Below the pieces are notes generated by a model. The model made no database searches. It was given only the letters and a program-made list of their open reading frames with translations, and had not been told where the DNA came from. A stretch of 64,000 nucleotides of DNA. Source: a virus. Its lineage: Duplodnaviria; Caudoviricetes. Below are positions 1 through 64,000 of the stretch, one piece after another. A program made the translations under genes and the position numbers. The stretch covers positions 1-64,000 of the IMG/VR virus record IMGVR_UViG_3300037067_015585. One strand, given 5' to 3'. How positions within the stretch are numbered: position 1 is the stretch's first letter; each line of letters begins with the position of its first letter.

Positions 1-122
1 GGGGAAGAAGTGTAATGCCGCCAAATCAGTCGGTCCAGAGACAAAACCCTACCGATGGGGGACTGGAAAGCCGATGTCGGGCGACGGTTATAAAGAGGCT
101 ATACTTCCCGTTGGGCATTAAT

Positions 123-587
123 ATGCAGTATTACAAGTGGATGTTCGATGATTCAAAATCGGTAAGGCGTATTCCAGGTTTCGTATTCTTATCAATTGAA
201 GATGCTGTAAAATTCAGCGATGCGTTCGAGACGTGGTGCTATGGCGATCACCCAAAGGCATTATTCACATTCAAAGGTGTTGAGCCGACTAGAATAAAAC
301 AAAATCTGAATTCACGTTTCTTAGACCGCACTGCTTGGCGTGAATTATCTAATCAAGAGCTACAAAAGGCAATGTTATACTTTGACAAAAAGCCAAGAGA
401 ATATTTTCTAATGGCAGTCGGAGCAAAAGATATTCCTTTGATGCTAAGCATTGCACAGACTGTTGGTTGCATATCGGTACGTGGTAAATCTAATCAAAGC
501 CACTCAGATATTGAAGCTTTGTATCGCTGGCCTGCGACTATGACACGTGTTTCTGAACAAGAGATAATCGGTGCTGCAACCAATTAA
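123..587 (+). CDS. hypothetical protein (likely start MQYYKW at 123)
   Basis: ORF 15..587; the ATG at 123 follows an AT-rich stretch; no recognisable motif. Confidence 0.55.
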   Translation: MQYYKWMFDDSKSVRRIPGFVFLSIEDAVKFSDAFETWCYGDHPKALFTFKGVEPTRIKQNLNSRFLDRTAWRELSNQELQKAMLYFDKKPREYFLMAVGAKDIPLMLSIAQTVGCISVRGKSNQSHSDIEALYRWPATMTRVSEQEIIGAATN

Positions 588-611
588 TCTACATATGTAC
601 CGTTCACCATA

Positions 612-860
612 TCACACAGGCTTGCTCTCATAATCAACCCATTCAATCTCTTTATGAGGTTCGTTGCCAAAATAATAATAGCCCACCTTTAGCTTACCAT
701 CTGCAGTCTTCATGATAGCAGCGAGTGCGCAGCCCTCACAGATAAAACCAGATTGATAATAGTCTGGTTTTAATGCTTCAAAAATCTTGAAAACATCGAT
801 GTCAGCCGGAGTACCAGGACCAAATAGTTTAGTAGTGCAATGATTGCAAAAATCAGCCAT
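612..860 (-). CDS. small Cys-rich phage protein (DFCxxC...CEGC), putative Zn-binding
   Basis: two CxxC pairs; packed in a minus-strand gene run. Confidence 0.6.
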   Translation of the reverse strand: MADFCNHCTTKLFGPGTPADIDVFKIFEALKPDYYQSGFICEGCALAAIMKTADGKLKVGYYYFGNEPHKEIEWVDYESKPV

Positions 861-861
861 A

Positions 862-1101
862 TTAGATTTTGTGTTTAACGAATTGAATTTTTATATCATC
901 TGGAAGCGGCTCTGAGCTTACAATCTCAAGCCAGGCACCACAATCTGGGCATATGACTTGACTGATTTCTTTCTGACTTTTCTTTGTGTGCCTATGAATG
1001 TTGAGATCACTCATCTCATCAGTCGTAGCTCGATATGGACGATCTTGTTTTTTCTTTGACATCTTACCCGCCAATCGGCAAATTTCTATCGGCCCATTCA
1101 C
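862..1101 (-). CDS. hypothetical protein with CPDC zinc-ribbon-like motif
   Basis: abuts neighbouring ORFs; start may be the downstream MSKKK. Confidence 0.5.
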   Translation of the reverse strand: MNGPIEICRLAGKMSKKKQDRPYRATTDEMSDLNIHRHTKKSQKEISQVICPDCGAWLEIVSSEPLPDDIKIQFVKHKI

Positions 1102-1294
1102 CCCACATTTTGATTTGCTTTTGCCAATGTTCTGGCATATCTTCTTGTTCCATTATTGTCGATTCTGTCGATTCGGACGTCATCACCGACCATTGACCAG
1201 GTGGTAACTCTTCCTTGCCATTGTAGATTGAAGCAGCACCCTCAACATCTTTGTCATCGGCACTACGAAGCTGAATAAACAAAGTTTTAGCCAT
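1064..1294 (-). CDS. hypothetical protein
   Basis: ATG start; fits the minus-strand run. Confidence 0.5.
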   Translation of the reverse strand: MAKTLFIQLRSADDKDVEGAASIYNGKEELPPGQWSVMTSESTESTIMEQEDMPEHWQKQIKMWGEWADRNLPIGG

Positions 1295-1297
1295 TTT

Positions 1298-1420
1298 CTA
1301 TTCTCCGCACAATGATTCGTCAAGTTCAGAAAGTCTCTTTCTAACTGCTTCGACAATAAAGTCGAGATGTCTAACATCGTCGCATAGGAGGACTGTCAGT
1401 AATTTTCTATATTCATTCAT
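1298..1420 (-). CDS. small hypothetical protein (40 aa, MNEYRKLLTVLLCDD...), not in ORF track
   Basis: manually translated open frame filling the gap between neighbours. Confidence 0.35.
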   Translation of the reverse strand: MNEYRKLLTVLLCDDVRHLDFIVEAVRKRLSELDESLCGE

Positions 1421-1475
1421 CAATTTCGTTCTTCTATTATATTCTCTTTCGTTTTTTGCACTCATTTTATTCTTT

Positions 1476-2228
1476 CTATTTAAGTGCCTTTCGCGGTGCT
1501 GCTAATAATGGTATGTTAGACTTAGTACCGCGATTATTCCAATTCCAGAACATCAGATAGCCCATTCGACCAATAATTATTTGATCTATTGTTGCGTGTC
1601 TTGTGAGTATCTCTTGAAGATTGGCTGCTGCGGCGATGCTATTAATACCTAAATACTCAAAGGCAGGTTGTCTAAATTCTAACGGAAGAACATCGATCTT
1701 CTTAGTATGTTGATGTACTGTATATCCTGTACAATGTTCGCCAGAATGTGTATCACACCCAGAGACAATATCAAGACTACTGCCGCCAGATGTCGCAAGT
1801 GCAATACGCACCATAGCTAGCTTCTTTGATGTCTCGTCTGCTGCTTTTTCAAATATCGCTTGATATTCTACTGGGTCAATTCGACGCAAGAAAGACATAA
1901 AGAAAGCATCTGTGGTGCCTTCGCCGACTACCTGCTTTTGATGGTAATAATAGCAATGGTAAATTCCCTGGATTTCTCTCGAAAATAGAACGCCAGCCAA
2001 CTCACTTTTCGGCATATCGGATAATAGAAAAACTACCCGTTTTACCTCAGATTCCCATATATCGACGTTAGACCGCGATACTTCGGGATAGAGTATATTG
2101 CATGCTAATTGCCATAAATCGTCATCAGCTGCCTTTTTGACCGGATCATCGCCAACAACGATCTCGTTTTTGGCTGATTCTATCGATTTTGGCTTATACT
2201 TTTCGAGTTGGTATAATATTGATCCCAT
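1476..2228 (-). CDS. hypothetical protein
   Basis: 250-aa ORF. Confidence 0.65.
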   Translation of the reverse strand: MGSILYQLEKYKPKSIESAKNEIVVGDDPVKKAADDDLWQLACNILYPEVSRSNVDIWESEVKRVVFLLSDMPKSELAGVLFSREIQGIYHCYYYHQKQVVGEGTTDAFFMSFLRRIDPVEYQAIFEKAADETSKKLAMVRIALATSGGSSLDIVSGCDTHSGEHCTGYTVHQHTKKIDVLPLEFRQPAFEYLGINSIAAAANLQEILTRHATIDQIIIGRMGYLMFWNWNNRGTKSNIPLLAAPRKALK

Positions 2229-2247
2229 ACCAGCTTAAAATACAGAA

Positions 2248-2994
2248 TTATGCAGCGGTCTTTAACGCCTGCAGTATTTGTGGAAGAGATCTTGTATCGA
2301 TAATAGATTGCCGAGATGTTTTTATTGGTGCTGCAAAAACATTGGCGTACGACCTAAAATGATTCTCGTCGTGCAGAATCATGATATATCTAGTGAGCAG
2401 ACTGTCAGTTGGTGTAAAATCACCACGCAGCACAACACACAATTTCTCAATTGGAACGCCATGGTCATACACGATAGTCATACCGTGGCCGGGATAAATC
2501 TGGTAAACTTTTCCCGAATTGCTGCGAACAGATACAAACCCATTACGCAGAAATCTTTTGAATCCGTCATCACCAAGTACTCGCCGAAGAGTTTGCCGAG
2601 CACGCAATTCACGCTCTTCTGATGCTGCTCTGACAGGTGTACGTGATGATATAAATAATGGACATTGACGAGATTGGATGATCTGGCGAAATCGATCACT
2701 AAGAGGGATTGGCGCAGCCGCTACTGCCGACCAATCACCACAGGCGTAGTTACCAATTCTTATATATTTGCTGGTAACAATATAATTATTGCCATCTGAG
2801 TTCCAAAATTGGTAACCCGCAGTCGCTGGCTGTAAATCATACTCTTGCACCCACGAATCATAGCTGGAAGAATGAGTTGGCTTGTAATTATAATAATATG
2901 GAGTAGCCACAGTTGTGCAGTCAACCATCTTCATATAAATATTGCTATTGGCATTTGGCTTGTAATAACCAGTACTCGTTGGACTATAGTGCAT
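2248..2994 (-). CDS. phage protein with C-terminal ARQTLRRVLG...GFVSV...Y.I...LCVV...PTD.L...DE.HF...AN domain
   Basis: GGAGG RBS before MHYSP at 2994; directly follows the GG-ending small gene. Confidence 0.65.
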   Translation of the reverse strand: MHYSPTSTGYYKPNANSNIYMKMVDCTTVATPYYYNYKPTHSSSYDSWVQEYDLQPATAGYQFWNSDGNNYIVTSKYIRIGNYACGDWSAVAAAPIPLSDRFRQIIQSRQCPLFISSRTPVRAASEERELRARQTLRRVLGDDGFKRFLRNGFVSVRSNSGKVYQIYPGHGMTIVYDHGVPIEKLCVVLRGDFTPTDSLLTRYIMILHDENHFRSYANVFAAPIKTSRQSIIDTRSLPQILQALKTAA

Positions 2995-2995
2995 A

Positions 2996-3337
2996 TTAAC
3001 CTCCCTGGACCATTTTGATCGGTAGAAATATGACTTGTTCGGCGAGTGGATCAAACTCATCCATCTGCTTCGAACTCGCTTTACCATTAGCCCCAACGCG
3101 ATATGGTGTTAGATGCTTCTTCAAATCGTCGAACATCTGCTTAGCTGCTTGAATTTCAGCCAAGCTATTTGAATCCCAGACGACTCTCTTATCGCCATCC
3201 TTTGGGTTCATGATCTGGAAGATGCCGTGATTCGGTGGCGGAACAACTCCATCAAATACACGTAGTTGCTTTGGAATTGGGACTTGTTCCATCAAGCGAC
3301 CGCCATCAATGACTGGAAATTCAACAAAATCAACCAT
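2996..3337 (-). CDS. small protein ending in di-glycine (GDKRVVWD...FDPLAEQVIFLPIKMVQGG)
   Basis: start MVDFVEF immediately after the upstream stop; C-terminal GG-stop. Confidence 0.65.
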   Translation of the reverse strand: MVDFVEFPVIDGGRLMEQVPIPKQLRVFDGVVPPPNHGIFQIMNPKDGDKRVVWDSNSLAEIQAAKQMFDDLKKHLTPYRVGANGKASSKQMDEFDPLAEQVIFLPIKMVQGG

Positions 3338-3339
3338 AG

Positions 3340-3741
3340 TTATGTTCCAACTTTCCCTAAATGTCGATCTGTCCAAGACTCACGTAAAATTGTTTCGGTT
3401 AAATCGTACGGAGGCGCACAAAAATCTTTGTCACTTCCGATAATCACACCATCACGCTCTTTCCTGAAATTGCCCTCTTCAACAATTTTCTGCATACATC
3501 GTGTGCGAGGAGTTTTCGACCACGCCGCGATAGTCGGGCACAACTCTTCTTCTGGCCTTTTATTAAAACGGCCACTTTCAACAATCTGGCCATCTCTGAC
3601 GACTCTTTGATGTTCGTGCTTGCACTTTGGACAAACAAGAGTGACAACTCGATTTATCGAATCATCGAGTTTGACAAGAACGAAGCCACCACATCCACCG
3701 CCACTAATAGTGCAATGGATCTCTTGCCATATACTAGCCAT
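3340..3741 (-). CDS. zinc-ribbon-like protein (HC...GC / CPKC.HEH)
   Basis: Cys/His motifs; start MASIWQ overlaps the upstream stop. Confidence 0.6.
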   Translation of the reverse strand: MASIWQEIHCTISGGGCGGFVLVKLDDSINRVVTLVCPKCKHEHQRVVRDGQIVESGRFNKRPEEELCPTIAAWSKTPRTRCMQKIVEEGNFRKERDGVIIGSDKDFCAPPYDLTETILRESWTDRHLGKVGT

Positions 3742-4126
3742 TTTTCTTCCCAAAGGTGAATTCTTGAAGTGATTTGAAAGCATCACCCATTTCGATTTTA
3801 TCAACCGAAATGCATGCATCAGTGACACCATCGTAGCATGTGAACGCAATCGTTAACTTTGTACTGCGTTCATGATCGACGAACGAATATGAGCCGCCGT
3901 GATCGATGAAATTTGCCCAGTCACGAAACCAAATGCCACTTGGAATCGCAACCTTCAATTTTGAAGTATCTGAGTGAAAATGGACTTCGCCATTTGACTC
4001 ATGAATTCGAATGTCACCGATCGTCTTTTTTCTTTTATCTGGCCCGATGGCCTTAGACGATACTGTAGTCTCACGCGCTCCACCCATAATAGAAGCTCCT
4101 ATTAAAATGATAGCAAGATTTACCAA
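3734..4126 (-). CDS. hypothetical protein
   Basis: ORF downstream of a sigma70-like promoter; start may be MGGARE. Confidence 0.6.
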   Translation of the reverse strand: MVNLAIILIGASIMGGARETTVSSKAIGPDKRKKTIGDIRIHESNGEVHFHSDTSKLKVAIPSGIWFRDWANFIDHGGSYSFVDHERSTKLTIAFTCYDGVTDACISVDKIEMGDAFKSLQEFTFGKKNG

Positions 4127-4155
4127 TTAGCGGCAGAGATATTAAATACGTCTCC

Positions 4156-4184
4156 ATTATAACACAGAGACACATACTAGTCAA
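4156..4184 (-). promoter_or_regulatory. sigma70-like promoter TTGACT-N17-TATAAT with extended -10 TG
   Basis: near-consensus hexamers, 17-bp spacer, intergenic, correct orientation. Confidence 0.75.
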
Positions 4185-4367
4185 TTATATCCGTTTCAAA
4201 CTATCTTCGTACTTTTTCAATTCTTCGGGCAGATATCCCTTAAGATTATTGGCCCACAGTTTCAGCTTTGTTCCTTTGATGCCTTTAACTTCTTCTGCAG
4301 CATCGTCCATAGCATGGATAGCGTGCCTAATACACATCATGAGTGATTCACATTCTTCTTCCGTCAT
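4185..4367 (-). CDS. hypothetical protein
   Basis: 60 aa; TAATG coupling with the upstream gene. Confidence 0.5.
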   Translation of the reverse strand: MTEEECESLMMCIRHAIHAMDDAAEEVKGIKGTKLKLWANNLKGYLPEELKKYEDSLKRI

Positions 4368-4813
4368 TATATCCCTGCGTATGTCGAATGGCAGGTATGG
4401 CCACTCTCTATAGATAGTTTCTTACCCATTTTTCTCTGTAGTGAATTAGCAGATATGTTAAAATAAGCATCAGTTCCAGTGCCGTCGTGTGTTCTTTTGA
4501 AATCGAAACCGGCGATTATTGCCCCGATTATGAACGAACCGTGGTTGAGAGATTTGTGCGGTGTAAATGGTTCGACTGAATGCCTTAACCTGCGACTATT
4601 ACCACATCTCTTCGTTATCTTCTTTATCTTATCGACACTAGACAACCATTCGGCGACAAACGCTATATTTTCCGCGTCATCTAGTAAAGCGTCGTAACCA
4701 GTACCAATAGTCTCTGGTGTCGCACAAAATCCACCGGTACTCAGGTCTGGATACTTTGTGCAGATTGCGTTAATATGCTCTTTTATTTTCGCAGTATGAT
4801 ATTGTGATTTCAT
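4367..4813 (-). CDS. putative winged-helix-like protein (S..L.H.VE....S.NHG.FI.GA..AGF...YFNIS); paralog of the C-terminal domain of 8521..10587
   Basis: aligns by eye with roughly the last 140 aa of the 688-aa ORF; wHTH fold is inferred. Confidence 0.6.
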   Translation of the reverse strand: MKSQYHTAKIKEHINAICTKYPDLSTGGFCATPETIGTGYDALLDDAENIAFVAEWLSSVDKIKKITKRCGNSRRLRHSVEPFTPHKSLNHGSFIIGAIIAGFDFKRTHDGTGTDAYFNISANSLQRKMGKKLSIESGHTCHSTYAGI

Positions 4814-5003
4814 CGCTTGCTGATGTTTCTAGCCCTGGAAAGCTAATACTAGCCAGATATGCATTTTTACACCGCCAAATCTCACCGTTTTCTAAGACTG
4901 CAATATAGTCTAAAGTTCCATCTTCTTGTTCTTCAAACCAACCATCTTTTATTGGTGTTGGTGCTTCTGGCAGTGATGCTTCTTGTTTTGGTGTGTCAGT
5001 CAT
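4770..5003 (-). CDS. hypothetical protein
   Basis: ORF in gene run. Confidence 0.45.
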   Translation of the reverse strand: MTDTPKQEASLPEAPTPIKDGWFEEQEDGTLDYIAVLENGEIWRCKNAYLASISFPGLETSASDEITISYCENKRAY

Positions 5004-5304
5004 CTAAGTAAATCGCACGTATATCATTGCTCGTTTCTGGTGGCGTCACAACTTCAACTATGCAATATTGATGGCGTGGCCATCGTGGATCTTCAAACAG
5101 CGACACTCCGCCATGACACAGATTTGTGCGTATATTTCCACATTCAGGTGCATCTATGTACCCTATACGATTTGGAATGCAATGGATATATTGGCATATC
5201 TTTGCATAGGCTTCTTCTGGTGTATCTAGCGGTTCGTCAACAAGATTGTCCCATTTTGTGACGTTTATATCAGAACAGACTGTTCTATATTGAGGAATGA
5301 ACAC
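4996..5304 (-). CDS. hypothetical protein
   Basis: ORF overlapping neighbours' start/stop codons. Confidence 0.45.
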   Translation of the reverse strand: MFIPQYRTVCSDINVTKWDNLVDEPLDTPEEAYAKICQYIHCIPNRIGYIDAPECGNIRTNLCHGGVSLFEDPRWPRHQYCIVEVVTPPETSNDIRAIYLDD

Positions 5305-5678
5305 TACCAGTCTCCACCGGCACCACCACCGCCAAAATCGCCACCACCGCTATAATCGCTGCTGTCGTCGCTGCTGCTACTGTCACTACTGTCGTCGCTG
5401 CTGCCGCTTCCAAACACCGATCCAAATGATGAAGAATTGTCGTCGTCATCTTTGGAACTCTCAAAATCTGAGTCTTGATTGACAATTGCAGATGGATGAT
5501 GATAGTCCAATAGTCTTTGAATCTCTGGTTTCGAGTCGAAGTAGAATTTACCACGACCCCAGCTGCCATTTTTCTGCAAAAATAACTGTTCACTACCAGA
5601 TTTATTGGAACAATACCACTTATTCAGATACTGGATATCAACGCCAGTTCCAACTTGCAAAATCTGAACTCTGTCCAT
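5304..5678 (-). CDS. hypothetical protein with Ser/Asp-rich linker and TPM-type tail (GGGDFGGGGAGGDW)
   Basis: start MDRVQ with AAGGGA RBS; same Gly-rich tail as the adjacent TPM protein. Confidence 0.65.
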   Translation of the reverse strand: MDRVQILQVGTGVDIQYLNKWYCSNKSGSEQLFLQKNGSWGRGKFYFDSKPEIQRLLDYHHPSAIVNQDSDFESSKDDDDNSSSFGSVFGSGSSDDSSDSSSSDDSSDYSGGGDFGGGGAGGDW

Positions 5679-5700
5679 AATGTTTCCCTTATGTTGTAAG

Positions 5701-6477
5701 TTACCAACCACCGCCTGCCCCACCACCACCGAAATCGCCACCACCACCAGAATAACCTCCACCTCCACCGCCACCCCAACTACTCGAACTAGAGCCACCA
5801 GAACTACCAAAGCCTCCACCACACCCACCGCCGCCGAGAGCAACCAATATAATGATCAGAACTATAACAAGAATCACAATGATTATTATACCAACTGTCG
5901 TATGCCAAAAAGTGGTAGCCGCTGCTTTTGGCGCTACTGGCGCTGGCTCCACTTTACCGTGAATTTTTGCATCAATTGATGCTACCGCTGCCTGGATGCC
6001 AGCGTAGTAATCACCAGCCCTGAATTGTGGTTTTACTTGCTGATCGAGAATACGGCGACATACAGCATCAGTTAACATTCCTTCTAATCCGCGACCAACA
6101 GATAACCATGTCTTATGCTCTTTGACAGCAGCGACGAATAATACGCCGTTATCTTTACCGTTCTTGCCCAATTTCCAACTAATGGCTGTTTCAAGGGCAA
6201 ATTGTCCAATGTCCCTACCATCAAGAGTTGGAATAGTAAGAATAACTATCTGGTTGCCAGTTTCTTTCTCCTGGCCCAGCAGAGTACTTTTTAAACTCTC
6301 TACTTGAGCAGAAGTGAGAATCTTGGCGTCATCATTGACTGGACCACGCAGCACTGGTGCAGTAGCAGCCCTACATGATGTTGTGGTTGTTGCTAACCAT
6401 GTAAACAATATTAGTATAATCGCAACAGCGGTAAGCAACTCGACTAACGTAAAACCACACTGGGCATGACGTTTCAT
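5701..6477 (-). CDS. TPM-domain (YgcG-like) membrane protein with N-terminal prepilin-type GFTLVELL motif
   Basis: VND.A.IL, Q.V.LTI.TL.G.DI, W.LG..GKDNGVL, VG.GLEG.LTD motifs; C-terminal TM and Gly-rich GGFGGGGAGG.W tail. Confidence 0.9.
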   Translation of the reverse strand: MKRHAQCGFTLVELLTAVAIILILFTWLATTTTSCRAATAPVLRGPVNDDAKILTSAQVESLKSTLLGQEKETGNQIVILTIPTLDGRDIGQFALETAISWKLGKNGKDNGVLFVAAVKEHKTWLSVGRGLEGMLTDAVCRRILDQQVKPQFRAGDYYAGIQAAVASIDAKIHGKVEPAPVAPKAAATTFWHTTVGIIIIVILVIVLIIILVALGGGGCGGGFGSSGGSSSSSWGGGGGGGYSGGGGDFGGGGAGGGW

Positions 6478-6483
6478 TTACTA

Positions 6484-7086
6484 CTAGAACTCCACTTTGG
6501 GTGCTGTTTTGGCTGCTTCGGCGGCTTCGAAATTCTCAGCCTTCTTGAAACCATGAACATTAGCTACAATTTGACTGAACAAACCACCACAAGTAATATT
6601 ATAGTCCTTGACGGCTTTGTTGTAACGATGACGAGCCTCGTTAATCCGATTCTCAGTGCCTTCTAACTGCGATTGCAAATCAAGGAAATTCTGATTGGCC
6701 TTCAAATCAGGATATTTTTCCTGGACAAGAAGCAATCGCGATAACGCCGACGACATTTCACCCTGAGCGGCAGCGAATTTCTTCATTTGCTCTGGACTAG
6801 TCGTAGCAGTATTGATGTTAACCTGGCCCACCTTGGCACGTGCTTCTGTCACGTCTTTGAAAACACTGTTCTCGTGTTTCGCATAGCCCTTCACGGCACT
6901 GACGAGGTTCGGAATCAGATCATATCGACGTTGGAGCGTCGATCCAACATCGGCGGCTTTCTCCTGGACCGTATAGAATCCGGTATTAAGACTGCTATAA
7001 GTACCCCACCAAGACAAACCACCAATAACAACGAACAACAGCGCTACACCCAATAGCCCCAACGCAACATACATACAACCCTTCAT
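6484..7086 (-). CDS. lemA: LemA family protein
   Basis: LQRRYDLIPNLV..VKGYA.HE and E.YPDLKANQNFL.LQ.QLEGTENRI..AR..YN signatures. Confidence 0.95.
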   Translation of the reverse strand: MKGCMYVALGLLGVALLFVVIGGLSWWGTYSSLNTGFYTVQEKAADVGSTLQRRYDLIPNLVSAVKGYAKHENSVFKDVTEARAKVGQVNINTATTSPEQMKKFAAAQGEMSSALSRLLLVQEKYPDLKANQNFLDLQSQLEGTENRINEARHRYNKAVKDYNITCGGLFSQIVANVHGFKKAENFEAAEAAKTAPKVEF

Positions 7087-7144
7087 AGCATACTCCTTGT
7101 ATAATGATTTACCTTCGGTTTATGTTACTGAAATACATAGATGC

Positions 7145-7942
7145 TCATTCGTCGTTTTTTGGCTTCTTCGGATTCTTACTGGTCTTTGCAATCCTTGCAC
7201 ATTCTTGAGCCATGAACGCCAATGGCAATCGGCTACTACTCTTCTTATTGTAAATCGATTCAATCATGTTTAAAAAGCCATCGATATTCGGCTTCAAATC
7301 ACGCATTGCGCGATTTACTTCGAAACGATGGAAGAATTGGTTGATATCGAATTCATCAACCAACAGCAACATGCGAATCGCAGTGACGAAAAGGGTGTTC
7401 GATGCATGATCGAACCCGGCAGCTTTGCATCGTTTGATAATATCAGCGATTTGCTGGGCATACTTCATTTTGGTAACAGTGAAGTCACCCCTCTTGAATT
7501 CTGACATGTCAGACTTGCCGGTCAAGATTGATACCGCACAACTTATAGTAACTCCGGTGTGGGTAACATAATCGGCGGCAATCTGATATTGCGCACTTTG
7601 TTTGTCGCCTAGACGGCAATATGACTCCAAATAGTCCCTCGTAGACCACGGGCGAGTTGCACCTTCCAATTCATGAATTGTTGCATTATCATTACAGATA
7701 ATATAAAAGACTGGTATACCCAATTCCTTAGCGGCAGTAAGCCGATGGTGTCCGGCTTTGATCTCAAGCTTGCCATGTGAATTCTTTGTGACATGTAATG
7801 GGTATGCTGGGATATACCCATGCTCACGCATCGATGCCATGAGCTTGTTAATTTTCGTAACGTCTCTGTTGAATTTCGATAATTCAAAGAGACCGTAATC
7901 TTTGGTTGCAGCGAGTTTCGGCGATAATGACTTCGGTTTCAT
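7145..7942 (-). CDS. ParB/Srx-like N-terminal domain protein
   Basis: NR.V...KL..SM...G...P..V....I.AGHHRL.AAKELG.PV..II motif. Confidence 0.8.
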   Translation of the reverse strand: MKPKSLSPKLAATKDYGLFELSKFNRDVTKINKLMASMREHGYIPAYPLHVTKNSHGKLEIKAGHHRLTAAKELGIPVFYIICNDNATIHELEGATRPWSTRDYLESYCRLGDKQSAQYQIAADYVTHTGVTISCAVSILTGKSDMSEFKRGDFTVTKMKYAQQIADIIKRCKAAGFDHASNTLFVTAIRMLLLVDEFDINQFFHRFEVNRAMRDLKPNIDGFLNMIESIYNKKSSSRLPLAFMAQECARIAKTSKNPKKPKNDE

Positions 7943-8421
7943 TTTCTATCCTTCCGGTTATTGTTAATCCATTTGACAACAATGTCAAATGCTTCATTCC
8001 TAAACTTATTATTCCTTGGTATTGGCTCCAGTTGTGTTATAGCACATCGTGCCGCCTGCATCGCATAATTTTGCGATTTTTTCCAATTAGTGTCAATTGG
8101 CGTATCGATATCAACCTCAGATGATGTGGTTGATCCTTTACCGTGTAATCTTGATCGAAACCTGTTGTGTTCAAAAAAAGCTGCGTTAGCTTCTTCGATT
8201 TGCGTCTCGGCATCAAGATTTGCAATCCGCGATGCACGCGTCGGAGACATACGGCCTTCATCGACGGCAGCAATTAGCTCTGGTGTACCGTTTTGTAATA
8301 TGTTCAAAGCGGCATGCAACAAGTTCGGTCGAGTTGGTGTACTATTCGGATCAATAAGACGCGCCCTACCATCAGCCAAAGCCATAGCACCAGTGTTGAT
8401 ATATGGACTATCGCTATTCAT
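7939..8421 (-). CDS. putative ParB-associated HTH-like DNA-binding protein
   Basis: GTPELIAAVDEGRMSPTRASRIA resembles the post-HTH segment of ParB-like proteins; ATGA-coupled to the ParB-like gene. Confidence 0.55.
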   Translation of the reverse strand: MNSDSPYINTGAMALADGRARLIDPNSTPTRPNLLHAALNILQNGTPELIAAVDEGRMSPTRASRIANLDAETQIEEANAAFFEHNRFRSRLHGKGSTTSSEVDIDTPIDTNWKKSQNYAMQAARCAITQLEPIPRNNKFRNEAFDIVVKWINNNRKDRK

Positions 8422-8454
8422 AATTATCCTTTCGAGTTATTGAGAAGCTGGCCG

Positions 8455-8483
8455 ATTATAGCACGACACAGTAGCACATTTAA
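8455..8483 (-). promoter_or_regulatory. promoter TTAAAT-N17-TATAAT with GTCGTGC immediately upstream of -10
   Basis: shares CGTGCTAT with three other intergenic sites. Confidence 0.6.
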
Positions 8484-8520
8484 TTAGCGACCTTATTGTA
8501 TCGATCCATCGAACAGGAAA

Positions 8521-10587
8521 TTATTTCGTTACACCATTGTATGGCCCCACTAGTGACAACGCTTGCATTTTATTAATATTATTGGTATATAACCAATTTT
8601 CCTGCATTGCCGATATCTTGCCACGTAGTGCCTTTGGTGAGAAATCAAATTGTGCGCTCGGTCCATTATTAAATATTCTTGCATTAAATCCTGCCACCAT
8701 CGCACCAATTATAAATGCACCGTGTGAGATTGACTTATTGGGTGAATATGGTTCGACAAGACTTTTCAAAGCGAGACTCGGCTCACAAAAACTGTTAATT
8801 TTGTGTGTTTTGCGTACATCAGCAAGCAATTTTGCAATGAATTTTATGTCGTCTGCACTATTAATTAACATATCAGTGTCATTTTTTGTGCGTTCGTCAC
8901 CGAAGCCATCAATATTGAGTGTGGGATATTTAGTTAGGACTTCGCAGATTTGATTGAGCAGCTTCTCTCTAGCTTTCTGTTTTTGCTTTTCCGTTGTGAC
9001 TGTCTTAATTGATAGTCTACAACATCCAGTGAACATCTTTGTTAGTGATTTACGTATTTTTTGTGGTTTTCTTACGACTTCGTCGTAAAATTCAGCATTT
9101 AATCCACTAGATTCAGCGGTACTAATCAAGAGTTGCATCCAGCGTTTATATGTCTCGTTCTCCAAGATACTATTAGGTGCTATTATAAAATTCCAAACAA
9201 ACAATACCTGGCCAGAACGACCTGCTGCATCTATTACAAGTATGCATAAATCTTGCCAAAATCTGGTGTTAGAATCAGCCAAACAAATAATTGAATCGTA
9301 TGATATTACTGACGGTTTGTGCCATAATTGTTGTATATGTAGGAATTCTGTATCAGGATAGGCATGAGCACCACTAGGAATAGGCTTATTGAGCACACTA
9401 CGATCAACATTATTATATGAATTAGGTCCGAATTTTATGCCACCGTCGATAAGATGCTTGTGCTCGTGCCATTCTCTACCACCAAGAGTCCAAAATTCAC
9501 GATTAGCGGAAAATCTCGTTAAATCATAATATCGTAGTACTTCCAATAAATAATCTCGATATTTATTTAGACCCTTATAATGGTCTGGTCTATTATTAAT
9601 CCCTAACTCGCGATACCAAAACCAATCGCGAACTCCTTCTGTGAATTCGGCGTCATATTGTGGGCTTTTGCTGTCGGTGAATCTCCTCAAACTCCAATAT
9701 AGTCGATATTCTATTGGATCTTTCGCTGTCACATTTGGCCTATCAACACCAGCTCTAACCATCTCTAATAGCTTATCTTTTATCTTTCTTTGCTTTTCAT
9801 CTTTGGTTTCGAGCCACAATGGCGATATTTTTCTAAGTTTATCTATAAAAACAGCATCATAATGCTCGCTTTTGTGATTTGTAAATTTATGAAGTTCATG
9901 ACTAAGTTTTTTGTTTGTCGACGGAATTGGTTTATCTGCACCACTTTCCGCTAATTGTAAAAGTTGTACCTTATATTCATCTGGCGTTATTCGCTTGGAA
10001 AACCAACTCGGAGCAAGACTACTAATTTCTGCTTTGAAAACAGGATCATAATTGCTTTTAGAATTCTTGCTGCAATATAGACAAAGAGCGCTAGCCAAAA
10101 CAGACTCGTCATGGCTGGCACGTTTTTGTTTCGGCCTTGGTTTACCACTTTTCGCCAATTCTATTAACTTGTGTTTTTTGATTAATACAGAATCTTTAAA
10201 CCACCCAGGAGCAAGTTTACGAATTTTATTGGCAAACTGTTCGTCTCGGCCTGGGCCATTATTTACATAGTTATTGAATGACTGCCCAAGCCTGCGTTCA
10301 ATGATATCATTAGAAGTGCTGCTTGGTCTCGGTGCCCCAGCAGCAGCTAGTGCCAATAATCTCTCACGCCGACTACTGCGTTCATGCCTACTACTCTGTA
10401 AACTCTTCCGCTCTTTCCAGTCTGTAAACCAACCAGGCTGTATGGTACGAATCTCAACATCAAATTCGGCATCATATGAGCTACCTCTATGAGTATAATT
10501 ATGTAACGCCTGTGCAAGTTTTCGCTCATCGCGATTATTACTTTTTCTATTTGGTTTTTTTACTGGTAAATATTCTGATATCATCAT
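8521..10587 (-). CDS. repeat protein: SEYLPV leader + 5 PDWF-type repeats + putative methyltransferase-like domain + wHTH-like domain
   Basis: repeats end in PGWF/PSWF/PLWL/RDWF; EFWTLGG..EW.E / YNNVDR / VISYD domain shared with both helicases; C-terminus paralogous to 4367..4813. Confidence 0.8.
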   Translation of the reverse strand: MMISEYLPVKKPNRKSNNRDERKLAQALHNYTHRGSSYDAEFDVEIRTIQPGWFTDWKERKSLQSSRHERSSRRERLLALAAAGAPRPSSTSNDIIERRLGQSFNNYVNNGPGRDEQFANKIRKLAPGWFKDSVLIKKHKLIELAKSGKPRPKQKRASHDESVLASALCLYCSKNSKSNYDPVFKAEISSLAPSWFSKRITPDEYKVQLLQLAESGADKPIPSTNKKLSHELHKFTNHKSEHYDAVFIDKLRKISPLWLETKDEKQRKIKDKLLEMVRAGVDRPNVTAKDPIEYRLYWSLRRFTDSKSPQYDAEFTEGVRDWFWYRELGINNRPDHYKGLNKYRDYLLEVLRYYDLTRFSANREFWTLGGREWHEHKHLIDGGIKFGPNSYNNVDRSVLNKPIPSGAHAYPDTEFLHIQQLWHKPSVISYDSIICLADSNTRFWQDLCILVIDAAGRSGQVLFVWNFIIAPNSILENETYKRWMQLLISTAESSGLNAEFYDEVVRKPQKIRKSLTKMFTGCCRLSIKTVTTEKQKQKAREKLLNQICEVLTKYPTLNIDGFGDERTKNDTDMLINSADDIKFIAKLLADVRKTHKINSFCEPSLALKSLVEPYSPNKSISHGAFIIGAMVAGFNARIFNNGPSAQFDFSPKALRGKISAMQENWLYTNNINKMQALSLVGPYNGVTK

Positions 10588-10598
10588 ATCTCTCGATA

Positions 10599-11924
10599 TT
10601 AGCTTTGGAACCAGTCTGGGCGAATAACACGAATCTGTTTAGTGAAGTCAGGATCAAAATGTCTGCCGCAAGTGTAATACGCCAACGCATGCCCAAGCTT
10701 TTTCTCAGCCTGATTTACCGATCTTTTGTTTGGTCGATTTGATCCACAAATAGCCATATCAAATAATTTCGCTTTAACAGCAGTACTTGTTGATATGAAC
10801 CATTCTGGCCTGATTGTATGAATTTGTTTATCAAAATCTGGATCATATCTAGCGTGATTCTTGTCGATATAATAGCACAACGCTGAGCCTAGTTTTCCAG
10901 AGCGTCTGGTAGGTCTTTTAGCCCCGCTCTTCGCTAATGTTATCAAATTTGCTTTATTTCTCTCAATTGCGTTCGCAAACCAATCTGGTCGAATAACACG
11001 CAACTGTTTATCAAAATTAAAGTCATAAATCTTGCTACGCTTGTTTGTGCAATAATAAAAAGTGATCAACATCCTCTTCTCTTCCATATCATCTGTTATA
11101 TATCTTGGCTTATCGGCTCCACTCTTAGCCAATTCTAACAATTTCAATTTCCTGATGTCTTTAAGGACCTCGAACCAATCTGGACGCAAGATGTGAATAC
11201 GCCTCGAGAAATCACGATCATACCGCTTACCATTCTGAGTAAGAGCACCAAGCAAATAACTTAACTTCTTTTCTTCTAGATCTTTAGAATATCGATCCGG
11301 TTTCTTGGCACCGCTAGCAGCGAGTTTAAGTAGAACATCCTTACGTAAGGCTACCTTGTCTTCAAACCAATCTGGCCGTATAAGCTGGAGTCGCTTAGTA
11401 AAATCAAGATCATACCCAGTTCCACCTTTTACTGTATAATCGATAAATCTATCGTACAATCTTCTCTCTAGTATATCAGAATGTAATCCTACCCCAGGTC
11501 TCGGTTTTCCAGTCTTCGCAAGCTCTAATATTTTATTTTTGTTTATAGCAGATCGATCAAACCAATCAGGGCGAAGTGCTCGAATTCGTACACAAAAATC
11601 TTGATCACCGGATCGATGCTTGTCGGTATATCCCTTTAATGCTACAGCCAATCTTTTTTCTTCACGGTTCTTAGATGAGCTACTTGGCCTTTTAGCTCCA
11701 CTACCAGCAAGTTCCATCAACTTTTTCTTATTTTCAATAGGTGTTGGTATTATAGTGGTAAACCAACCAGGTTGCAAGACACGAATCTCAGCATTGAATT
11801 CTGAATCATAACTTCCACTAAATTTATAGGTATAGTTCCGAAGCAACCGTGCAAGTTTTCGTTCCTCGCGATTCTTGCTAGTAATGCTTGGCCGCTTTAT
11901 TGGAAGATATTCAGACATTATCAT
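10599..11924 (-). CDS. repeat-only protein: SEYLPI leader + 7 PDWF-type repeats
   Basis: seven units ending in [QR]P[GDE]WF; ATGA-coupled to the upstream helicase. Confidence 0.85.
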   Translation of the reverse strand: MIMSEYLPIKRPSITSKNREERKLARLLRNYTYKFSGSYDSEFNAEIRVLQPGWFTTIIPTPIENKKKLMELAGSGAKRPSSSSKNREEKRLAVALKGYTDKHRSGDQDFCVRIRALRPDWFDRSAINKNKILELAKTGKPRPGVGLHSDILERRLYDRFIDYTVKGGTGYDLDFTKRLQLIRPDWFEDKVALRKDVLLKLAASGAKKPDRYSKDLEEKKLSYLLGALTQNGKRYDRDFSRRIHILRPDWFEVLKDIRKLKLLELAKSGADKPRYITDDMEEKRMLITFYYCTNKRSKIYDFNFDKQLRVIRPDWFANAIERNKANLITLAKSGAKRPTRRSGKLGSALCYYIDKNHARYDPDFDKQIHTIRPEWFISTSTAVKAKLFDMAICGSNRPNKRSVNQAEKKLGHALAYYTCGRHFDPDFTKQIRVIRPDWFQS

Positions 11925-14900
11925 CCAACTTTCAGTACCGAGTCGATTCTAGTTAGTTTGCAACATCCAGCAAGCATTGGTGTCTTTGATGTTGGTCGCT
12001 TAGTAATCTGCCCTTCTCCATAGAAATCAGCCTCCAATCCTTCTGATTCAGCAAATCCGTCTAGTAACTGTAGCCATTGATGATAAACACCCCTTTTGAT
12101 CGGATCATATCTAGTGTGTATTGTGTAGCCTTCCATAAAATTCCAAAAAAACAAGACACATCCAGACTTCTTGGCAGCGGTAATAGCAAGATAACACAAT
12201 TCCTGCCAATATCCAGTGCGAGATTTAACCATACCGATTGTCGCGTCATAGCTAATAACGCGTGGGTTTTTCCATTTACTCCATAAATCTTGGATAGATA
12301 AGAACTCGCGGTTCGGATGAGCACAAACTCCTTCTGGTGCCTTGTCGATTACACCTCTGTCAACATTATGATAAGCATCACGCCCAAATTTAATGCCAGC
12401 ATTAACAAGATGCTTAAGTTCATACCATTCACAACCACCAAGAGTCCAGAATTCATTATCGTAGAATTCGGTGAAGCCATAATAATTCAGAGCTTTAACT
12501 AAGAACTCGCGATATTCATTTTTACCGGCATACTTGCCACGCTGTGGCTTCTTACTGCGTGTAAACCAATCTGGACGAAGAAATCGGATCTGCCTATCAA
12601 AAGCCGAATCGTACAATCCACTGGGGCGATTAATATATTGGCTAAGAGCACTCCCAAGGCTTTTTTCCTCTAGATTTTTCGAACTCTGTTTTGGTTTTTT
12701 GGCTCCGCTCTTTGCCAATTCTAGTAATTTGGCTTTTTTTATGTCTGCTGTATTTTCGAACCAATCTGGACGAAACTCTCGGATTTGTTTGTCAAAAACG
12801 TGATCGTAACTTCCAATTTTTCCAATTTTTTGTATAGTATAATTGGTTAATGCAACTCCCAATTTTCTTTCTTCCAAATCTTTTGCGTGCTGGTTTGGGC
12901 GTTTTTCACCAGCTTCTGCTAACAACATTAACATATTCTTTTTTAGTATTGTTGTATCTTCAAACCAGTCTGGTCGAATGGAACGTATTTTGGTATCAAA
13001 AACAGGATCGTAAGTATCACTACTTTTGGTAGTGTAATCCGTTAGTGTGACTCCCAATTTCCTCTCTTCCAGATCTTTTGCGTGCTGGTTTGGGCGTTTG
13101 ATTCCGATCATGTTTGCTAATTCTATTAATTTCGTTTTATTTGTATTAGTGGTATCTTCAAACCAGTCTGGTCGAATGGAACGTATTTTGGTATCAAAAA
13201 CAGGATCGTAAGTACCATCAACTGTAGTATAATTGGTTAATGCAACTCCCAATTTTCTTTCTTCCAAATCTTTTGCGTGCTGGTTTGGGCGTTTTTCACC
13301 AGCTTCTGCTAACAACATTAACATATTCTTTTTTAGTTTCGAAGTTTTCTCGAACCATCTCGGACTAATAGAACGAATCTTGGTATCAAAATCAGAATCA
13401 TGTGAACAACTATTTTTGTTAGTATAATTGCACAACGCTCTACCGAGACGTTCTTCGGTGCGATCTCTACTACTGTTATTCGGCCTTTTTCCTCCACTTT
13501 TCGCCAATGCAATAAGTTTTCTTTTGTTTTCTCTTGCTGAATTTGCGTTGAATTTAAATAATAACTTCTCGACTTCATCGAAATTACTCATTCCGTTGAT
13601 GATCCCAAAAATATCTGTGATACCAATCACTTTCAGTTTTTTGATTTCCTCTTTGATCTCCGGATCATTCATAAACTCACTGAAAGACATCTTACTAAGT
13701 CGCCGATCGCGTTTACGAATAATATCTTCAAGCGCCTTACGATCATTCTTGGGGATGACTTCATTCTGCATCAATATGCTGATAGCTAAAATGGGGCTTA
13801 CCTCGATACCGCGTTTGGCATGAAGATCGTGGAATAATTTTATCAACTCATCAGCAGATGCACCAGAGGCTGATTCTCGCAAGACTCGTTGAAGAACATC
13901 ATTGTTCTCCAACATATTCACCTTTAATCTGAATTGTTCTCTTTCTTTGTCAACTACTGCACGATATCGCTGCGGTACCGTTAACATAAATGTGTCGGTA
14001 AAATCTAGACCACTACAGATAGCCTTAATTCTTATAGCAACCTGTAAATTGGCATTTTTGACCACATCCTGATCTTCGTCATCAAGACTAACCTCAAAGA
14101 TGACGACCCTAGATAGATTGGGCGACGGATGGTTTGGGCAATTTCTCTTTGATCGTAAAGCACGTCCCATACATCGCTGTACAAATCGCTGTAGAGAACC
14201 AGTTAATCGTGGGTTGAAGGTTTGGGCACATTCGACCCAATCCATACCCTCATCAAAAAGTTTGATGGCTATGATAATATCATAGCCTCTTGAAGAATTT
14301 GCCAGATCAGCGAGCCTATCGGAATGTACTTTCTTCCTGTTTGAAATAAGTATATCGCCGTCGTCTGATCCAAAATTGAGCACTCTAGCATCCTTGCATT
14401 TGTTTTGTAGAATTAGCTTAAGTGCAAATGCCTGCTTGGCACTATCGACATACATGATTGTCGGAAGCGGTTTCTTTTTATATTCATCGACGTATGCTTT
14501 TAATAATTCTGGGTAATTCATTGCGTCCAGGAGTTCTGGCTTATCAGATATATCATCGGTCTTCGACAATTGATCAAAATCTACCCTATTAACGGCATGA
14601 TAAAATCGCAGAAATACGCCGAAATCAGGGCAGCATCCCTCGTGGTGATGATCTTTCAACAGTCGTCTAAATCTAACAAACTCCTCTGACGTCGGCTGCC
14701 CTCCGTCACTACGGAAGTCTGTCGCCGTGAAAGCATGAACCTCAGAGCACCTGCTAACGCAATCTTTAAGAATAGAACCAAGAGAGTTTTCGTCCTTCAT
14801 ATCACTGTGATGGACTTCATCAACAAGCAAGACTACATTAGATAAGTCGATTGTTTTGTCTTTAAGAGCCAGTTTAAATGCTCGATAACTTGAGATGCGA

Positions 14901-15349
14901 ATAATTGCACTATTATATCTCAAAAAATCCTTCATCTCTTTCGATTTATGAGCATCACTTTCATAAATCGAACCCTTCTTTATTGTATATCTTGCTATTT
15001 CTTTGGCGTCTTTGTCTATTCCATCTTTCTCGATAGCACACCAGTCGCAGTCCTTGACATATTTTGTGAAATTATAATTAATACCAAGCTGCGGCGTTAT
15101 GATGACAACTTTCTTGTATTGTTTGACAGACGCAGCATAACATAGCATTATGGCCGTCTTACCACTGCCTGTCGGCGATTCGGTTATCGTGTAACGATTG
15201 CTCTTGATGTGATCGAGCATTCGTCTCTGATATTCCAGAAGTTCTATTGTAGATTTATTAACCTCCTTATCAACAATGACAGGCACAATAGACTTGATTT
15301 TGATGCCACCGGCAAGTATGCTCTCTCGGACAGTGATAGTTTTATTCAT
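11921..15349 (-). CDS. SF2 (type III Res/SSL2-like) helicase + 5 PDWF-type repeats + putative methyltransferase-like C-terminal domain
   Basis: ESPTGSGKT, LLVDEVHH, FTATDFR, LFDEGMD, QRCMGRALR motifs, followed by repeats and the EFWTLGG domain. Confidence 0.85.
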   Translation of the reverse strand: MNKTITVRESILAGGIKIKSIVPVIVDKEVNKSTIELLEYQRRMLDHIKSNRYTITESPTGSGKTAIMLCYAASVKQYKKVVIITPQLGINYNFTKYVKDCDWCAIEKDGIDKDAKEIARYTIKKGSIYESDAHKSKEMKDFLRYNSAIIRISSYRAFKLALKDKTIDLSNVVLLVDEVHHSDMKDENSLGSILKDCVSRCSEVHAFTATDFRSDGGQPTSEEFVRFRRLLKDHHHEGCCPDFGVFLRFYHAVNRVDFDQLSKTDDISDKPELLDAMNYPELLKAYVDEYKKKPLPTIMYVDSAKQAFALKLILQNKCKDARVLNFGSDDGDILISNRKKVHSDRLADLANSSRGYDIIIAIKLFDEGMDWVECAQTFNPRLTGSLQRFVQRCMGRALRSKRNCPNHPSPNLSRVVIFEVSLDDEDQDVVKNANLQVAIRIKAICSGLDFTDTFMLTVPQRYRAVVDKEREQFRLKVNMLENNDVLQRVLRESASGASADELIKLFHDLHAKRGIEVSPILAISILMQNEVIPKNDRKALEDIIRKRDRRLSKMSFSEFMNDPEIKEEIKKLKVIGITDIFGIINGMSNFDEVEKLLFKFNANSARENKRKLIALAKSGGKRPNNSSRDRTEERLGRALCNYTNKNSCSHDSDFDTKIRSISPRWFEKTSKLKKNMLMLLAEAGEKRPNQHAKDLEERKLGVALTNYTTVDGTYDPVFDTKIRSIRPDWFEDTTNTNKTKLIELANMIGIKRPNQHAKDLEERKLGVTLTDYTTKSSDTYDPVFDTKIRSIRPDWFEDTTILKKNMLMLLAEAGEKRPNQHAKDLEERKLGVALTNYTIQKIGKIGSYDHVFDKQIREFRPDWFENTADIKKAKLLELAKSGAKKPKQSSKNLEEKSLGSALSQYINRPSGLYDSAFDRQIRFLRPDWFTRSKKPQRGKYAGKNEYREFLVKALNYYGFTEFYDNEFWTLGGCEWYELKHLVNAGIKFGRDAYHNVDRGVIDKAPEGVCAHPNREFLSIQDLWSKWKNPRVISYDATIGMVKSRTGYWQELCYLAITAAKKSGCVLFFWNFMEGYTIHTRYDPIKRGVYHQWLQLLDGFAESEGLEADFYGEGQITKRPTSKTPMLAGCCKLTRIDSVLKVG
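12835..13337. repeat. exact intragenic DNA duplications: 113 bp (12835-12947 = 13225-13337) and 63 bp (12954-13016 = 13152-13214)
   Basis: nucleotide-identical segments read directly; offsets 390 and 198 are in frame. Confidence 0.9.
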
Positions 15350-15354
15350 GATTG

Positions 15355-15422
15355 GTTATAACGTGAAACTGTGTTGATGTTAATTTGCAGCTGGTCATAG
15401 CACGAAATGATATAAATGTTAA
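15355..15422 (-). promoter_or_regulatory. tandem promoters TTAACA-N17-TATGAC (15394-15422) and TTAACA-N17-TATAAC (15355-15383)
   Basis: duplicated ATGTTAATTTGC 12-mer; CGTGC before the distal -10; proximal -10 lies 5 nt from the ATG. Confidence 0.55.
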
Positions 15423-16816
15423 TTTGCGAAAGGGCCTTTTTTGCGTATAGGGAACCAGTCTGGTCTGAGCTCTGAAATTTTCTTATCGAATGCCGCATCA
15501 TATTGCTTGCAGTAGCCACTGGTATATGAATATAATAACGCGCTAAGTTTACGTAATTCAGGACATTTTTGCGATCTCGAAGGCTTATCTTTGCCGCTCC
15601 TAGCCATATTCAACAGTTTATCTTTATTGATCGATGAACTAGCTATAGACCGCTTACCTTTTTGAATATTAATTGTGTTCTTAAACCAATTTGAATTTAT
15701 AGAGAGAATCTGCTCATAAAACTTTTGATTAGTTAAATTCTTTCTTCCAAATGGAGATGTATAACTAATCAATGCTTGGCCAAGTTTACTTTCTTCTTGG
15801 TTCGCCGAAAATGAGTTTGGGCGTTTTGCACCATTTCTTGCCAATTCCAGTAATCTAAATCTTTTATTATCGGCATCTTTCATAAACCATTCTGGTCTAA
15901 TTGAACGAATCTTGTCAGCTACGGAGCCACCACAAGATAAACGATTAGATAATGCTCTACCAAGCCGTCTCTCTTCTGCGTTTTTAGACCTCCTGTTTGG
16001 TCTTCTACCACCATTTTCAGCCCAGTTTAATAACGCTTCATCAATAAGTTTGGCTGTATTCCATTCTGGTCGAATCGCAAAGATCTTCTTAGTAAACGCA
16101 TCATCATATTGTTTGTTTGGATTAGTATATCTATTTAATGCTTGGCCTAAACGTGCAACCTCACGATTAGTAGAACATGAGTTTGGTCTGGTCGCTCCGG
16201 CTTTTGCTAATTCAAGGAGTTTTTCTTTCTTTAATACTGATCGCTTTTCTATCCAATCTGGACGCAAAGCGATCAGTTGTTGTTTGAAAATCGCATCATA
16301 CTGTTGCCGTTTTTCGGCAAAATAACACACCAATGCACTTCCTAGTCGTCTTTCCTCGGGATCTCGCGATTTTCCGCTCGGCCTTTTCTTGCCAGTAGCA
16401 GCCCATTCTAATATTTGGGCTTTGTTAGCTGCCGCCGTGTCTTTGAACCACTGTGGCGCAGCTGATTTAATCGCATCGCAAAAAGCAGAATCGTATTTGT
16501 GTCCATTGCGTTTTCTTAGATAATCATTAAGTATTCCAGCTAATCTCTTTTCCTCAACATTTACTGAACTGATACTTGGCCTATTATTACCACTTCTTGC
16601 CAGTTCCAACAATTTACGCTTATTTTCTCTAACTGCACTTGCGTTTTTATTGAACCAATCTGGCTGTAGAAGACGAATTTCGCCGTCGAATGCAGCGTCA
16701 TACCATTTACTATTCTTGCTAGTCAGAATATATAATGCACGTGCAAGTCTTCGCTCATCGCGACTTTTGCTGCTGAGGCTTGGTCGTTGCACTGGTAGGT
16801 ACTCAGATTCAATCAT
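15419..16816 (-). CDS. repeat-only protein: SEYLPV leader + 7 PDWF-type repeats
   Basis: repeat consensus; TAATG coupling to the upstream gene. Confidence 0.85.
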   Translation of the reverse strand: MIESEYLPVQRPSLSSKSRDERRLARALYILTSKNSKWYDAAFDGEIRLLQPDWFNKNASAVRENKRKLLELARSGNNRPSISSVNVEEKRLAGILNDYLRKRNGHKYDSAFCDAIKSAAPQWFKDTAAANKAQILEWAATGKKRPSGKSRDPEERRLGSALVCYFAEKRQQYDAIFKQQLIALRPDWIEKRSVLKKEKLLELAKAGATRPNSCSTNREVARLGQALNRYTNPNKQYDDAFTKKIFAIRPEWNTAKLIDEALLNWAENGGRRPNRRSKNAEERRLGRALSNRLSCGGSVADKIRSIRPEWFMKDADNKRFRLLELARNGAKRPNSFSANQEESKLGQALISYTSPFGRKNLTNQKFYEQILSINSNWFKNTINIQKGKRSIASSSINKDKLLNMARSGKDKPSRSQKCPELRKLSALLYSYTSGYCKQYDAAFDKKISELRPDWFPIRKKGPFAN

Positions 16817-18129
16817 TATTTATGCTTAAACCAGTCTGGACGAATACTACGAAGTTTCGCATCAAATTCAGGATCATATCGGCGATCGCTCTTTTTTGCG
16901 TAGCTATGGATTGCGTTATATAGAGCATGTGACTTATTTGGTTTCACTTCTCCGTTTTTGGCCATTTCAAGCAATTTTTGTTTTTTAGCAGCCACTTTAC
17001 CAAACCAATCTGGTCGTAGTGCATAGATCTCTTTATAAAATTCTGGATCATAACAAGACAAATTGACTTTTTTGTTAGTATATGTTATAAAAGCTCCACC
17101 AAGTTTGTTAGTTGGTCTTTTAGATCCACTTTTCGCTAATTCTAGTAATTTTTGCTTATTTTTACACACTCTATCGTGTGCTCTACCAAACCAGTCGGGT
17201 CGAAGCCTACGTATTTCTACTGCGAATTCGTGATTCCTGCTTACATATGCTTTCAGAGCTTCACCCAAACGCCGTATGTGAAGGTTTTTAGATCCGGCAT
17301 TTGGCCTGTCATCACCATCCCTAGCCATTTTCAATAGTTCTTGTCTTTTGGCTTCCGCCACAGTCAATGTATCAAACCAATCAGGTCGTATTTTACGAAT
17401 CTCAATATCAAATTTCAGATCATAGCTTAAGCATTGCTTGTATGTATATCTGGATAATTCTGCTGCATAACGTTTTTCAGAAGCTTCCCAAATTCTCGGC
17501 TTTCTCTTTCCACTACGAGCCATTTCAAGCAATTTTTGTTTTTTTGGTATTGTTGGATCTTCATATACATACCAATCTGGGCGAAGTTCCCGAATTTTTC
17601 TGGTGAATTCGGGATGGTGTTTCTCGTAATTACGTAATGCCGCACCGAGACGTTTTATGTCTACATCTTTCGATTTTTTAGGATCTTCGCCGCCACTTCT
17701 AGCTATCTTCATTATCATTCGCATATTCTCTTGTACATTTCTTATTGTACGACAAGAACGCCAACGCGGCTGCAAAGCAAAAATCTCCGCAGCGAATTCT
17801 GCGTCGTAGTTTTTATTAGGTGCAGTATGTCTATATAATATGCCTGCAAGGCACCTTTCATCTACGTTCTTTGATGATATACTCGGCCTTTTTTCTCCAT
17901 TCTTGGCCATCTCAAGCAATTTTCGCTTGCTTTCGTTTATGTCGATCTTAGAATTAGTGTTAGGCTTCCATTGTGGTTGAATAGCAAAGATTTCAGTAGC
18001 AAAGCTTTCATCATAACTTCCACTTCCAGGTGTAGTATATCTGCGCAATGCTTCTGCGGAATGACGCTCACAACAATTCTTACTATCACGGCTTGGCTTT
18101 TTTACTGGTAAATATTCAGTCTTAATCAT
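16816..18129 (-). CDS. repeat-only protein: TEYLPV leader + 7 PDWF-type repeats
   Basis: repeat consensus; ATGA coupling to the upstream gene. Confidence 0.85.
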   Translation of the reverse strand: MIKTEYLPVKKPSRDSKNCCERHSAEALRRYTTPGSGSYDESFATEIFAIQPQWKPNTNSKIDINESKRKLLEMAKNGEKRPSISSKNVDERCLAGILYRHTAPNKNYDAEFAAEIFALQPRWRSCRTIRNVQENMRMIMKIARSGGEDPKKSKDVDIKRLGAALRNYEKHHPEFTRKIRELRPDWYVYEDPTIPKKQKLLEMARSGKRKPRIWEASEKRYAAELSRYTYKQCLSYDLKFDIEIRKIRPDWFDTLTVAEAKRQELLKMARDGDDRPNAGSKNLHIRRLGEALKAYVSRNHEFAVEIRRLRPDWFGRAHDRVCKNKQKLLELAKSGSKRPTNKLGGAFITYTNKKVNLSCYDPEFYKEIYALRPDWFGKVAAKKQKLLEMAKNGEVKPNKSHALYNAIHSYAKKSDRRYDPEFDAKLRSIRPDWFKHK

Positions 18130-18602
18130 TTGTTAAACCAGTCTGGTCTTAGGGCACGAATCTTAGCATCAAACTTATCATCGTATGTCTTTCGACTTTT
18201 GTTTGTGTAATTGATCAATGCACGACCAAGATGATGCTTCGCGCTATTTGGCCGCGAAGAACCAGTTAAAGCCATTGCGAGCAGCTTTTGTTTTTTAACT
18301 GCTGCCATATCATCAAACCAATCCGGCCTTAATTTGCGGATTTCTGCGTCAAATTCAGAATCATAGCTGCCAGCATTTGAATAACGTTTTAATGCCGTCC
18401 CAAGAGTCTCGTTTTTACCAGGCCGCTTTTCTCCATTTGCGGCCATACACAATAAACGACATTTATTTTCAACAGCAGATTTACCAATACCTGTTTCGAT
18501 CATTTCGACCGACACACCACTAGTACGGAGTTGTTCAATCAAATTCTTTTGATAATCTGTTAACATATTACATTCTTCTATTTTGATTATTTCTTGAACC
18601 AA
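18126..18602 (-). CDS. short protein with 2 PDWF-type repeats (start probably MLTDYQ at 18566)
   Basis: two repeat units; N-terminus MLTDYQ...IETGIGKS resembles a truncated helicase Q-motif/Walker A. Confidence 0.75.
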   Translation of the reverse strand: MVQEIIKIEECNMLTDYQKNLIEQLRTSGVSVEMIETGIGKSAVENKCRLLCMAANGEKRPGKNETLGTALKRYSNAGSYDSEFDAEIRKLRPDWFDDMAAVKKQKLLAMALTGSSRPNSAKHHLGRALINYTNKSRKTYDDKFDAKIRALRPDWFNK

Positions 18603-19084
18603 TCAGATCGCATGGTGCGTACTTTCTTATCGAAATTCGCATCGTAATCCTTACACCTTTTGTCAGTAAATCTGATCAATGCACGTCCAAGATATTGTTC
18701 CTTGACGGCAGCATCATAAACTTCTTCGGCTAATTTGCGTTCCTTGGCCGAAGAAGTTTGAAGTGGATTCTTTTTATAATAGTTCCATTTCCTGCTGTTT
18801 GGTCGTGCAGATCCATCAGCCGCCATCTTCATCAATTCTTTTTTAATCACCGAAGCAGTCTTTGGTTTGGAACCGCCAAACCAATCTGGCCTCAAAAAAC
18901 GAATTTCCCTGTTAAAATTGACGTCGTATGGGCTGTTGCATCGGCAGTATCGTAGTAACGCCAGTTTAAACTCGTTCTTCTTTCTTGGCCTATCGGCCCC
19001 ATCTTTTGCAAGTTCGAGAAGCTTCTGCTTGTTCTGCTTTATAACGTTCTGGTCGTGCGGTTCTGGCTTCTTTTTCTTTGACAT
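18587..19084 (-). CDS. short protein with 2 PDWF-type repeats
   Basis: two repeat units; AAAGGGA RBS; first gene after the consensus promoter. Confidence 0.8.
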   Translation of the reverse strand: MSKKKKPEPHDQNVIKQNKQKLLELAKDGADRPRKKNEFKLALLRYCRCNSPYDVNFNREIRFLRPDWFGGSKPKTASVIKKELMKMAADGSARPNSRKWNYYKKNPLQTSSAKERKLAEEVYDAAVKEQYLGRALIRFTDKRCKDYDANFDKKVRTMRSDWFKK

Positions 19085-19105
19085 TTCATATCCCTTTATA
19101 AGTTA

Positions 19106-19133
19106 AATGCACCGGGGACGTCCCCGGTGCATT
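19106..19133. promoter_or_regulatory. perfect 28-bp GC-rich palindrome AATGCACCGGGGACGTCCCCGGTGCATT (operator or 5' hairpin)
   Basis: exact self-reverse-complement; overlaps the predicted TSS of the 19136-19164 promoter. Confidence 0.75.
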
Positions 19134-19135
19134 CC

Positions 19136-19164
19136 ATTATAACACGGCGAAAAATTGCTGTCAA
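19136..19164 (-). promoter_or_regulatory. consensus sigma70 promoter TTGACA-N17-TATAAT with extended -10 TG
   Basis: perfect consensus, intergenic, upstream of 18587..19084. Confidence 0.85.
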
Positions 19165-19197
19165 TACCACTAATGGGGTATTATATATCTAGTCCAT

Positions 19198-20439
19198 TTA
19201 AGCCTTCTGTAACTGCCTGTTAAACCACTCAGGACTAAGTGCACGAATTTCGACGTCGAAATCTAGATCATAACATTCGCTACTTTTTGATGTGTAGCTT
19301 GCCAAAGCCCAAAGAAGACGCTTTTCTGCTATATCTCCCGACCTACTTGGCTTTTTGACTCCTGATTTAGCCATTTCTAATAGTCTCTGTTTCTTTAAAG
19401 CCGTTTTTTCGAACCAATCAGGGCGAAGTGTGCGAATTTCGGCGTCGAATTCTGGATCATATTGCGTTTTGTTACTGTTTGTGTAGCGTGCAATAGCAGT
19501 GCCTAAATTTGTTAATTTACAAGATGGTCTCTCTTCTCCTTTTCTTGCCATTTCTAGTAATTTTTGTTTCTTTAAAGCAGACGAAGTTCTAAACATTGAG
19601 CCGTCTGGCTTTCTAATAAAAGTTTCGAACCAATCAGGGCGAAGTGTGCGAATTTCGGCGTCGAATTCTGGATCATAACTAGTTCGCGCATGACCACTAC
19701 GTGTATAGTTTTTCAATGCTATCGCAAGACGTGATTCTGATATTTCTAAAGGGCTTGATGGATGGTTAAAATTAGTTGGTCTTCCCTCTCCATTCCTAGC
19801 CATTTCTAATAGCTTTTGTTTTTTTGCTGCTACCATCTGCTTTTTTACTATTGTTGTTACAGAATTTTCAAACCAATCGTGGCGAAGTTTATGAACCTCT
19901 ATATCGAATTCTAGATCATAACAACTACTATTCTTATTAATACTGCGACTCAACACTCTATTTAAATGCTCTTCTGATTTCTCGTTTGGCTTTTTATCTC
20001 CATTCTTAGCCATTTCCAGTATTTTTTGTTTTTTTACAGCTGTTAAATTTGGTTTTGCAGCCCATTCTGGCCGTATTTCGCGAATCTGTCTATCAAATTC
20101 TGGATCATAGCTACTACTGTTTTTATGTATATAGCAGCACAACGCACCAGCAAGTTTTCTTTCCAAAACTTCTGACGGCCCAGATGGATGTGAAAGATTA
20201 AGCGGTTTTCTGGCTCCACTCTTAGCCATTTCTAATAGCTTTCGCTTTATAGGCGCTGATTTAATACGGCGAGCAAGCCAATGTGGTTGTAAAGCTAGAA
20301 TTTCCGCAGTAAATTCGACATCATAGCTTACACTATTCTCTGTAGTATATCTGCGTAACGATTCTGCAAGTTTTCGCTCTTTGTGGCTACTGCTGTTACG
20401 GCTTGGTCGTTTTACTGGCAAATATTCAGATTCTACCAT
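19198..20439 (-). CDS. repeat-only protein: SEYLPV leader + 6 PDWF-type repeats
   Basis: start MVESEYLPV at 20439; repeat consensus. Confidence 0.85.
   Translation of the reverse strand: MVESEYLPVKRPSRNSSSHKERKLAESLRRYTTENSVSYDVEFTAEILALQPHWLARRIKSAPIKRKLLEMAKSGARKPLNLSHPSGPSEVLERKLAGALCCYIHKNSSSYDPEFDRQIREIRPEWAAKPNLTAVKKQKILEMAKNGDKKPNEKSEEHLNRVLSRSINKNSSCYDLEFDIEVHKLRHDWFENSVTTIVKKQMVAAKKQKLLEMARNGEGRPTNFNHPSSPLEISESRLAIALKNYTRSGHARTSYDPEFDAEIRTLRPDWFETFIRKPDGSMFRTSSALKKQKLLEMARKGEERPSCKLTNLGTAIARYTNSNKTQYDPEFDAEIRTLRPDWFEKTALKKQRLLEMAKSGVKKPSRSGDIAEKRLLWALASYTSKSSECYDLDFDVEIRALSPEWFNRQLQKA
19407..19677. repeat. exact 55-bp intragenic duplication (19407-19461 = 19623-19677) encoding YDPEFDAEIRTLRPDWFE
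   Basis: nucleotide identity; offset 216 is in frame. Confidence 0.9.
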
Positions 20440-20461
20440 ATAATAAATCGTTGGCAAAGTA

Positions 20462-21262
20462 TTATGTATCTAAACCACTTGTAGCGGCAAGATCTAAACC
20501 GAGAGCCTCCTTATACGATTCTTTCCATCGCACTTTTGGCTCATTACTTAATTCAATGTAAACCTTTTTAACTGATTTATGAGTCTGGCCGTCCCTGATA
20601 CGTTTTATTTCTTCCTTTGATACTCCACTAACCCTCTTGCTAATCCGATTCATCTTTCCAATCCAAATGGAATCAGTCACAAAAGGCTCTATGATATCAA
20701 ATAGTTTTCGGACGTTTTCAACGTCAAGAAGAGGCTCACAGCTAATGCTTGTGGCGTAACCAGCCTCATGTGCAAATCGTAGTGATTTGAGCCGTTCCTT
20801 AAAATTTGGTGCGTCTGGTTCCCATATGCTCAAAATTCGATCATCCATACTACCTATACTAAACCGAAACAAGATTTTCTTGTGAAAAATCTCGAATCGA
20901 TTACAAATGCTTTTGATGCATTTTAGATGTGGCTTACTCACAATCAGTATCTCGTTGCCAGCCATCAGCAATTTCTCAATCACTTTCAAGCACGAATCAA
21001 GTACGTTTGGTGTAATGTCATGAGCAGTCGGAAACATAATGCGACCACCAGCAATCAATTTCCTATTTTTAGAAACTTCACCTATGCGAATGATAGGAGT
21101 TTTCCAGTCGCCCGCCGATTTGATTCGTCGAAATCGTATAGCTTGTGCTCTAGCATAGCAATAACGGCAATCATGCTCACATCCAGTCATACAATTCACA
21201 GATGCAACTGACCATTCCCTAGTTCCACTTATGCGTGTCTTCTCGTCATTTTGTTTAGCCAT
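20462..21262 (-). CDS. radical SAM protein (DUF5131/Gp37-Gp68- or SPL-like)
   Basis: N.MTGCEHDCRYCYA (CxxxCxxC), WEP.AP...ER, S.EP.L, WIGKMN; TAATG-coupled to the helicase stop. Confidence 0.8.
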   Translation of the reverse strand: MAKQNDEKTRISGTREWSVASVNCMTGCEHDCRYCYARAQAIRFRRIKSAGDWKTPIIRIGEVSKNRKLIAGGRIMFPTAHDITPNVLDSCLKVIEKLLMAGNEILIVSKPHLKCIKSICNRFEIFHKKILFRFSIGSMDDRILSIWEPDAPNFKERLKSLRFAHEAGYATSISCEPLLDVENVRKLFDIIEPFVTDSIWIGKMNRISKRVSGVSKEEIKRIRDGQTHKSVKKVYIELSNEPKVRWKESYKEALGLDLAATSGLDT

Positions 21263-24200
21263 TAAGCTGTTTTCTGTGCTGCTTGCACTAATGTGAGCTT
21301 GCAACATCCAGCAAGCATCGGTGTGTGTGATTTTTTACGTTGTGTGATTTGCCCGTCTTTGTAAAAATCAACTGAGATACCACTATGTTCAGCCAAATCT
21401 TCCATTATTTGTATCCAATTGTCATATAAATCTGTGTCTATTGTATTATACATCTTATTGGCGTATCCAACCATAAAATTCCAAACAATCAGCGCATTTC
21501 CTGATTTCTTTGCTGCAGATATACCGAGGTGGCATAGCTCTTGCCAAATACCAGTATTGGATTGAACTAAAGCGACGGTACTATCATACGATATGACGGC
21601 TGGCTTATTCCACAATCGATGAATATCAGAAAATTCTGTATTTGGATGGTGACATACAGATATATCTAATAATTCTTTCAATTCTTCTCGATCAACATTA
21701 TGATATGAAGTCGGTTTGAATGATATACCAGTCTTCACCAAATATCGGTATTCATGCCATTCCGATCCACCAAGAGTCCAAAATTCATGATCTGTTGTGA
21801 ATTTTGTGAATTTATAATAATTCAATACTTCCAACAAGAAATCGCGATATTTATTTGGACCAGCGTATCGATCACCATTCTTTCTATAAATAAACCAATC
21901 TGGTCGAAGTTCGTGGATTTGCCTATCAAATCCAATATCATAACATCGATGTTGCGGATCTGTATAATGATATAATGATCTCCCAAGGCTTGTGTGGGAT
22001 AATGGTCGTCTCGAATCTGTTTTAGCGAGCGACAAAAGCTCCGATTTTCTATTTATAACAGCACCAAACCAAGATGGTGCAAGCTTATTGATCTCATCAC
22101 AAAAAGCCTGGTCATAATAAGGGCCTTCGCTATTTGAAAAGCGGCAAAACCATATTGCAAGAGTCCTCATCTTGCGATCGTGAGAGGTCTTTCTAGGTTG
22201 TTCTGATTTATTTTTAGCAATCTGTAGTAATTCTCGTTTCTTCTTTCTGGCGACATTAATAGATCTACTATCGAACCAGTCTGGACGCAGCTTCTTGAGT
22301 TCATTATGAAATTCTAGATTATATCCACGATTGTTCTTATTAATATAGCTACTTAGAGCCATGCCGAGAGGTGTATTTTGACACGGCCTATCACCGCCAT
22401 CTCTAGCTATTTTTATAATTTTCTTTCTTTTATCCGGTGCATAATTAACGAACCATTGTGGAGCAATAACACGCAACTCTTTATCAATCCAAGGAATATG
22501 CTTATGCATCAGCATCGCCATACTTTTCTCTTCTTGGTTGCGCATACTAGGCTTATTTAGGCCAGATTTGGCTCTATCTATTAGCTTCTTACCGGTTTCT
22601 TCGATCGTTTTGACGAACCACCGAGGCGCAAGAGTTCTAATTTTATGATCAAAGTCAGGATCATATATTTTGTTTTTTGGATTAGTATAACTTCCGAGCG
22701 CAACGGCTAATGCATTTCTGTGCTTGTGATTAGTTGTCGGACGTTTTTCACCATTGCGAGCCATCTCTAACAATCTATCCTTCTTTTCGATTGCTGTATT
22801 TATAAACCACGCAGGGGCTGCAAGGCGAATCTCATGCATAAAATCTTGATTAATTCGACAATAATTATTCATTACAACAGCCAGCCGACGCATGTTGGCG
22901 TCATCAGACCCAGTACTAGGACGCTCAGCACCGCTGTAAGCTAGTCGTAGCAGCTCTTTTCTATTCTCTTCTGCAGAGTCAACGAACCAATGTGGTGCCA
23001 AAAAACGTACCTTCTCAGTAAAATCTCGATCGTAAGTGTTAGCTTTTGGATCGATATAACGGCAAAACTTTGCCCACAATCGTTTTTCCTCGTCAGTAGA
23101 ATGCCAATTGTTATTGTTAGTTGGTCGGCGTATTCCACGCTTAGCCATAGACAATAATTTTTTCTTGTTTTCTAATGCTGTATTAATAAACCATTGTGGG
23201 GCTAAACGTCGTACTTTCTTGTCGAAAATAGATCCACGATGTGTCGAATTTGTGAATTTCGATAGCACAGATGCTAATGCACGTATATGGGTGTCATCAC
23301 TATTTTGTAATGGTCGTTCACCGCCACTTCTCGCCAAATCAATAATCTCATGTTTTTTCTTTGCCAGCTTATCTTCAAACCACGACGGTGCCATAGCGTG
23401 AATTTTTATATCAAATTCATGATCGTATGTATTGGAATGCACACAAGTATAATTTACTAATGCAGTTGCAAGTCGGCGTTCCTCAGAATCTGGATTATTG
23501 ATGTGCTTGTTTGACGGTCTATCTGCACCGTTCTTAGCCAAAATAAATAATTGCTCTTTATTGTGATCTGCTGAATTTCTAGTATAATCAACCAGCATCC
23601 TCGCTATTACATCGAGGTCATTCCGACCACTGAGAATTCCAACAAAATCAGAAACACCAATTACTCTAAGCTTAGCAATTTCTTCTGCGTATTCTGCGAC
23701 GAATCCAGCGAACGATCTTATTTCAAGATTCTTATCTCGAAGTCTTATGGCCTCTTTGAGATCGATCACATCAGCTTTGTCGATTACACCAGTTTGCATC
23801 AGCAATCCTGTAACAACATCACCGCTAAGTTCGATTCCTTTTGAAGCATATAAATCGTGACACAAAATTATCAATTCTGCGGCAGACGCACCTGTTGTTG
23901 CTTTATATAGAAGCTTCTGTAAAATTTCGGTATTAATAGATACATTCGATTTTGTTCTCAATCTGGTTCGTTCAGATTCAAACCTGTGCCGATGCTTTCC
24001 TGGCAGTTCTAATATGAAAGTATCGGTGAAATCGAGGCCCTCACATATCGCCTTCAAGACGATAGCCATTGGTAGGAATGCCTTCGTAACTTCATCTCTG
24101 TCATGATCATTCAAACTGATTTCAAATATTACGACTCTTGAGTAAAACGGCGACACATGTAATTTCCGTTTTCGCCGTAGTGTCCGTCCTATGCACCTTT

Positions 24201-25329
24201 GCATGAAGAGTTGAAGTGAGCTTGTTACTCTAGGTGAGAATGTCTGTGCACATTCTGCCCAATCAACTCCCTCGTTGCAAAGCTTGATCGATATTACAGC
24301 ATCAATATCTAGTGGCATATCAGACAGGTGTGTAAATTTAATCTTGCACAACTTACCATTATCTGATACTAACGCAATACCGTCGTCAGAGCCAAGATTC
24401 AAGATCTTAAGATTTGGTAGTTTTACTAACAACATTCTCTGTAATGCGTTTGCCTGCTTCGCATTATCGACATACATCATAGTCGGCAGCGGATTTTTCT
24501 CATATTCATCTACATAGGCTTCTAATAAAGCCTTCGGATCACCTATGTTCTTGCCGTTGGCCATCTTTTCAAAATCAACTTTGTTTACACTGTGGTAGAA
24601 TCTAGCAAATACTCCGAAATCGGGGCAAAATCCCTCAGAATAATGCTGCGCCAGTGTACGCCGATATTTATGAAAATCTTTTGGTACTGGACAACCACCG
24701 TCAGTACGAAAATCTGTAGCTGTAAAGCAATGAACTTCACTGCATTTTTTATTACAAGTTCTCAATATCGATCCGAGATGACTAGCATCTTTCTCGACAT
24801 CACTATGATGGACTTCATCGACAAGCAGAACAACATCAGAAACATTCGCACCAGTATCCAGAGCCATTTTAAAAGCTCTGTAAGTAGCGACATAGATTGA
24901 ATTGTCTGGACCGCTCAAAAATTGTTTTAATGCTTTTGTTTTATGTTTCTTTGGCTCTTCAACTATTCCACCATGTGGAACGACATATTCACGGTTGCTA
25001 CCTTTTGCACAGAATCTTGAATGTGCTACATATTTGCGAAAATTATGATTGATTCCAAGCATTGGCGTTATGATGACTGTCTTCTTACCTTTTTCAGACG
25101 ACAGAGCGGCATAACTTAACATTATTGAAGACTTACCAGAACCAGTCGGAGATTCAGTGAGCGTATGTCGATTTTTCGACAGATGATCTAAGATGATGTC
25201 GTTCTGAAATTGCCACAGCGTTATCGTCTTGACTGTCCTATTGCCCAAAACGATCGTCTTCACAGGCTTATCACCAGCCAAGACACGATTCTTTACGACA
25301 ATCGTTTTCTGATCTAATCCCATAATCAT
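21262..25329 (-). CDS. SF2 helicase + 9 PDWF-type repeats + putative methyltransferase-like C-terminal domain (paralog of 11921..15349)
   Basis: ESPTGSGKS, LLVDEVHH, FTATDFR, LCNEGVD, QRCIGRTLR; repeats; EFWTLGG.EW.E / YHNVDR / VISYD / TPMLAGCCKL. Confidence 0.85.
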   Translation of the reverse strand: MIMGLDQKTIVVKNRVLAGDKPVKTIVLGNRTVKTITLWQFQNDIILDHLSKNRHTLTESPTGSGKSSIMLSYAALSSEKGKKTVIITPMLGINHNFRKYVAHSRFCAKGSNREYVVPHGGIVEEPKKHKTKALKQFLSGPDNSIYVATYRAFKMALDTGANVSDVVLLVDEVHHSDVEKDASHLGSILRTCNKKCSEVHCFTATDFRTDGGCPVPKDFHKYRRTLAQHYSEGFCPDFGVFARFYHSVNKVDFEKMANGKNIGDPKALLEAYVDEYEKNPLPTMMYVDNAKQANALQRMLLVKLPNLKILNLGSDDGIALVSDNGKLCKIKFTHLSDMPLDIDAVISIKLCNEGVDWAECAQTFSPRVTSSLQLFMQRCIGRTLRRKRKLHVSPFYSRVVIFEISLNDHDRDEVTKAFLPMAIVLKAICEGLDFTDTFILELPGKHRHRFESERTRLRTKSNVSINTEILQKLLYKATTGASAAELIILCHDLYASKGIELSGDVVTGLLMQTGVIDKADVIDLKEAIRLRDKNLEIRSFAGFVAEYAEEIAKLRVIGVSDFVGILSGRNDLDVIARMLVDYTRNSADHNKEQLFILAKNGADRPSNKHINNPDSEERRLATALVNYTCVHSNTYDHEFDIKIHAMAPSWFEDKLAKKKHEIIDLARSGGERPLQNSDDTHIRALASVLSKFTNSTHRGSIFDKKVRRLAPQWFINTALENKKKLLSMAKRGIRRPTNNNNWHSTDEEKRLWAKFCRYIDPKANTYDRDFTEKVRFLAPHWFVDSAEENRKELLRLAYSGAERPSTGSDDANMRRLAVVMNNYCRINQDFMHEIRLAAPAWFINTAIEKKDRLLEMARNGEKRPTTNHKHRNALAVALGSYTNPKNKIYDPDFDHKIRTLAPRWFVKTIEETGKKLIDRAKSGLNKPSMRNQEEKSMAMLMHKHIPWIDKELRVIAPQWFVNYAPDKRKKIIKIARDGGDRPCQNTPLGMALSSYINKNNRGYNLEFHNELKKLRPDWFDSRSINVARKKKRELLQIAKNKSEQPRKTSHDRKMRTLAIWFCRFSNSEGPYYDQAFCDEINKLAPSWFGAVINRKSELLSLAKTDSRRPLSHTSLGRSLYHYTDPQHRCYDIGFDRQIHELRPDWFIYRKNGDRYAGPNKYRDFLLEVLNYYKFTKFTTDHEFWTLGGSEWHEYRYLVKTGISFKPTSYHNVDREELKELLDISVCHHPNTEFSDIHRLWNKPAVISYDSTVALVQSNTGIWQELCHLGISAAKKSGNALIVWNFMVGYANKMYNTIDTDLYDNWIQIMEDLAEHSGISVDFYKDGQITQRKKSHTPMLAGCCKLTLVQAAQKTA

Positions 25330-25370
25330 CCCATCACAGAGGTATAAACGAATATAAACTCAGACCGTCT

Positions 25371-25399
25371 ATTATAGCACGACGAGTGTATACTATTAA
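25371..25399 (-). promoter_or_regulatory. promoter TTAATA-N17-TATAAT with GTCGTGC before -10
   Basis: intergenic, upstream of the 1355-aa helicase; shared motif. Confidence 0.65.
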
Positions 25400-25478
25400 T
25401 TCTTCACTTAGTTGTCGATATCGGTACTAAGTCGGGCAAATTAAGAGATTACTGTCGTTTCACCAACAACCAGTAACC

Positions 25479-25703
25479 TCAATTGATGTGGCTTTTAGGA
25501 ATTATGGAAGTCAAAGTCTCAAAGGTTCCCAAGGACACTACTTTAACATTTTTTCTATCAAGCTCAAACAGCGGATCGTCTGGCGACAAGCAGCCGCACA
25601 TTGACTGAACCGACTCCAAGATATATTGCTTCATTTGGCTCGATGTGACGCCATCGGGAAGATTAACACGTACTTCAAATAACGCCGTGTTATGTTTTGA
25701 CAT
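25479..25703 (-). CDS. hypothetical protein
   Basis: 74-aa ORF in gene run. Confidence 0.55.
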   Translation of the reverse strand: MSKHNTALFEVRVNLPDGVTSSQMKQYILESVQSMCGCLSPDDPLFELDRKNVKVVSLGTFETLTSIIPKSHIN

Positions 25704-25705
25704 TT

Positions 25706-26488
25706 TTAGTCTTTTTTAGCTTGCCAGCGTTTTGCTTGGCCGTTATGTATCGTTCTTAAAACGTTTCTGTTCTTATACCATTCAACAACCAAAATCCAAC
25801 CATCAGAGGTAAAATACCTAGCGGTTCTGCAGTGATGCTTAATAATCGTCAGCACAGCATACTTCTTCATAAGTTCAACTTCTGTGCTCCTGTTGAACAT
25901 TTCGTGAAGTTTATCTGCAATATAAGTATCGTCTTGCGTACATCCAGTCCGTTCTCTAAATCGATCTATCGCATGCTTGGCTATATGGATTTGTAGTCCA
26001 AATGCATTTTTACACTCCGTTATTTTGTGCTCAGTCGTAATCCTTTTCGTACATTCTATTATTGTCTTTTTTTCGTACGTGGGCGTTTTTTCTAACGACT
26101 CGACTCTTTCTCTTAATTGTTTGATTACTTCGGCGTCCTGATCTAATAATGCTTTTCTCGATTCAGCCGTTCTCCTCAGATCTCTTAACTCCCTCTCTTG
26201 TATGTGCAGCCGTTGCCTCATGAAATCATATTGTTCTTGCGTTGCCTTCGATAGATCATCATTAAGTCCAGGCAAAACGTTATCGATATATTCAGCCACC
26301 TCGGATACGCATGCCACAAGCTCGACAAACCTATTGGATGATCTGACGCTATGACTGACCATATCACTGGGCGACGGATTATTGCACATAGCAGCGATAA
26401 TCTGCTTGTCGCGGGCAAGCTTTTTTCGTTGCTTGGCTAGTATGGTGTTAAATTTAAAAATTGCTTCTTGTTTAGTTGTCATAGACAC
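25706..26488 (-). CDS. coiled-coil protein with C-terminal HAIDRFRER (BECR/RelE-like RNase-type) domain
   Basis: heptad-rich middle; HA..RF.ER...WILVV...LRTI pattern. Confidence 0.55.
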   Translation of the reverse strand: MSMTTKQEAIFKFNTILAKQRKKLARDKQIIAAMCNNPSPSDMVSHSVRSSNRFVELVACVSEVAEYIDNVLPGLNDDLSKATQEQYDFMRQRLHIQERELRDLRRTAESRKALLDQDAEVIKQLRERVESLEKTPTYEKKTIIECTKRITTEHKITECKNAFGLQIHIAKHAIDRFRERTGCTQDDTYIADKLHEMFNRSTEVELMKKYAVLTIIKHHCRTARYFTSDGWILVVEWYKNRNVLRTIHNGQAKRWQAKKD

Positions 26489-26870
26489 AACCTGGATTCA
26501 TATTGCGCCCATCGACTACAACTGTGTCGCCGTGATGGGCTATTAGAAAATGTGATAATACCGATTTGAAAGCTATAAGAGATTCATGATTCCTGGCATG
26601 AGTAGTCCATTGACAAACAAGATGGACGTTATCTGGGATATATCCCTTGTCATAGTCTATGCGATCAATGCAGATGGCCTCCATGCCATAATGTGTCATC
26701 ATCGGCACATTCGTGATCGCGCAGCGACCATCCTGCCGCTTAAAAAGGTCAATCAAAAACGCTAAATCTATTGTGCATTCGCACAGCGGATTTTCACGCT
26801 GCATACACGGTTGGTGCGTCAGACAGATAAACAAACGGTTAATAAAATCTTCTGGCGTCTCGATTTTCAT
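26472..26870 (-). CDS. HNH-like (His-Me finger) phage endonuclease
   Basis: Q.GRCAIT..PM...IDRID..KGY...NV.LVC motif. Confidence 0.75.
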   Translation of the reverse strand: MKIETPEDFINRLFICLTHQPCMQRENPLCECTIDLAFLIDLFKRQDGRCAITNVPMMTHYGMEAICIDRIDYDKGYIPDNVHLVCQWTTHARNHESLIAFKSVLSHFLIAHHGDTVVVDGRNMNPGCVYDN

Positions 26871-27871
26871 AGATTTTCTGGCGATTTCTGCTTTAGTTGT
26901 TTTGCTGCGGCGATCAATATGGTCTGAAAGCCTTCACCACTATCAGCTTGTCTTGTCGTTATAGCATCTACAAGCACTGGCGGAATCTCTATACGACACG
27001 ATTTACGCCGTCTACTCTTGATTCCGTCGAACTCTCCACACGAGTTCATCTTATTAACTATTTCAGTTAATTCACATAGTGCCTGATGCTTTGTTACAAT
27101 TTCAGGTCGTCCATATCCAAGGTTGCTGAGTAGGCGAAAATCATCATTGGTTAGACGGCATACGACGCACCTACGTTGCAACTTCGTAGGTTCATTTCGA
27201 CGTCTGATTCGCTCTGCTTGTGAATACGATTTGTTATTAGGCTTCTTAAAGATGTTCGGTAGCGGATATTTTTCGCGATACCTCGTAGCGGCAGCGATAA
27301 GAATGCCTCGATATTTGCTGTCTATGCGTCCTTTTGTATTTGTAGCGTTGCGAATCGCTTCGTCGAGATCAACAGGCAGCTTTAAACGGACCGATTTAAA
27401 CTTCGGTTTCTTGATCTCGATGGTCTGTACAATAGGTACAAGTGAAGTGAAATCATAATCGGATAGCCCCCTCAGCATCGCTTCTTCATCTTGCTTAAGC
27501 TGAACTGTTTTTTGAACGCCACGTTTCAATGGTTTTGGTTTTGATATGTTTGGTTTTTTTGCTGATCTGCGAAGACACGTTTGTCTCTGAGCAACCAAAA
27601 GAATTTGTTTGATCGTCATAGTCCGCAATTGTAATGATTTTTCTCTCACACTTACCAAGAACACATTGCTACAAAAAGAGGCGTCAATATACTTCTTGAA
27701 ATCACTAACAACATATGTTCCGATGCAGTCGTATGGCCCTTCATCGCTTTCTTCGATGAACCGTTTAGCCGCTGTTGACGTCTCGGAAACGACGAGACCT
27801 ATGATGCCAGCGACATTTATTACTACCGGCTGGTTATTTTTAGTGAATACGAACATAGCTTGACTCCTCAA
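26867..27871 (-). CDS. hypothetical basic protein with two internal RHH-like segments (start may be MFVFTK at 27856)
   Basis: SVRLKLPVDLDEAI...ILIAAA and SCRIEIPPVLVDAI...ILIAAA repeated. Confidence 0.55.
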   Translation of the reverse strand: MRSQAMFVFTKNNQPVVINVAGIIGLVVSETSTAAKRFIEESDEGPYDCIGTYVVSDFKKYIDASFCSNVFLVSVREKSLQLRTMTIKQILLVAQRQTCLRRSAKKPNISKPKPLKRGVQKTVQLKQDEEAMLRGLSDYDFTSLVPIVQTIEIKKPKFKSVRLKLPVDLDEAIRNATNTKGRIDSKYRGILIAAATRYREKYPLPNIFKKPNNKSYSQAERIRRRNEPTKLQRRCVVCRLTNDDFRLLSNLGYGRPEIVTKHQALCELTEIVNKMNSCGEFDGIKSRRRKSCRIEIPPVLVDAITTRQADSGEGFQTILIAAAKQLKQKSPENL

Positions 27872-27875
27872 GCCA

Positions 27876-27904
27876 TTTATAGCACGACAAATATGATATA
27901 TTAA
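27876..27904 (-). promoter_or_regulatory. promoter TTAATA-N17-TATAAA with GTCGTGC before -10
   Basis: shared motif; intergenic. Confidence 0.6.
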
Positions 27905-28261
27905 TCAGGCCGGTCCGTCAGCCGGTTCGTCCATTGTATATTCGTAATTAACTTTAGCAACGGCATCGTCGGGCAACGATTTTGTAAGTATTATCTGTAC
28001 TGTCCTTGCATTGCTATCACATATAGTGCCCCACGACCCCATCCCCTGTAGACACTCTTCGGTTCCAACACAATTGAATGGCTTTCCATTTTCATCAAAA
28101 GGAATGCGAAGAATGAGGCTACCGTCACCTTTACGTATTTCGGCAACAACAGTTCCAGCAAGAACAGGTCTAAATTCCAAGGTGCAAGAAATAGTCATTC
28201 TTGACGGATGGATGGTCATCGGTTCATCACGGACTAATTGAGAAGTATAATAAGCGTTCAT
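27905..28261 (-). CDS. stand-alone paralog of the major capsid protein insertion domain
   Basis: YY.SQ.V..E..TI.P..M....TL..RPVLAGTVV.E...LR..FD.NG.P...LP.DAVA.VNYEY shared with the MCP. Confidence 0.8.
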   Translation of the reverse strand: MNAYYTSQLVRDEPMTIHPSRMTISCTLEFRPVLAGTVVAEIRKGDGSLILRIPFDENGKPFNCVGTEECLQGMGSWGTICDSNARTVQIILTKSLPDDAVAKVNYEYTMDEPADGPA

Positions 28262-28269
28262 GTTTTTCC

Positions 28270-28614
28270 TTAATATAGGTTAGTATCACTTAGAACATCA
28301 ATGAATTCTTCCAGATGATCCCATCCCCCAAGATCATAGGCCAACTGCTTCGCTCTGATAATTAAACCGAGTATGTCCTTTTCATCATCTGCATTACGTC
28401 GATATTTGCGGCGCAGCGGAGGCACTTTACCATCAGCCACGCGTTTTGCTGCGCTGAACATCGATCGTTCGCAATTTGGTAAGCCGTACTTCTGAAAATG
28501 TGCGTCTACTTGCTGGATAGTCGCATTAGGCCCATACTTTTTGAAGGCTTCTACTGCGATTTCTCTTTTCAATTTGCCATTAAAACGCGGAGCGGATGTT
28601 CTATTTTGCGGCAT
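28270..28614 (-). CDS. hypothetical basic protein (possibly nucleoid-associated)
   Basis: 114-aa ORF. Confidence 0.55.
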   Translation of the reverse strand: MPQNRTSAPRFNGKLKREIAVEAFKKYGPNATIQQVDAHFQKYGLPNCERSMFSAAKRVADGKVPPLRRKYRRNADDEKDILGLIIRAKQLAYDLGGWDHLEEFIDVLSDTNLY

Positions 28615-29158
28615 TACAACTCACTTTATTTCGTGGTTTCTTGGTAATCTTCATTAGATACGCATAATATTCTTGTTTCGGTAGCCTGAACCATTCTGGC
28701 ATTATCGCACGTATCAACTCATCAAAATCGGCATCATAACCGGCGTTTGTCTTGCAAGTATAATTGTTTAATGCTGCACCAAGCGATCTTTCTATTTCGT
28801 CTTTCGACCTATTTGACGGTCGCTTTTGTATACTCCTGGCCATCTCAAGTAATGTCGCCTTCTTCGTAGCCGGATCTCGTGGACCCCATGATGATCGCGG
28901 TCTACCAGGCTTTCGAATAAATTGCTCACTTTTCGAATCAAGCCAGATTTTATCACCGCCACTAACATCGCAGGCAAATATTACGACTTTAGCCTTACCA
29001 TCGTCGTCGAATATACCAGAGATAGGCTCATCAAGCTCACAATGATAAGACCGAATACCGGAGCTCCTATGTGCTGTCACTTCTAGCACAACACTATCGC
29101 GAACAGACAAGGTGCCTGTGACAGTATAGAGCCTTTGCATAATATTACCCAAATTCAT
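28601..29158 (-). CDS. protein with a single C-terminal PDWF-type repeat
   Basis: KKATLLEMARS..KRPSNRSKDEIERSLGAALNNYT...YDADFDELIRAIMPEWF. Confidence 0.75.
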   Translation of the reverse strand: MNLGNIMQRLYTVTGTLSVRDSVVLEVTAHRSSGIRSYHCELDEPISGIFDDDGKAKVVIFACDVSGGDKIWLDSKSEQFIRKPGRPRSSWGPRDPATKKATLLEMARSIQKRPSNRSKDEIERSLGAALNNYTCKTNAGYDADFDELIRAIMPEWFRLPKQEYYAYLMKITKKPRNKVSCNAAK

Positions 29159-29549
29159 CGAATTCTTGAAACGATTCGGTGTTTGGCTCTTCTATAGCCA
29201 TAAATTGTCGTATTTTCTTTTTATATAGCCACTCAGGTAAATCAATCGCTGTCAGGTTCCTCGCGTCACCATGTAATATTGGTGGAGTTCTCGCATTCCT
29301 CATAATCGGAATCCAGACATCAGATCGATTCCCAGGCATACTAATAAGATACGCTTTTTCTGATTGCTTTGCCAATATTGTTCCTTCTGGTAAACTGATG
29401 GTGCGGTAAAAGAAGTTAGGATTTGGTGGGCGACGATATTCACCATCTTCCCAATTCTCAGAATTTCCACGAGGATCGTCTTCCTCGTTATACCGACGCC
29501 ACGGCTCTGTTTCATAATCATACCACTGTCCATTATCGTCGTAAGGCAT
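29145..29549 (-). CDS. hypothetical phage protein (SEKAYL...WIP...PEWL.KKK)
   Basis: ORF; small beta-domain motif of a kind seen in phage proteins. Confidence 0.55.
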   Translation of the reverse strand: MPYDDNGQWYDYETEPWRRYNEEDDPRGNSENWEDGEYRRPPNPNFFYRTISLPEGTILAKQSEKAYLISMPGNRSDVWIPIMRNARTPPILHGDARNLTAIDLPEWLYKKKIRQFMAIEEPNTESFQEFDEFG

Positions 29550-30310
29550 TATTTATGTTTTTGCTTTTTTAATGCTCTGAATGCTATAGAGGCAGCAGAC
29601 GATTTAATCTGCAGCATCTTAATTTCCGGAATAGTTCCCATATGCACCCATAGCTGAGATGGTACAAACAATGCTCTTGTAAAGTCTGGAGGCGCATCGC
29701 AGCGATCCGCACGGCTCTCTAATCTACCATAGTGGACATACGGTATCTTGGAATCGATTGGTCTTCCTTTTTCAAAAGCCTCATCAATGATTTTATTCAG
29801 CTTTGGCGATATTGATATGTAATACACTTCGCCACGTATATCACAATAAACGAACCAAGCGAACTTAAAAAATGATGCGCAAGGAGAATCGCGAAAGCCG
29901 CACGCCATCTGTAAATTGCGTATCTTCCATTCTGGTATACCAACACCAAGAGAACGGCTTTCGTCGAGATGTGAAAAAACGTATCTGGTATACTTTATTT
30001 CTCCAATATACTCGCCAATTGAATCATACCAATCAAGAGGAGGGTTTGGCCAACCATCACGCTTTAGTTTGAATATTGAGCGGTTTGGAGCCTTTGGGTA
30101 GTGTGTATTGAGATATTCTTGAATCACTTCACGTGTGAATTCTTCAACAAGCGACGATTCTAATAAAATCGTATTCCTGTCATCCGCGACGTTTGCTGAT
30201 TTTTTAGAGTCAGATGAAGATGAACTACTAGGTTTTTTGATATCCTTAAAAACATTCATGAATGCATTGTAATAACTTTCAATCTGTTCCATTTTGTTTG
30301 TCTGCTTCAT
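29549..30310 (-). CDS. hypothetical protein
   Basis: 253-aa ORF. Confidence 0.6.
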   Translation of the reverse strand: MKQTNKMEQIESYYNAFMNVFKDIKKPSSSSSSDSKKSANVADDRNTILLESSLVEEFTREVIQEYLNTHYPKAPNRSIFKLKRDGWPNPPLDWYDSIGEYIGEIKYTRYVFSHLDESRSLGVGIPEWKIRNLQMACGFRDSPCASFFKFAWFVYCDIRGEVYYISISPKLNKIIDEAFEKGRPIDSKIPYVHYGRLESRADRCDAPPDFTRALFVPSQLWVHMGTIPEIKMLQIKSSAASIAFRALKKQKHK

Positions 30311-30512
30311 TGTCTGTTATCCTACAAAATCTCTGGTTTGATTGCGTACCAAATAATACGGAAAATCGAGTTTTATATCTTCTTGTTTCTTCATTAATGA
30401 GCGACTAGTTGAGTTCATCATCCTTGATATAGAAAGCTGATTCCGGAAACGTCGGATCGGCCAATGCCATTATCGCCTGCTCTTTGGTCATGCCTTTACT
30501 ATGTGTTCTCTA

Positions 30513-32324
30513 TCAATCAATATTATATGTGAATCTATTCTTTGGCGATTCTTTCACTTTCATATAATGTTCTGATATCGCATATTGATCTTCTGTTATT
30601 GATTTATTTTTAGCACTATCCCAGACAGTCTTCTTATGAATGATTTTACCAGACTTGTCCTCATAATGATAGCTTGCTTTTGTCGATCCATCTAGTTTCC
30701 AACCAGCGGCTTTATACATTGTCCCAATATGGCCAACAGTCGTATCTGCAAATGCTACAAACTTTAATACTTCTGGATGCTGTTTACGATACGTAGCTGT
30801 CACCTTGGATAATAGCCAACTTGCGAAATTGTGTTTATGATAATCTGGGTGAATGCAAAATCTTGCTAATTCTCTAATTTGTGATGGTAGTACATTTTGT
30901 TTTTTTGCTATCTCATTCCTCGTGATCGATCCAATAGTTGCGCAGGCTATAAGCCTGTCGTATAAGTATGCACCAATAGTAAAACCATGCCTACCTGTTC
31001 TTCCGAGATAATGAAAACAACCATAGAATCGCAAGTAATCAGCCTTAGATACTTCTAAAACAATCAAGTCATTAAAATTGAATTCGGTCGGTTGTAATAT
31101 TGCAGACAATCTATCAGATAATTCATCAAGATTCGAATTATCCAAAACAAAAAATTTATCCAAAAAAGTGTCGAATCCCGCTTTGATTTTTTCAAGTTCT
31201 TTTGGCTGTTTTGCTAGCCATATCGACTTCATTTCGATGATGAGAAAATCGCCATTCTCAAGCCAAATTCGAAAATCGGGAATAAATATGTGTATACCAT
31301 TATAATCATATTCAACTAATGCAAAATCGCGTTCAAGATGAACAATTCGACGATCACTATCACACTTTTCAATGAATGCTAACTCATAACTTGAATCGAA
31401 TTGAATTTGACCAAATCTGGTATGTATTGCTCCCTTATATGAATTACATTTACCTTCTTGTCTCAGCCTACTGATTAGTTCGGAATCTGCTTTCCTTTTT
31501 TCAAGATCTAGCCATAACTCTTTTTGCTTCTGAGAAACAATAACTGCATAGTCTGGATTTTGTTCCCAAAACACCCTTCCAGATATTGATCCGATTTCGG
31601 CACAATATTTTGCTATTTCTTCTGGGTGCTTCTTACCGAAAAATGGATTGCCTTCCCCGGACATTATTTCAGATGTGGTTCTTATAACGATACCGCGAGA
31701 TTCTAAAATAGTTCGCACATATGTCATAGTGCAATCGTGTTTCTCAGCAGTTTTTGATAAAGACCCTAATTTTAGATAGTCGGCAGCTATCTCATCCTTA
31801 TTTAATGGTACATCATGCTTACGATGGCCATTAAACTTCATAATTGGTGCCCTCAGCTTCACACCCATCCTATTCAATTTCCTATCAATGCTTTCGACAC
31901 TAATAGAATATTTCTTTGATAGCTCGGTTAATGTATTGCCAGCCTGATATTCTGCGGCTATTTTTGTATAATTATATGGTTTTGGTGGCTGTATAATCGC
32001 GTGATTGGCGCATAGCCTTGAGATTGCTGATGTCGATCTCCCAACTGACAGCGCAATCTCTGAAAGAGATTTACCCGATCCGCGTAAATCTGAAATCGCT
32101 TTTAAAATATCAGGTTTATCTAAATCTGACTTTACACCGATGTGCCCAGCATCAGAAGCAGATCTCGATAAACCAAGAATATTACAAAGCTTCATTATTG
32201 TCCGTCTTGACACGCCAAATTTTTCGGCTATCTCTTGCTGAGTGGCACCGTTATTAAATAAATATCTAACTTCTACTTTATCAGAATCAGAGAATCGATC
32301 GGTAACTGGAATTGGTGATGGCAT
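30513..32324 (-). CDS. multi-HTH + NUMOD3 + TnsA-like PD-(D/E)xK endonuclease + Mom-like GNAT domain fusion
   Basis: HTHs (QQEIAEKFGVSRRTI etc.), GEGNPFFGKKH, DSSYE...FIPDF...IEMKS, HYLG...ELARFC...FADT..GH.GT.YKAAGW. Confidence 0.8.
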   Translation of the reverse strand: MPSPIPVTDRFSDSDKVEVRYLFNNGATQQEIAEKFGVSRRTIMKLCNILGLSRSASDAGHIGVKSDLDKPDILKAISDLRGSGKSLSEIALSVGRSTSAISRLCANHAIIQPPKPYNYTKIAAEYQAGNTLTELSKKYSISVESIDRKLNRMGVKLRAPIMKFNGHRKHDVPLNKDEIAADYLKLGSLSKTAEKHDCTMTYVRTILESRGIVIRTTSEIMSGEGNPFFGKKHPEEIAKYCAEIGSISGRVFWEQNPDYAVIVSQKQKELWLDLEKRKADSELISRLRQEGKCNSYKGAIHTRFGQIQFDSSYELAFIEKCDSDRRIVHLERDFALVEYDYNGIHIFIPDFRIWLENGDFLIIEMKSIWLAKQPKELEKIKAGFDTFLDKFFVLDNSNLDELSDRLSAILQPTEFNFNDLIVLEVSKADYLRFYGCFHYLGRTGRHGFTIGAYLYDRLIACATIGSITRNEIAKKQNVLPSQIRELARFCIHPDYHKHNFASWLLSKVTATYRKQHPEVLKFVAFADTTVGHIGTMYKAAGWKLDGSTKASYHYEDKSGKIIHKKTVWDSAKNKSITEDQYAISEHYMKVKESPKNRFTYNID

Positions 32325-32376
32325 TATGACTTGGATAAATATTGATTTTCACACATTAAATACGTGTCATAATTTC

Positions 32377-32405
32377 ATTATATCATAGCCAAGTCGATGT
32401 GTCAA
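32377..32405 (-). promoter_or_regulatory. consensus sigma70 promoter TTGACA-N17-TATAAT for the endonuclease/Mom-like gene
   Basis: perfect consensus just downstream of the capsid terminator. Confidence 0.85.
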
Positions 32406-32412
32406 TATCTAT

Positions 32413-32448
32413 AAAAAGAGCCGGGTGGGATTTCTCCAACCCGGCTCT
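32413..32448 (-). terminator. Rho-independent terminator after the major capsid gene
   Basis: AGAGCCGGGT...ACCCGGCTCT stem followed by a U-tract on the minus strand. Confidence 0.85.
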
Positions 32449-32481
32449 AGATTTTCGTTTTCACAATATTATGACAAACTA

Positions 32482-34080
32482 TTAGAGGTTTGTCACAGAT
32501 ATCGTACCGTAATAGAGGCCACCATCCTCGATCAGTTTCTTTCCATAACGTGTCATAATCCCCTTGGTGGGGGTGTGGCTGTTCGGATCGAGAACTGTTG
32601 GAGTGCTCAGCAGTGGGATGTACGGAGCGTAGAAGTAACCAGCATCCAGAACGCTCGAACCCTTGAAGCCCAAGAGGATCTTGCAGTTCGGGAAGAGTGG
32701 GTCCTTGTACAACCGCAACTTGCCCTGGATCGTACCAGCGTTCATGATTCCGATGTCCACACCCTCTTGTACGAAGGCGTCTGACGAACGGAAGTCATTC
32801 AGCTGTTCGAACTTGGAGCTGATATCAGCGGAGGTCACCATCCAGTTGGCAGGACCACGCAAGGTGGTTCTGTGGATGATATTGGCAACTTCGAGCACCT
32901 TGTAGAGCAAGGCGATATTACGGTCTGTGAAGTTGACTGAAGCACCGGCTGCGGTGGCGAAGTTATGAGTCGCACGAATAGCGGCAGCGATAATCAAGTC
33001 GTTGATGATTTCGCGGTCGATTTCGGCGACCATTTCATCGGCCATGAGGTCCGTCAATGTGCTCTCGGCGTCAATGTTGTGCACTGACTTGAGATCTTGA
33101 GCGGCTTCCAACGACCACGAGGTCTTGAGCTTACGAGTAACAGCCGCAACGCTATCACTGTCGATGCTCAACGTGACTTCTGGTTGGAAAGGATTCGCTT
33201 CGAGGTCGTACTCGTAGTTAACGCGAGCAACGGCGTCGGCTGGAAGAGGACTGCCGGACAACGTAACCTTGGCAACACCGGTCGTATGATCGAACGACGT
33301 AGCGCCTGGGGTGATGTCAACATTCAATTCACCCATCGTACCACTGCAATCGCCCTTGACCACGACGTCTGGCGCACCGTTCGCGTCGAAACTGACGCGG
33401 AGGCAAGGAATCGGGTTGTCGCAATTCGGGCCAGCGGCGGCGAGATTGTCGTAAACTTCGACCACAACCGTACCAGCCAAAACTGGACGATGGGCCAAGG
33501 TCTGTGTAACAACCATGTTGCCTGGCTGAATCGTGGCGTCCTCACCGTGCACTTCTTGCGAAGAGTAGTAAGGATCGAGTGCCCATCCGTTTTGCTTCGC
33601 ATAAGCCTGCGAAGTGTTCTGACGCATGATCTGGGTACCAGCGATTGTCTGGCCCTTGGTCATGGCGTACTTGTAGCGGATGTAGAAAATCAATGAAGCC
33701 GGTTGGCTCATTGGCTGAACGCCGACCAAATTGTCAGCGATCAACTTGGGGAAGCTCTTGCGGAGCAAAGGCAACGCAAAGCGGGTAAAGTCCGCGATGT
33801 TGCCGGTGGTCGTCTGATCTTCCAAGATCATCGAACGACCGGTCGGGTTCATGTGCTTGTACTGGTTCTCGAACAAAGCCGACATCAAGCCCATCTTTTG
33901 GGGCCGAATTTCGCGGCATTTGTTGAGGACCGGAGCCCAACGCTTCACTGTCGGGTTCTTGGTCGATTCGTACAAGACAGTTGCTTGGTGCGGATCGGCT
34001 GTTTCGGTAATCATCTGGCGACGATTACGTGATTCGACCAGATGGCGAGCCTGCGGCTTGTTTTGTCTAGTAGCCAACAT
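32482..34080 (-). CDS. major capsid protein, T4 gp23-like
   Basis: LVGVQPM.QP..LIF, TRKLK..WS.EAAQDL...H.IDAE, EIDREII, G.FYAPYIPL, P.KGIMTRYG. Confidence 0.97.
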   Translation of the reverse strand: MLATRQNKPQARHLVESRNRRQMITETADPHQATVLYESTKNPTVKRWAPVLNKCREIRPQKMGLMSALFENQYKHMNPTGRSMILEDQTTTGNIADFTRFALPLLRKSFPKLIADNLVGVQPMSQPASLIFYIRYKYAMTKGQTIAGTQIMRQNTSQAYAKQNGWALDPYYSSQEVHGEDATIQPGNMVVTQTLAHRPVLAGTVVVEVYDNLAAAGPNCDNPIPCLRVSFDANGAPDVVVKGDCSGTMGELNVDITPGATSFDHTTGVAKVTLSGSPLPADAVARVNYEYDLEANPFQPEVTLSIDSDSVAAVTRKLKTSWSLEAAQDLKSVHNIDAESTLTDLMADEMVAEIDREIINDLIIAAAIRATHNFATAAGASVNFTDRNIALLYKVLEVANIIHRTTLRGPANWMVTSADISSKFEQLNDFRSSDAFVQEGVDIGIMNAGTIQGKLRLYKDPLFPNCKILLGFKGSSVLDAGYFYAPYIPLLSTPTVLDPNSHTPTKGIMTRYGKKLIEDGGLYYGTISVTNL

Positions 34081-34157
34081 AGGGAAATGTCCTTGTTAGT
34101 GTGTTGCTTGCTTCAAAGATACTAGCCACGTGGCTATGTATCAGAAGATCGAATTGT

Positions 34158-34838
34158 TCAGATAACCTCGTCCATGGCGGCTGCCACTTCAGCTGGGCTG
34201 CGTGGAGGCTGCATGGTTCCGACTGGTGCCACACGCTTAACCACAGTAGTCGTTTCAACGTTCTCTTTGAGAGTTCGCTGAGTTGTCCGACGTGGTGCGG
34301 AGTTGCGTGATTCATCAATTCTGCCAGTTTTCGGCGTGTCTCGGTTTTCACTCAAAGATTGCTCCAAAACGCGGTTGCGTTTGAGAACTCGCTCTGAAAT
34401 GCTGACACAACGCTTCGCCTTGGCAACTGCGCCGTTGCGCTCTTCTACGAGATGCTCTGCAAGCTTTCTGAACTTGTCGATTTCAGCCTTAAGTTCACTG
34501 TTAGACTGGCCATCAAGCTCAATGCCCTCTAAGAGAGCATAGATTTTTTCGAGCTTGGCAACAGCTTCAGTTTCCTTATTAGCAGACTGCCGGGTTATGA
34601 GCTCTTCGATAGTAGAGTTCTTAGCTTCTAAGAAGATTTGGAGCCGTCTAGAAAGTTCAGCCTTATGGGCCTCAACCTCTTCAAAGCACACCTTCTTTGC
34701 TTTCGCAAGGCGTGTTTGAAATTCTGTGTCCGACTGCTCTTTCAGCGTATTTGCGTGGTTGTCGATAGCTCCGCATAATTCGGCGGAAGTTTCAGGTGAC
34801 AAACCACATTTTTGCAATAGCTGCTTAATTTTGTCCAT
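34158..34838 (-). CDS. prohead scaffold/core protein (gp22-like)
   Basis: coiled coil; immediately upstream of the MCP; strong RBS. Confidence 0.7.
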   Translation of the reverse strand: MDKIKQLLQKCGLSPETSAELCGAIDNHANTLKEQSDTEFQTRLAKAKKVCFEEVEAHKAELSRRLQIFLEAKNSTIEELITRQSANKETEAVAKLEKIYALLEGIELDGQSNSELKAEIDKFRKLAEHLVEERNGAVAKAKRCVSISERVLKRNRVLEQSLSENRDTPKTGRIDESRNSAPRRTTQRTLKENVETTTVVKRVAPVGTMQPPRSPAEVAAAMDEVI

Positions 34839-34910
34839 CTTAGGATCAGCTCCTGTAGTTATTTAGGTCTTTCACTCCCAGACCTCTGATATTATTTTTG
34901 CTCAGTAATG

Positions 34911-35174
34911 CTATTCTTGTTCTATCTCATCAGTATTTCCTAGAAATAACCAATGGGTAGGACACTTACACCAAGGGCACGGTCCAGATGCTTCTTGTGG
35001 TTCTTTATCACCCTTTACAATGCATCCTCCGTTCTCGACACCGCATTCTGGATTAGTGCATTTTCTGGTCCAGATATTACCCTCAGCAAATCCGACACTC
35101 ATCGATCCAGTACTATGGCATTTCTCGCAATTTGCGTTCTTGCCACCAAGACAAAATGGACATTTAGCTTTCAT
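34911..35174 (-). CDS. small Cys-rich zinc-finger protein
   Basis: CPFC, CEKC, CTNPEC, CPWC motifs. Confidence 0.6.
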   Translation of the reverse strand: MKAKCPFCLGGKNANCEKCHSTGSMSVGFAEGNIWTRKCTNPECGVENGGCIVKGDKEPQEASGPCPWCKCPTHWLFLGNTDEIEQE

Positions 35175-35249
35175 ATTATTATTTACGTTTAGGTTTTGTA
35201 GTTCTTCTCTGTATTAAGTTTGTTGAAATATACGAAGGAGGAGACAGCT

Positions 35250-35477
35250 ATGGCAGATACACCTTGTGCACATCTAGACGAGCTATTGAAATGTGAAGTT
35301 GATATTATAAAGAGGCATCTAGAAAGACATAAATGGTATAATGCTATTCCAGATGAGGCTGAGGGAATATCAGACTTTATAAAAAGATATGGATGGCTAA
35401 TGCGAGAACTATATTGCGGTTATGCGTGCCCAGACAGAAATAATTGCAATCTAGGCATCAAAGTGAACATTAGCTAG
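35250..35477 (+). CDS. small hypothetical protein (I..H...HKWY...A..DF...YG)
   Basis: AAGGAGG RBS before MADTP. Confidence 0.6.
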   Translation: MADTPCAHLDELLKCEVDIIKRHLERHKWYNAIPDEAEGISDFIKRYGWLMRELYCGYACPDRNNCNLGIKVNIS

Positions 35478-35853
35478 GTGGTGGTGTATATTGCCCACCG
35501 CCACCAGGACCAAGTGTGATATTGGTGTTCGATATCATTCGCAAAGCCGCCATCAAAACGCTAGTGGCCGTCACGCCAGTCCCAGCACCAATAATTGTAG
35601 TGCCACCACTATATATGCCATAACCAATTAAACCAACACCAACAAATAACATGCTCAATCCGACAATCATAGTGCGACTCTTGTACCAAGCCTTGCTACC
35701 GCGCATTTCTATGACGCCATCAGCAAATCCTTTTGCCCATTCTTTACGCTGTTTTGGATCTGTGTAGGCACACTGTTTATGCAATTCGACGGCCTGCCAA
35801 CCTTCCCAATATTCGACAGATTTAGTTCTATCATTCTTCAGAAATGCGAGCAT
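35470..35853 (-). CDS. membrane protein, holin-like (KAWYKSRT + 2 TMs)
   Basis: TAAGGAG RBS before MLAFLK; WYKS.T motif and two hydrophobic helices. Confidence 0.55.
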   Translation of the reverse strand: MLAFLKNDRTKSVEYWEGWQAVELHKQCAYTDPKQRKEWAKGFADGVIEMRGSKAWYKSRTMIVGLSMLFVGVGLIGYGIYSGGTTIIGAGTGVTATSVLMAALRMISNTNITLGPGGGGQYTPPPS

Positions 35854-35863
35854 TTTGGGCTCC

Positions 35864-36301
35864 TTATCGGAATAGCTTCTTACGAACCCTATATGTTTGG
35901 TATTTCTGTGTCGGTTGTTCACTCTTAACATCGACCGCAACATTATCTGTTTTAACAGTCACATCAATAGATTTCTTTGGACAATTACCATTAACACATG
36001 GGCATGGCTGTTCATCAGTAGAATCGTCCGGATCAGCCTTAGGTGCAACTGGGTTTGCGGCTGTTGGTGTATATTGTATCTTAGAGCAAACGTCATCATC
36101 TGGAACAGGTGGTGCTGGAATATCACTGCCTGGTCTTGGATGGATATGGATTGGACCTATATCGATATCTGCAGTCGGTTTAACTGGTATAGCTGGAGTA
36201 ACCGGAGCAACCGAAGTATCAATACTGGCTTCACATTTAAAAATTAACCAAAGGCCGAGTAACAAAAGAGCACAGCCGATTACTGGCAATGACTTCTTCA
36301 T
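35864..36301 (-). CDS. membrane-anchored/secreted Pro-rich protein
   Basis: N-terminal hydrophobic segment; Pro-rich; C..G.CP motif. Confidence 0.6.
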   Translation of the reverse strand: MKKSLPVIGCALLLLGLWLIFKCEASIDTSVAPVTPAIPVKPTADIDIGPIHIHPRPGSDIPAPPVPDDDVCSKIQYTPTAANPVAPKADPDDSTDEQPCPCVNGNCPKKSIDVTVKTDNVAVDVKSEQPTQKYQTYRVRKKLFR

Positions 36302-36312
36302 TTCTAGACTCC

Positions 36313-36570
36313 TCAGATTGGAACTTCACGCACCTCACGCAAAGGATATTTGTCTGGAAACCACTCAGCTTGACCACACCCATTATCTGTACTAACTTGG
36401 CTAGATTCTTTTGAAGTATCAGTATTAAAGTAAACGCACACATGATGATGCTGATACTTATTGTCTACCAACTTAACAATCCCAGTACCAATCATATTGC
36501 CATTACCACATTTGCAAAGTATATTATGATATAGTACTTTAACTTCGCAAGTCCTAATGCGTGCTTTCAT
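36313..36570 (-). CDS. small Cys/His-containing hypothetical protein
   Basis: ATGA-coupled to fcl. Confidence 0.5.
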
Positions 36571-37508
36571 TTGTTGTCATTCCACCACTTAATGGTCTTT
36601 TTTAGCCCTTTATCGAATGACGTTTCTGCCACAAAACCAAACTCATTTAAAGCCCTACTGACGTCAAGGCATCTCCTTGGCTGCCCGTCCGGTTTATTAA
36701 GATCATAATAAATTGTGCCCTTAAATCCTATTATTTTAGCTATCTTATTAGCCAACTCAGAAATTGTTATTTCAAATCCAGCACCAACATTTACTGGCTC
36801 TGGATTGTCGTAATCTCTAGTCGCCATAACAATTGCCCTAGCGCAATCTTCTACATATAAAAATTCACGACTAGCGTTTCCACTACCCCACACAATGACA
36901 TCGTGTTCTTTTTTGTCTTTTGCTTCTTGGAATTTTCGTATTAGTGCTGGCATCACGTGCGAACTTTCTGGATTGAAGTTGTCGCCCGGTCCGTACAAGT
37001 TTACTGGTAATAGGCAAATACCATTCATACCATATTGCTGCCGGTATGCTTGTAACATTACAAGCAACGCTTTCTTTGCAATCCCATACGGTGCGTTCGT
37101 TGGTTCTGGATAACCGTCCCATAGTTTCTCCTCACAAAATGGAACTGGAGTATTACAAGGATATGAACAAATCGTTCCAACTTGAACAAACTTTTTAACC
37201 CTGTTATGACGTGCGTGCTCTATTAAATGCACACCCATTATAATATTATCGTAAAAGAACTTTCCTGGGTTCTCTCGATTAGCACCAATACCACCAACAG
37301 AAGCAGCCAGATGGATAACAATATCTGGTTTAGCATCTTTATACATTCTAATAACATTAGTTTCGCATGTCAAATTGTAGTCTTTGCTACGCGGAACAAA
37401 TATGTTTTCATCTTTCGCGCCAACTAGTTTTAATTTGTCGATCACATAGCGACCAACAAAACCAGCACCACCAGTTACAACTATTTTGTCGTTTTTTAAG
37501 TCGATCAT
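36567..37508 (-). CDS. fcl: GDP-L-fucose synthase
   Basis: [41 protein letters not shown]...[15 protein letters not shown]. Confidence 0.95.
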
Positions 37509-38503
37509 TTTTGTAAAAACTCTTCCACCTTTGCATGCTTCATGTCGTTGTCAATCATAATTTTAACAAGCTGTTCAAAAGTAATTTTCGGTGCCCATCC
37601 AAGCGTCTCTCTAGCTTTTGAAGAATCACCCAATAATAAATCGACTTCTGTTGGGCGGAAATATTTTGGATCTATTTCAACGTATTTGTGCCAGTCTAAA
37701 TCTAACGATGAAAATGCTACTTCAACAAATTCTTTAACAGATCTTGTTCTACCAGATGAAATAATATAGTCATCTGGTTTATTGTGTTGAAGCATTAACC
37801 ACATCGCCTCAACATAGTCACCAGCATAGCCCCAATCACGCTGAGCATCCAAATTACCTAAAAACAGCTTATCTTGCAATCCAAGTTTAATTCGTGTAGC
37901 TGCACGCGTTATTTTTCTTGTTACAAATGTCTCGCCGCGCCTAGGACCAGTATGATTGAATAATATCCCATTGCAAGCGAACATATTATACGCTTCACGA
38001 TAATTTACTGTTTGCCAATAACCAAATAATTTAGAGCATCCATATGGACTACGTGGATAAAATGGTGTAGATTCTGTTTGTGGTGTCTCAACGACTTTCC
38101 CAAACATCTCACTACTAGAAGCTTGATAGAATTTTATATCACTTTTTATAGATCGTATTGCCTCTAATAGTTGTATGGTACCAATAGCAATCGATTGCGC
38201 TGTATAGACTGGTATATCGAAACTGACACGGACATGAGACATTGCTGCAAGATTGTAAACCTCATCCGGCATCACATCTTTTATTATAGAGGTGAGCGAT
38301 AAGCTATCAGTCATATCACCATAATGCAGAAATAATCGCACATCTTTATTGTGCGGATCTTGATATATAGGCTCAATGCGTTCAGTATTAAAGCTACTAG
38401 ATCGGCGTATTATGCCATGAACTTCATAATCTTTAGATAATAACAGATCGCATAAATGCGACCCGTCTTGGCCTGTTACTCCCGTTATGAGTGCTTTCTT
38501 CAT
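37505..38503 (-). CDS. gmd: GDP-mannose 4,6-dehydratase
   Basis: [51 protein letters not shown]. Confidence 0.97.
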
Positions 38504-38504
38504 G

Positions 38505-39269
38505 CTAACCAGCTAAAGTCATGCTGCGTAACACGAATGACCCCATTGAAGGTATGGCCTTTGAACCAGATAGCCACACGTCGTTTCCTGGGCCATGAGA
38601 ATTTGGTGAATGAACTTCGATCTTGCCGTTATTCACACGTAGCATATCGAGCATAACTGCATGACTCCACCAGCTATATCCAACATAGCATGCCCAGCCC
38701 TGCAATAATGCTGTAACAGTTTCCGCCCAAACGTCCTTGCCACCAAGATCCCACCATTCAAGCGGAATGTAGTTCTGACGTTCATCCTTGTACTTCGGGT
38801 CCCATTGCGATTTATTGATTTTGTGCTGCGGAACCGTAGCTCTCGTGGCGATACCATTTGCTGCTGCATATTGTAATGCACCATCAAGACTGTATCCACT
38901 ATTTCTATATCCGACGCATTCAGCAAGCGACTCAGGCGACAATTGGATGAAGGGCTGTCCTTGAGTAGCACGTACGGTCATTGCTGTTTCACATAGGCTG
39001 TATGCCCAGCAAAAACCAAGACCATTCTGATAATCTGCATTCGGATCACTACTCCATCTCTGGCCAATAAATGAACCAGATGAAGTCATGGCACTGATTC
39101 TATTCTTCCATTCGCTTTCTGGAATGAGAGGAACATATTCAGCAAAAACTGCGGCACACGCTAGATCGCCAATCTGTGTCTCGCGTGGTAATGCGCCTGC
39201 AACAAACCCATTGCTTACACTCTCTGATACAACATCGTCAGCGTTATCGTCATCAATATATAAGCTCAT
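38505..39269 (-). CDS. papain-like (C1) cysteine peptidase
   Basis: QNG.G.CWAYS (Gln/Cys), WSHAV (His), NSHG (Asn; usually NSWG). Confidence 0.75.
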
Positions 39270-39283
39270 TGTTTTTTAGCCTT

Positions 39284-39658
39284 TCACTTACCTATTGCTT
39301 TTTTGAGTGCATCCAATTTCATCGGGCATGGACCAACAGTTATTTTGTTGCCGTCCCATTGCAAGGCTAAAACTGGCAACTTCTGCTCCCCAACAGCATC
39401 TAAAAATGGCTTTGCTTCTGCTGAAGGTTTCTTCGCTTTTCCGAGTACATGCTGATCCCAAACAAGCACACCAAGTTTCTCGGCAGCTGCAAATAACTCG
39501 ACGTCTTCCTCTGGTAATGGTTTTGTCACATCCGTCTCACGAATTATGACTGCCTTAGTTGGCACGCCAGAGCCAAACGTCAGAAAACTTGGTTGTACAA
39601 TCAGCGCAATGCCAGCAAGCAGCATTATAGCTGCGACGATCGGTAATGCCTTCTTCAT
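39284..39658 (-). CDS. membrane-anchored small protein (possible thioredoxin-like fold without CxxC)
   Basis: N-terminal TM/signal; LP.L...G....P pattern; adjacent to the C1 peptidase. Confidence 0.55.
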   Translation of the reverse strand: MKKALPIVAAIMLLAGIALIVQPSFLTFGSGVPTKAVIIRETDVTKPLPEEDVELFAAAEKLGVLVWDQHVLGKAKKPSAEAKPFLDAVGEQKLPVLALQWDGNKITVGPCPMKLDALKKAIGK

Positions 39659-40062
39659 TGTACTGGTACCTCCACTACAGTACCGTCAACAGTTGCGATT
39701 TTCGCTGTTTTCGTAGTATCTGTTGTTTGTGCTACAGGCGTAGTTTGAGCAGTCTTCCAAATCGTAATCGCATCCTGCCAAAGAACATCTGCGATAATTT
39801 CGCAGGCTTTTGTAGCATCTGGTGATGCCGAGATTGCCAATACCTTACTTAACACTTCGACGTAGCCAAGGTTAGCAACTAACTTCGTCGTATCTAATGA
39901 AGAAGATATGGCAGTAGTTGCCGTCGTAGTTGTGGGTGTTGTCGCGGGTACTGTAGTTGATGTAGTTGTGGTTGTAGAAACCTTAAGCCACTTGTCCCAT
40001 ACGTAGTACAGCAACACTAATACTGATACTACTACAAACCCAATACCAATCTGTTGATACAT
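39655..40062 (-). CDS. membrane protein with Thr-rich linker
   Basis: N-terminal TM; poly-Thr. Confidence 0.6.
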   Translation of the reverse strand: MYQQIGIGFVVVSVLVLLYYVWDKWLKVSTTTTTSTTVPATTPTTTTATTAISSSLDTTKLVANLGYVEVLSKVLAISASPDATKACEIIADVLWQDAITIWKTAQTTPVAQTTDTTKTAKIATVDGTVVEVPVQ

Positions 40063-40070
40063 GATAACCT

Positions 40071-40730
40071 CTATGGGTTAAATAAGTGATGGTGTTCGCT
40101 TTTCCAAACTCCGAGATTATTTTTCTTTGCTTCGTTCTCGAAAGTCTTCCAATCCTTTGGAGCATCAGGTGCCAATTTAGCCATACCCAATCTTACTTGC
40201 TCAGTGTTGAGGCATTGGCCAGATTGATTGTAAATCGTTCCAACAATTGGGTGTATTGATGACTCCAATGATTCTGTATTTACGCTATCGTCAGATGTTG
40301 CTGATTCCGACGACTGTGATTGCACATCTTTTATTAGTAGACCTTTGTATGGGATTCTTACAAGATTGCCTGCTAGATGTTCCAGCGATGCACGGCTATC
40401 TTCAGCAATTTTACCATCTGATGGCGCAACGATATGAGCTAAACTAATTGTCTTTGATCTTCTACCATGAATGCCATATGTATGTTCAAGACTAGCACCA
40501 GTTGTAGCCTTCGATACTGATATGTCTTCCCATCTTGTTGGTTTTGGTGGTCTTGTTCTGCTACATGCAAAATCGCGGCAAGATCCGCCATAGAATACCC
40601 ATCCACCAAATAAGAATATCGCTAGACATGCCCAGGCTTGCCATGGAACAACCTTTATGACAGCAGATATTGCACTACCAATAGTACTAAGGATTGCAGT
40701 GATTACAGCAAGCATGTTAGACCTCGCCAA
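40071..40730 (-). CDS. membrane-anchored thermonuclease (SNase)-like protein, catalytic residues degenerate
   Basis: I.LA.I.AP, LN.EQVR.G.A, E.EAK...LGVW; lacks DGDT and DAPE. Confidence 0.65.
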   Translation of the reverse strand: MARSNMLAVITAILSTIGSAISAVIKVVPWQAWACLAIFLFGGWVFYGGSCRDFACSRTRPPKPTRWEDISVSKATTGASLEHTYGIHGRRSKTISLAHIVAPSDGKIAEDSRASLEHLAGNLVRIPYKGLLIKDVQSQSSESATSDDSVNTESLESSIHPIVGTIYNQSGQCLNTEQVRLGMAKLAPDAPKDWKTFENEAKKNNLGVWKSEHHHLFNP

Positions 40731-40776
40731 TATTTACCACATGGCGGAAACTAACAATATCTTTGGCTGTGATTTA

Positions 40777-41280
40777 TCAAGAGAAAAGAGCTTTATTTAA
40801 TGCTTTACTAAAACGTGACTCGTTATATTCATCTCTACGCCGTTCATATTCGTAATCATTATCTGTGTCGTCTTCCTCAGGAAGATCTTCGTCATTTATC
40901 TCGTCTAATCTACTATCGAACATATCATGACTAGCTTTATCTGACAGATCAATCTCTGTCTTCTGGTTATTTGGGCCAAGAATACTTATGGTAACTGGCT
41001 CATTTAATGTGCGCTCGTCTTCGCCTTCTGGTGCATAGCTCTGTTCAATTGGGCCGCTTCGTACGCCTGGATCATAGTATCCGACTGATCTCCAGGTTAT
41101 AATTAACGAAACCGCATAATCTTCAGTACGTGGTATTTTTCTTTGGTCTAGCTCATTGCGAACAGTATCTGGTAATGGATTGTTGTCTATATCTAGCCAC
41201 CCACCATCTGGTGACCACATAATCTCAACTTCCGTAGTACCACTAACATCCCAATGATGCTTACTACTATACATAGACAA
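40777..41280 (-). CDS. acidic hypothetical protein, possible head-internal protein
   Basis: within the head module; acidic. Confidence 0.55.
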   Translation of the reverse strand: MSMYSSKHHWDVSGTTEVEIMWSPDGGWLDIDNNPLPDTVRNELDQRKIPRTEDYAVSLIITWRSVGYYDPGVRSGPIEQSYAPEGEDERTLNEPVTISILGPNNQKTEIDLSDKASHDMFDSRLDEINDEDLPEEDDTDNDYEYERRRDEYNESRFSKALNKALFS

Positions 41281-41315
41281 ACCTGACTTTCTCGCTCGTG
41301 TCTCGTCAAGTCCGT

Positions 41316-44300
41316 TTAGATTCTATTTTCGCCGGATTTGACAGGCTTGAGACCAGGAGCCGATTTAGTGCTGACATCAACGTCACCACCATCTTCGAAT
41401 CCCTCTATCTTTTTGCCTTTGCCATGAGGCTTCTGTGCACCCTTTTCTTTTGGCGGCTCACGATGGTCTTGCTTTGTGGTATCGTAGTCGCTCTTCTTCG
41501 GGTCTGTGATATCCTTATCTTCCTGAATCTTCTCTTCGCCCTCGACTTCTTCAGTCTCTTCGGGTTCCTCTGGTTCAGGAGTCTCACCAGTCTCAAAATC
41601 AGGCATTTCATCGGTATCTGTCTCCGGTGACTCTGGTTCTGAGTCGATTGCCGGCTCAGTCACTGGCTGCATTGACGTTTCGCCAGTTTCTCCACCGATA
41701 CCACTATCAATATCACTATCATCGATACCACCAGATATTCCAGCAATATCAACTTCTTTCACTTCGCCGCCATCACCACCAACACCATCAGCACCAGTGT
41801 CGATTGAAACTGAGACTGATCCGTCGCCACCGGCTGTAATTGTTGCTACAGCTTCGTCGAGTGCGCGATCATCTTCCTCAGTAATTGGTCGGAATTGTTC
41901 AATTCCCTCTGCTAGCCACTTAGAGAATGGAATACCATTGCCTTTCTTGATACCAGCAGCAGCCAGTGCACTCTCAAAAAGATTCTCAGGAACCGGAATA
42001 TTAACATTGCCATCTTCACTCAAAATGACAAATGGATTAGCGTAATCAAGGATAAATCTTACACCATCAAGATCACCCTTCATACCCTTACCGGCCTCGT
42101 CGTGCTCAAGCCACACAACATTACGCCGAACGCGAGATTCATTGGTTGGAGCATTACCAGTCAATCCGGAATCTGCTTCTGGTGCTTCTCCATCAATCTC
42201 CGTGACGCTATTACCGCTCGGTTTCTTGCGCTCGGTCTTGTTCAAACTTGAACGACGTGGATTACGCCGACGCATCAAAGTACCACTCTTATATTGATCT
42301 TCAGCAATTTGTTTAAATTGCTCGACAATATTATCAATGGTAGCATTAACGCGATGTTCAGGAATGCGAATACCAGATGCAGTAATCGCTTCTAATGCTA
42401 ATTTATGAGCGTCAATATTGTTGATATCGACATTCTTTGATTCGGCTATTTTAAACATGCCAGAAATGACATCCGACATCTCGTCGCGAAGTATCGACTT
42501 GCCGTAATCAATACCCATATTGCTTGTGAAATCAACTGACTCGCCCATAGCATAAGGATCGGCACTCTCATCACATTCAGTCTCTTCACATTCTCCTTCA
42601 TCCTTTTCATCCTTGTCGCCTTCCTTACCATCTTTCTCGGCAAGCTTTTTCTCAAGCCATTCCTTATCTTCGGAAAGCCCAAGAGCCTTGCCAATCAGCC
42701 GCTCTGATACTGGCTTTTTGGTCTTTTGCTTGCTGTCGAGCTGCATACCCTCTTCTTCCTCGTCGCCACCAAGTCCGAGTTCGTCAAGATCGTCCTCGCC
42801 GCCCTCTTCCTCGTCTTCGTCACCGAGTCCGAGTTCGTCGAGATCCTCTTCACCGCCCTCTTCACCACCAATATCATCACCAACATCACCACCAATATCA
42901 CCAATCTCCTCACCACCACCAGCACCCGCCTCGGGTGCAGCTGCCGCAGAAGATCCGCCGATTTGGATTAATGGCGAGTTGATAATGATATTAGGTTGAC
43001 CGGCTGTACCGGCCTGATCCAAACTACCACCAATTTCGCTACCAAGCTCTTCACCTTGATCGATTCCAGCGTTGGTTTCAGAACCACCTTGCGTGTCATA
43101 ATCATTAAGAGTATCCATCGCTTCGAGCTCTTTGTGTGCTGAAGCTAATGTCTCACGGACAAGGTAGACTGTGGCATCGTCAACTTCTGACTCTGATAGT
43201 TTCTCGATCAGTTCGTTGACCTTCTCTTTCAATTCCATATCTTCTTGGATCTTCGGGCTATCACGCAACAACCCAAGAGCGGTACGATAAGCTTTCACCT
43301 CTTCGTCGCGTGGTGACATAGCCTCATTGAAGGTTGCATTGACGAATTTATCATAATCACCGTCGAAATCTTTCGATTTTTCGAGGACTACTACATTCTC
43401 AAGCAACGTCGGGTGTTGTGACTTAACAGCTGTAGCACGCCATTCCTTAAGAATGGAATCACGATTAACCTTCAGGTTTGTGCGGTAGAATAAAGTTGCT
43501 GTATCGTTGCACAACTGTTGGTTCATCACCGATCTTGCTGCTAGAGTATTCTCGACAAGAGTTTGGCACTCTTGTCGTGTCAGCAAGCAGAATTCCTGTT
43601 GTTCAGCAAGGAAATTCTTAATCCCAGCAACAGCTTCAGAAATTTTATCATTGTCGATGAGCTTTGCGATCTTATAGATTCGCTTCTGGAATCCTTCAGA
43701 TTTGTAAGCTTCTTTAGCTGACTCACGCATATGTGTGCCAACTACTTTTCGGCACGTCCATTCGCTAACTGGCAACTTCTTGCGACGATCGCCATTGAAT
43801 GTGGCACTAATCAGTCTACCACTTTCAAGGACAACTGAGTCAGATAGACTCTCAACCAAAGCCTTGACCAATTTCTGCTTATCTGAATTACTCCACGATT
43901 TCGCAGTAGATTCTACACGCAATTTGCGAACAACACCATCGCGAGTACGAATTACACCAGATAATGGTATTGTGTATGGAGAGAACTTGTGTGCGGCAAG
44001 ATTATTGAAAGTCGTCCGCATCGCTCGCTGATCGTTAGCCTCGATGGCATTAATCAAGCCGTGGCAATCTTGTTCAAACAGTGATTGCTTCTGGCCTTCG
44101 ACTATCTTGACTGGTCGGACATTATTTATGTTGATCTTGCCACCACGCAAATGCTGGTGATCAGCAACATAATAGGAATTACTTGCAGTATCCTCAATGA
44201 ACAGATTGCCGTCATTGAGTGCTGCAAGACGCCACTTGGCTCCAACCCGTTGTCCGAGCTGCTCAATCAATGATTCATAGATAGCAACTCTGCTTTGAGC

Positions 44301-44366
44301 GGAATTGTTGATAGTCCCAAGAAACTTCCTACTATCCAATACGAGGCATTCGGCTTTGGTGGCCAT
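41316..44366 (-). CDS. large acidic prohead-core/scaffold-like protein (1016 aa)
   Basis: directly downstream of the portal gene; E/D/G-rich disordered segments; many [LIV]xE sites. Confidence 0.6.
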   Translation of the reverse strand: MATKAECLVLDSRKFLGTINNSAQSRVAIYESLIEQLGQRVGAKWRLAALNDGNLFIEDTASNSYYVADHQHLRGGKININNVRPVKIVEGQKQSLFEQDCHGLINAIEANDQRAMRTTFNNLAAHKFSPYTIPLSGVIRTRDGVVRKLRVESTAKSWSNSDKQKLVKALVESLSDSVVLESGRLISATFNGDRRKKLPVSEWTCRKVVGTHMRESAKEAYKSEGFQKRIYKIAKLIDNDKISEAVAGIKNFLAEQQEFCLLTRQECQTLVENTLAARSVMNQQLCNDTATLFYRTNLKVNRDSILKEWRATAVKSQHPTLLENVVVLEKSKDFDGDYDKFVNATFNEAMSPRDEEVKAYRTALGLLRDSPKIQEDMELKEKVNELIEKLSESEVDDATVYLVRETLASAHKELEAMDTLNDYDTQGGSETNAGIDQGEELGSEIGGSLDQAGTAGQPNIIINSPLIQIGGSSAAAAPEAGAGGGEEIGDIGGDVGDDIGGEEGGEEDLDELGLGDEDEEEGGEDDLDELGLGGDEEEEGMQLDSKQKTKKPVSERLIGKALGLSEDKEWLEKKLAEKDGKEGDKDEKDEGECEETECDESADPYAMGESVDFTSNMGIDYGKSILRDEMSDVISGMFKIAESKNVDINNIDAHKLALEAITASGIRIPEHRVNATIDNIVEQFKQIAEDQYKSGTLMRRRNPRRSSLNKTERKKPSGNSVTEIDGEAPEADSGLTGNAPTNESRVRRNVVWLEHDEAGKGMKGDLDGVRFILDYANPFVILSEDGNVNIPVPENLFESALAAAGIKKGNGIPFSKWLAEGIEQFRPITEEDDRALDEAVATITAGGDGSVSVSIDTGADGVGGDGGEVKEVDIAGISGGIDDSDIDSGIGGETGETSMQPVTEPAIDSEPESPETDTDEMPDFETGETPEPEEPEETEEVEGEEKIQEDKDITDPKKSDYDTTKQDHREPPKEKGAQKPHGKGKKIEGFEDGGDVDVSTKSAPGLKPVKSGENRI

Positions 44367-44436
44367 GTACTAACTCCCTATTGACTGCGAACACGAAGTT
44401 CGATTTGTGTCCTATATAATAATGTTTGCCTAAAGT

Positions 44437-46401
44437 TTAAGTGGGTAGATCATTTTGGTCAATATCATTATCATCAGAAACGATTGCAACTTGATTTTTA
44501 ATGATATTTCTAACCTCGTTTATTGCAGATTCACGATCTTTCTTTGGTACTGACCATTCCACTAACACACCATTATCAGTACCATTAATATCTTCAACAA
44601 TAACGCCATCATCATCTACCTTTTGTGCCGTCTTAGTAAGACCATCTAATTCCTTAGATTCTAATAGATATCTGAATGGATTAGATGGTCTTCCAGAATG
44701 CTGTGATATTTTGACTATATTACTGTATTGCTTCTTTTTACGTGCGTCTTTACGCATCTCCATCAATATTTTCTTCTCATCCTTCCTACTCTCAAGTTCA
44801 AAATCTTCGTCGCCACCCTCTTCTTCGCCTTCATCACCACCCTCTTCTTCTCCACCCTCTTCTCCTATGCCTTCGCCGCCTTCAGCACCTTCGCCGCCCT
44901 CTTCACCGCCAATATCTAAATCTAAATCGCCGCCGCCTTCATCATCACCCATGTCTAAACCGCCTCCGCCGATACCACCGCCACCGCCACCGCCACCGCC
45001 ACCTTCGTCTTCATCTGTGCCTTTCTCGTCTTCTTCCATTTCTTCCATTTCTTGAATTTCATCTGGCGACAGATCGGTGAATCTAGTTACAATCCAATTC
45101 TTCGGGAACCACCCTATCTCCTTCAAATTGGACATTACATCAACTCTTGTAGCCCAAGTCTCCATTCTATATAGATCATCGAGAGCAGAGCTTGATGCTA
45201 ATGATAAACTGAAGCCCTTAATATCTTGGACGGAGTATCCACGCAAAGCCAAATGAATAATTCCTATTTTCTGAAGGCTAAGTGCCATTTCAGATTGCAC
45301 CCATTGCACTGCTTTTGCAAATTCCGCATCGGATTGTGATAATGATTTTTCATTTGGTTCACCAGCACCTTCACCAATACCAACACGCGCGAATGGTATT
45401 TTTAATGGTGATATCATCTTCTTCTTGAAGTATTCGATATCAGATATCTTATCCATGTTCTCGCCACCTGGGAGAACTTCAATATCTGGTCCAGTACCAT
45501 CTGGACGCATTGGTAAGAAGAAATCGTCTTCTTGAACAATTGGAGAAAATCGCTCATCGAATGTTCCGGTAGTTGGATTATAAAATCTCTGCCGTTTGAA
45601 CATTCTTGCGATACTCATCAAATATTCTGGGACCTCCTTGGGAGGTATCATACCAACAGGAATCTTATATTTCCGTTTTTCTGGTCCTCTGGTGATACGA
45701 TAGATGAGCGAGGCATCCTCCATAAGCCTCAATTGTTTAAATGGTTTTCTAGAACCATCAATTATAGCACGTCCATATGGTGCATAAACCGATTCAAAAT
45801 TGGTCAGCCTCATGTGCATACATGACCACGGATGCATAAAGACTGGCTCTGGATACATCTCATCTTGGTAGAAGAATCCCACCAAATCACCAAATCTCGT
45901 CTCGATACGGGTGAAATTGTAAATGTTCATAAACCGTAGCGAAGATACACCAGTACGGTTTCTATCAGTCACAACTTCGAAAGCAGCATCTCCAAATTTA
46001 CAGAGATATCTTGCTGCTGGTCTTAACCACCTATCAATAAGCAATGTATCAAAATATAATTCTTCTAAATCTTGCTTGATTCGTCTATTTGAAGCTCTGA
46101 TTATAAGGCCGTGTTTATATTCTGGATCAATAAGGCTACATTCGTCAGCGTATAAATCTAAGGCAAGACTGATCTCACCTGTTTGGTCCATCTGCTCGTA
46201 ATCTTTATATCTCTCCAAGCGATTGATCTGTAGGTTAGTTTGCTGGAGGATCGCATTTTGGCTAGAGAAGTCTAAGAAATCTCCGCCTACAGCAAGCTTA
46301 TCTATAGATGATTGATCTTGTAAAATCCGCTCTTGCTGATATATGCGATTGGCGCGAGTAAATTCCCTGATACGATCCCAAACCAACCAGTTAGCGGGCA
46401 T
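44437..46401 (-). CDS. portal protein, T4 gp20-like, with long acidic Gly-rich C-terminal tail
   Basis: ALD.YADEC, KQLRLMEDA..IYRITR.PE.R, EDDFFLP.R, I..LPGG.N...I.DIEYF.KK. Confidence 0.95.
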   Translation of the reverse strand: MPANWLVWDRIREFTRANRIYQQERILQDQSSIDKLAVGGDFLDFSSQNAILQQTNLQINRLERYKDYEQMDQTGEISLALDLYADECSLIDPEYKHGLIIRASNRRIKQDLEELYFDTLLIDRWLRPAARYLCKFGDAAFEVVTDRNRTGVSSLRFMNIYNFTRIETRFGDLVGFFYQDEMYPEPVFMHPWSCMHMRLTNFESVYAPYGRAIIDGSRKPFKQLRLMEDASLIYRITRGPEKRKYKIPVGMIPPKEVPEYLMSIARMFKRQRFYNPTTGTFDERFSPIVQEDDFFLPMRPDGTGPDIEVLPGGENMDKISDIEYFKKKMISPLKIPFARVGIGEGAGEPNEKSLSQSDAEFAKAVQWVQSEMALSLQKIGIIHLALRGYSVQDIKGFSLSLASSSALDDLYRMETWATRVDVMSNLKEIGWFPKNWIVTRFTDLSPDEIQEMEEMEEDEKGTDEDEGGGGGGGGGGIGGGGLDMGDDEGGGDLDLDIGGEEGGEGAEGGEGIGEEGGEEEGGDEGEEEGGDEDFELESRKDEKKILMEMRKDARKKKQYSNIVKISQHSGRPSNPFRYLLESKELDGLTKTAQKVDDDGVIVEDINGTDNGVLVEWSVPKKDRESAINEVRNIIKNQVAIVSDDNDIDQNDLPT

Positions 46402-46512
46402 AATTACCTAGCCTGTTGAATACAATTTTCACCAACATATTTTTAAATGTAAGTATTCCTCTTATGCACAATGCAGCCAAGATACTTGTATATTATATTT
46501 ACAACTAACCAA

Positions 46513-47460
46513 CTAATTAGGATAGTCTTTATCTGATTCACACAGCAAAGCTGCTGGATTAATAAGACCAAACCCACTAATATTATCTCTACCAGCATGA
46601 TCTATATCGGTCGAAGACTCAGATAACAGCTTGACTATCTCATCTTTAGTTAATCGTGATTTATTATTTTGTTTACGCTCAGATGCTATCAGTGCTATAA
46701 CACCAGCAACAAAAGGACATGCCATGCTAGTGCCACTCAATGCTGCTAATCCATTGGGTGGCCAGCATGATATAACTTGATCTCCTGGTGCTACTATATC
46801 GACACGATCTCCGCGAGATGAATAACTAGTGACACGTTTATTGCGATCGATAGCACCAACACCAATCGTCTCAGGATATCTAGCAGGATAATTTATAGCA
46901 TCAAGCACAGATCCATTATTCCCAGCAGCACAAACAATTATAGACTTTTCTGATGCTGATATAATAGCATTATGTAACATGTCAGTACTTGCTGGCGATC
47001 CGACACTCATAGATATTATATCAGCACCTTGCCATGTTGCCCACTTAAGCCCGTTTATAACTGCTTGGTCGTAACACGAATTATTGTCGGCAACAACCTT
47101 ACAGATCAGTAATTTACACTCAGGAGCAACACCTATGATACCCATATTGTTAGATCTGGCACCAATTATACCAGCAACATGTGTACCATGTCCTATAGCA
47201 TCTTCGACGCCGCGAGTGCTTCCAGTAAAATCAACGCTTAAAAATATGGCATCTATGAGATCTTGATGGTGTTGCGCTATTCCGGTATCAAGTATAGCGA
47301 CTTTTATGTCTTGACCTTTCGTTATCTTCCAAAGGTCCATGATACCTTCGCAGGTCAAGCCCCAATTCACAGTATCCGAATTAGACCTATTTACAGAAAA
47401 CGAAGGTAGTTTGAGACTTTGTGGTAGTTTAAGATTCTGTGGTAATTTAAGATTCTGCAT
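46513..47460 (-). CDS. S8 subtilisin-like serine protease (no signal peptide or pro-domain)
   Basis: VAILDTG (Asp), GHGTHVAG (His), AAGN, GTSMACP (Ser). Confidence 0.95.
   Translation of the reverse strand: MQNLKLPQNLKLPQSLKLPSFSVNRSNSDTVNWGLTCEGIMDLWKITKGQDIKVAILDTGIAQHHQDLIDAIFLSVDFTGSTRGVEDAIGHGTHVAGIIGARSNNMGIIGVAPECKLLICKVVADNNSCYDQAVINGLKWATWQGADIISMSVGSPASTDMLHNAIISASEKSIIVCAAGNNGSVLDAINYPARYPETIGVGAIDRNKRVTSYSSRGDRVDIVAPGDQVISCWPPNGLAALSGTSMACPFVAGVIALIASERKQNNKSRLTKDEIVKLLSESSTDIDHAGRDNISGFGLINPAALLCESDKDYPN
47405..47458. repeat. 3x 18-bp tandem repeat encoding Q[NS]LKLP at the subtilase N-terminus
   Basis: GGTAGTTTGAGACTTTGT / GGTAGTTTAAGATTCTGT / GGTAATTTAAGATTCTGC. Confidence 0.85.
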
Positions 47461-47491
47461 AATGATATCCGACTTATATTTGTCAATGCCA

Positions 47492-49420
47492 TTATGTGAT
47501 AATTTTATATTTCTTATTCGCTACTGGTGGAATATTTTGTGTTTCGATTGGTAATGCACCAAGTTGCTCAGCAAACTTAATAATCTCATTCGATATGCTA
47601 ATATCTACCGGTGGCTCAGAAAAACCAGACATCGGTGCTAACATTGATGGATCTAATTTAATCGTATCACTTTCTAGAATTCCAAGATCTGTCTGCATTG
47701 ATTCTTGGAATGGAATCAATCCACCAATCATCTGTGTTGCGGCATCATTGATGCCTATGCACGCTAGACCGAGACTAATAACTAAATCGTCATGATTACC
47801 TGGCCCGTCCTCTGCCTCAGTCTTATCGGTATCACGTCCAGCACGATCTTTTTTCCTTACATAAATCTGCAGTTGCTTTAATAAGCGACGGCTATAAACC
47901 TTATATCCACCTTCTGGTTGCAAATAATCGATTAATGCTTTATTTAATGTCGGTTTCGATGCTTGGCCAGTATAAAATCCATATTCAGCAAATTGAATAT
48001 GGTTCTTTCTAGCTGTTGCTGATGGTTTGTCGTTTATATCCTTTTTCCGCCACAGATTCGGATACATTAGGTCACGCATATCATCGATAAAAGCATCACC
48101 ACCATTATTACGCTCGATAACCATCATAGCGCTGTTATACCATCGACCAATATAATCGGCTAAAAGCTTGAAATGCTTCGGCAGGGTGCGTATCATCATC
48201 TCTGCAACTTGCTCTTGCGTATCTATATCTAGAACTTCAAGGCCAAAGTAGTCTCGGCCTTTACCAGTTGCAATATCAATTCCGATTGAATATCGATGCG
48301 GCTGCTCTCCTGGATCTACAAGATGACGTCCCTGATATATTGGTCTCTTACCACGATTTGGTTTTTTCCATATCCATAACCCTTCATCTTTATCTAATTC
48401 ACGTTTATCGCCGCCATTAAAATTAATAGACATATGTGTGTTTTTTACTGGATGCACATATGTCTGTGGTCCTTTTATTCGTTTGAAATCATCAGCCAGA
48501 ATCGTCTGGTAATATGCTAACACTCTCGGGTCAATAATCGTACTACCAGATCCAATAAACTCGGCAAGAATTTCTTGTCTGAATTTCCATGTTTCGCCGC
48601 GTTCTTGAAGACCGCGATATTGTTCTTCTAGCCATGGAGACCATTTTTGTCCATATTTCTCAATTTCTTCTGGTGTCACACAATCGCGTAATCCGGCTGT
48701 AGGCGCGATAATTTTTAATTCGCCAGTCATATCATCGCGATAGCGTATTTCCCAATCCATATCCCACCAGTCAATCTGGATGGGATGAAAATCGTTGAAA
48801 CCAGCAACAGCGTCAGTCCATGTGCTCCAATACCAACCACCAACACCAGAAGTCGTTGAAACCACAATAACACTACCACCGTGAATCAACGTCGGCTGAC
48901 CGGCTGCCCACATCACACCCATATCTCTAATGAATGCTGCTTCGTCGATAATATTCAATGACGAAGCATTCGAGCGTAATACATCTGGGTTTGATGTCAA
49001 TGACCTAATGCGAGATCCATTAGCAAAACATATTTCATGTTCATTTTCTTTTGTTGGCTTCCAGGCATCCTGCATCCATTGCGGAAGATAACGAAATAAG
49101 AAAATGATATTCTCACGTAAAAAGTTGATGGCATCTCCATCAGTACGTGAAACTATCAATACCGTTTTATTGGCAAAAAACATCGCAAACCACAATGCAA
49201 ACGCACCAGCAATCTTACTGGCACCAGTTTGTCGTGATTTTTTGAATATGTTAAATCGATATTTTCTAAAAGCATTTAGCGCTTTGATTTGATAACTAAA
49301 TGGATCTAATGGTAGAATGCCAGCAGTAGGATGCTTAGTTTTACCAAAATTCTTGAGGAAGAATATAGTAGACTTCTGACACCGACGCACAACTTCAGTT
49401 TGTGTAGCTGTAAAAGCCAT
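47492..49420 (-). CDS. terL: terminase large subunit (gp17-like)
   Basis: KSRQTGAS, IIDEAAF, VSTTSG, GIDIATG.G.D, IERNN.G, HDDLV. Confidence 0.95.
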   Translation of the reverse strand: MAFTATQTEVVRRCQKSTIFFLKNFGKTKHPTAGILPLDPFSYQIKALNAFRKYRFNIFKKSRQTGASKIAGAFALWFAMFFANKTVLIVSRTDGDAINFLRENIIFLFRYLPQWMQDAWKPTKENEHEICFANGSRIRSLTSNPDVLRSNASSLNIIDEAAFIRDMGVMWAAGQPTLIHGGSVIVVSTTSGVGGWYWSTWTDAVAGFNDFHPIQIDWWDMDWEIRYRDDMTGELKIIAPTAGLRDCVTPEEIEKYGQKWSPWLEEQYRGLQERGETWKFRQEILAEFIGSGSTIIDPRVLAYYQTILADDFKRIKGPQTYVHPVKNTHMSINFNGGDKRELDKDEGLWIWKKPNRGKRPIYQGRHLVDPGEQPHRYSIGIDIATGKGRDYFGLEVLDIDTQEQVAEMMIRTLPKHFKLLADYIGRWYNSAMMVIERNNGGDAFIDDMRDLMYPNLWRKKDINDKPSATARKNHIQFAEYGFYTGQASKPTLNKALIDYLQPEGGYKVYSRRLLKQLQIYVRKKDRAGRDTDKTEAEDGPGNHDDLVISLGLACIGINDAATQMIGGLIPFQESMQTDLGILESDTIKLDPSMLAPMSGFSEPPVDISISNEIIKFAEQLGALPIETQNIPPVANKKYKIIT

Positions 49421-49998
49421 TACTCATCTCCAGATGATTGGCTTAATATTTTTAATAATTCAGCGTCACTGCCAGATACATTAACGTTATTTTGAATGGC
49501 ATTAACAGCAGCTTTCGTCGCAGATAGCAACTTAGAGCGTGAATCAAGCAACTTTACTGAATGGCCGTTCGTGTCAGCGAGAACGCCAAGTGCTTTTACT
49601 AACGACATCGTGTCTGTTTCGGCGTCAGTATTTGCTCTAACACGCACCAATAGTATATCTATGACCTCATCGATTTTGCAACGATCTCTCTTAAGATTAG
49701 TCTGAACTTCGTTATAATCATGATCAAATTTTTCTACTACATTATTCAAATCTGTCAAAGATTGTGGTGTTTGCTCTACTATTGGCAAATCTGGCAGATC
49801 TGTTTGTTCTACATCTACTATCGGATCACTCAATTCTGGATCAGGAATTGTAGTAGGCACAATTAATGCAGTTTGTGCCGGTGCTTCTATTGATGCCTGC
49901 ACGTCATCGGCTGGCTTCTCTAATTCTAAATCAGCCAATAACGATTGTAATTCATCATCCATAGCCTTTAATGGTTCTTCAGGCATTAATTTTTCCAT
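49420..49998 (-). CDS. probable terminase small subunit
   Basis: coupled upstream of terL; helical; NNVN tail. Confidence 0.55.
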   Translation of the reverse strand: MEKLMPEEPLKAMDDELQSLLADLELEKPADDVQASIEAPAQTALIVPTTIPDPELSDPIVDVEQTDLPDLPIVEQTPQSLTDLNNVVEKFDHDYNEVQTNLKRDRCKIDEVIDILLVRVRANTDAETDTMSLVKALGVLADTNGHSVKLLDSRSKLLSATKAAVNAIQNNVNVSGSDAELLKILSQSSGDE

Positions 49999-50482
49999 CA
50001 GTATAATTCTCTATTAGGTCTTTTAAGCCCGACAGCCATCGATCGTCGAACTGACTTGGCCGCTGCGATAGCTTTTTTACAAGCATATAAAGAGATCCTC
50101 GATCAACATCACGTAATTTAGACTCACACTCAGATAGTGCAAGTCCCTTATTTATTTGCAAAAATTCAATTGCCTCTTTAAATTGCTCTGGATGTGCTTT
50201 GTTATGTTTAATCCGATTACGTAATGCACCCTTACCACGTAATGTTGAAGTTGGATCGTTGTGGTCGGCAGGCTCGTGGTCAGTCTTATCGTCAACCTGA
50301 CGCCCCAGACTACTAGATCGTGGGCCAATCTTGGCAGATTTCATCTGCCTCTGAACTCGCTTATTAATGCTCGTAGAATTTGTTTCAGCTATAAATTTAT
50401 TGAAATCGTCGGCAGTTACCGTTTTTTCGTCAATCAGACGATTAATCTTTTGTACGGCATCTTCAGTATCTTGCTTTTCCAT
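49979..50482 (-). CDS. hypothetical protein
   Basis: 167-aa ORF, coupled to neighbours. Confidence 0.6.
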   Translation of the reverse strand: MEKQDTEDAVQKINRLIDEKTVTADDFNKFIAETNSTSINKRVQRQMKSAKIGPRSSSLGRQVDDKTDHEPADHNDPTSTLRGKGALRNRIKHNKAHPEQFKEAIEFLQINKGLALSECESKLRDVDRGSLYMLVKKLSQRPSQFDDRWLSGLKDLIENYTDGKINA

Positions 50483-51510
50483 TATTCTTCATCCTGGCAG
50501 AGGAATTGTTTCTTTAACTGCTTGTCGTGTTCATTTTCGTGACTTAGCGGTGAGTCTGTAAACTCGTGGCTGCGTAATCTTAGCATCTTAATAAAATTAT
50601 TCACTTGAATGCGTGACAACCCAGAATGCTCAACCAGCTTGCCAATTAATCCATCATATGGTTTGTCGTCGTTTTTTATTATGTTGCAGAGTGCTTCTAT
50701 ACACCTCATATTGTCTGCACTATATTTGCAGATTTGAGATGCCTCTGTGAAGAATCTCTTTAAACGATCTTCGTCAACCTTATTCGTACTACAGATATGA
50801 TCCTTATATGCCGATGAATTTTTTCGATCGCGGCCTTCTTTCTTAACAAAAGCTAAAATGACTGTGCGGCTGACCTGTGACCACATATTAAAAACTTTAG
50901 AGTTTCCTCTGAAAAGAACAGTAACAGATCCACCAAACGTCCCTTGCTTCGGTTCAACATCTGGGTGAGAATCTAGCATAGCACCACAATAAGGACATCT
51001 AGGATGATGCTTTTCAAAGACAACAAATTTCTTGCTACCTGTCTGGCTGTATTTTGGATCGAATAATTGTTCGAATGTAATTATACCATATTCTGATTCA
51101 GATGGTATGTATAAAGCTGAGCCAATAGGTCTATCTGGATTATAACAGTTTCTGCAATGCGGTTTTGCTCTAAATTTATATAATGTTCGTTCAACTTGCA
51201 CCCATGCCGTTTGCACTAAATCACCAAAGGCTGATTCTTCTTGCCCAGGATAAATCATGTGCAGATTTTGTTTTCTGATTATCTGTTTGATTAATTCTGG
51301 TGCATGAATCATTATAGAATCACGAATAGCAACGTCAGTACAATTAGTCCAAATGTAACGACGCAACTTGTCTTCTACAATCTCGTTGATGAAATAGTGT
51401 TTTTTTAGTAATAATCCCGGATCATCTGGGAGAACTTCCTCGATATCATCTGCTGGTAGTTCGGATAAATCTTCTAAATCTACAGAATCAAGATCATCTT
51501 CAATCAACAT
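50482..51510 (-). CDS. late-transcription sigma factor-like protein (T4 gp55-like) with Zn-finger insertion
   Basis: KHYF...E.....Y; DL.Q.AW...ERTL.KF [CRNC...CPYC insert] GNSKVFNMWSQVSRT.IL resembles sigma region 2. Confidence 0.6.
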   Translation of the reverse strand: MLIEDDLDSVDLEDLSELPADDIEEVLPDDPGLLLKKHYFINEIVEDKLRRYIWTNCTDVAIRDSIMIHAPELIKQIIRKQNLHMIYPGQEESAFGDLVQTAWVQVERTLYKFRAKPHCRNCYNPDRPIGSALYIPSESEYGIITFEQLFDPKYSQTGSKKFVVFEKHHPRCPYCGAMLDSHPDVEPKQGTFGGSVTVLFRGNSKVFNMWSQVSRTVILAFVKKEGRDRKNSSAYKDHICSTNKVDEDRLKRFFTEASQICKYSADNMRCIEALCNIIKNDDKPYDGLIGKLVEHSGLSRIQVNNFIKMLRLRSHEFTDSPLSHENEHDKQLKKQFLCQDEE

Positions 51511-51623
51511 GGTAATGTCCTCCGAAACTATTTACTTACATAAGTATTTTTATTTCTATGGTGGCCAAGTTAGTAGTATAATATAATTATTATTTCCAAA
51601 GTATTTCGAAGTATTTAATTAGT

Positions 51624-53243
51624 ATGATCGCTACAATAATAACAAACAGGACAATACAACTTTCTAATATTACTGTATGGGAAGAAGAAATATTAGATAA
51701 GAGATTTAGTGCATCACGCCCGACAGCCAGATTTATAGATGTATCTGGTGGATCTAGTTGGGATGGTATCTATCGCAAATACAATTGCGTGAACAAGACA
51801 CTTGCGCGACCTTTCCTGGGCGAGCTTCGTGCCTTATGCAAAGAAAAGGGATTATCATTATCAATACAAGATAAAAGACCAAAGGCAAAATATAAGCCAA
51901 TTGATATTTCTCTAATAAACGAAGATTTCCTACCAGGTATAAAATTAAAGCAATTCCAAATAGATGCAATTAAGACAATTTATAATACTGAAGTCGGAAT
52001 CGTAAATGTTACGATGGGTGGCGGAAAAGGCGAGCTAATAGCTGGAATATGCAAAGCAATGAAATGCCCAACAGCAATTATTGCCGAACAAATCCAAGTT
52101 ATAGAACAACTTAAGCAAAGATTGCGTCTGCGTGATGTGTGTCAGGAACCAGGGCTATTCTATGCTGGTAAAATGCCAGCTGGTGAATTAATTATTATTG
52201 GTTCGATACAATCATTAGTAAAGCCAAAACAAAAACCAGAAAAGCCATTGCTTGAAAATTTTAAGGATAGCAAATCTGGGACTGCTGAAAAGAAACACGC
52301 AAAAGCACTCACTAACTACGAAATAAAAATAAAAGCATATAGAAGTAGAGTAAAGAAAGCAGAGGCTTTACATAAGCTTATTGGATCATGCGAGATGCTT
52401 CTTGTAGATGAGTGCGATCTTGCTACATCAGCTACATATAAAAGCCTATTTAGATTCTGGTTCAAGGGCCGTAGAAGATATGGGATGACTGGTACTCCAT
52501 ATGATGAAGATAGACCAGTAGAAAATCTGGTATTACAAGAGCATCTTGGATCTGTAATTTATTCACAAGACAGAGAAAGTGTAGAAAAAACTGGCCTAAC
52601 TGTACCAATTTTATATTACGCATTAGCATTCGGAGAAGATGGCAATAAAGATGAGGCATCTGCCTTTGATATTGCAATCGACGAAATGATAGTCCATAAT
52701 GAAAAATTTCATCGATTCATAGCAGCATTGTGCAAGAAATTTGTTGATGATGGCACTCTAATCTTGGTCGAACGTGATGATCTTGGTTATGCATTACAAA
52801 AGCTAATACCAAATTCTGATTTCATTCACGGCAAAACGACTAAGAAAAGAAGGCCGGAAATTATAAAAGCATTTGAATCGCGTGAATTAAAAGTTCTTAT
52901 TGGCGGAAAGAATGTTAGACGTGGTTTAGATTTAAAGGGTGGTTGTGAGAATTTAATACTTGCTACGGGCGGCAAGATGGCGTCAGAATTTAAGCAGCGA
53001 ATAGCAAGAGCTGCCAGAATAAATAAAAAAGGGCATGCCAGAGTTTTCGACATCTATTTTCTATGCAATAAATATCTTTACGCACATTCAAGGAAGAGAT
53101 TCAAAGCTGCGGTGAAAGCCGGATATGTTTCTAAAGTAGTATTCAGTACCGGTAGCGTCGAAGGCGAAAAGTTTATAAAATCAAGATTTCATAAACCAAA
53201 GCCAAAGAGAAAAGACCTACCGGGACAAAAGAAGCTATTCTAA
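51624..53243 (+). CDS. uvsW: UvsW-like SF2 DNA helicase
   Basis: LKQFQ, TMGGGKG, LVDECD, GMTGTP, RRGLDL, QRIARAAR. Confidence 0.8.
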   Translation: MIATIITNRTIQLSNITVWEEEILDKRFSASRPTARFIDVSGGSSWDGIYRKYNCVNKTLARPFLGELRALCKEKGLSLSIQDKRPKAKYKPIDISLINEDFLPGIKLKQFQIDAIKTIYNTEVGIVNVTMGGGKGELIAGICKAMKCPTAIIAEQIQVIEQLKQRLRLRDVCQEPGLFYAGKMPAGELIIIGSIQSLVKPKQKPEKPLLENFKDSKSGTAEKKHAKALTNYEIKIKAYRSRVKKAEALHKLIGSCEMLLVDECDLATSATYKSLFRFWFKGRRRYGMTGTPYDEDRPVENLVLQEHLGSVIYSQDRESVEKTGLTVPILYYALAFGEDGNKDEASAFDIAIDEMIVHNEKFHRFIAALCKKFVDDGTLILVERDDLGYALQKLIPNSDFIHGKTTKKRRPEIIKAFESRELKVLIGGKNVRRGLDLKGGCENLILATGGKMASEFKQRIARAARINKKGHARVFDIYFLCNKYLYAHSRKRFKAAVKAGYVSKVVFSTGSVEGEKFIKSRFHKPKPKRKDLPGQKKLF

Positions 53244-55405
53244 CCAGCTTTGTTGATAAGTGGTAGATGTACTTCACATCTGTCACCATCACAGAACTTA
53301 GAGCCAATAGCATCTTCGGTATTCTTCTTATCTTCTAAGAAATATTTCTCAAAATCAATCGGCTTCAGTTTAGCATTGTAAGCTTCAACTTCTTCTTTTG
53401 TAGCTGATTGATATGGTGCTTGTGGATATCCGTGATCTAAGTAAGGCAAGAAACTAACACCCTTCAATTCGTCATCAAACGATTCGAGGACATATGGTAT
53501 ATCTTTGGCTTCTTCTGGTTTGAATTGAATTGTACACGACACTTGATTGTCCGCCCAATATCGTTGATAGTCAACGGCATTCTTTGTTTGTTGCCAAATT
53601 GAGATTTCTGATACTGTCGGGATGTCTGGCTCAGATACACCAAAACAAACGACGCTAGTTTTATCGTCAGTGGTGGCCTTCTCAACTTTGTAGCCAGCCT
53701 CAATTAATGCCTTGACTAAGATACTATCACTAGAGATACGGACATTTCTCCAATATGATCGCGTTGGTGCGATTGTGAAATGCACACCTGCTGTCGCACC
53801 TGCAAGCAATGAAACAGAACCGCTTGGCTTTACGCTGGTACGTTTTATCGACTTACTGACGCACAGCCATTCAGAGTAAATGTCGTCCCAATGGCGTACA
53901 ACATCATATCCCTTATTACAAAACTCTGATAATACTTGGCGTCGACCAAATTTGGCAAAAGCCTGAATAATGCCGCTCTGTGATAGTCCTATACGTCTAT
54001 TTCTCAACAAGACCGCATTAGTTTTTTTGCAATGCGTTGGCAACAATGTGACCGTCTTGGCATATAGATAAGCGAATTTTAGCGTCCTGTGATAATCCGC
54101 TGCATCATCGTGATGCGCTGGAAATGTCTCACACAAGCAGCACAGTTCACCGTCTTCTAACGATTGCTCACCACACGGGTTAGTGCCGATTGCTCTCTTA
54201 TCGATTCCTTCCTTGCGGCCATCGATAGTGCGGCAAAAATTCTGCACATTATCAAGCCACAAACATCCTGGTTCGCCATTTTCTGAAATCTGGCTAGCAA
54301 CACCACGATAATCCATACCGACTTTAGCGAAGATTGAATTATTTGAAGCCCACCTATGCGATATTAGTTGTTCGCCAAACAACGTCTTATCCTTCATCTG
54401 CATATAATCCCAGTCAGCTGGATCGCCAAGTGCGATTTCGCTAGACCTTCGAACATTTCCGGCAACCACACACCTGCCGATAAAGTTCATAAGATCAACA
54501 ATATCAACAGACGTAATAATTGGGTTCTTACGTCTTAAAATGTTATGGAAATGTTTCGACACCATCTTGTGTAAGTCTTTAAGTACGTCTGGTCCGCTAG
54601 CCTTTCCGCCAAATCCCTTAATTTCAGCACCAGCTCGACGGATCGGCGAATAATCAAACTTCACAATCCCAAGTTCTGGCCTGTTTGTAAATGACTCAAT
54701 CAACGCTCTTAATGAGTCAACCCAACCTTCACGTGAATCGTCAATAACCCAAATAGTTTCCGTGTCGTTCGGTTTAATAACGCTTATTTTATTCGCGCCA
54801 CATGTATCAAATCCGACACCAACACCAAGCATCGACATATCCATAACAAAACAGAATGGCCATGCCGGATCTTCAGCAATATTTCTAGTACTACAAAAGC
54901 CGCAGTTATTCAAGCTTGCTGATCCGAGTTTCCACATGTGCGGGGTGCCCATCACCCACAGGCCACGACCAGGAGGAAGGAATTTGAAATCCCACATTCT
55001 CTGGAACATCTCTTGGGCAGACTTTTGTGCTTTAGCACGTCCCCATGGTAGCGCCATACCGCCAAAAGCGATATTGTCGTTCTTTTCAGTGTTGTCGTCC
55101 TTTTCAACACTATCCTTTTTCCCTGTACTGCACCATTGCCTTTGAATTTCATAACACCCCTCGACGACACGTTGTAATGTGTCGGCGAACGTCTCTTTGG
55201 TGCCATCTTCTTTGAGACGAGAATATGTTCTGTAGAAAACAAACTCGCCAAGACCATTATAACCAAATTTCGGCTTCTTACCAGCGAATTTAGCTATAAA
55301 TGCCGGATCTAGTTTGAATGGCGCGTTATCTTTATGCTGTTTGCGTCCATTTTTTGAAACTGGGTTCTTAGCGGTAGTTGGTGCTGGTTTTACTAACGTT
55401 GGCAC
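53240..55405 (-). CDS. nrdJ: class II (B12-dependent) ribonucleotide reductase
   Basis: RTYSR, PPGRGLW, NNC, VAGNVRRS, TNPCGEQ.L, KPSGSVSLL, C-terminal CDGDRC. Confidence 0.93.
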   Translation of the reverse strand: MPTLVKPAPTTAKNPVSKNGRKQHKDNAPFKLDPAFIAKFAGKKPKFGYNGLGEFVFYRTYSRLKEDGTKETFADTLQRVVEGCYEIQRQWCSTGKKDSVEKDDNTEKNDNIAFGGMALPWGRAKAQKSAQEMFQRMWDFKFLPPGRGLWVMGTPHMWKLGSASLNNCGFCSTRNIAEDPAWPFCFVMDMSMLGVGVGFDTCGANKISVIKPNDTETIWVIDDSREGWVDSLRALIESFTNRPELGIVKFDYSPIRRAGAEIKGFGGKASGPDVLKDLHKMVSKHFHNILRRKNPIITSVDIVDLMNFIGRCVVAGNVRRSSEIALGDPADWDYMQMKDKTLFGEQLISHRWASNNSIFAKVGMDYRGVASQISENGEPGCLWLDNVQNFCRTIDGRKEGIDKRAIGTNPCGEQSLEDGELCCLCETFPAHHDDAADYHRTLKFAYLYAKTVTLLPTHCKKTNAVLLRNRRIGLSQSGIIQAFAKFGRRQVLSEFCNKGYDVVRHWDDIYSEWLCVSKSIKRTSVKPSGSVSLLAGATAGVHFTIAPTRSYWRNVRISSDSILVKALIEAGYKVEKATTDDKTSVVCFGVSEPDIPTVSEISIWQQTKNAVDYQRYWADNQVSCTIQFKPEEAKDIPYVLESFDDELKGVSFLPYLDHGYPQAPYQSATKEEVEAYNAKLKPIDFEKYFLEDKKNTEDAIGSKFCDGDRCEVHLPLINKAG

Positions 55406-56073
55406 AGTGTCATTCTCCAGTCATTTCCTAAAATTGTTTTTGCTCGTGACCTAAAATCGTCATCCTTCAAGAAATTGTTTGCTAAGCAATACAATTCCGA
55501 TTCTGATGGTAATGAATCACGTTCATCAGGTGCAGTTATGGTCAATTTTGATAGAGCCTCTGTACATACCATTGACATAGCCAGGTACATGTCGTTGATA
55601 CCATTGCTTTTGTACCATCTAACAATATTACGTGGTCCATCGAATGACTCACGATTAAGAAGAACACTTATAGGTGATTTGTTGTTATATTTTGATGTGA
55701 TGAATTTGTGTATTGCTTTTAGTCGTATTATTCTATCATTTGTTTTCGCAGAATGTTTTTGCATGCGATCGTAGCATATATCCATCATATTATCTTGCAA
55801 GAATATCGACAAACCCTTATGCAATAAATTCTTCTCTTTGAAATAACCAACAGCTATATTGATAAATGCTTTTGCTGTTGGTTTATCTAATCCCCATTCA
55901 TCTATTTTGCACGCAAGCCGTGTAACATATCGCCACTGATAAGTTTTTTGTGGATTCGTATTCTTTGGAAATACCAACTTCATGCCATTTATCGCAAAAG
56001 CTTCCTGACACCATTTCCATGTACGTAATGTTGCTGGGGCTTCTAGTATTTGAGTCATTTGTTCACCTTTCAC
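55393..56073 (-). CDS. hypothetical protein
   Basis: 226-aa ORF; start may be MTQILE. Confidence 0.6.
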   Translation of the reverse strand: MKGEQMTQILEAPATLRTWKWCQEAFAINGMKLVFPKNTNPQKTYQWRYVTRLACKIDEWGLDKPTAKAFINIAVGYFKEKNLLHKGLSIFLQDNMMDICYDRMQKHSAKTNDRIIRLKAIHKFITSKYNNKSPISVLLNRESFDGPRNIVRWYKSNGINDMYLAMSMVCTEALSKLTITAPDERDSLPSESELYCLANNFLKDDDFRSRAKTILGNDWRMTLCQR

Positions 56074-56098
56074 GACACTCTAATACTACAAAACACTC

Positions 56099-56404
56099 AT
56101 GGCAAAATCAGAAAAAGATAGCATCAAGAAGACCCAAGAAGTCACACAACAAACATCACAACAAAATGACGTGCAAAAGGATGCACGAGTAGAGTTTGAA
56201 CAGCGATTTAACTTTTTTATGACCCAATTCCGCACAGTTTGCGAAGAGGCTAAAACGCCGGTTGCGATAGCCATAGTTTTAGACGCCGAGCATCCAGAAA
56301 CTCCATTTATCTACAGCCATGGCCATATATATGATCAAGCACTAATTCTGGCCGAGGTACTGCGTAAATTGAAAGATGAAATAAAAACGAATTTATCGAC
56401 TTAA
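56099..56404 (+). CDS. hypothetical protein
   Basis: 101-aa ORF, divergent orientation. Confidence 0.55.
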   Translation: MAKSEKDSIKKTQEVTQQTSQQNDVQKDARVEFEQRFNFFMTQFRTVCEEAKTPVAIAIVLDAEHPETPFIYSHGHIYDQALILAEVLRKLKDEIKTNLST

Positions 56405-56405
56405 A

Positions 56406-56822
56406 TTATTCTATCGATTCGACAAATAGATTTGCTATTCTACTTCTTAACGAATCATATGGCAGCGCGTCGTAGCAATCTAATAATAATTTACATATGG
56501 GATTGTGCTTGTCCATTTCAAGACGATGTACAAATAAATCTAATGATGGCGGACATTTCAAACTAATAAATGACTGCCCCCATGTTTTATTTATCTGATC
56601 TATAACTGACGGTATTAACATATCTGATTCATCGCCATATGTCCCGCGTATAGCACCCTCGACAGAGGCTAAAACTTTGCCTTTAGTGGTATGAATATAC
56701 GCTTTTGTTGGATCTTGATCAAATACGATTAACCACAATGGTATGACTTTATCGTCTAATATCGTTTCGCTATAATTGATTAATGATTCCACCGGTAGTT
56801 CGTCTTTCAATATCATTGTCAT
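56406..56822 (-). CDS. hypothetical protein
   Basis: 138-aa ORF. Confidence 0.55.
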   Translation of the reverse strand: MTMILKDELPVESLINYSETILDDKVIPLWLIVFDQDPTKAYIHTTKGKVLASVEGAIRGTYGDESDMLIPSVIDQINKTWGQSFISLKCPPSLDLFVHRLEMDKHNPICKLLLDCYDALPYDSLRSRIANLFVESIE

Positions 56823-57135
56823 CTAATGCAACCCAATAGATTTCGATCACGTCTGAATCTTCAAGAGCTTCAAATTTGTGCCATACAAGCGGCTGTATAT
56901 CAGTACACATACCACTTGTCAGCACGACTTCGTCTTGTAAATCGCCTCTAAAAATAGTTATCTTCATTCTCCCTCGAAGTATAAAAAATCGAGAGAATTT
57001 GCATGTATGACGATGTTCGGAACAATAACCACTACTAAGAGACAATAATCTATTGACCTCTATACTATTTAAACAAAATATGCTCTGAGTCGTACCCCAT
57101 GCTTTTCCATTAACTGGCCCAACTGGTATGTGCAT
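56770..57135 (-). CDS. cupin-domain protein (mannose-6-P isomerase C-terminal-like)
   Basis: GKAWG, CSEH.H..K...F.IL.G, WHKF.A..DS.VIEIYW. Confidence 0.75.
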   Translation of the reverse strand: MHIPVGPVNGKAWGTTQSIFCLNSIEVNRLLSLSSGYCSEHRHTCKFSRFFILRGRMKITIFRGDLQDEVVLTSGMCTDIQPLVWHKFEALEDSDVIEIYWVALDDNDIERRTTGGIINQL

Positions 57136-58754
57136 TATATTCGTGATTTTTCGTAGAAGAATTTGACGTTTCGACTACCTTCAACAATGATTTCGTTTAT
57201 CCCAACACCAGCACTTGTAGAATCGGCCAATGCATTTGTCTGTAATATGTTGTTCGCTGGACTAAACAGATCAACATAAGAGACGCCATCTACCTTTGAC
57301 ACTGTTTCAATGATGTCCGATACGTACAATGGCTGTCCCATTTCCCTATTATTTACATTGAAAAATGAATCTAAAGCCGCGTTCACGTTAGTGCGAACAA
57401 CTGATGAGTCAGCATTGCGACTCACAACAACAGTCATATCTGTTAAAATGGATTTAATCGTACCATCTAGCACACTAACAGTATCTGTTAAAACATTGTA
57501 TTCACTAATATAAGTCGCTATCGCCTGTTTTAATCCCAAACTTGGTGTTACTAACCCACTAGAACCATATGCCAATACATATAATTCCACAAGATTAGTG
57601 TTAATATCAGTACGTACTGTTGCAATCGCCTTTGCAGCAGATCCATATACTGGACTAGTGAAACTACTTGCAACTTGTGCGTAATCAGAAGCTGTAGTAA
57701 TACTAGCAGGTCTCGATGGAGCAAACGCCCTAACAGCAAAATCTCGCGGTGCTCGTTGCCTGGCTTGATCTAAAGTTTCTCTGTCCGTTCCGCCAGAGCT
57801 AGATGTTAAATTTCTAAACATCACTTGCACCGGCGCAGTCGAACTCTTCCCATATATTGGCGATATTGATCTTGATATATTTATAGCATAGCCACCAATT
57901 CTACCTCTGACGCCGCCACCGACACGATAATTAACTACAATCTTTTGACCAGCAAGCGGAGCTTTGCCATGTATATCGTTACCAAACAATAAGTTAATGT
58001 GATCAGAATAAAATGTAGCATTAACTACTTCTGAATTTGCAGTGTAAGTTTCTAATGGATCTGTTGTTACTGTCCAATATGTAGATGAATCACCAGAGAA
58101 AACTTCGACAGTGATCGGATTTTCAAGAATATTGTCTGCCTTAATTGAATATGTCTGATTTGCGCCACCGGGACTATATAACTTAGCCGGTCCGCCAAAT
58201 CTCCCCTCAATTCCATATCCTATAACACCACGTTTTCCGGCTGGAATTGTGATTGGGCTTGTGAAATCGCCTGGTGCACGAAATAGCTCATAATATAATG
58301 GTAATCCGTCTGGTCCAGATATAGAGAATCTTGTGCCCGCATCAACACTAATACTTATTGTTAATGCCGACTGTACTGAAACTTCTATATCAGTGACTGC
58401 TGGGGTTTGTGCTTTAATTGTCTGATTAATTAATGCCAAATGCTCTAGGAGCGCGGCTTCTGTTTGGCATGTTGGTAAGAACGCCTCATTAGCTAATAGA
58501 TCAGATCGAAGACTCAATTTAGCAACATTGCTAGCTTGAGTCTCTATTAGCATCATTATTCCGCTATGTGCAACCCAATCATTAAAATCATCAGGATAAT
58601 ATGTCCTGATATATTCTATCATCGCACGTCTTGACGTATCAAAATCTAATGCACTGAAGTCAATACGTCGCAACTTGGCCGGAGGCAGCATAACGCTAAA
58701 TTCGTCCGGTGACAATGGTAGATCAAAAAGAGTATTTTCTAGTGCATCGCTCAT
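57135..58754 (-). CDS. baseplate wedge protein (gp6/J-like)
   Basis: DF.ALDF, ANE.FL.T.Q, FG...HGK.P, YR.GGG..G, GG.D.ET....R..AP. Confidence 0.88.
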   Translation of the reverse strand: MSDALENTLFDLPLSPDEFSVMLPPAKLRRIDFSALDFDTSRRAMIEYIRTYYPDDFNDWVAHSGIMMLIETQASNVAKLSLRSDLLANEAFLPTCQTEAALLEHLALINQTIKAQTPAVTDIEVSVQSALTISISVDAGTRFSISGPDGLPLYYELFRAPGDFTSPITIPAGKRGVIGYGIEGRFGGPAKLYSPGGANQTYSIKADNILENPITVEVFSGDSSTYWTVTTDPLETYTANSEVVNATFYSDHINLLFGNDIHGKAPLAGQKIVVNYRVGGGVRGRIGGYAINISRSISPIYGKSSTAPVQVMFRNLTSSSGGTDRETLDQARQRAPRDFAVRAFAPSRPASITTASDYAQVASSFTSPVYGSAAKAIATVRTDINTNLVELYVLAYGSSGLVTPSLGLKQAIATYISEYNVLTDTVSVLDGTIKSILTDMTVVVSRNADSSVVRTNVNAALDSFFNVNNREMGQPLYVSDIIETVSKVDGVSYVDLFSPANNILQTNALADSTSAGVGINEIIVEGSRNVKFFYEKSRI

Positions 58755-59212
58755 GTCGAGGCTCCTGGTGCTGGTACTGATGTGTTTAATAGAAACGCTA
58801 CTGTCGGATCATAACTCATATTACCAGTTATTGAAATCTTGAGCAGCAACTCATCAGGTACCGTTACTAATTGAACACCAACATCAATCAGTCTTGGCTC
58901 GTTGTTTTTTATTGCTTGTAGTATATTAGCTTGTAAGTCTGATATAATTCTACTTGTCATAGGCTCGAATACTGTCGAGCGTATTTTCGTGCCAAATGTT
59001 GGCCTCTGTACACGTTCGCCTGGGATAGTTAGTAATAACTGTAATATATCATTTTTTACAAGGCGCATATCAGTCTGTCGTGGTAATATCCCAAGATAGC
59101 GGTTGGGTTCAGCGTCGTTTTGGTTTGTGTTGATAGCAGTTTGAATAGTCGAGAGAAACGGCGGATTAAACCCGAAATATATCGCTTTTGTTGTACTCAT
59201 ACTGCACCTCAT
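58751..59212 (-). CDS. baseplate wedge subunit, gp25/W-like
   Basis: LLT.PGERV.RP.FG......FEP, I...EPR. Confidence 0.88.
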   Translation of the reverse strand: MRCSMSTTKAIYFGFNPPFLSTIQTAINTNQNDAEPNRYLGILPRQTDMRLVKNDILQLLLTIPGERVQRPTFGTKIRSTVFEPMTSRIISDLQANILQAIKNNEPRLIDVGVQLVTVPDELLLKISITGNMSYDPTVAFLLNTSVPAPGAST

Positions 59213-59916
59213 CTCACCATCTGTGCTATAGCTATAATTTGGTTTTCCAAACTAGATGCACTACTAGCTTGTGTATTCGCTAGTACAATAAGAGAACTAG
59301 CCTGGGCTTGTAGCTCGACAAGCTTAGTTCGTAATGAGCCTAGTACTCCTTGAAGGGAGCTATCATATCGCACAAGATTAACCAATGCATCGATCGCTTT
59401 TTGTGTTTCGTTTTGATTTTTCTGGTTTTCTAGGATCGACGTTTCAGTATTAATTCTAGCTTGCCTCACAGCACTCAATGCTGCATTGAGTGCTGTGAAT
59501 TGTGTATCAGCAGAATTATTAATAGCAATTATGTCTGCGTCAGAAATACCGAGAGAAGATAAATCTAGTGTGTTAGTATTATGCTGAACTTCTAACGAAT
59601 TAGAGACAAGCATTGGTCGAAGAGTTGATGTTTTTGCTGCAGTGAACTCAAGTATTTGTCCGACCTCATATTGTTTCTTAGAAGAACCAATTAATGATGC
59701 GTTCGAAATAGTATTTGTGTAAAGCCGTTGTCCGCTAGGTTTGGTAGTATTTATCGTATATCGCTGTCTCCTCTCTATAGCCTCTGGTAATTGTACCTCT
59801 AACAATATACCATTGGGCGGAGATGTCATACTTATAGTGTACGTGACATTCCCGTTATCAGATGCAACTTGCGGGATTACTGGCAAATACGATGCTGTTG
59901 GGTATCTTATAATCAC
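59209..59916 (-). CDS. hypothetical virion protein (coiled coil)
   Basis: within the baseplate module. Confidence 0.55.
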   Translation of the reverse strand: MIIRYPTASYLPVIPQVASDNGNVTYTISMTSPPNGILLEVQLPEAIERRQRYTINTTKPSGQRLYTNTISNASLIGSSKKQYEVGQILEFTAAKTSTLRPMLVSNSLEVQHNTNTLDLSSLGISDADIIAINNSADTQFTALNAALSAVRQARINTETSILENQKNQNETQKAIDALVNLVRYDSSLQGVLGSLRTKLVELQAQASSLIVLANTQASSASSLENQIIAIAQMVR

Positions 59917-59954
59917 TTAATATATTTGGGCTAAAACTATAGTTATTGTTCCAA

Positions 59955-62180
59955 TTAAGTTTCGCTATCGTCGTCTTCGTCGTCTTCTGCGATATCTGTA
60001 TTAATTTCTAATTTCTTGTTATATCTCTCACCACGATTTGTAGGTTCTAACTGCGGTGTAGTAGATGGCGTAAGAACATCAGGTGGGCTTACTATACCAG
60101 CAATTATTTCTTTATTCACGATAATGGCACCAGAATTCACTTCAAGTGCACCACCTCCACCCATCAACACTACCCTATTATTACTACGTACAGTAACATC
60201 ATTAGCAGCAAATACTTTCACATTTTGTTGTGCTATAACTTCTACATCGCCGCTGCAAGCAATTTGAATTTTACCACTCTCATCATTTCTAATAACTATT
60301 TCTTTCTTTATCTCATCAAACCACCAGCAAATTTTTACAGAATTTGGATACTGTCTTGCACGGCATACTGTCAATTTTTCTTTGCCAGAAAACCACAACC
60401 CACGAGCATCTAAATCAACCAATTCAGTCCAAGGATCGTCACCCTTACTGCCATCTCTACATTCTAAACCCTGTTGAATTCCTTGTCGCGCTTGTGGATT
60501 AACTATGTCGCCCCACGGCATATCGTCTGAATTACCACCAGCGGTTTTTAATCTAATATATTCGTTATGAAAATCTAACTTCAGATGATGAGATTTTAAT
60601 TCTGTATCATCGGCGACTAATGGGTCTTCTAAAAATTCGTTATCTTTGATACCTTTCCATGGCATCGGATATGACGATTTATTACCGATCATAACATATT
60701 GTAATTTATCATTTATTTGTATAGTCGATCCTAATGGGCTACCCCATGTTGTTTGATTAACCTGATCCTTCTCATTGACTTCCCAATAAAACCCTTTGGG
60801 GCTCTCATCAACAGTTGCACCTTGAGCGCCAGGAGTCCGTCGTCCCTTTAATAATATTCCATATCCTCGTGGATTCTCTTTAGTATCAGCATCTTTAGTA
60901 TCAGTACCACGATCATCAATTACAAATTTATACCCATATCTGCTGACCCAACGTATCCATCTAGCATCACCAGTCCAATATTCATCTTCATTTTCTGTAT
61001 TTGCTCCAACTTCATCTAATAATAAGCGTTTCACAAAAGTATCTTCAATCGGATCAAATCCAATATCTGACATTTGGAATAGCATACCACCTTTTGTACG
61101 CAGTTTTATCCATCGTTCGTCTAATTCACTATCAGATATTGTGCGTTGATTGTCATATTCGCCTTCCCTTGTCCAATTCCAACCAACATCACGCATCTCG
61201 AATTTATGACCATATCTTGTTAGTGACATAAATCTACGTTGATCTACGTCAGTAGTAGCACCCTCATTTATTAATTGTTGAATATATTTCCAACGTGCTA
61301 TCTCCCATTGCTCGTCCTTTTCAACATCGCCATAAAATTCACCTGTAGCGCCGGTCGCACCATAAGCGCCACCAGAAGAATTAACAGGCCCGTCTGGACC
61401 AGTTTCATCACTATCTTCATCTTCTTCGTCTGGATTACGCTTTCGCCAGATATATCCTTGATCTCCCATTAACAATATATGGCCGTACTTACTTATCCTA
61501 GCCATATACTTGCCATCTGGATCATTCATCTTCGGTGGCAGCGTAGTTTGTTTATATGGCGTTTCCTTTCCACTATCGTCTTTATTAGCTTGTGCTTGTA
61601 ATGGATCATTGTCTGGGCTTGGCGGAGCAGCTTGGTGCTCCACAGGAAAGAAGCCAACAGCATTAGATATGTCTAAATTGCCATATCGATCCTGAAAACC
61701 AGTACTCATTGGGCGCGAATCATATGGCAAATAGTCAGGATCATAATCATCTGGTGGTTGTATTGGGTTGCCATCCTGATCTACTACATCGCCGTTCGCG
61801 TCTACTGGCAATGGTGTTACACCAGAGACAGAAGGATAAGGATAAAACTTTCTCCTAGTTGGAGTGCAAAAACCTGTCCATACCGGCCCATATGGATGTT
61901 GCTTCTCAAATGTAATCCAAACCCAATCTCCTATACATGGACTCGTCCAAGAACCAGCACGCCTACCGCCTAGCGAAAATTGCGATACGGCCCACGGACA
62001 CTCTTGGGGCGGTAAATCAAAATCATGCATTTCTGGGCATTTAAACCTTATCCTGTGCATACATAATGGATCATCAGTCTCAACAACAAGTGCCCTGTAC
62101 ATCCCAGGGAAGCGTTCATCAAGCGGACGCTCTCTAGCATTTAAAAACCGATCTAATCCGATTGTTGAATTATCACTCAT
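59955..62180 (-). CDS. baseplate hub/spike protein, gp5/VgrG OB-fold-like
   Basis: G.YRA.VV...DP....RIR...P, PWA, P.IGDWVW..FE...P..PVW.G; C-terminal beta-repeat region. Confidence 0.8.
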   Translation of the reverse strand: MSDNSTIGLDRFLNARERPLDERFPGMYRALVVETDDPLCMHRIRFKCPEMHDFDLPPQECPWAVSQFSLGGRRAGSWTSPCIGDWVWITFEKQHPYGPVWTGFCTPTRRKFYPYPSVSGVTPLPVDANGDVVDQDGNPIQPPDDYDPDYLPYDSRPMSTGFQDRYGNLDISNAVGFFPVEHQAAPPSPDNDPLQAQANKDDSGKETPYKQTTLPPKMNDPDGKYMARISKYGHILLMGDQGYIWRKRNPDEEDEDSDETGPDGPVNSSGGAYGATGATGEFYGDVEKDEQWEIARWKYIQQLINEGATTDVDQRRFMSLTRYGHKFEMRDVGWNWTREGEYDNQRTISDSELDERWIKLRTKGGMLFQMSDIGFDPIEDTFVKRLLLDEVGANTENEDEYWTGDARWIRWVSRYGYKFVIDDRGTDTKDADTKENPRGYGILLKGRRTPGAQGATVDESPKGFYWEVNEKDQVNQTTWGSPLGSTIQINDKLQYVMIGNKSSYPMPWKGIKDNEFLEDPLVADDTELKSHHLKLDFHNEYIRLKTAGGNSDDMPWGDIVNPQARQGIQQGLECRDGSKGDDPWTELVDLDARGLWFSGKEKLTVCRARQYPNSVKICWWFDEIKKEIVIRNDESGKIQIACSGDVEVIAQQNVKVFAANDVTVRSNNRVVLMGGGGALEVNSGAIIVNKEIIAGIVSPPDVLTPSTTPQLEPTNRGERYNKKLEINTDIAEDDEDDDSET

Positions 62181-62470
62181 AACAACTCACTTGTAATTAT
62201 CGATCTAATTGGTACTTTAATAGTACTTCCTGCACTAGGCCAGTTCAGCGCATCTGCAGCATTATTTACAGCTATCAACACCCAATCAAGTGATGAGTCA
62301 CCGTATAATTCATTTGCAATCAAATCTGGTCTACCTGCATATTGGGCACCTACAGAAATCACAGTTAAATTCTTATATATATTGTTTGTGATTGGGCTAG
62401 CCCATCTACCATATGTTTCGTTATTATCAAATAGTACAGAATCAGTCCGTGAAAATCTTGAGTATGCCAT
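62177..62470 (-). CDS. baseplate LysM-like protein (gp53/X-like)
   Basis: RPDLIA..LYG...L.WV....N....W...G..I.VP. Confidence 0.8.
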   Translation of the reverse strand: MAYSRFSRTDSVLFDNNETYGRWASPITNNIYKNLTVISVGAQYAGRPDLIANELYGDSSLDWVLIAVNNAADALNWPSAGSTIKVPIRSIITSELL

Positions 62471-62472
62471 AA

Positions 62473-63027
62473 TTATTGCCAGTCTGCGGGAACAAAATCT
62501 GCCAAGGCTGGGACGTCCATTTTGAGTTTGCCTGCCCCAGCGCTGTCTCCACCTTTAGTCCATAATTGCATCGACACTTTTACGTTGGTAATAACAGGAT
62601 ATGCCACTGCGCCTCCTGCATATATTGCTTTACCATGCGAAATATCGACATTTGTTAGACGACACGTCATCTCCCCTGAACCACCAAGACCCCAAATGCT
62701 AAAAAACACAATAAGACTGCTGGCTTGGTTACCATTGTATGTCCAATAATCACGCAGACCAACAACTTGACTCCTAACCTTCTCTACGTCCCATTCTTTT
62801 CCTGCGCCTACGACGTATGTCCATTCTAATACCCACTTTCTTGCACCTGATGTCTTCCATACAGCTATAGGTTGATCACCAGGTACTTCAGTTTCAATCC
62901 AGCTACCAGTTCTACTATCATTCAGAATTTTCGGTGGAAATTGAAAATTAACAGTAAAACCTCCACCAGTTCTGAATTTGGCTGATGAAGCTAGATCGCT
63001 ATCAAGTGCTGTTAAATTATCTGACAT
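62473..63027 (-). CDS. tail tube-initiator/baseplate protein (CIS tube-like)
   Basis: FQFPP.I..SR...W......P; lies between the tape measure and gp53-like genes. Confidence 0.6.
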   Translation of the reverse strand: MSDNLTALDSDLASSAKFRTGGGFTVNFQFPPKILNDSRTGSWIETEVPGDQPIAVWKTSGARKWVLEWTYVVGAGKEWDVEKVRSQVVGLRDYWTYNGNQASSLIVFFSIWGLGGSGEMTCRLTNVDISHGKAIYAGGAVAYPVITNVKVSMQLWTKGGDSAGAGKLKMDVPALADFVPADWQ

Positions 63028-63028
63028 A

Positions 63029-64000
63029 TTACGCCCAATTGTTTAATCTTGTGCTAAGTTTCGATGGCGACTCACCCATTTTTGGTAGGTATGTTTGTAG
63101 TAATGTTTTGATTACATCAACATTACTAGTACTACTATCACTGTTAATCTTTTCAACAGTGTCAGCGATCTCTTTCATTAATTCTGCGTTATAAGCGAGC
63201 AATGCCTCTAAATTACTCGCTGATGAACCAGACTTTTCTGTTTTAACTTGTATGGTAGAAATGGTTTCTGCCATAACTTTCTTTTTGTCTGGTTCCTCGA
63301 TGCCAGTAGAAACACCAAGTTTGCTAGATAATAATTCAAGTGCTGCGAATGACGTTTGTAATGTATCGACCTGATTCTTTATTTTGTTTTGCCCAGATTC
63401 AATAGCGGCAGCTACTCTGTTAGTTACATCATTGATAGTCGGAATTACATCTAATAATCCAATAAAAGCAGTTGTCATGTAATCTCGCAGTTGCGACATT
63501 ACAGACACAATTCCAGAAAATCCAGATGTAATACTAGATATTGCCCTATTTGATGTTAATTCCAATGCTCCGAACGCATCGATTAATGAGCTTGTGAACG
63601 ATATTAAAGATGACCCGATAGTTGATATGCTATTAATGTTGAACCTTGATATAGAATCTAATACACGTCCAAACAGCGTCAGCGACTGCCCTGCTATACT
63701 TGTTTTTGCTGGATCGATTTTATTTATTCCAGAAGATAATCCAATCATTTCAATGGAAAGCCTGTTGCCATAACCAGTGATTGCCGCAAGACCAGATATT
63801 TCACTTGTAGCATGACTAAATCTTGCTAATGATTGCCCAACAACATCCATCTTGTTTTGATCTATTTCGCTGACACCGGAAGACAATCCACGCATAGCCT
63901 TGGGAAAATCGACACCCCATCCCATCGACTCCATAAACGATTTTGTGCCAGGACCCAATGTAAGCAAAGCATTACTAAATTTTTGTAATCTACCATCGCT
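63029..64000 (-). CDS. probable tape measure protein, C-terminal part (truncated by window edge)
   Basis: frame open to the window end; Ser/Ala/Ile-rich helical; upstream of baseplate genes. Confidence 0.6.
   Translation of the reverse strand, partial: SDGRLQKFSNALLTLGPGTKSFMESMGWGVDFPKAMRGLSSGVSEIDQNKMDVVGQSLARFSHATSEISGLAAITGYGNRLSIEMIGLSSGINKIDPAKTSIAGQSLTLFGRVLDSISRFNINSISTIGSSLISFTSSLIDAFGALELTSNRAISSITSGFSGIVSVMSQLRDYMTTAFIGLLDVIPTINDVTNRVAAAIESGQNKIKNQVDTLQTSFAALELLSSKLGVSTGIEEPDKKKVMAETISTIQVKTEKSGSSASNLEALLAYNAELMKEIADTVEKINSDSSTSNVDVIKTLLQTYLPKMGESPSKLSTRLNNWA

What the first reader, a model, noticed from the sequence alone, without database searches (positions are those of the whole stretch)
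7145..25399. Candidate new system: 17-kb locus of modular repeat proteins with SF2 helicase-MTase-like fusions, a radical SAM enzyme and ParB-like genes
Seen: nine near-contiguous minus-strand ORFs (plus an outlier at 28601..29158) carry about 51 copies of a ~58-70 aa unit, KKxKLLExAxxGxxRPxxxSxxxxERxLGxALxxYT...YDxxFDxxIRxLRPDWF. Counts are 5,7,5,7,7,2,2,6,9,1. Two ORFs are helicase-repeats-C-domain fusions, one is repeats-C-domain-wHTH-like, and the rest are repeat-only. Several genes are translationally coupled (ATGA/TAATG). A radical-SAM gene is coupled to one helicase, and a ParB-like/HTH pair follows the array. Known: tandem ~60-aa helicase-associated (HA, PF03457) domains follow SF2 helicases and are thought to bind nucleic acid. 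The RPxxxSxxxxExxLG core resembles them, but the YD..FD...PDWF end differs. Inference: a diversifying repertoire of modular DNA/RNA readers that targets a translocating, base-modifying machine. Possible roles are phage DNA protection, anti-defence, or attack on host or competitor DNA.
Basis: partly seen in the sequence, partly recalled or inferred. Interest (0 to 1): 0.92.

Follow-up and report, generated by a model that had tools for sequence, protein, structure and literature searches.

The report
Phage helicase–repeat–methylase-fold gene family
A large T4-like phage from groundwater carries 51 copies of a fast-evolving, uncatalogued variant of the "helicase-associated" (HA) three-helix module in ten genes. 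Two of these genes join a helicase motor to a new methyltransferase-fold domain, and the neighbouring radical-SAM and ParB-like genes are not conserved partners.

Summary
A profile of the unit finds 51 copies in the 234-kb phage record, all at 9.6-28.9 kb on the minus strand, in ten ORFs (5,7,5,7,7,2,2,6,9,1).

The unit is a divergent branch of the Pfam HA domain (PF03457). No window unit hits Pfam. One strong family member passes the HA cut-off. The profile also reaches a canonical helicase-HA-methyltransferase protein, and hhalign gives 86% probability.

The shared C-terminal domain is a rare, uncatalogued family. It has a confident class I SAM-methyltransferase fold (Z 12-14).

Relatives carry helicase, repeat array and this domain either fused or as adjacent genes, so these three probably work together.

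The radical-SAM gene and the ParB-like pair are not part of the module. Complete relatives with the module lack both. Phages with the radical-SAM gene lack the repeats.

Between orthologues the arrays are 31-44% identical, while the flanking helicase and C-domain are 68-83% identical. Unit numbers also differ.

Best reading: an ATP-driven nucleic-acid motor with a rapidly changing HA-type binding array and a methyltransferase-fold effector, plus accessory repeat-only paralogues. Substrate and role are unknown.

This scan has noted the same kind of module before on other DNA, a 528-kb salt-lake phage.

Verdict: a new variant of a known kind, of moderate interest.

The parts
21262..25329 (-). 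Fusion protein of 1355 aa. It has an SF2 DExH helicase (about aa 1-580), nine HA-like units (aa 584-1146) and a methyltransferase-fold C-domain (aa 1146-1348). It is a paralogue of the 11921-15349 fusion and was not found in relatives G001 and G002.
   Evidence: Pfam ResIII/DEAD. Motifs GSGKS, DEVHH, TAT and QRCIGR read. Nine A1 hits. C-domain alignment. Helicase 49% identical to the other fusion.
20462..21262 (-). Radical-SAM-like gene with the motif CEHDCRYC. Its start most likely lies in a TAATG overlap with the stop of the upstream gene. It is a neighbour, not a conserved part of the module.
   Evidence: Pfam Radical_SAM E 9.6e-5, below the cut-off. Weak NCBIfam hits to rSAM_mob_pairB, PA0069 and SPL. 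phrog_13321. Junction read. No co-occurrence with the module.
19198..20439 (-). Repeat-only protein with a leader half-unit plus five full units (six in all). Its real start is the ATG at 20439 (MVESEYLPVKRPS).
19106..19164 (-). The only 12/12 sigma-70-like promoter in the locus (TTGACA-17-TATAAT with a TG extension). It is followed by a 28-bp GC-rich perfect palindrome, in the 113-nt gap before ORF 18587-19084. It probably starts the second transcription unit.
   Evidence: The total number of promoter-like sites is no more than in shuffled sequence, so only this perfect site is noted.
18587..19084 (-). Small repeat protein of 165 aa with two units. The second unit has an insertion of about 30 aa after helix 1.
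   Evidence: Homologue in L002 is 49% identical.
18126..18602 (-). Small repeat protein with two units, preceded by an unpaired helix-1-like segment (YQKNLIEQLRTSG). Homologues lie upstream of the fusion gene in G001 and G002.
16816..18129 (-). Repeat-only protein of 437 aa, with a leader half-unit plus six units.
   Evidence: L002 homologue is 43% identical.
15419..16816 (-). Repeat-only protein of 465 aa, with a leader half-unit plus six units.
11921..15349 (-). Fusion protein of 1142 aa. It has an SF2 DExH helicase, five HA-like units (aa 602-929) and a methyltransferase-fold C-domain (aa 931-1135). It is the orthologue of the single fusion gene in related jumbo phages. It contains exact internal DNA duplications.
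   Evidence: Pfam ResIII/DEAD. phrog_16 E 4e-25. Orthology: helicase 68-70% and C-domain 73% identical to L001/L002. Duplications, also seen as assembly breaks. C-domain model pLDDT 92, pTM 0.90.
10599..11924 (-). Repeat-only protein of 441 aa, with a leader half-unit plus six units. This is the protein that was modelled.
   Evidence: AF2 pLDDT 93, pTM 0.60. Each unit has three helices plus a short PDWF helix. 106 homologues.
8521..10587 (-). Protein of 688 aa. It has a leader half-unit, three full units and a degenerate fifth unit, then a methyltransferase-fold C-domain (aa 331-527) and a 143-aa tail of unknown fold. It has no helicase.
   Evidence: Homologue P0043 has the same architecture. 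The tail has no Pfam hit.
28601..29158 (-). Outlying 185-aa ORF with a single full unit (aa 92-157).
   Evidence: A1 hit at E 3.9e-26.
7145..8421 (-). ParB-like gene (7145-7942) and an overlapping 160-aa gene of unknown function (7939-8421). They are neighbours, not conserved parts of the module.
   Evidence: phrog_12305 E 5e-19. Pfam ParB_N is below threshold. Absent from G001 and G002. No relatives in viral contigs.

Best explanation
The locus is a lineage-specific expansion of a phage gene module at a conserved genome position. It lies between the LemA/TPM genes and the capsid region of a T4-like jumbo phage.

The module has three linked parts:
1. An SF2 DExH helicase or translocase.
2. A tandem array of basic three-helix units of about 63 aa. 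These units are a divergent, uncatalogued branch of the helicase-associated (HA, PF03457) domain.
3. A 200-aa domain of a rare new family with a class I SAM-methyltransferase fold.

The proposed mechanism is inferred, not shown. The HA-like array holds a nucleic acid. DNA is the more likely ligand, by analogy with the solved HA domain. The helicase moves the enzyme along the nucleic acid with ATP. The methyltransferase-fold domain then modifies it.

The repeat-only paralogues are accessory binders of the same kind of ligand, possibly alternative partners of the motor. The arrays change quickly, in sequence, in unit number and by recombination between units, while the enzymatic domains stay conserved. 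This points to changing binding targets.

The radical-SAM gene and the ParB-like pair are independent neighbours.
For: Shown:
- 51 units lie in ten ORFs and nowhere else in the record.
- Each unit is modelled as three helices plus a short PDWF helix, with pLDDT 93.
- The repeat proteins are basic, with pI 9.3-10.2 and net charge +7 to +44. The unit has conserved K/R positions.

Link to HA:
- Family member P0148 (E 3.6e-114 to the unit profile) passes the Pfam HA gathering score, 29.3 against 28.4 bits.
- P0077 has a sub-threshold HA hit, and NCBI names it an HA-domain protein.
- The unit profile hits P0207, a canonical Helicase_C + HA x5-6 + Methyltransf_8 protein, at E 5e-4 over 5.8 billion sequences.
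- hhalign of the unit profile against P0207's HA units gives 85.7% probability and E 5e-6, over the core G..RP..S.N..E..LG.
- The best named Atlas clusters are HA proteins, with 178-189 of 256 features shared.

C-domain:
- The AF2 model has pLDDT 92 and pTM 0.90.
- Foldseek E is 5e-6 and every match in the 50-row list shown is a SAM-dependent methyltransferase or aminopropyltransferase, or a ribosome-assembly entry with such a subunit.
- VIA-align gives Z 12-14 over 160-179 residues.
- The best named Atlas shape matches are FtsJ/TlyA RNA methyltransferases, TM 0.60-0.66.
- Polar residues are conserved at the canonical cofactor and catalytic positions: LGG after beta1, D67 at the end of beta2, D105 in beta4, N140 in beta5.

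Functional linkage:
- The three parts are fused in this window, in L001, L002 and P0108.
- They are split in L003: a 994-aa protein with N-terminal repeats and Pfam ResIII, a free 236-aa C-domain gene, and repeat-only genes of 4 and 13 units.
- They are split in L022: helicase with 6 units, followed by an overlapping free C-domain gene at E 1.8e-52.
- They are split in L025: three repeat-only genes plus a separate helicase.
- The module sits at the same genome position in G001 and G002.

Fast array evolution:
- Orthologous fusions are 68-83% identical in the helicase and 73-83% in the C-domain, but only 31-44% in the array. Unit numbers are 5, 8, 8 and 7.
- Exact duplications between units exist at the DNA level.

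The title of the paper on NMR structure 2kta says the HA domain binds DNA (reference 64 of PMC12191111).
Against: - No window unit matches Pfam HA, even at E 10.
- The structural match to the solved HA domain 2kta is weak: Z 3.7, rmsd 4.0 over 66 residues. It is not separable from other three-helix bundles.
- Nucleic-acid binding, ATPase activity, SAM binding and methyl transfer are all untested.
- The glycine loop is LGG, not GxGxG. The FtsJ K-D-K-E tetrad is not evident. The C-domain could therefore be inactive or act on another substrate.
- Three of eight related loci show no detectable C-domain next to the helicase-repeat gene.
- Free-standing C-domain genes also occur without a nearby helicase.
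- Whether the ligand is DNA or RNA is open. The nearest named fold neighbours are mostly RNA methyltransferases.
Confidence: 0.6

Rival explanations
1. The whole 17-18 kb block is one new multi-gene system: helicase fusions, repeat proteins, radical-SAM enzyme and the ParB-like/HTH pair. In it, radical-SAM and methyltransferase chemistry are aimed at DNA by the repeat readers.
For: The genes are contiguous and co-oriented, and several are translationally coupled, including the radical-SAM start in a TAATG overlap. A single low-quality contig joint in the source sample brackets the whole block, 7100 to 25455. This hints that the block may vary as one unit.
Against: G001 and G002 are 99-100% complete and carry the module but have no radical-SAM or ParB homologue. 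Seventeen loci with radical-SAM homologues have none of the other parts within 10 kb, and they share no conserved neighbour. Five radical-SAM-bearing phage records have no repeats at all. The ParB-like gene has no close relative in viral contigs. The contig joint has only 30 letters on one side, below the tool's own limit.
Confidence: 0.06
2. The arrays are sequence-programmable readers in the manner of TALE, PUF or PPR proteins or tandem Myb domains. Each unit reads a few bases through variable positions on helices 2 and 3, and the ten genes give a repertoire of specificities.
For: The hydrophobic scaffold is fixed and the surface positions are highly variable, on helix 2 (columns 52, 55, 56), on helix 3 (columns 70, 71, 74, 78) and in the loops. 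Arrays diverge much faster than the flanking domains, and unit number varies. Recombination between units is seen. The unit weakly resembles HTH and Myb-type three-helix bundles.
Against: Variability is spread over many surface and loop positions, as in any helical repeat. There is no small set of code positions. No target sequence is known. The global arrangement of the array is uncertain, with pTM 0.60. No binding data exist.
Confidence: 0.1
3. Detachable tails. The five repeat-only proteins begin with a half-unit that lacks helix 1. This half-unit docks in trans onto an unpaired helix-1 segment of another protein, here the small protein at 18126-18602. Arrays would then assemble combinatorially, or attach to the motor.
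For: Five genes share the half-unit leader (family D4). ORF 18126-18602 and its L001/L002 homologues carry one to two helix-1-like segments with no following helices. The idea comes from earlier scan note e1-5401914 on another phage.
Against: Truncated terminal repeats are common caps of repeat proteins. Both helicases here already carry complete arrays. The orphan segments were identified by eye and by regex only.
Confidence: 0.1
4. The repeats are protein-protein scaffolds, or the C-domain is a non-catalytic or non-nucleic-acid methyltransferase-fold domain. The module would then not modify nucleic acid.
For: The whole-array model resembles ARM and HEAT solenoids only generically. The motif I loop is non-canonical and no Pfam methyltransferase model hits. 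Fold neighbours include small-molecule O-methyltransferases and spermine synthase.
Against: The arrays are strongly basic. They are homologous to HA, and the paper on the HA domain's solved structure reports DNA binding in its title. They are consistently fused or adjacent to a nucleic-acid motor. Polar residues are conserved at the cofactor site across 30 diverse members.
Confidence: 0.15

Closest known systems
HA, helicase-associated domain (Pfam PF03457; NMR structure 2kta of Bacteroides vulgatus BVU_0683 residues 627-691)
   Same: A three-helix unit of about 60-70 aa, found in tandem arrays C-terminal to SF2 helicases. The shared core is G..RP..S.N..E..LG. One family member passes the Pfam cut-off. 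hhalign gives 86% probability. 2kta aligns over a whole unit.
   Different: None of the 51 units here is recognised by Pfam. The conserved Trp residues of canonical HA (W...LG.W...W) are replaced. The unit ends in a distinctive YD..FD..IR.LRPDWF helix 3 plus short helix. Many members are repeat-only proteins that start with a half-unit.
Canonical helicase-HA-methyltransferase proteins (for example metagenomic P0207: Helicase_C + 5-6 HA + Methyltransf_8)
   Same: The same order of parts: SF2 motor, HA array, C-terminal class I methyltransferase-fold domain.
   Different: P0207's methyltransferase is a recognised Pfam family (Rrp8-like, 101 bits). The C-domain here hits no Pfam model and belongs to a family of only 31 clusters in 1.84 billion representatives. 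Both are uncharacterised experimentally, as far as the literature search showed.
Class I SAM-dependent methyltransferases, nearest the FtsJ/RlmE/TlyA and PH1915/RlmM-type RNA methyltransferases
   Same: A Rossmann-like seven-strand fold, with Z 12-14 and 160-179 residues aligned. Atlas TM is 0.60-0.66 to FtsJ-family clusters. An acidic residue ends beta2, and a VISYDS motif in beta4 resembles the FtsJ motif IV.
   Different: Sequence identity is 13% or less. The loop is LGG instead of GxGxG. No K-D-K-E tetrad is apparent, with an invariant Asn where the second Lys would lie. Activity and substrate are unknown.
Helicase + methyltransferase-fold + split HA-repeat module of a 528-kb salt-lake phage
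   Same: By those notes' description, the same three parts, a shared N-terminal leader on the repeat-only genes, and fused forms in related phages.
   Different: Here the parts are mostly fused, duplicated (two helicase fusions plus one helicase-less fusion) and expanded to 51 units. I could not compare sequences with that record.
TALE, PUF, PPR and tandem Myb arrays
   Same: Tandem helical modules with a fixed scaffold and variable surface. Unit number changes rapidly.
   Different: This is an analogy only. There is no homology, no defined code positions and no known target.

Membership tests
HA domain (Pfam PF03457) | Match to the Pfam HA model at or above the gathering score (28.4 bits) | tested here: not met
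   For the window's own units there is no hit. 45 units scanned at E up to 10 gave none. A six-frame search of G000-G002 at E up to 1 gave none. However, family member P0148 scores 29.3 bits and P0077 scores 24.2 bits. The family touches the model only through its half-unit leaders.
HA domain (Pfam PF03457) | Profile-level homology to canonical HA units | tested here: met
   The A1 profile hits the canonical HA protein P0207 at E 5e-4 over 5.8 billion sequences, and on each of its six units locally. hhalign of A1 against A6 gives 85.7% probability and E 5.4e-6 over 26 core columns. The strength is moderate, not overwhelming.
HA domain (Pfam PF03457) | Three-helix fold like the solved HA domain 2kta | tested here: inconclusive
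   The AF2 units have three helices. VIA-align to 2kta gives Z 3.7, rmsd 4.0 and 66 of 74 residues over one whole unit. Many unrelated three-helix bundles score the same.
HA domain (Pfam PF03457) | Tandem arrays attached to SF2 helicases | tested here: met
   Two fusions are in the window. About 17 helicase + repeat proteins occur among the homologues.
Class I SAM-dependent methyltransferase | Rossmann-like methyltransferase fold | tested here: met
   The model has pLDDT 92 and pTM 0.90. Foldseek E is 5e-6 with 100 matches at E <= 0.001. VIA Z is 12-14.
Class I SAM-dependent methyltransferase | Cofactor-binding motifs: glycine-rich loop after beta1 and an acidic residue at the end of beta2 | tested here: inconclusive
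   L40-G41-G42 is nearly invariant but is not GxGxG. D67 (25 Asp and 2 Glu of 30) lies at the end of predicted beta2. The positions were assigned from predicted secondary structure, not from a residue-level superposition.
Class I SAM-dependent methyltransferase | SAM binding and methyl transfer | not testable with these tools
   Needs biochemistry.
FtsJ/RrmJ 2'-O-ribose RNA methyltransferases | K-D-K-E catalytic tetrad and a Pfam FtsJ match | tested here: inconclusive
   No member hits Pfam FtsJ. Only the Asp (D105) has an obvious counterpart, and N140 is invariant where the second Lys is expected. No residue-level superposition was made. Not filed as a member.
SF2 DExH helicase | Walker A, DExH, motif III and motif VI, plus Pfam helicase models | tested here: met
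   GSGKT/GSGKS, DEVHH, TAT and Q..GR..R were read in both fusions. ResIII scores 38-42 bits and DEAD 34-37 bits, both over their cut-offs. phrog_16 E is 4e-25. Helicase_C is not detected by Pfam in the window copies.
Radical SAM superfamily (ORF 20462-21262) | CxxxCxxC cluster motif and a Pfam Radical_SAM match | tested here: inconclusive
   The motif CEHDCRYC is present. Pfam gives 23 bits against a 29.5 cut-off. NCBIfam hits are weak, best E 3e-10 and far below their cut-offs.
One multi-gene system including the radical-SAM and ParB-like genes | Co-occurrence of all parts in relatives | tested here: not met
   Searches show a double dissociation between the module and the radical-SAM gene. 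The ParB-like gene is found only here.

The most novel reading that the evidence does not exclude
The HA-like arrays are a natural, rapidly re-assorting set of modular sequence readers. Each three-helix unit would contact a few bases. The arrays, partly through detachable repeat-only proteins that dock by their half-unit leaders, would aim a helicase-coupled enzyme of a new methyltransferase-fold family at chosen sites on phage or host nucleic acid.
Probability: 0.1. Interest if true: 0.9.

Novelty: new variant of a known kind. Interest (0 to 1): 0.55.

Why it matters
The HA domain is widespread in bacteria, giant viruses, phages and some eukaryotes, but it has essentially no functional literature. 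The paper search found only the NMR structure note.

This locus gives a compact natural experiment, for three reasons:
- One phage holds ten paralogues with 51 units.
- Its orthologues show that the arrays evolve several times faster than the motor and the effector.
- Gene fusion and fission tie the array to a helicase and to a previously uncatalogued methyltransferase-fold family.

If the arrays bind nucleic acid with unit-wise specificity, they would be a new class of modular reader. If the C-domain is active, it defines a new phage nucleic-acid-modifying enzyme family.

The work also corrects the picture of the locus. The radical-SAM and ParB-like genes should not be annotated as parts of this module.

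Tried and rejected
- Megablast of the locus and the capsid region, and tblastn of a repeat protein, against 50,697 phage records found no match.
- The unit profile against PDB sequences gave nothing meaningful.
- Foldseek of the whole 441-aa array gave only generic ARM/HEAT-like rows at TM about 0.1.
- The C-domain profile against PDB sequences gave nothing. Pfam on all 30 C-domain members gave nothing.
- NCBIfam on the fusions showed no TcmP or other partner family.
- The ORFs of about 200 aa that are translationally coupled upstream of the helicase-repeat genes in L021 and L024 look collinear with the C-domain by eye. hhalign gives E 0.28 and 0.95, and Pfam gives nothing. They are not counted as C-domains.
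- A genome-contig scan with the Bdellovibrio-labelled homologue P0092 found nothing. A scan with a window protein found only one MAG contig. The subfamily therefore appears essentially viral or metagenomic, but these scans only find close relatives.
- The helicase core has only three near-length homologues and no PDB relative below E 0.02.
- No RNA holder is listed among the sequencing runs, so nothing can be said about expression.
- Joints between units in the laid contigs have sides of 20-50 letters. They were treated as assembly-graph cross-links between repeats, not as evidence of recombinants.
- The HA NMR paper (PMC3637686) is not held. Only its title, as cited in PMC12191111, was used.
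- Searches were input slips.

Full report
**Context.** The window is bases 1-64000 of a 234,376-bp IMG/VR virus record that CheckV rates 64% complete. It is a tailed phage. PHROGs finds a major head protein (E 1e-78), a portal and a large terminase at 32-49 kb. The closest relatives found are complete jumbo phages of 364 and 388 kb. The DNA comes from a groundwater metagenome, and identical pieces occur in landfill metagenomes of two other studies.

**Observation.** Ten minus-strand ORFs between 8.5 and 29.2 kb carry the repeat.
- A regex count and unit extraction gave 5,7,5,7,7,2,2,6,9,1 units.
- An HMM of 45 full units (A1) finds 51 matches in the whole record. All lie at 9628-28876 on the minus strand, with E from 3e-29 to 2e-11.
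- Five repeat-bearing genes (four repeat-only genes and the repeat + C-domain gene 8521-10587) start with the same half-unit, which lacks helix 1 (DNA family D4).
- ATGA and TAATG overlaps join several genes.
- The only perfect sigma-70-like promoter lies in the 113-nt gap at 19.1 kb and is followed by a 28-bp palindrome.

**What the unit is.**
- No unit hits Pfam, even at E 10. The Pfam HA model finds nothing in six-frame searches of this phage or its two relatives.
- The family itself is real and broad in metagenomes. There are 106 near-length homologues and 93 longer ones, many on contigs over 100 kb.
- Several lines tie it to HA (PF03457):
  - P0148, a strong member (E 3.6e-114), passes the HA gathering score at 29.3 against 28.4 bits.
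  - P0077 has a 24-bit HA hit, and NCBI names it an HA-domain protein.
  - The unit profile reaches P0207, a canonical Helicase_C + HA + Methyltransf_8 protein, at E 5e-4 over 5.8 billion sequences, and locally on each of its six HA units.
  - hhalign of the unit profile against P0207's HA units gives 85.7% probability and E 5e-6 over the core G..RP..S.N..E..LG.
  - The best named ESM Atlas clusters are all HA proteins, with 178-189 of 256 features shared.
- AlphaFold models the 441-aa repeat-only protein at pLDDT 93. Each unit has three helices and a short PDWF helix. The pTM of 0.60 leaves the overall path of the array uncertain.
- The solved HA domain 2kta aligns over a whole unit, but only at Z 3.7, so structure neither adds nor subtracts much.

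I conclude that the repeat is a divergent, uncatalogued HA subfamily. The window's own units fail the formal Pfam test.

**The C-domain.**
- Three paralogues, about 50% identical, end the two helicase fusions and follow the repeats in ORF 8521-10587.
- An exhaustive HMMER search of 1.84 billion representatives finds only 31 clusters. Most are free-standing proteins of about 200 aa.
- Pfam and PDB sequence searches are blank.
- The AlphaFold model (pLDDT 92, pTM 0.90) has a class I SAM-methyltransferase fold:
  - Foldseek E is 5e-6 with 100 matches at E <= 0.001.
  - VIA-align Z is 12-14 over 160-179 residues.
  - Atlas shape matches to FtsJ/TlyA clusters have TM 0.60-0.66.
- Conserved polar residues sit where the cofactor and substrate sites are expected: LGG, D67, E85/F86, D105-S-T and N140.
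- The glycine loop is atypical, and the FtsJ tetrad is not apparent. I therefore file it only as a methyltransferase-fold domain of a new family.

**What belongs together.** In relatives the three parts appear in different fusion states.
- L001 and L002 carry a small repeat protein, one further repeat-only protein (L002 only), and then one helicase-repeat-C-domain fusion.
- L003 carries a 994-aa protein with N-terminal repeats and Pfam ResIII, a free 236-aa C-domain gene, and repeat-only genes with 4 and 13 units.
- L022 carries a helicase with 6 units, followed at a 4-nt overlap by a free C-domain gene (E 1.8e-52).
- L025 carries three repeat-only genes and a separate helicase.
- Three further loci have helicase + repeats without a detectable C-domain.
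- The module sits at the same genomic position in G001 and G002, flanked by LemA/TPM homologues that are 62-84% identical.

This fusion and fission pattern is good evidence that helicase, array and C-domain act together.

The radical-SAM gene and the ParB-like pair are different.
- Both are absent from the complete genomes G001 and G002.
- Seventeen viral loci with radical-SAM homologues (39-64% identity) have none of the other parts within 10 kb, and they share no conserved neighbour.
- Five whole radical-SAM-bearing phage records, one of 527 kb, have no repeats. The same search rang in G000-G002 as a positive control.
- The ParB-like gene has no close relative in viral contigs.

These genes are neighbours, not parts of the module.

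**Evolution.**
- The 11921-15349 fusion is the orthologue of the single fusion in relatives. The 21262-25329 fusion is a more distant paralogue, 49% identical in the helicase.
- Among orthologues the helicase is 68-83% identical and the C-domain 73-83%, but the array only 31-44%. Unit numbers are 5, 8, 8 and 7. L001 and L002 both have 8 units yet are only 42% identical in the array.
- Most units are 60-75% identical at the DNA level. A few exact duplications between units exist: a 113-nt exact core within the 204-nt pair at 12835/13225, and 55 nt at 19407/19623. They are also visible as assembly breaks.
- Variable positions lie on the surfaces of helices 2 and 3 and in the loops, on a fixed hydrophobic scaffold.
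- The proteins are strongly basic.

**Mechanism.** The best-supported reading is a nucleic-acid motor (SF2 DExH) that carries a rapidly evolving HA-type binding array and a methyltransferase-fold effector, with repeat-only paralogues as accessory binders.
- Shown: the parts, their folds, their linkage and their evolutionary rates.
- Inferred: binding, translocation, methyl transfer, and whether the substrate is DNA or RNA.
- The HA NMR paper's title reports DNA binding (cited in PMC12191111). The nearest named methyltransferase neighbours are mostly RNA enzymes, so the substrate is open.
- The TALE-like code and the detachable-tail idea remain possible but untested. The second comes from earlier scan note e1-5401914, and orphan helix-1 segments are seen here.

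**Novelty and score.** The literature search found no functional work on HA arrays in phages. The scan itself has already described the same kind of module in a 528-kb salt-lake phage. This is a new variant of a known kind: a divergent HA subfamily, a new methyltransferase-fold family and an unusually large expansion. It is not a categorically new system, and not the 17-kb system proposed. Interest 0.55.

Noticed in passing
window 7100 and 25455: In the source-sample run X1, one contig (depth 17) joins 7100 to 25455, skipping the whole 18.3-kb block. Variant letters of a second strain are seen at 7030-7063 and 25496-25575. A co-occurring strain may lack or replace the block.
   Followed up: partly
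window 5701-7086: A LemA-family gene (Pfam E 2e-56) and a TPM-domain gene with an N-terminal methylation motif sit in this phage. They are conserved at 62-84% identity next to the module in the related jumbo phages G001 and G002.
   Followed up: partly
window 30513-32324: A 603-aa ORF combines HTH and homing-endonuclease-like N-terminal parts with a C-terminal Mom-like DNA-modification domain (phrog_1384, E 7e-26), just behind the capsid gene. A 618-aa homologue sits between the capsid gene and the helicase-repeat gene in L022.
   Followed up: no
window 19106-19164: A perfect extended sigma-70 promoter is followed directly by a 28-bp GC-rich perfect palindrome (ATGCACCGGGGACGTCCCCGGTGCAT) with no U tract. 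It could be an operator or a 5' RNA hairpin for the second half of the locus.
   Followed up: partly
L021:9396-9998 and L024:9348-10001: ORFs of about 200 aa are translationally coupled upstream of helicase-repeat genes in two distant contigs. By eye they show a methyltransferase-like motif order (GYWTLC, FGVDW, LVYLDVT, VLLVNAM) collinear with the C-domain. hhalign (E 0.28 and 0.95) and Pfam do not support homology. They may be a second, more distant methyltransferase-fold partner family.
   Followed up: partly
L004-L020 (radical-SAM homologues): The radical-SAM gene family (phrog_13321, weakly SPL/PA0069-like) occurs in at least 17 viral contigs with no conserved neighbour. It looks like a stand-alone, mobile phage gene of unknown function.
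   Followed up: partly
window 26472-26870: A small HNH/endonuclease VII-like ORF (phrog_3322, E 3e-12) lies just beyond the locus. A 60% identical homologue is in L001.
   Followed up: no

Follow-up and report, generated by a model that had tools for sequence, protein, structure and literature searches.

The question raised by this locus is what to make of a domain of about 200 residues that is shared by three genes of a huge phage and is annotated in none of them. The copies are 47-55% identical and all are on the minus strand, as are all genes of the locus. The window, which is the whole stretch of viral DNA that was analysed, is 64,000 nucleotides long and belongs to a contig of 234 kb. A first-pass annotation had described the domain as resembling a divergent class I SAM-dependent methyltransferase, possibly with unusual chemistry or inactive, and we have followed up that proposal by searching for relatives, modelling the fold and looking at the genes that accompany the domain.

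The three copies and the proteins that carry them

Pairwise identity of the copies is 46.9-54.6% over 190-196 aligned positions (BLASTP E 1e-62 to 1e-78), with copy 1 being 47-50% identical to copies 2 and 3. When the 234-kb contig was searched with a profile made from the three, the matches were exactly these copies (E 1e-109 to 1e-118), with no fourth. The three copies first reported are thus confirmed, and the limits given in Table 1 are within about 25 nt of the earlier ones. It had also been noted that the domain directly follows the last repeat, and indeed in each protein it starts about 10 residues past the final ...P.WF of the array. The motifs listed as shared are all present, with one correction, as YHNVDR is YNNVDR in P0001.

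Table 1. Coordinates in the window of the three proteins and their parts
Feature	Coordinates	Strand	Size, composition or evidence
P0001 ORF	8521-10587	-	688 aa; repeats, domain and C-terminal tail, without helicase
C-terminal tail of P0001, ~150 aa, 3' of the domain	8521-8985	-	translation
Domain copy 1, aa 336-534 of P0001	8986-9582	-	profile match E 2.4e-109 at 9004-9585
N-terminal repeat array of P0001, ~5 units	9583-10587	-	translation
P0002 ORF	11921-15349	-	1142 aa; helicase-repeat-domain protein
Domain copy 2, aa 937-1136 of P0002	11942-12541	-	profile match E 3e-111
P0002 array of ~60-aa repeats between helicase and domain	12542-13549 (approximate limits)	-	translation
SF2 (DEVH-type) helicase region of P0002, ~aa 1-600	13550-15349	-	Pfam ResIII 1.4e-10, DEAD 3e-8; phrog_16
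P0003 ORF	21262-25329	-	1355 aa; helicase-repeat-domain protein
Domain copy 3, aa 1152-1349 of P0003	21283-21876	-	profile match E 3.4e-118; 54.6% identical to copy 2
P0003 repeat array	21877-23469 (approximate limits)	-	translation; phrog_13199 match
SF2 helicase region of P0003, ~aa 1-620	23470-25329	-	Pfam ResIII 1.4e-9, DEAD 3.6e-9; 49% identical to P0002 helicase

With regard to the other parts of these proteins, the PHROGs match of the P0002 helicase is to phrog_16, annotated 'DNA helicase' (4.8e-24). The P0002-type repeat is also present in P0035, and the Pfam helicase-associated (HA) repeat family gave no match to the repeats at E<=0.1. The C-terminal tail of P0001 has no family match in Pfam.

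Sequence searches and the predicted fold

The domain family is rare, with 31 matches among 1.84 billion representatives, all on phage-like or metagenomic contigs. Pfam gave no match to the domain at E<=10, either with single sequences or with all 31 members, and when six members, among them the three copies of the window, were run against NCBIfam there was none at E<=1; TIGR04474 (TcmP) likewise matched none of those six. When whole proteins were searched against PHROGs and PADLOC there was no credible match within the domain, the PADLOC matches being to the helicase only, and the sole PHROGs stretch in the P0003 search, 32 residues of phrog_2707 (E 7.8e-4), is not credible. A sequence-profile search of the PDB gave no methyltransferase match, and tblastn and megablast of P0002 against 50,697 GenBank phage records gave nothing for the domain. 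The domain was also not found when 185,579 species genomes were scanned with a pattern, which is weak evidence of absence given the narrow pattern used, and a search of the literature for the domain motifs found nothing. None of the sequence-based annotation resources tried recognises the family, and it is therefore labelled 'hypothetical' at present wherever it is found.

Known families were also compared directly. Profiles were built from genes in genomes for RlmE (30 genes), SpeE (10), RlmI (9), Methyltrans_SAM (5) and COMT-like proteins (15), and hhalign alignments of the domain to all five were not significant (P 0.2-0.74). The single E. coli RlmE sequence gave no significant alignment either, and a protein search seeded with it returned near-identical sequences only and was unusable as a profile. 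A provisional mapping of R11-D99-N134-T187 onto the K-D-K-E tetrad of RrmJ-type enzymes was dropped, since none of the profile-profile alignments to RlmE was significant. In a six-frame search of the contig PF01728 gave a weak match at 179 kb only and none at the three copies, and for PF01564 there was nothing at E<=0.1 in the 234 kb.

Structure prediction was more informative. An AlphaFold2 model of copy 2 using the 31 family members has pLDDT 94.5 and pTM 0.91, and supersedes a poor model (pLDDT 55) based on the three window copies alone. The model is an alternating a/b sandwich in which the order of elements is helix-b1-helix-b2-b3-helix-b4-helix-b5-helix-b6-b7, with b6-b7 forming a C-terminal hairpin. 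In a wide PDB structure search all 50 of the 50 matches listed are class I SAM-dependent transferases, with 156-182 of the 200 residues aligned; the best of those listed (RlmM, RlmI-like and spermine synthase) have Z 13.7-14.0 and rmsd 3.1-3.3 A over 166-176 residues, RlmM 4atn for example having Z 13.7 and rmsd 3.1 A over 168 residues. Foldseek gave 116 PDB matches at E<=1e-3, and in an ESM Atlas search FtsJ-family clusters were 5 of the 10 matches listed. Two Atlas searches suggested PF28273 for the domain.

We can thus predict with high confidence that the domain has the class I (Rossmann-like) SAM-dependent transferase fold. The first-pass annotation would have fallen on a model that was not Rossmann-like, and in the event both the model and the PDB matches listed came out in its favour. 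Its assignment of motifs to strands also agrees with the model, in which EFWTL is b1 and is followed by G-G, YHNV is b2 and is followed by D, VISY is b4 and is followed by D, and the last two strands are the terminal hairpin. Taken with the searches, the model supports treating the domain as a new, very divergent and rare family of this fold. The fold gives neither substrate nor chemistry, as its structural neighbours include both RNA methyltransferases and aminopropyl transferases, with Z values that differ by no more than about 1.

Conserved residues and the company the domain keeps

In the 31-member alignment L34 and G35, directly after b1 (strand 30-34), are 100% conserved, with G or A at position 36 in all but one of the 31 members (97%). 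The glycine loop of motif I is thus present in a degenerate form, G-[GA] instead of GxGxG, and a pattern search found GxGxG in none of the three copies. E38 (81%) follows this reduced loop, some members having K, H or C instead; a conserved acid after the motif I glycines is unusual in methyltransferases. E41 and Y57 are 100% conserved. Position 61, directly after b2 (strand 57-60), is D in 27 of 31 (87%), E in two and N in two, and we take it to be the site of the acid that binds the ribose hydroxyls in the class I fold. After b3 come E/D79 (90%) and F80 (100%), after b4 D99 (97%), where the family reads Y/F-D-S-T, and at the end of b5 N134 (97%). In the model the best-conserved polar residues are therefore at the C-terminal ends of b1-b5, where the class I fold binds cofactor and substrate. 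It is from the fold and the location of these residues that we infer the label 'methyltransferase'.

The motifs of the known classes were not found. Regular-expression searches of the three copies gave no [DNS]PP[YFW] motif IV of the DNA amino-methyltransferases (N6-adenine or N4-cytosine), which agrees with the earlier report that NPPY-type and PC motifs are absent, and neither PC (motif IV) nor ENV (motif VI) of the DNA cytosine-C5 methyltransferases is in any copy. There is no K-D-K-E tetrad, as no lysine is conserved anywhere in the family: lysine does not exceed 42% (13 of 31) in any alignment column, and the only columns that are at least 50% basic are 11, 19, 62, 181 and 182. In place of the GGGDG loop and D-S-x-D-P of the aminopropyl transferases the family has G-G-x-E and Y-D-S-T. 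The catalytic signature of the domain thus matches none of the known classes, and a set of residues for mutagenesis (G35, E41, Y57, D61, F80, D99 and N134) is now defined. The 31-member alignment also allows a family profile to be made.

In all contexts that could be tested the domain goes with an orthologous SF2 helicase, either within one protein or as a gene immediately behind the helicase gene. In P0002 and P0003 the two are in one polypeptide. The domain also exists as a separate gene of about 200 aa in many phages, and the stand-alone P0011, P0028, P0041, P0039 and P0025 each directly follow an SF2 helicase gene, with an overlap of 4-8 nt or a gap of 9 nt (5 of 5 testable contexts). For a sixth member, P0007, the upstream gene is uncharacterised, with at least 685 aa. 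The helicases encoded in adjacent genes share homology with the fused form (30% identity, E 8e-71, and 26%, E 7e-17), the helicase adjoining P0011 being 30% identical to that of P0002 over 618 aa. A co-fold of P0042 with P0028 and SAM gave ipSAE 0.37 against 0.00 for the best control. This is weak support. Among solved complexes 58 of 80 attained the mark used, and 2 of 110 mismatched pairs did so too, but among those attaining it scores of 0.60 or less were found for only 7 of the 80 solved complexes and for both mismatches. At least 85% of contacts agree between runs and the partner pLDDT is at least 77.

The neighbouring genes are less constant. The locus is flanked by a ParB-like gene and an SPL/PA0069-like radical-SAM gene, the latter having matched mobile-pair, PA0069 and SPL-like models far below their cut-offs only. 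The radical SAM ORF (20462-21307) overlaps the end of P0003. A Mom-family DNA-modification gene is directly upstream of the helicase and domain pair in L193, and a second is within the window at 30513-32324. When the radical SAM, ParB-like, P0001-tail and other neighbours were sought in the flanks of L006, L007, L008, L009, L016 and L017 the repeat proteins alone matched, and we therefore count no other neighbour as a conserved partner. The phage also encodes an AdoMet decarboxylase, SpeD (G000:192645-192959, E 3e-20). A link between SpeD and the domain was considered and rejected as inconsistent, since of the two complete relatives only one encodes SpeD.

What the module may do

We lean towards the view that the new transferase family is the catalytic end of a helicase-coupled module that acts on nucleic acid. 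The module would consist of an SF2 DEVH helicase and the class I SAM-transferase-fold domain, with a tandem repeat array between them in this phage and its near relatives, and with the same two parts as adjacent genes in other huge phages. The helicase, with the repeats, would bind nucleic acid and track along it, and the tethered domain would move the methyl group of SAM onto that nucleic acid, the most likely role being that the phage marks its own genome against host nucleases. DNA is weakly favoured over RNA as the substrate. The evidence is the annotation of the helicase's best family, phrog_16, and the Mom-family, ParB-like and radical-SAM neighbours, and this context is circumstantial, as the flanks of four related loci were found to have neither the radical-SAM nor the ParB gene.

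It is doubtful, if worth keeping in mind, that the module acts instead on RNA, with the domain methylating ribose 2'-O or base positions in, say, tRNA, rRNA or phage transcripts and the partner being an RNA helicase. Most of the named proteins that come closest in structure among the matches listed are RNA methyltransferases (RlmM, TlyA, FtsJ/MRM2/Spb1, RlmI/RlmO, TrmI and Trm14), and there are RNA-repair genes near the module elsewhere, Tpt1 (PTS_2-RNA) in L008 and Thg1 with an RNA ligase on the P0041 contig. However an RrmJ-type enzyme should have the K-D-K-E tetrad, PF01728 misses all three copies, the hhalign value against RlmE is P 0.35, and both the helicase annotation and the Mom-like neighbours point to DNA. 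We also think it unlikely that the fold is catalytically dead and kept as a SAM sensor or as a nucleic-acid-binding or structural module of the helicase. The degenerate motif I, the lack of a known catalytic motif and the lack of sequence-level similarity to active families are what one would expect of such a relic, but the best-conserved polar residues are at the strand ends where this fold binds cofactor and substrate, the domain is kept as a separate gene in many phages, and it is as well conserved as the helicase core (54% identity between P0002 and P0003 for the domain and 49% for the helicase cores).

A more unusual possibility is that the domain transfers an aminopropyl or 3-amino-3-carboxypropyl group from SAM or decarboxylated SAM, giving a bulkier hypermodification of nucleic acid. 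Human spermine synthase 3c6m heads the VIA matches (Z 14.0, rmsd 3.1 A, with 168 residues aligned), with spermidine synthases and the acp-transferase TYW2 also among the matches listed, although these Z values are tied with those of many methyltransferases. E38 is three residues past the first loop glycine, presumably the position of the Asp that excludes the SAM carboxylate in the GGGDG loop of aminopropyl transferases, and YDST after b4 is, as we see it, reminiscent of their D-S-[ST]-D-P; but E38 is not retained in all members, and hhalign against SpeE gave P 0.2 with a poor alignment. The phage has its AdoMet decarboxylase but no PF01564 spermidine synthase in 234 kb, as is also the case for the complete relative G063, but in the complete relative G062 (388 kb, 99%) the domain occurs without the decarboxylase. 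On balance we consider non-methyl transfer quite unlikely. The same low expectation applies to a fuller proposal, in which helicase, repeats and domain together would be a motor-driven DNA hypermodification enzyme: the variable repeats would read sequence and set specificity, the SF2 motor would translocate, and the transferase would install a methyl or aminopropyl-type mark on phage DNA, the bulkier group drawing on the phage's own decarboxylated SAM and the three paralogues providing three specificities against restriction.

Methyltransferase-fold enzymes are the main means of nucleic-acid marking in phages and bacteria. The fixed pairing with one helicase lineage, together here with the long variable repeats, points to a motor-delivered modifying activity, and huge phages may have in the helicase-coupled module a new way to counter restriction or to mark their genomes.

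Comparison with known systems

TcmP (TIGR04474), the partner of three-Cys radical SAM proteins, is comparable in that a methyltransferase-like protein adjoins a radical SAM gene. The phage domain however has no NCBIfam match of any kind at E<=1, and the radical SAM gene is missing from related flanks.

The RrmJ/FtsJ-like 2'-O-methyltransferases (PF01728: RlmE, RlmM, TlyA, MRM2 and Spb1) resemble the modelled domain in being a compact class I fold of about 200 residues with an N-terminal helix before b1, no long insertions and an Asp directly after b4, and they rank with its best matches in structure (RlmM 4atn Z 13.7, TlyA 5ks2 12.4-12.6, FtsJ 1ej0 11.6). They differ in having the K-D-K-E tetrad and a GxxPGGW-type loop, both absent from the phage domain, for which there is also no PF01728 match and no significant hhalign alignment. 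In the case of the aminopropyl transferases (PF01564) the likeness is in the top or tied structural match, the loop acid three past the first glycine and D-S-T after b4, whereas the phage domain lacks GGGDG, DSxDP and the N-terminal b-sheet domain.

The module as a whole may be compared with phage P1 DarB and the Type ISP restriction-modification enzymes, single polypeptides that combine a helicase or translocase with a DNA methyltransferase and recognise DNA through a separate part. Their methyltransferase domains are of the gamma class of N6-adenine methyltransferases with NPPY/NPPW, which the phage domain lacks; its recognition part would be the tandem repeats, and the domain order differs in DarB. 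No homology to the phage module was detected, and the comparison is a functional analogy for a DNA modifier that a motor delivers: in both, one large phage or defence protein holds an SF2 helicase-like motor together with a domain of the methyltransferase fold.

The unit and its host proteins

All genes around the three copies of the shared domain of about 200 residues, here called the unit, are on the minus strand of the window, the opening 64 kb of a virus contig of 234 kb from IMG/VR (G000; completeness 64% by CheckV). A profile of the three copies matches that contig at these three places only. Pairwise identity is 46.9-54.6% over 190-196 positions (BLASTP E 1e-62 to 1e-78), and every shared motif listed in the first-pass annotation was found again. 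In all three proteins the unit starts about 10 residues past the ...P.WF that closes the last repeat of about 60 residues, in agreement with the earlier placement right after that repeat, and [DNS]PP[YFW], PC, ENV and GxGxG are absent from all three copies, as had been said of DPPY/NPPY and PC. The helicase of P0002 and P0003 is of SF2 type (Pfam ResIII and DEAD; phrog_16 'DNA helicase', 4.8e-24), with GSGKT, DEVHH, TAT and QR..GR readable in the translations. Searched against Pfam, the repeats gave no match to the HA repeat family.

Features of the window, of the rest of contig G000 and of related loci (window positions unless a contig is named)
Feature	Positions	Strand	Remarks
TPM-domain gene	5701-6477	-	N-terminal methylation motif; downstream of P0001
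LemA-family gene	6484-7086	-	2.4e-56; downstream of P0001
ParB-like gene	7145-7942	-	phrog_12305, 5e-19; downstream of P0001
P0001	8521-10587	-	688 aa; repeats, unit, 150-residue tail; no helicase
Unit of P0001	8986-9582	-	aa 336-534
P0002	11921-15349	-	1142 aa; SF2 helicase, repeat array, unit in order
Unit of P0002	11942-12541	-	aa 937-1136
P0003	21262-25329	-	1355 aa; SF2 helicase, repeat array, unit in order
Unit of P0003	21283-21876	-	aa 1152-1349
Six more genes, largely of ~60-aa repeats	10599-11924, 15419-16816, 16816-18129, 18126-18602, 18587-19084, 19198-20457	-	between helicase genes; match phrog_13199 and repeat arrays of related loci L006-L009
Radical SAM ORF	20462-21307	-	overlaps 3' end of P0003
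HTH-Mom protein	30513-32324	-	603 aa; N-terminal HTH_38, Sigma70_r4; C-terminal Mom-family domain PF25680, E 6.4e-20; ~5 kb upstream of P0003
Gp23-type major capsid protein	32482-34080	-	PF07068, E 1.9e-77
FtsJ-model match (L004)	G000:C1:179366-179482	-	outside window; only such match in contig; 15.5 bits, below cut-off; in 221-aa ORF unrelated to the three units
AdoMet decarboxylase	G000:C1:192645-192959 = L190:1435-1839	+	outside window; 134 aa, PF02675, E 3e-20
Locus of P0025	L193:349-5004		5-kb metagenome contig; Mom-family gene (503 aa, weak REase_MTES_1575 match), 832-aa SF2 helicase and P0025 head to tail; one apparent operon
Related locus	L008:1-11292 / L009		near pair: anti-Pycsar Apyc1-like gene, Tpt1 (PTS_2-RNA), SPASM-domain protein, ribosomal protein S21
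Contig of P0041			25.6 kb; Thg1 and RNA ligase near helicase and unit pair

The unit is a rare, unannotated family in its own right. Pfam at E<=10 does not recognise it, nor any of the 31 family members, NCBIfam and a profile search of PDB sequences give no match, and PHROGs searches with the whole host proteins find nothing credible inside it. When 1.84 billion cluster representatives were searched exhaustively by HMM, no more than 31 proteins scored at E<=1e-3, and 26 still did so at E<=1e-10; the majority are stand-alone and of about 200 residues. A second database added six clusters, and the few matches that a source names are 'hypothetical' without exception. The family was found only on phage-like or metagenomic contigs, several of 280-388 kb, and the carriers are therefore huge phages. 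As each of the two relatives that are complete (364 and 388 kb) has one fused copy, the three copies here represent a lineage-specific expansion. The Gp23-type capsid gene places this phage among the huge phages with T4-like capsids.

In every testable context an SF2 helicase gene comes directly before the stand-alone unit gene, the remaining unit-bearing contigs being too short to show the upstream gene. P0011 comes after a helicase of 949 aa that carries the ~60-residue repeats too, and P0028 after one of 745 aa (8-nt overlap in each), P0041 follows one of 1012 aa and P0039 one of at least 628 aa (both 4-nt overlap), and P0025 lies 9 nt after its helicase; P0007 follows an uncharacterised gene of at least 685 aa. 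The partner helicases and the fused one are homologous (30% identity over 618 aa, E 8e-71; 26% over 431 aa, E 7e-17), and the natural split between the two genes falls exactly on the unit boundary drawn from the sequence at first reading. The unit family is tied in its function to a single lineage of SF2 helicases. Co-folding of P0028 and its helicase P0042 with SAM gave an ipSAE of 0.37 against 0.00 for the best control ('weak support'). Of 80 solved complexes 58 attain that mark, as do 2 of 110 mismatched pairs, but only 7 of the 80, and both mismatches, have scores at or below 0.60. At least 85% of contacts recur between the runs, and the partner has a pLDDT of 77 or more; the predicted complex contributes little beyond the gene-fusion evidence.

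Predicted fold and putative cofactor site

AlphaFold2 reached a pLDDT of 55 with the three copies as only input, and 94.5 (pTM 0.91) with the 31-sequence alignment. The predicted order is helix 9-21, b1 30-34, helix 40-47, b2 57-60, b3 73-75, helix 80-86, b4 93-103, helix 106-126, b5 128-136, helix 152-166, b6 169-173 and b7 189-198. Foldseek, which had been named beforehand among the checks, gave 116 PDB matches at E<=1e-3, and in an independent all-against-all structural search class I SAM-dependent transferases made up all 50 matches listed, the best of these being RlmM 4atn (Z 13.7, 168 residues aligned at an rmsd of 3.1 A) and TT1512 (13.7), followed by spermine synthase (13.6). In the ESM Atlas half of the ten matches listed are FtsJ-family clusters, and the closest listed are unannotated viral clusters. 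As the fold searches agree, the earlier prediction of a Rossmann methyltransferase fold is borne out, and on this modelling the unit very probably belongs to the class I SAM-dependent transferase fold.

In class I methyltransferases SAM and substrate bind along the C-terminal edge of the beta-sheet, and it is there that the best-conserved residues of the 31 members cluster on the model. They are L34 and G35 (both 100%) and G/A36 after b1, D61 after b2 (D in 87%, else E or N), in the place of the acid that canonically binds the ribose, then, after b3, E/D79 (90%) and F80 (100%), D99 (97%) after b4 and N134 (97%) where b5 ends; two further invariant residues are E41 and Y57. Between P0002 and P0003 the unit is conserved as well as the helicase cores are (54% and 49% identity).

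Possible substrates and chemistry

We lean towards the unit being an active SAM-dependent methyltransferase that the helicase and repeats would bring to nucleic acid, with DNA favoured. Pointing to DNA are phrog_16 'DNA helicase' as best family of the helicase, the Mom-family protein (E 6.9e-18) immediately upstream of the helicase and unit pair in L193, the HTH-Mom gene, the ParB-like gene flanking the unit locus, and the radical SAM ORF, which has weak matches, far below cut-offs, to mobile pair B, PA0069, Rv2578c and spore-photoproduct lyase (SPL) and was not found around related loci. The DNA-modification enzyme of phage Mu is a member of the Mom family; there are three Mom-like genes in G063 and none in G062, both complete relatives. 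On the side of RNA, most of the nearest named structures are RNA methyltransferases, and Tpt1, Thg1 and RNA-ligase genes lie near the helicase and unit module in other contigs; we consider an RNA methyltransferase unlikely. None of the genes that lean either way is kept across comparable loci.

The conservation pattern on the model argues for a working ligand site, and that the unit is an inactive or sensor domain is in our estimate less likely again. Least probable is a transferase of a non-methyl group from SAM, or one using dcSAM. The contig does have an AdoMet decarboxylase gene and no canonical spermidine synthase (PF01564) within its 234 kb, a pattern also seen in G063, but G062 carries the unit without the decarboxylase, and the link between the two is thus not consistent.

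Comparison with known transferases

No known transferase signature suits the unit family. It has no conserved Lys anywhere and therefore lacks the K-D-K-E tetrad of the RrmJ-type 2'-O enzymes, and neither the PF01728 nor the PF01564 model matches the three copies. Profile-profile comparison with profiles built for this analysis from genes for RlmE, SpeE, RlmI, Methyltrans_SAM and COMT-like proteins gave P values of 0.2-0.74, and kinship with known transferases shows in structure only. When the Foldseek top 1000 were re-aligned, spermine synthase 3c6m (Z 14.0), PH1915 (13.9) and RlmM (13.7) tied, RNA methyltransferases thus ranking with aminopropyl transferases, so that substrate and chemistry cannot be read from the ranking. 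The unit has a conserved acid, E38, three residues past the first loop glycine, and Y-D-S-T after b4, features that we take to be reminiscent of the aminopropyl transferases and that offer a lead.

Follow-up and report, generated by a model that had tools for sequence, protein, structure and literature searches.

Organization of the repeat locus

The window, the 64,000-nucleotide stretch of DNA that was analysed, was part of a 234-kb T4-like phage record that carries T4-like head genes. Ten minus-strand genes of this record contained 51 copies of a repeat unit of ~55-72 aa, and the unit-bearing genes spanned positions 8521-25329, together with one unit at 28688-28870. An HMM made from the units detected 50 units in nine ORFs, with E values of 1e-13 to 1e-30 per unit, and a six-frame search of the 234-kb record gave 51 matches, all of which were located within the window, from 9619 to 28870. 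The repeat feature was therefore larger than the interval 10599-20439 that an earlier note on this DNA had described, and ORFs 8521-10587 and 21262-25329 and one unit in 28601-29158 were added to it.

The 688-aa repeat protein (8521..10587, on the minus strand like all genes described here) was recognized by unit HMM matches. It was composed of an N-terminal half-unit with the leader MMISEYLPVKKP... and four full units (residues 9-323 together), followed by a conserved C-terminal domain of ~210 aa and a tail of ~150 aa. The 441-aa protein of 10599..11924 (439 aa from the ATG at 11918), assigned by the unit HMM and an AF2 model, was an array-only protein with a SEYLP half-unit and six full units. 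The unit HMM also assigned the array-only proteins of 465 aa (15419..16816), with a SEYLP half-unit and six units, and 437 aa (16816..18129), with a half-unit (leader MIKTEYLPVKKP) and six units. By the same model, the 158-aa protein (18126..18602) contained a 39-aa non-repeat head and two units, and the 165-aa protein (18587..19084) contained two units, the second of which had an insertion of ~25 aa in the loop between helices 1 and 2. The 419-aa ORF 19198..20457 comprised a half-unit and five units, again from the unit HMM. Its likely start, as read from the sequence, is the ATG at 20439, which would give a 413-aa product beginning with MVESEYLP; the database protein P0024 has the same length, 413 aa. 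In the 185-aa protein (28601..29158; unit HMM and translation), a single unit (residues ~97-157, E 7.7e-23) was located after an unrelated head.

Two genes of the locus encoded fusions of an SF2 helicase, an array and a C-terminal domain. The 1142-aa fusion (11921..15349; Pfam, unit HMM, and Tandem Repeats Finder) contained the SF2 helicase (ResIII/DEAD) at residues ~35-400, five units at residues 602-929, and the C-terminal domain at residues 930-1142. Judged from their sequences, units 2-4 of this protein are young mosaic duplicates, and Tandem Repeats Finder reported a period of 195 with 2.9 copies at 12835-13399. No match to this protein was obtained by tblastn against the phage collection. 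The 1355-aa fusion (21262..25329; Pfam and unit HMM) contained the helicase, nine units (residues 584-1146), and the C-terminal domain (residues 1147-1355). The C-terminal domains were aligned with 47-53% identity. Methyltransferase clusters were found among the language-model neighbours of the domain, at ranks 39-100. A profile search of the domain against the PDB found nothing, and its description as methyltransferase-like is a lead only.

The gene 20462..21307, flanked on both sides by repeat genes, encoded a SplB/PA0069-like radical SAM protein with a length of 281 aa, as indicated by Pfam (Radical_SAM, 23 bits, under the cut-off), NCBIfam (rSAM families, E 3e-10), and PHROGs (phrog_13321). 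A ParB-like gene was also located beside two helicase-array-C-terminal domain fusions at the locus.

The leader M-x-x-S/T-E-Y-L-P-V-K-K-P was common to five window paralogues and recurred in 13 of 215 proteins of other phages. Since the start of these five genes is conserved and recurs in other phages, and all stop just after a complete unit, the interpretation of the array-only genes as fragments of a broken helicase gene was rejected. The leader might instead be a targeting or processing signal, and the array-only proteins might be packaged internal proteins that coat or escort the genome within the capsid and during injection. T4 internal proteins are very basic, as are the array proteins (pI 9.3-10.2), and both the recurrence of the leader in other phages and the T4-like head genes of this phage are consistent with such a role. 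However, the leader was merely the loop-helix 2-helix 3 portion of the unit (HMM positions 20-65), other family members carried quite different N-terminal heads, and the helicase fusions bore the same units. The 'internal virion protein' rows of BFVD were also weak (E 0.04-0.2, TM ~0.1). A packaging role of the array-only proteins is very unlikely.

Conservation, variability, and predicted fold of the unit

The variable strings quoted in the earlier note were all present in the minus-strand translations, both for the helix after ER.L (GRALCNYT, GVALTNYT, GSALSQYI, AGILNDYL, GSALVCYF, GQALNRYT, GTAIARYT, and GHALAYYT) and for the loop after RP (NQHAKD, SSSSKN, GVGLHSD, and TNFNHPSS). The conserved scaffold described there was borne out by per-column entropy, one of the checks that the note had proposed. 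Columns K8, L11, L12, A15, G18, R/K21, P22, L34, L38, Y41, Y49, D50, F53, I57, P62, W64, and F65 had low entropy, and these conserved columns fit an i, i+3/4, i+7 hydrophobic pattern. Columns 3, 5, 6, 9, 24, 25, 29, 36, 39, 40, 43, 45, 47, 48, 51, 55, and 59 exceeded 3 bits. The variability described in the note was present, but it extended past the ER.L helix and the RP loop to all exposed faces of the unit. The mean column identity between units was 37%, and unit length ranged irregularly from 55 to 90 aa, both loops containing indels. The units were also basic, as the note had stated, with a mean net charge of +4.6 per unit and a positive charge in 47 of 50 units.

Each unit was predicted with confidence to be a self-contained three-helix bundle. 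A single unit modelled alone gave a pLDDT of 91.7 and a pTM of 0.73. The AF2 model of the 7-unit protein 10599..11924 had three helices per unit, and its pLDDT of 92.8 with a pTM of only 0.58 indicates that the units are well defined and their mutual arrangement is less certain. The hydrophobic core of the unit is formed by residues L11, L12, A15, L34, L38, Y41, F53, I57, W64, and F65. Residues G18..R/K21-P22 make up the turn between helices 1 and 2, and Y49-D50 caps helix 3. The constant basic side chains are K7/K8, R/K21, R/K58, and R61.

When the 7-unit and 1-unit models were compared with the PDB by Foldseek, neither gave a match at E <= 0.001. Rows for ARM, HEAT, and importin proteins in this search were rejected (TM ~0.1, E > 0.01), and no multi-unit match to TALE, PUF, PPR, or ARM solenoids was given by Foldseek (TM ~0.1) or VIA-align. 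The VIA alignments to solved structures mostly covered one unit.

Among the helical surfaces, the exposed outer side of helix 2 (columns 36, 39, 40, and 43) had the highest variability. Its pN was 0.66, compared with 0.55 and 0.56 for the other exposed faces, and its identity to the best outside unit was 0.27, compared with 0.42 and 0.39. The family entropy of this face was 3.4-3.9 bits, with R, S, N, K, and Q common at its positions. The difference from the other exposed faces is nevertheless modest. For the dN/dS check, also proposed in the earlier note, pS was larger than 0.6 in 95% of unit pairs; with synonymous sites saturated to this extent, dN/dS across units was unusable. The only young duplicate units gave dN/dS values of 0.33-0.39.

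Unit family and relation to the helicase-associated domain

The unit family comprised 1,423 representative clusters (50% identity) at E <= 1e-3, and was found mainly in large phages and metagenomic contigs. No model for the repeat was present in Pfam or NCBIfam, and the PHROGs were without functional annotation. Searches of whole proteins and single units against Pfam, NCBIfam, PHROGs, and PDB sequences gave no functional assignment for the repeat. The sub-threshold rows BRCT, HTH_Tnp_IS1, SopB, and Noc in these searches were treated as chance. Three window proteins matched phrog_13199 (77 positions, unknown function; E 1e-11 to 5e-6) across unit boundaries; this family has no annotation, spans part of one unit and its neighbour, and adds no function. 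Family members usually had an SF2 helicase with an array C-terminal to it, or consisted of an array without other domains. An SF2 helicase was found in 8 of the 9 long relatives tested, and was also indicated by precomputed Pfam hits. In the relative P0086, three units were attached to a GIY-YIG nuclease, in the place where a DNA-binding tail would sit.

The nearest known kind to the window units is the helicase-associated (HA, PF03457) domain, on the basis of architecture, N-terminal HA half-units, language-model neighbours, and matches by fold to helicase arrays of giant viruses. In 11921-15349 and 21262-25329, as in HA proteins, an SF2 (ResIII/DEAD) helicase was followed on its C-terminal side by a tandem array. 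In 11 of the 215 family members, the N terminus was a canonical HA half-unit (helices 2-3), in exactly the slot occupied by the half-unit of the window proteins. The top three feature neighbours in the ESM Atlas were HA clusters (0.86-0.87, 178-189 shared features), and the Atlas structure neighbours were helicase and HA arrays. By Foldseek against BFVD, arrays of giant-virus SF2 helicases matched with an E value of 4.9e-7.

Pfam HA matches (gathering score 28.4 bits) were seen in the half-units at the N terminus of P0077 and certain other relatives, and nowhere else. The Pfam HA model gave no match at E <= 0.1 in the ten window proteins, and none at E <= 10 in 44 single units or in the entire phage record. 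HMMER comparisons of the unit and canonical HA in both directions gave E > 0.4. When the unit alignments (44 and 1,062 sequences) were compared by hhalign with a small alignment of 18 canonical HA units from Bacteroidales, the probability was 0.2-0.5%, with E values of 0.13-0.35. The NMR structure 2kta, which according to its PDB title is a domain of the Bacteroides vulgatus protein A6KY75, was aligned to the unit by VIA-align with a Z of 3.6 and an rmsd of 3.4 over 60/60 residues. It ranked 17th in this list. In a second VIA-align list, 2kta had a Z of 3.9 over 66 residues and ranked 11th. The top Z values of the two lists were 4.3-4.5, which places the 2kta matches within three-helix-bundle noise. 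In reference 64 of PMC12191111, the entry for the 2kta paper names the domain BVU_0683(627-691) and its title states that the HA domain binds DNA.

From its charge, the helicase and GIY-YIG fusions, the HA neighbours, and the variable helix 2 face, the unit probably serves as a module that binds nucleic acid. To this extent the nucleic-acid module proposed in the earlier note is retained, whereas its base code is unsupported. With moderate confidence, the repeat is regarded as an uncatalogued helicase-associated-like three-helix domain of ~60 residues, whose arrays would serve as nucleic-acid tethers, DNA presumably being bound. Arrays of 2-13 units would form multivalent tethers, in which the individual units would contact nucleic acid weakly, mainly through charge and through shape or the backbone, with these contacts summed along the chain. 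An array on an SF2 helicase, whether or not the rare C-terminal domain is present, may keep the motor bound to DNA or bring it to the DNA, and the array-only paralogues may bind the same polymer independently. The surface variation would then mostly reflect weak or unit-specific constraint in an old array that was repeatedly duplicated and shuffled. Against this account of the surfaces stands the retention of half of the exposed helix 2 residues in the single collinear ortholog pair described below.

The arrays may alternatively be protein-binding scaffolds or decoys, such as counter-defence proteins binding host factors, with arms-race surfaces and no nucleic-acid binding. Many array-only paralogues in a phage accessory region, fast-evolving surfaces, and arrays that are non-collinear between phages are compatible with this function, as is the weak ARM/HEAT resemblance in Foldseek. 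The latter, however, had the low TM and high E values given above, and the recurrent fusion partners were DNA enzymes, namely the SF2 helicase and the GIY-YIG nuclease. The uniformly basic units and the HA arrays as nearest neighbours also stand against protein binding, which is considered unlikely. The unusual expansion of 51 units in ten genes at one locus makes the locus suited to testing what HA-type arrays do.

Proposed base-reading code and comparison with known repeats

According to the earlier note, each unit would place a variable recognition helix, taken here as the variable face of helix 2 together with the variable loop, on a few bases, such that an array reads a long site with a modular, potentially programmable code. 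The fixed scaffold with variable positions had been taken as suggestive of a TALE/zinc-finger-like code. A conserved core and a variable surface are the default in any repeat family, so this pattern is no evidence for a TALE-like code. The entropy profile of the window units recurred in 1,068 units of 215 other proteins (r = 0.95), and, as every exposed face and loop was variable, the pattern does not discriminate.

Several observations remain in agreement with base reading: the units are independent modules on short linkers, as in zinc fingers; no helical surface varies more than the outer one of helix 2, where R, S, N, K, and Q are frequent; and ten differing arrays occur within one genome. 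In addition, the 688-aa protein (o8521) and its ortholog P0043, the only collinear array pair found among the relatives, kept 10 of 20 exposed helix 2 residues unit by unit, which hints at a unit-specific surface function rather than free drift. Apart from this pair, however, the arrays were non-collinear with those of relatives. No limited alphabet was observed, with 49 distinct four-residue combinations of helix 2 in 50 units. Coupling was absent among the helix 2 positions, and the strongest real pair was columns 61-63. The mutual information couplings of column 25, which is filled in ~1/5 of the units, were regarded as a small-sample artefact. The irregular unit length with indels in both loops, the lack of multi-unit similarity to TALE, PUF, and PPR structures, and the lack of detectable positive selection, with dS saturated and low dN/dS in young duplicates, also argue against a code. 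A base-reading code is considered very unlikely. Likewise, a very low probability is assigned to the specific proposal that columns 36, 39, 40, and 43 and the helix 1-helix 2 loop contact bases, with the ten arrays here and hundreds elsewhere addressing distinct long sites. If true, the unit would join zinc fingers, TALEs, and PUF/PPR repeats as a fourth scaffold for modular nucleic-acid recognition in nature. Sequence-specific arrays would be relevant to genome-targeting tools, although the present evidence makes specificity unlikely.

The window units resemble TALE repeats in being tandem helical modules of DNA-related proteins, with a conserved scaffold and some variable positions. TALE units are 33-35 aa long and nearly identical, with variation in two residues of a small alphabet, and they stack as one continuous superhelix. 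The window units, unlike those of TALEs, are 55-90 aa long and ~37% identical, vary on all surfaces, and have an independent predicted fold. Instead of near-identical units of fixed length with few variable positions and a small alphabet, more than 17 columns exceeded 3 bits.

The likeness to C2H2 zinc fingers and Myb/SANT repeats lies in small independent tandem modules with short linkers and a short helix whose variable residues are polar, and Myb repeats are three-helix bundles of about 52 aa. Unlike these repeats, the window units have no metal ligands, Myb tryptophan pattern, or conserved linker, nor do they show a sharp contrast between 'specificity' positions and other exposed positions. 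In the window proteins and units, Pfam gave no match to C2H2 zinc finger or Myb-SANT, and no Cys2His2 pattern was present.

The HA domain and the window unit are both three-helix units of about 60-70 aa. The order of motifs is alike, with helix 1, G..P, an LG-helix 2, and helix 3 with a terminal aromatic W/F, whereas the signatures differ: KKxKLLELA, RP, YD..F, and RPDWF in the window unit, and W...L..F, vP, LG.W..QR, and L..lGF.W in HA. HA domains also occur in tandem arrays, such as the 12-unit canonical array in G069, and SF2 helicases that likewise carry such arrays include Streptomyces TtrA. The tandem HA domains of TtrA and telomeric TniQ have been discussed as possible DNA binders (bioRxiv 10.1101/2024.11.13.623437). 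On the helicases of this family, the unit occupies the position that the HA domain has elsewhere, and a name for the family would allow many 'hypothetical' phage proteins to be annotated.

Organization of the repeat locus

The repeat was located in a phage encoding a T4-like major head protein, a portal, a large terminase, and a baseplate wedge. The minus strand at 8521–25329 contained nine back-to-back ORFs, whose products were largely made of one repeat. An HMM seeded with 37 units recovered 50 units from these ORFs, with per-unit E values of 1e-13 to 1e-30. A six-frame search of the whole 234-kb record gave 51 matches to the unit alignment, all within the window, which is the record's first 64 kb, and the 51st unit (28688–28870) was in a tenth gene. 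All of the helix and loop strings quoted in an earlier note were found in the translations. The repeat is therefore real and far above chance, and its extent (8521–25329 plus 28688–28870) is larger than the span 10599–20439 given in that note. It is notable that a single phage locus has expanded to ten genes with 51 units between them.

Two of the genes, 11921–15349 and 21262–25329, encoded an SF2 helicase (ResIII/DEAD) with five and nine units, respectively, and a C-terminal domain of ~210 aa. The product of gene 8521–10587 (o8521) was composed of units, the same C-terminal domain, and an extra tail. Four genes encoded array-only proteins of 413–465 aa that started with a half-unit, and two small genes encoded two units apiece. 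The half-unit of the array-only proteins corresponded to HMM positions 20–65 and was headed by a conserved leader, M-x-x-S/T-E-Y-L-P-V-K/Q-K/R-P, present in five array genes (10426–10587, 11760–11924, 16652–16816, 17965–18129, and 20275–20439). Helix 1 was missing from it, because the leader represents the loop–helix 2–helix 3 part of the unit.

The three copies of the C-terminal domain (11921–12562, 21262–21891, and 8521–9618) were 47–53% identical and shared the motifs FWTLGG..EW.E, NVDR, ISYD, WNF, and GCC.L. The domain had zero Pfam or PDB sequence matches; its language-model neighbours were unnamed phage clusters, with methyltransferase clusters only at ranks 39–100. It was rare elsewhere, being found in two of 215 family proteins.

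A radical SAM gene (20462–21307) lay within the cluster between two repeat genes, overlapping the end of the gene for the 1355-aa helicase fusion. Its best matches were the NCBIfam 'radical SAM mobile pair protein B' and PA0069 families (E 3e-10, well under the cut-offs), and weaker spore-photoproduct-lyase rows were also obtained. A perfect sigma-70 consensus (minus strand, 19136–19164; TTGACA, 17 nt, TATAAT, with TG upstream) was located in the cluster's only sizeable gap, ahead of gene 18587–19084, and was the sole 12-of-12 site in 18 kb. A ParB-like gene (7145–7942) adjoined the cluster. Just downstream of the locus (5701–7086) lay two genes of a kind unusual as phage cargo, one from the LemA family (E 2e-56) and the other coding for a TPM domain and an N-terminal methylation motif. 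A 603-aa protein (30513–32324) had a domain of the Mom family (Pfam PF25680, E 6e-20) in addition to a NUMOD3 motif and several HTH motifs; this protein and a nucleotide-sugar epimerase encoded at 36567–37508 suggest that the phage modifies its own DNA.

Fold, conservation, and charge of the unit

AlphaFold2 predicted the lone unit with a pLDDT of 91.7 and a pTM of 0.73, placing helices at alignment columns ~4–17, 33–42, and 50–59 and a short turn at RPDW. The seven-unit protein (gene 10599–11924) gave a pLDDT of 92.8 and a pTM of 0.58; in these models the units are confidently predicted and their mutual arrangement less so.

Per-column entropy was low in hydrophobic stripes spaced i, i+3/4, i+7 (L11, L12, A15; L34, L38, Y41; F53, I57, L60), and also in the G18..R/K21-P22 turn, the Y49-D50 cap, and P62-x-W64-F65. 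The basic residues K8, R/K21, R/K58, and R61 were conserved, and the remaining, exposed columns were all variable. When the window's 50 units were compared with 1,068 units of 215 proteins from other genomes, the entropy profiles agreed with r = 0.95. The positions that had been called hypervariable are thus variable indeed, but they are generally unconstrained throughout the family and have no special status at this locus. The description of the units as basic held, with a mean net charge of +4.6 per unit, positive in 47 of 50, and a pI of 9.3–10.2 for the array proteins.

The wider family and the helicase-associated domain

When 1.84 billion representative proteins were searched with the profile, 1,423 matched at E ≤ 1e-3, 494 of them with E ≤ 1e-30. 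In a word-indexed search, the matches were nearly all unnamed metagenome proteins, many on contigs of 190–480 kb. Relatives had 2–13 units per protein, most commonly 4–8, and nearly all of those of at least 600 aa had a head of 410–640 aa followed by a C-terminal array. ResIII, DEAD, or Helicase_C was found in the head of eight of the nine long relatives scanned, and also among precomputed Pfam matches; another relative, P0086, carried three units behind a GIY-YIG nuclease. The unit was without any Pfam or NCBIfam model, and in PHROGs only phrog_13199, an unannotated partial family, matched it. A second cluster of array genes, four consecutive ORFs, was located at 4942–8349 of locus L001 on a Paludibacteraceae MAG contig (JALNVE010000020.1), and two of the four opened with a canonical half-unit of the helicase-associated (HA) domain (Pfam PF03457), followed by window-type units.

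Several leads, independent of one another, pointed to the HA domain. Arrays C-terminal to helicases are the architecture behind its name. P0077, a relative named 'helicase associated domain-containing' by NCBI, had a canonical HA helix 2–3 half as its first 40 residues. This half occupied the slot of the window proteins' half-unit in 11 of 215 relatives; the window-type leader was present in 13 others, and the remainder included short heads such as 'ML..WQ...L...GW..F'. When ESM Atlas clusters were ranked by language-model features, viral HA clusters took the first three places (scores 0.86–0.87, 178–189 shared features), and helicase and HA arrays were structure neighbours in the same atlas. 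Foldseek against BFVD matched giant-virus SF2 helicase arrays (E 4.9e-7, probability 1.00), with two proteins named HA-domain lower in the list (probability 0.92). The HA NMR structure 2kta was among the few chains aligning over the whole unit, with Z-scores of 3.6–3.9 that are within noise for helical bundles, and recurred in the search with the seven-unit model. The formal tests failed: the Pfam HA model had zero matches in the window, hhalign of the unit alignment against 18 canonical HA units from Bacteroidales genomes gave a probability of <1%, and HMMER found nothing between unit and HA in either direction. The repeat is therefore HA-like in place and shape, an uncatalogued sister family whose HA membership is not demonstrated.

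HA is regarded in the literature as a probable DNA binder, as in the title of the 2kta paper (reference 64 in PMC12191111), and the tandem HA domains of TtrA and telomeric TniQ are likewise discussed as possible DNA binders (bioRxiv 10.1101/2024.11.13.623437). On balance, the evidence leans toward an HA-like module of three helices that binds nucleic acid. Arrays of it would tether helicases and other DNA enzymes multivalently, the array-only proteins would bind DNA free-standing, and the constant basic residues would supply contacts independent of sequence. A role of the arrays as a packaged internal protein is highly improbable.

Search for a base-reading code

The earlier note took the variable positions to suggest a TALE- or zinc-finger-like recognition code. 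Since any repeat family combines a conserved core and a variable surface, features specific to known codes were sought. Among the helical surfaces, variation was greatest on helix 2, on its outer face (columns 36, 39, 40, and 43), in agreement with the impression given in the note. Mean pN between units was 0.66 on this face, 0.55 and 0.56 on the corresponding faces of helices 1 and 3, and 0.16 in the scaffold; the best-matching unit from other genomes was identical at 0.27 of these positions, versus 0.42 and 0.39 on the other two faces. The contrast with the other faces was, however, small. The four columns carried 3.4–3.9 bits family-wide, formed 49 different combinations among the 50 window units, and showed no coupling to one another in these units, the strongest real coupled pair being columns 61–63 (RPD/APH variants). 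Unit lengths were 55–72 aa, with one of 90, and indels occurred in both loops. Foldseek and exhaustive VIA-align gave no multi-unit match to any solved solenoid. With an unrestricted alphabet, uncoupled positions, irregular lengths, and no solenoid match, base reading gains no specific support, and a modular code is the least probable of the readings.

Synonymous differences were saturated in 95% of unit pairs. Units 2–4 of the 1142-aa protein (gene 11921–15349) are recent duplicates, since a tandem DNA array (12835–13399; period 195 bp, 2.9 copies, 78% match) lies within the gene. They were the youngest units of the locus (pS 0.30–0.39) and supplied its sole young pairs, with a dN/dS of 0.33–0.39.

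Only o8521 had a collinear counterpart, P0043 from another genome. Ten of 20 helix-2 outer residues were kept between them, much as in the rest of those units, which suggests a unit-specific surface constraint in general, for whatever ligand. That the arrays are a protein-binding scaffold or decoy is unlikely.

The finding is real and sizeable, and its exciting interpretation is without support from the evidence. Good VIA alignments spanned one unit. Since the units are self-contained domains, the arrays look like beads on a short string and resemble zinc-finger or Myb arrays more than a TALE-type superhelix.

Follow-up and report, generated by a model that had tools for sequence, protein, structure and literature searches.

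An I domain outside the major capsid protein gene

We analyzed a 64,000-nt window, that is, the whole stretch of DNA from position 1 to position 64,000 of IMG/VR record IMGVR_UViG_3300037067_015585. The complete record was 234 kb (64% complete by CheckV), and its source is a huge uncultured T4-like phage. The following features, in window coordinates, extended from the gene of interest to the major capsid protein (MCP) gene.

27905..28261, minus strand: stand-alone insertion-domain (I-domain) gene P0001, 118 aa, a paralogue of MCP residues 168-294
28267..28271, minus strand: Shine-Dalgarno sequence AAGGA, 5 nt before the P0001 ATG; it overlaps the TAA stop codon of the 114-aa gene upstream
28270..32324, minus strand: upstream genes of the P0001 unit, namely the gene for a 603-aa protein followed by ORFs of 253, 134, 185, and 114 aa
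32377..32405, minus strand: putative sigma70-type promoter, TTGACA/17 nt/TATAAT plus an upstream TG (12/12 matches, by consensus matching only)
32412..32448, minus strand: intrinsic terminator immediately downstream of the MCP gene, consisting of a hairpin (-24.6 kcal/mol, z -6.1) with a U run behind it
32482..34080, minus strand: gp23-type MCP, 532 aa (Pfam PF07068, E 1.9e-77; phrog_138)
33199..33579, minus strand: I domain within the MCP gene, the parental segment (MCP residues 168-294)

The original prediction had identified the product of the first of these genes as a free-standing MCP insertion domain in the accessory region, and this identification was right. The P0001 reading frame began with ATG and ended with TGA. 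When P0001 was compared to the 532-aa MCP by BLASTP, its residues 1-111 aligned with MCP residues 168-294 at 38% identity and 50% positives (E 5e-20), which confirmed the end-to-end match between a free-standing ORF and a segment of the phage's own MCP. The motifs on which that match had been based (YYTSQLV/YYSSQEV, RPVLAGTVV, and FDENGKP/FDANGAP) were present in both proteins, and the MCP segment, which had been placed at about 33200-33575, measured 33199-33579 on the minus strand. P0001 also matched the same segment in about 80 related MCPs. The Pfam Gp23 model gave P0001 no score; the I-domain segment is poorly modelled there. A six-frame search of the whole 234-kb record located I-domain-like sequence at two places only, P0001 and the MCP gene.

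The I domain occupied the entire 118 aa of P0001. Specifically, the protein consisted of the globular I domain with both linkers absent, and it contained no HK97-fold A or P domain, spine helix, signal peptide, membrane anchor, or partner domain. The six-frame search found no MCP-like sequence flanking P0001 in any frame. We considered whether P0001 was what remained of a second MCP gene or a gp24 gene after decay and rejected this candidate, given the lack of flanking MCP-like sequence and of a gp24 paralogue. By sequence comparison, P0001 is securely identified as a stand-alone, accessory, and fast-evolving paralogue of the MCP I domain. The duplication that gave rise to it covered exactly the globular I domain, and the source was a gp23-type MCP of the same phage clade.

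The parental MCP aligned with T4 gp23 in the PDB with an E value of 2.5e-31 (profile alignment). Linker 1 of the T4 gp23 I domain spans aa 132-160 (PMC9546572), and this limit, taken together with the profile alignment, placed the beginning of the MCP segment where the T4 I domain begins. The I domain was the most variable part of the MCP, with 55-86% identity among related MCPs vs 72-93% for the whole protein. The MCP-bearing clade consisted of uncultured phages of 340-410 kb and was represented by at least 154 IMG/VR loci with an MCP identity of 72-93%; gene order in the clade was conserved upstream of the MCP gene and was lost directly behind it. A gp24-like vertex paralogue was not found in the 234-kb record or in the clade. 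Five complete clade genomes (G003, G004, G006, G007, and G010) contained one Gp23-family gene each and no gp24-like paralogue. Pentons in this clade presumably consist of the MCP itself or of a protein that has gone unrecognised.

Predicted fold of P0001

AlphaFold2 modeled P0001 as a beta-sandwich when supplied with an MCP-rich alignment (pLDDT 88, pTM 0.80), and the strand order was unchanged when the alignment contained only P0001 and the four other free copies described below (pLDDT 85, pTM 0.77). The models thus predict that P0001 folds autonomously as a beta-sandwich. Among 48,161 chains of solved structures, the top match to the model was the I domain of the phage P1 MCP (9ukm_A, residues 197-305; Z 6.8, rmsd 3.2 over 96 residues). 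This match was followed by many Ig V domains, over which the margins were small, and by the MCP of the Staphylococcus jumbo phage S6. The best ESM Atlas match was a Gp23 cluster (TM 0.66), and Foldseek searches of the PDB and BFVD returned only weak, generic Ig-like or MCP matches. When the complex between MCP residues 95-532 and P0001 was predicted, the score was 0.00, a value that weighs neither way on binding.

Transcription context and codon composition

P0001 was the final gene of a unit located behind the MCP terminator, and the sigma70-type promoter at 32377..32405, as judged from its match to the consensus, is the probable start of this unit. The genes upstream of P0001 were tightly packed save for one 202-nt gap (30311-30512), and the intergenic spacers between the promoter and P0001 contained no terminator-like site. 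A further promoter-like element and an endonuclease VII/HNH-like gene were located downstream of P0001. The T4-type late promoter motif TATAAATA was not enriched in the window and did not occur near P0001.

Codon composition placed P0001 (GC3 0.36) with its accessory neighbours (GC3 0.29-0.39); GC3 was 0.65 in the MCP gene, 0.61 in the MCP I-domain segment, and 0.48 in the 226-aa gene just upstream of MCP. The longest exact DNA run common to the P0001 and MCP genes was 9 nt, and the best blastn pieces were 80% identical over 30 nt and 71% identical over 45 nt. Because no shared run exceeded 9 nt and GC3 was 0.36 vs 0.61, the copy appears to be either old or imported, to be expressed weakly, and to have no use as a donor for recombination. 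P0001 is a real protein-coding accessory gene.

Several of the neighbouring genes had recognizable relatives. The 603-aa protein (30513-32324, minus strand) contained several HTH motifs, NUMOD3, a nuclease-like part, and a C-terminal Mom-like domain (Pfam Mom, E 6e-20). In contig L090, too, the MCP gene was followed by a related gene, of 718 aa. The 185-aa gene (28601-29158, minus strand), two genes upstream of P0001, belonged to an HA-like repeat family, which is a large family at 8.5-25 kb of the window that the 185-aa gene matched down to E 1e-58; this gene was the only one of the ORFs neighbouring P0001 to have paralogues. The 132-aa endonuclease VII/HNH-like protein (26472-26870, minus strand; phrog_3322, E 3e-12) had a paralogue near 152 kb of the genome. 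No neighbouring ORF resembled any other virion protein of the same genome.

Free and fused copies in other phages

Six-frame searches of the five closest relatives, including two complete genomes, detected no I-domain copy outside the MCP, and no second I-domain copy was present within 10 kb at about 80 MCP loci. P0001 is accessory and dispensable, as indicated by its absence from the closest relatives. In 25 further records, we detected one fused copy, in genome G006, and no free copy. The fused copy (L106:4940-6043) was an I-like domain that formed the C-terminus of a 367-aa protein, after a 250-aa N-terminal domain, and it was located in a glycosyltransferase cluster. A homologue of the N-terminal domain that lacked the I-like part (L029:11687-12451) adjoined the MCP gene of another complete phage.

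An exhaustive HMMER search of 1.84 billion representatives yielded four more small free-copy proteins, with lengths of 109-149 aa. All four were internal to their contigs, and each was located in a different genome slot. The free copy in L090 was 7.6 kb behind an MCP gene that was 79% identical to the MCP gene of the P0001 phage, one copy was directly upstream of an SbcD-like nuclease gene, and one was in a slot equivalent to 108 kb of the P0001 genome. P0005 was found on two short contigs with 100% identical DNA, and one other contig carried the P0001 protein, identical at the protein level. An identical gene also occurs in SRR18595300. The same HMMER search returned giant repeat proteins (P0003, P0004, P0006, and others), which might have been taken as a sign of a generic domain. 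We rejected them as repeat artefacts; they carried SRCR or Listeria-Bacteroides repeats and many short-stretch matches.

The boundaries of the free copies were similar. All five lacked both linkers and started at the (L)DPYY motif or, in one case, 18 residues earlier, and four of the five ended 2-10 residues after the YEY motif. The exception was P0013 (L092:239-688), in which a tail of about 40 residues with a hydrophobic stretch followed the domain; its stop codon overlapped the start of an SbcD-like nuclease gene.

Each free copy was a singleton cluster, giving 5 clusters in a database of 5.8 billion. Word-index searches at similar length returned only the five free copies, and a word-index search among longer proteins, which is a weak test, returned no I-domain match. 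P0001 had no DNA or protein match in the GenBank phage collection and no match in an IMG/VR pattern scan. At the sequence level, the I domain was not a generic domain of the kind found in many unrelated proteins.

Evolution of the free copies

We built an IQ-TREE phylogeny from 61 MCP I domains, the five free copies, and an outgroup. The free copies nested inside the MCP I-domain clade on very long terminal branches. Four of these branches measured 1.87, 1.73, 2.95, and 4.39 changes/site, vs a median of 0.09 for the MCP I domains; the branch of P0005, which was up to 72% identical to an MCP, measured 0.36 changes/site. The rate of evolution of the free copies is about 20-50 times that of the domain embedded in the MCP, which relaxed constraint and an arms race would explain equally well. 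P0001 and P0009 were sisters (support 99/90), yet they were only 37% identical. The unconstrained tree required three changes, and a single clade of free copies was not rejected (AU p 0.43); both one origin and several origins are compatible with the tree.

The free copies were still open on these long branches, which did not fit the decay that had been considered for P0001. In a substitution-only simulation of drift to 40% identity, 6% of ORFs remained open, and six-frame searches of 31 records detected no broken I-domain copy. Columns that are conserved in the MCP were retained at 54-65% in the free copies vs about 36% overall. Eight columns were kept in all four long-branch copies vs 4.4 expected (P 0.02), which is a marginal result, and three of these copies may share ancestry. 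Taken together, the intact ORFs on long branches, the lack of broken copies, and the column retention favor selection for an intact, folded free I-domain protein. This conclusion falls short of proof because protein-database searches are biased towards open copies and close orthologues are lacking. We think it very probable that P0001 is a real, selected stand-alone I-domain gene.

Other MCP pieces in small ORFs of relatives

When the 31 records were searched with an MCP profile, small ORFs of relatives were found to contain pieces corresponding to MCP residues 77-146, 294-342, 446-489, 472-512, and 18-113. Genomes G026 and G027 each contained the conserved MCP region at about residues 94-147, G017 and G022 contained the C-terminal GYFYAPY region, and the piece in contig L077 covered residues 18-113. 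These pieces were short motifs joined to unrelated sequence, whereas P0001 was a complete domain. The architecture of a carrier plus a fragment was seen in chimeric ORFs of G010, G026, and G027 and not in P0001, which had no extra domain, and no chimeric MCP-fragment ORF was found in the genome of P0001.

In the case of G010 (395 kb), three small ORFs (L107:1357-1848, L108:1246-1710, and L109:1350-1805) opened with different conserved MCP stretches (77-146, 446-489, and 294-342, respectively; 47-74% identity) and continued with about 90 unrelated residues. Four chimeric ORFs (L111:1136-1738, L112:1131-1568, L113:865-1470, and L114:1275-2021) were located 5-8 kb from their MCP genes and carried either the region around MCP residues 94-147, which is the stretch equivalent to T4 Gol, or the C-terminal GYFYAPY region. 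The L111 and L112 ORFs were alike also outside the MCP-like piece.

Discussion

We found no literature description of stand-alone capsid-domain genes of the P0001 kind, and we compared P0001 with the known systems that it most resembles. The predicted beta-sandwich would be a fold common to P0001 and the I domains of MCPs (gp23/gp24, Pfam PF07068, PDB 7VS5, 5VF3, and 1YUE; P1 MCP, PDB 9UKM). P0001 is homologous to the I domain of its own MCP, whose location within that protein corresponds to that of the T4 I domain. However, the T4-type I domain is tethered, whereas P0001 has a 118-aa gene to itself, lacks the HK97-fold A and P domains as well as both long linkers, evolves far faster, and is located in a non-structural accessory unit. 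Like T4 gp24, P0001 is an MCP-gene-derived paralogue encoded downstream of the MCP gene, but gp24 is a full HK97-fold subunit that builds pentons, and P0001, as a single surface domain, cannot be a shell subunit. T4 Hoc, T5 pb10, and N4 gp17 are likewise small beta-sandwich modules whose genes are separate from the main head genes, and a surface location is possible for P0001. It differs from these proteins in being derived from the MCP; no relationship to them was detectable in its sequence, and it has no distinct domain for capsid binding. Its promoter context and codon make-up (GC3 0.36 vs 0.65 for the MCP) argue against the high late expression of a Hoc-type decoration protein. For these reasons of promoter context and low-expression codon make-up, and also because the closest relatives lack it, the decoration role that the original prediction had allowed for is disfavoured in its stoichiometric form.

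The expression context suggests that P0001 would be made in modest amounts from an early-type sigma70 unit, apart from the late head genes, and expression of this kind would mean that it is not a stoichiometric component of the shell. P0001 might instead be a soluble protein of low abundance that imitates the projecting part of the MCP subunit, and in this capacity it would bind whatever normally contacts the I domain. Our first choice of partner would be a host factor that senses capsid protein, in which case P0001 would be an antagonist or decoy. The second choice would be the docking site on a neighbouring MCP subunit, in which case P0001 would modulate assembly, including that of a co-infecting relative. 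Defences that sense the MCP exist and include Avs7/Dsr1, CapRel, and Lit (bioRxiv 10.64898/2026.01.04.697583, PMC9712102).

We favor this explanation as a whole only tentatively, at slightly less than an even chance, and we would put it no higher for its central element, namely, that P0001 works by mimicry of the MCP surface. The specific role of immune decoy, which had been proposed for P0001 from the start, is doubtful. If the ligand that it imitates activates the sensor, the mimic could set the sensor off rather than block it. Furthermore, the surface is much changed at 38% identity, and mimicry of the phage's own I domain may already have been lost. Finally, it is unusual for a useful anti-defence gene that the free copies are all singletons (5 clusters among 5.8 billion).

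The main rival to mimicry, which we regard as unlikely, is that P0001 is a by-product with little or no function. According to this idea, MCP pieces are occasionally copied into plastic accessory regions, perhaps with the help of the nuclease genes beside the MCP gene; the I domain, being the only piece that folds by itself, would then linger as a harmless ORF or as a capturable domain in transit. The other MCP pieces in small ORFs of relatives and the I-like domain fused into the 367-aa protein are consistent with such copying, and a homing-endonuclease-like gene follows the MCP gene both in the genome of P0001 and in L090. It also fits that the free copies are all singletons, have very long branches, and are missing from the closest relatives. 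However, five copies with the same domain-exact boundaries are all open; in simulation, substitutions alone left 6% of ORFs open at this divergence, and real indels would reduce this fraction further. In addition, no decayed copy was present in the 31 six-frame-searched records, the sisters P0001 and P0009 have both stayed open through about 63% divergence, and P0001 has a good ribosome-binding site and operon-like packing.

A minor capsid-associated protein is a third idea, which appears improbable. Here, the untethered I domain would dock in trans as a low-copy decoration or assembly factor, for example on procapsids or at special sites of the shell close to its vertices or portal. Decoration proteins of the Ig-like type are common (PMC7602432), P0001 is acidic (pI 4.6) like MCP I domains (about 4.05), and a clade without a gp24-type vertex paralogue must build its pentons differently. 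Against this idea, the P0001 gene is not part of the late head module but follows a terminator and a sigma70 promoter, and it has the codon make-up of a weakly expressed accessory gene. Moreover, complete relatives manage without a P0001 copy, and the tethered I domain already serves every docking site of the capsomer.

We give still less credence to the proposal that P0001 is a re-purposed Ig-like binding module directed at a non-capsid target, such as a glycan or a host protein. Its predicted fold is like that of Ig V-type sandwiches, most of its surface residues have been replaced, and the fused copy in G006 is located among glycosyltransferase genes; however, P0001 has no signal peptide, membrane anchor, or partner domain, and the likeness to Ig folds is generic (Z under 7). 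Lastly, the suggestion that P0001 is a silent donor cassette for varying the capsid surface by gene conversion, which drew on the I domain being the most variable part of the MCP, has practically no chance of being correct, given the near absence of shared DNA (at most 9 nt, with the short blastn pieces noted above), the GC3 difference of 0.36 vs 0.61, and the presence of a start codon and ribosome-binding site of its own.

Returning to mimicry of the capsid protein, a broader version of this reading is that huge phages possess a previously undescribed class of accessory genes derived from parts of the phages' own virion proteins. As a member of this class, P0001 would be expressed before or apart from head assembly, and it would imitate unassembled capsid protein and thereby blunt host immune sensors of the MCP or poison the capsid assembly of competitors. 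We consider this broader version speculative and, at present, rather improbable.

To our knowledge, the only form in which the T4-type I domain has been described is that of a tethered clamp within the shell protein. A selectively kept free copy shows that the I domain can exist as an independent protein, and it links built-in capsid domains with trans-acting accessory proteins. Should P0001 be no more than a lingering by-product, it would still be evidence that these huge phages have an unusual tendency to scatter capsid-gene pieces. If mimicry of capsid protein towards host sensors or the capsid lattice is true, P0001 would represent a new kind of assembly regulator or phage counter-measure, and it would provide a small, easily expressed reagent for probing capsid sensing.
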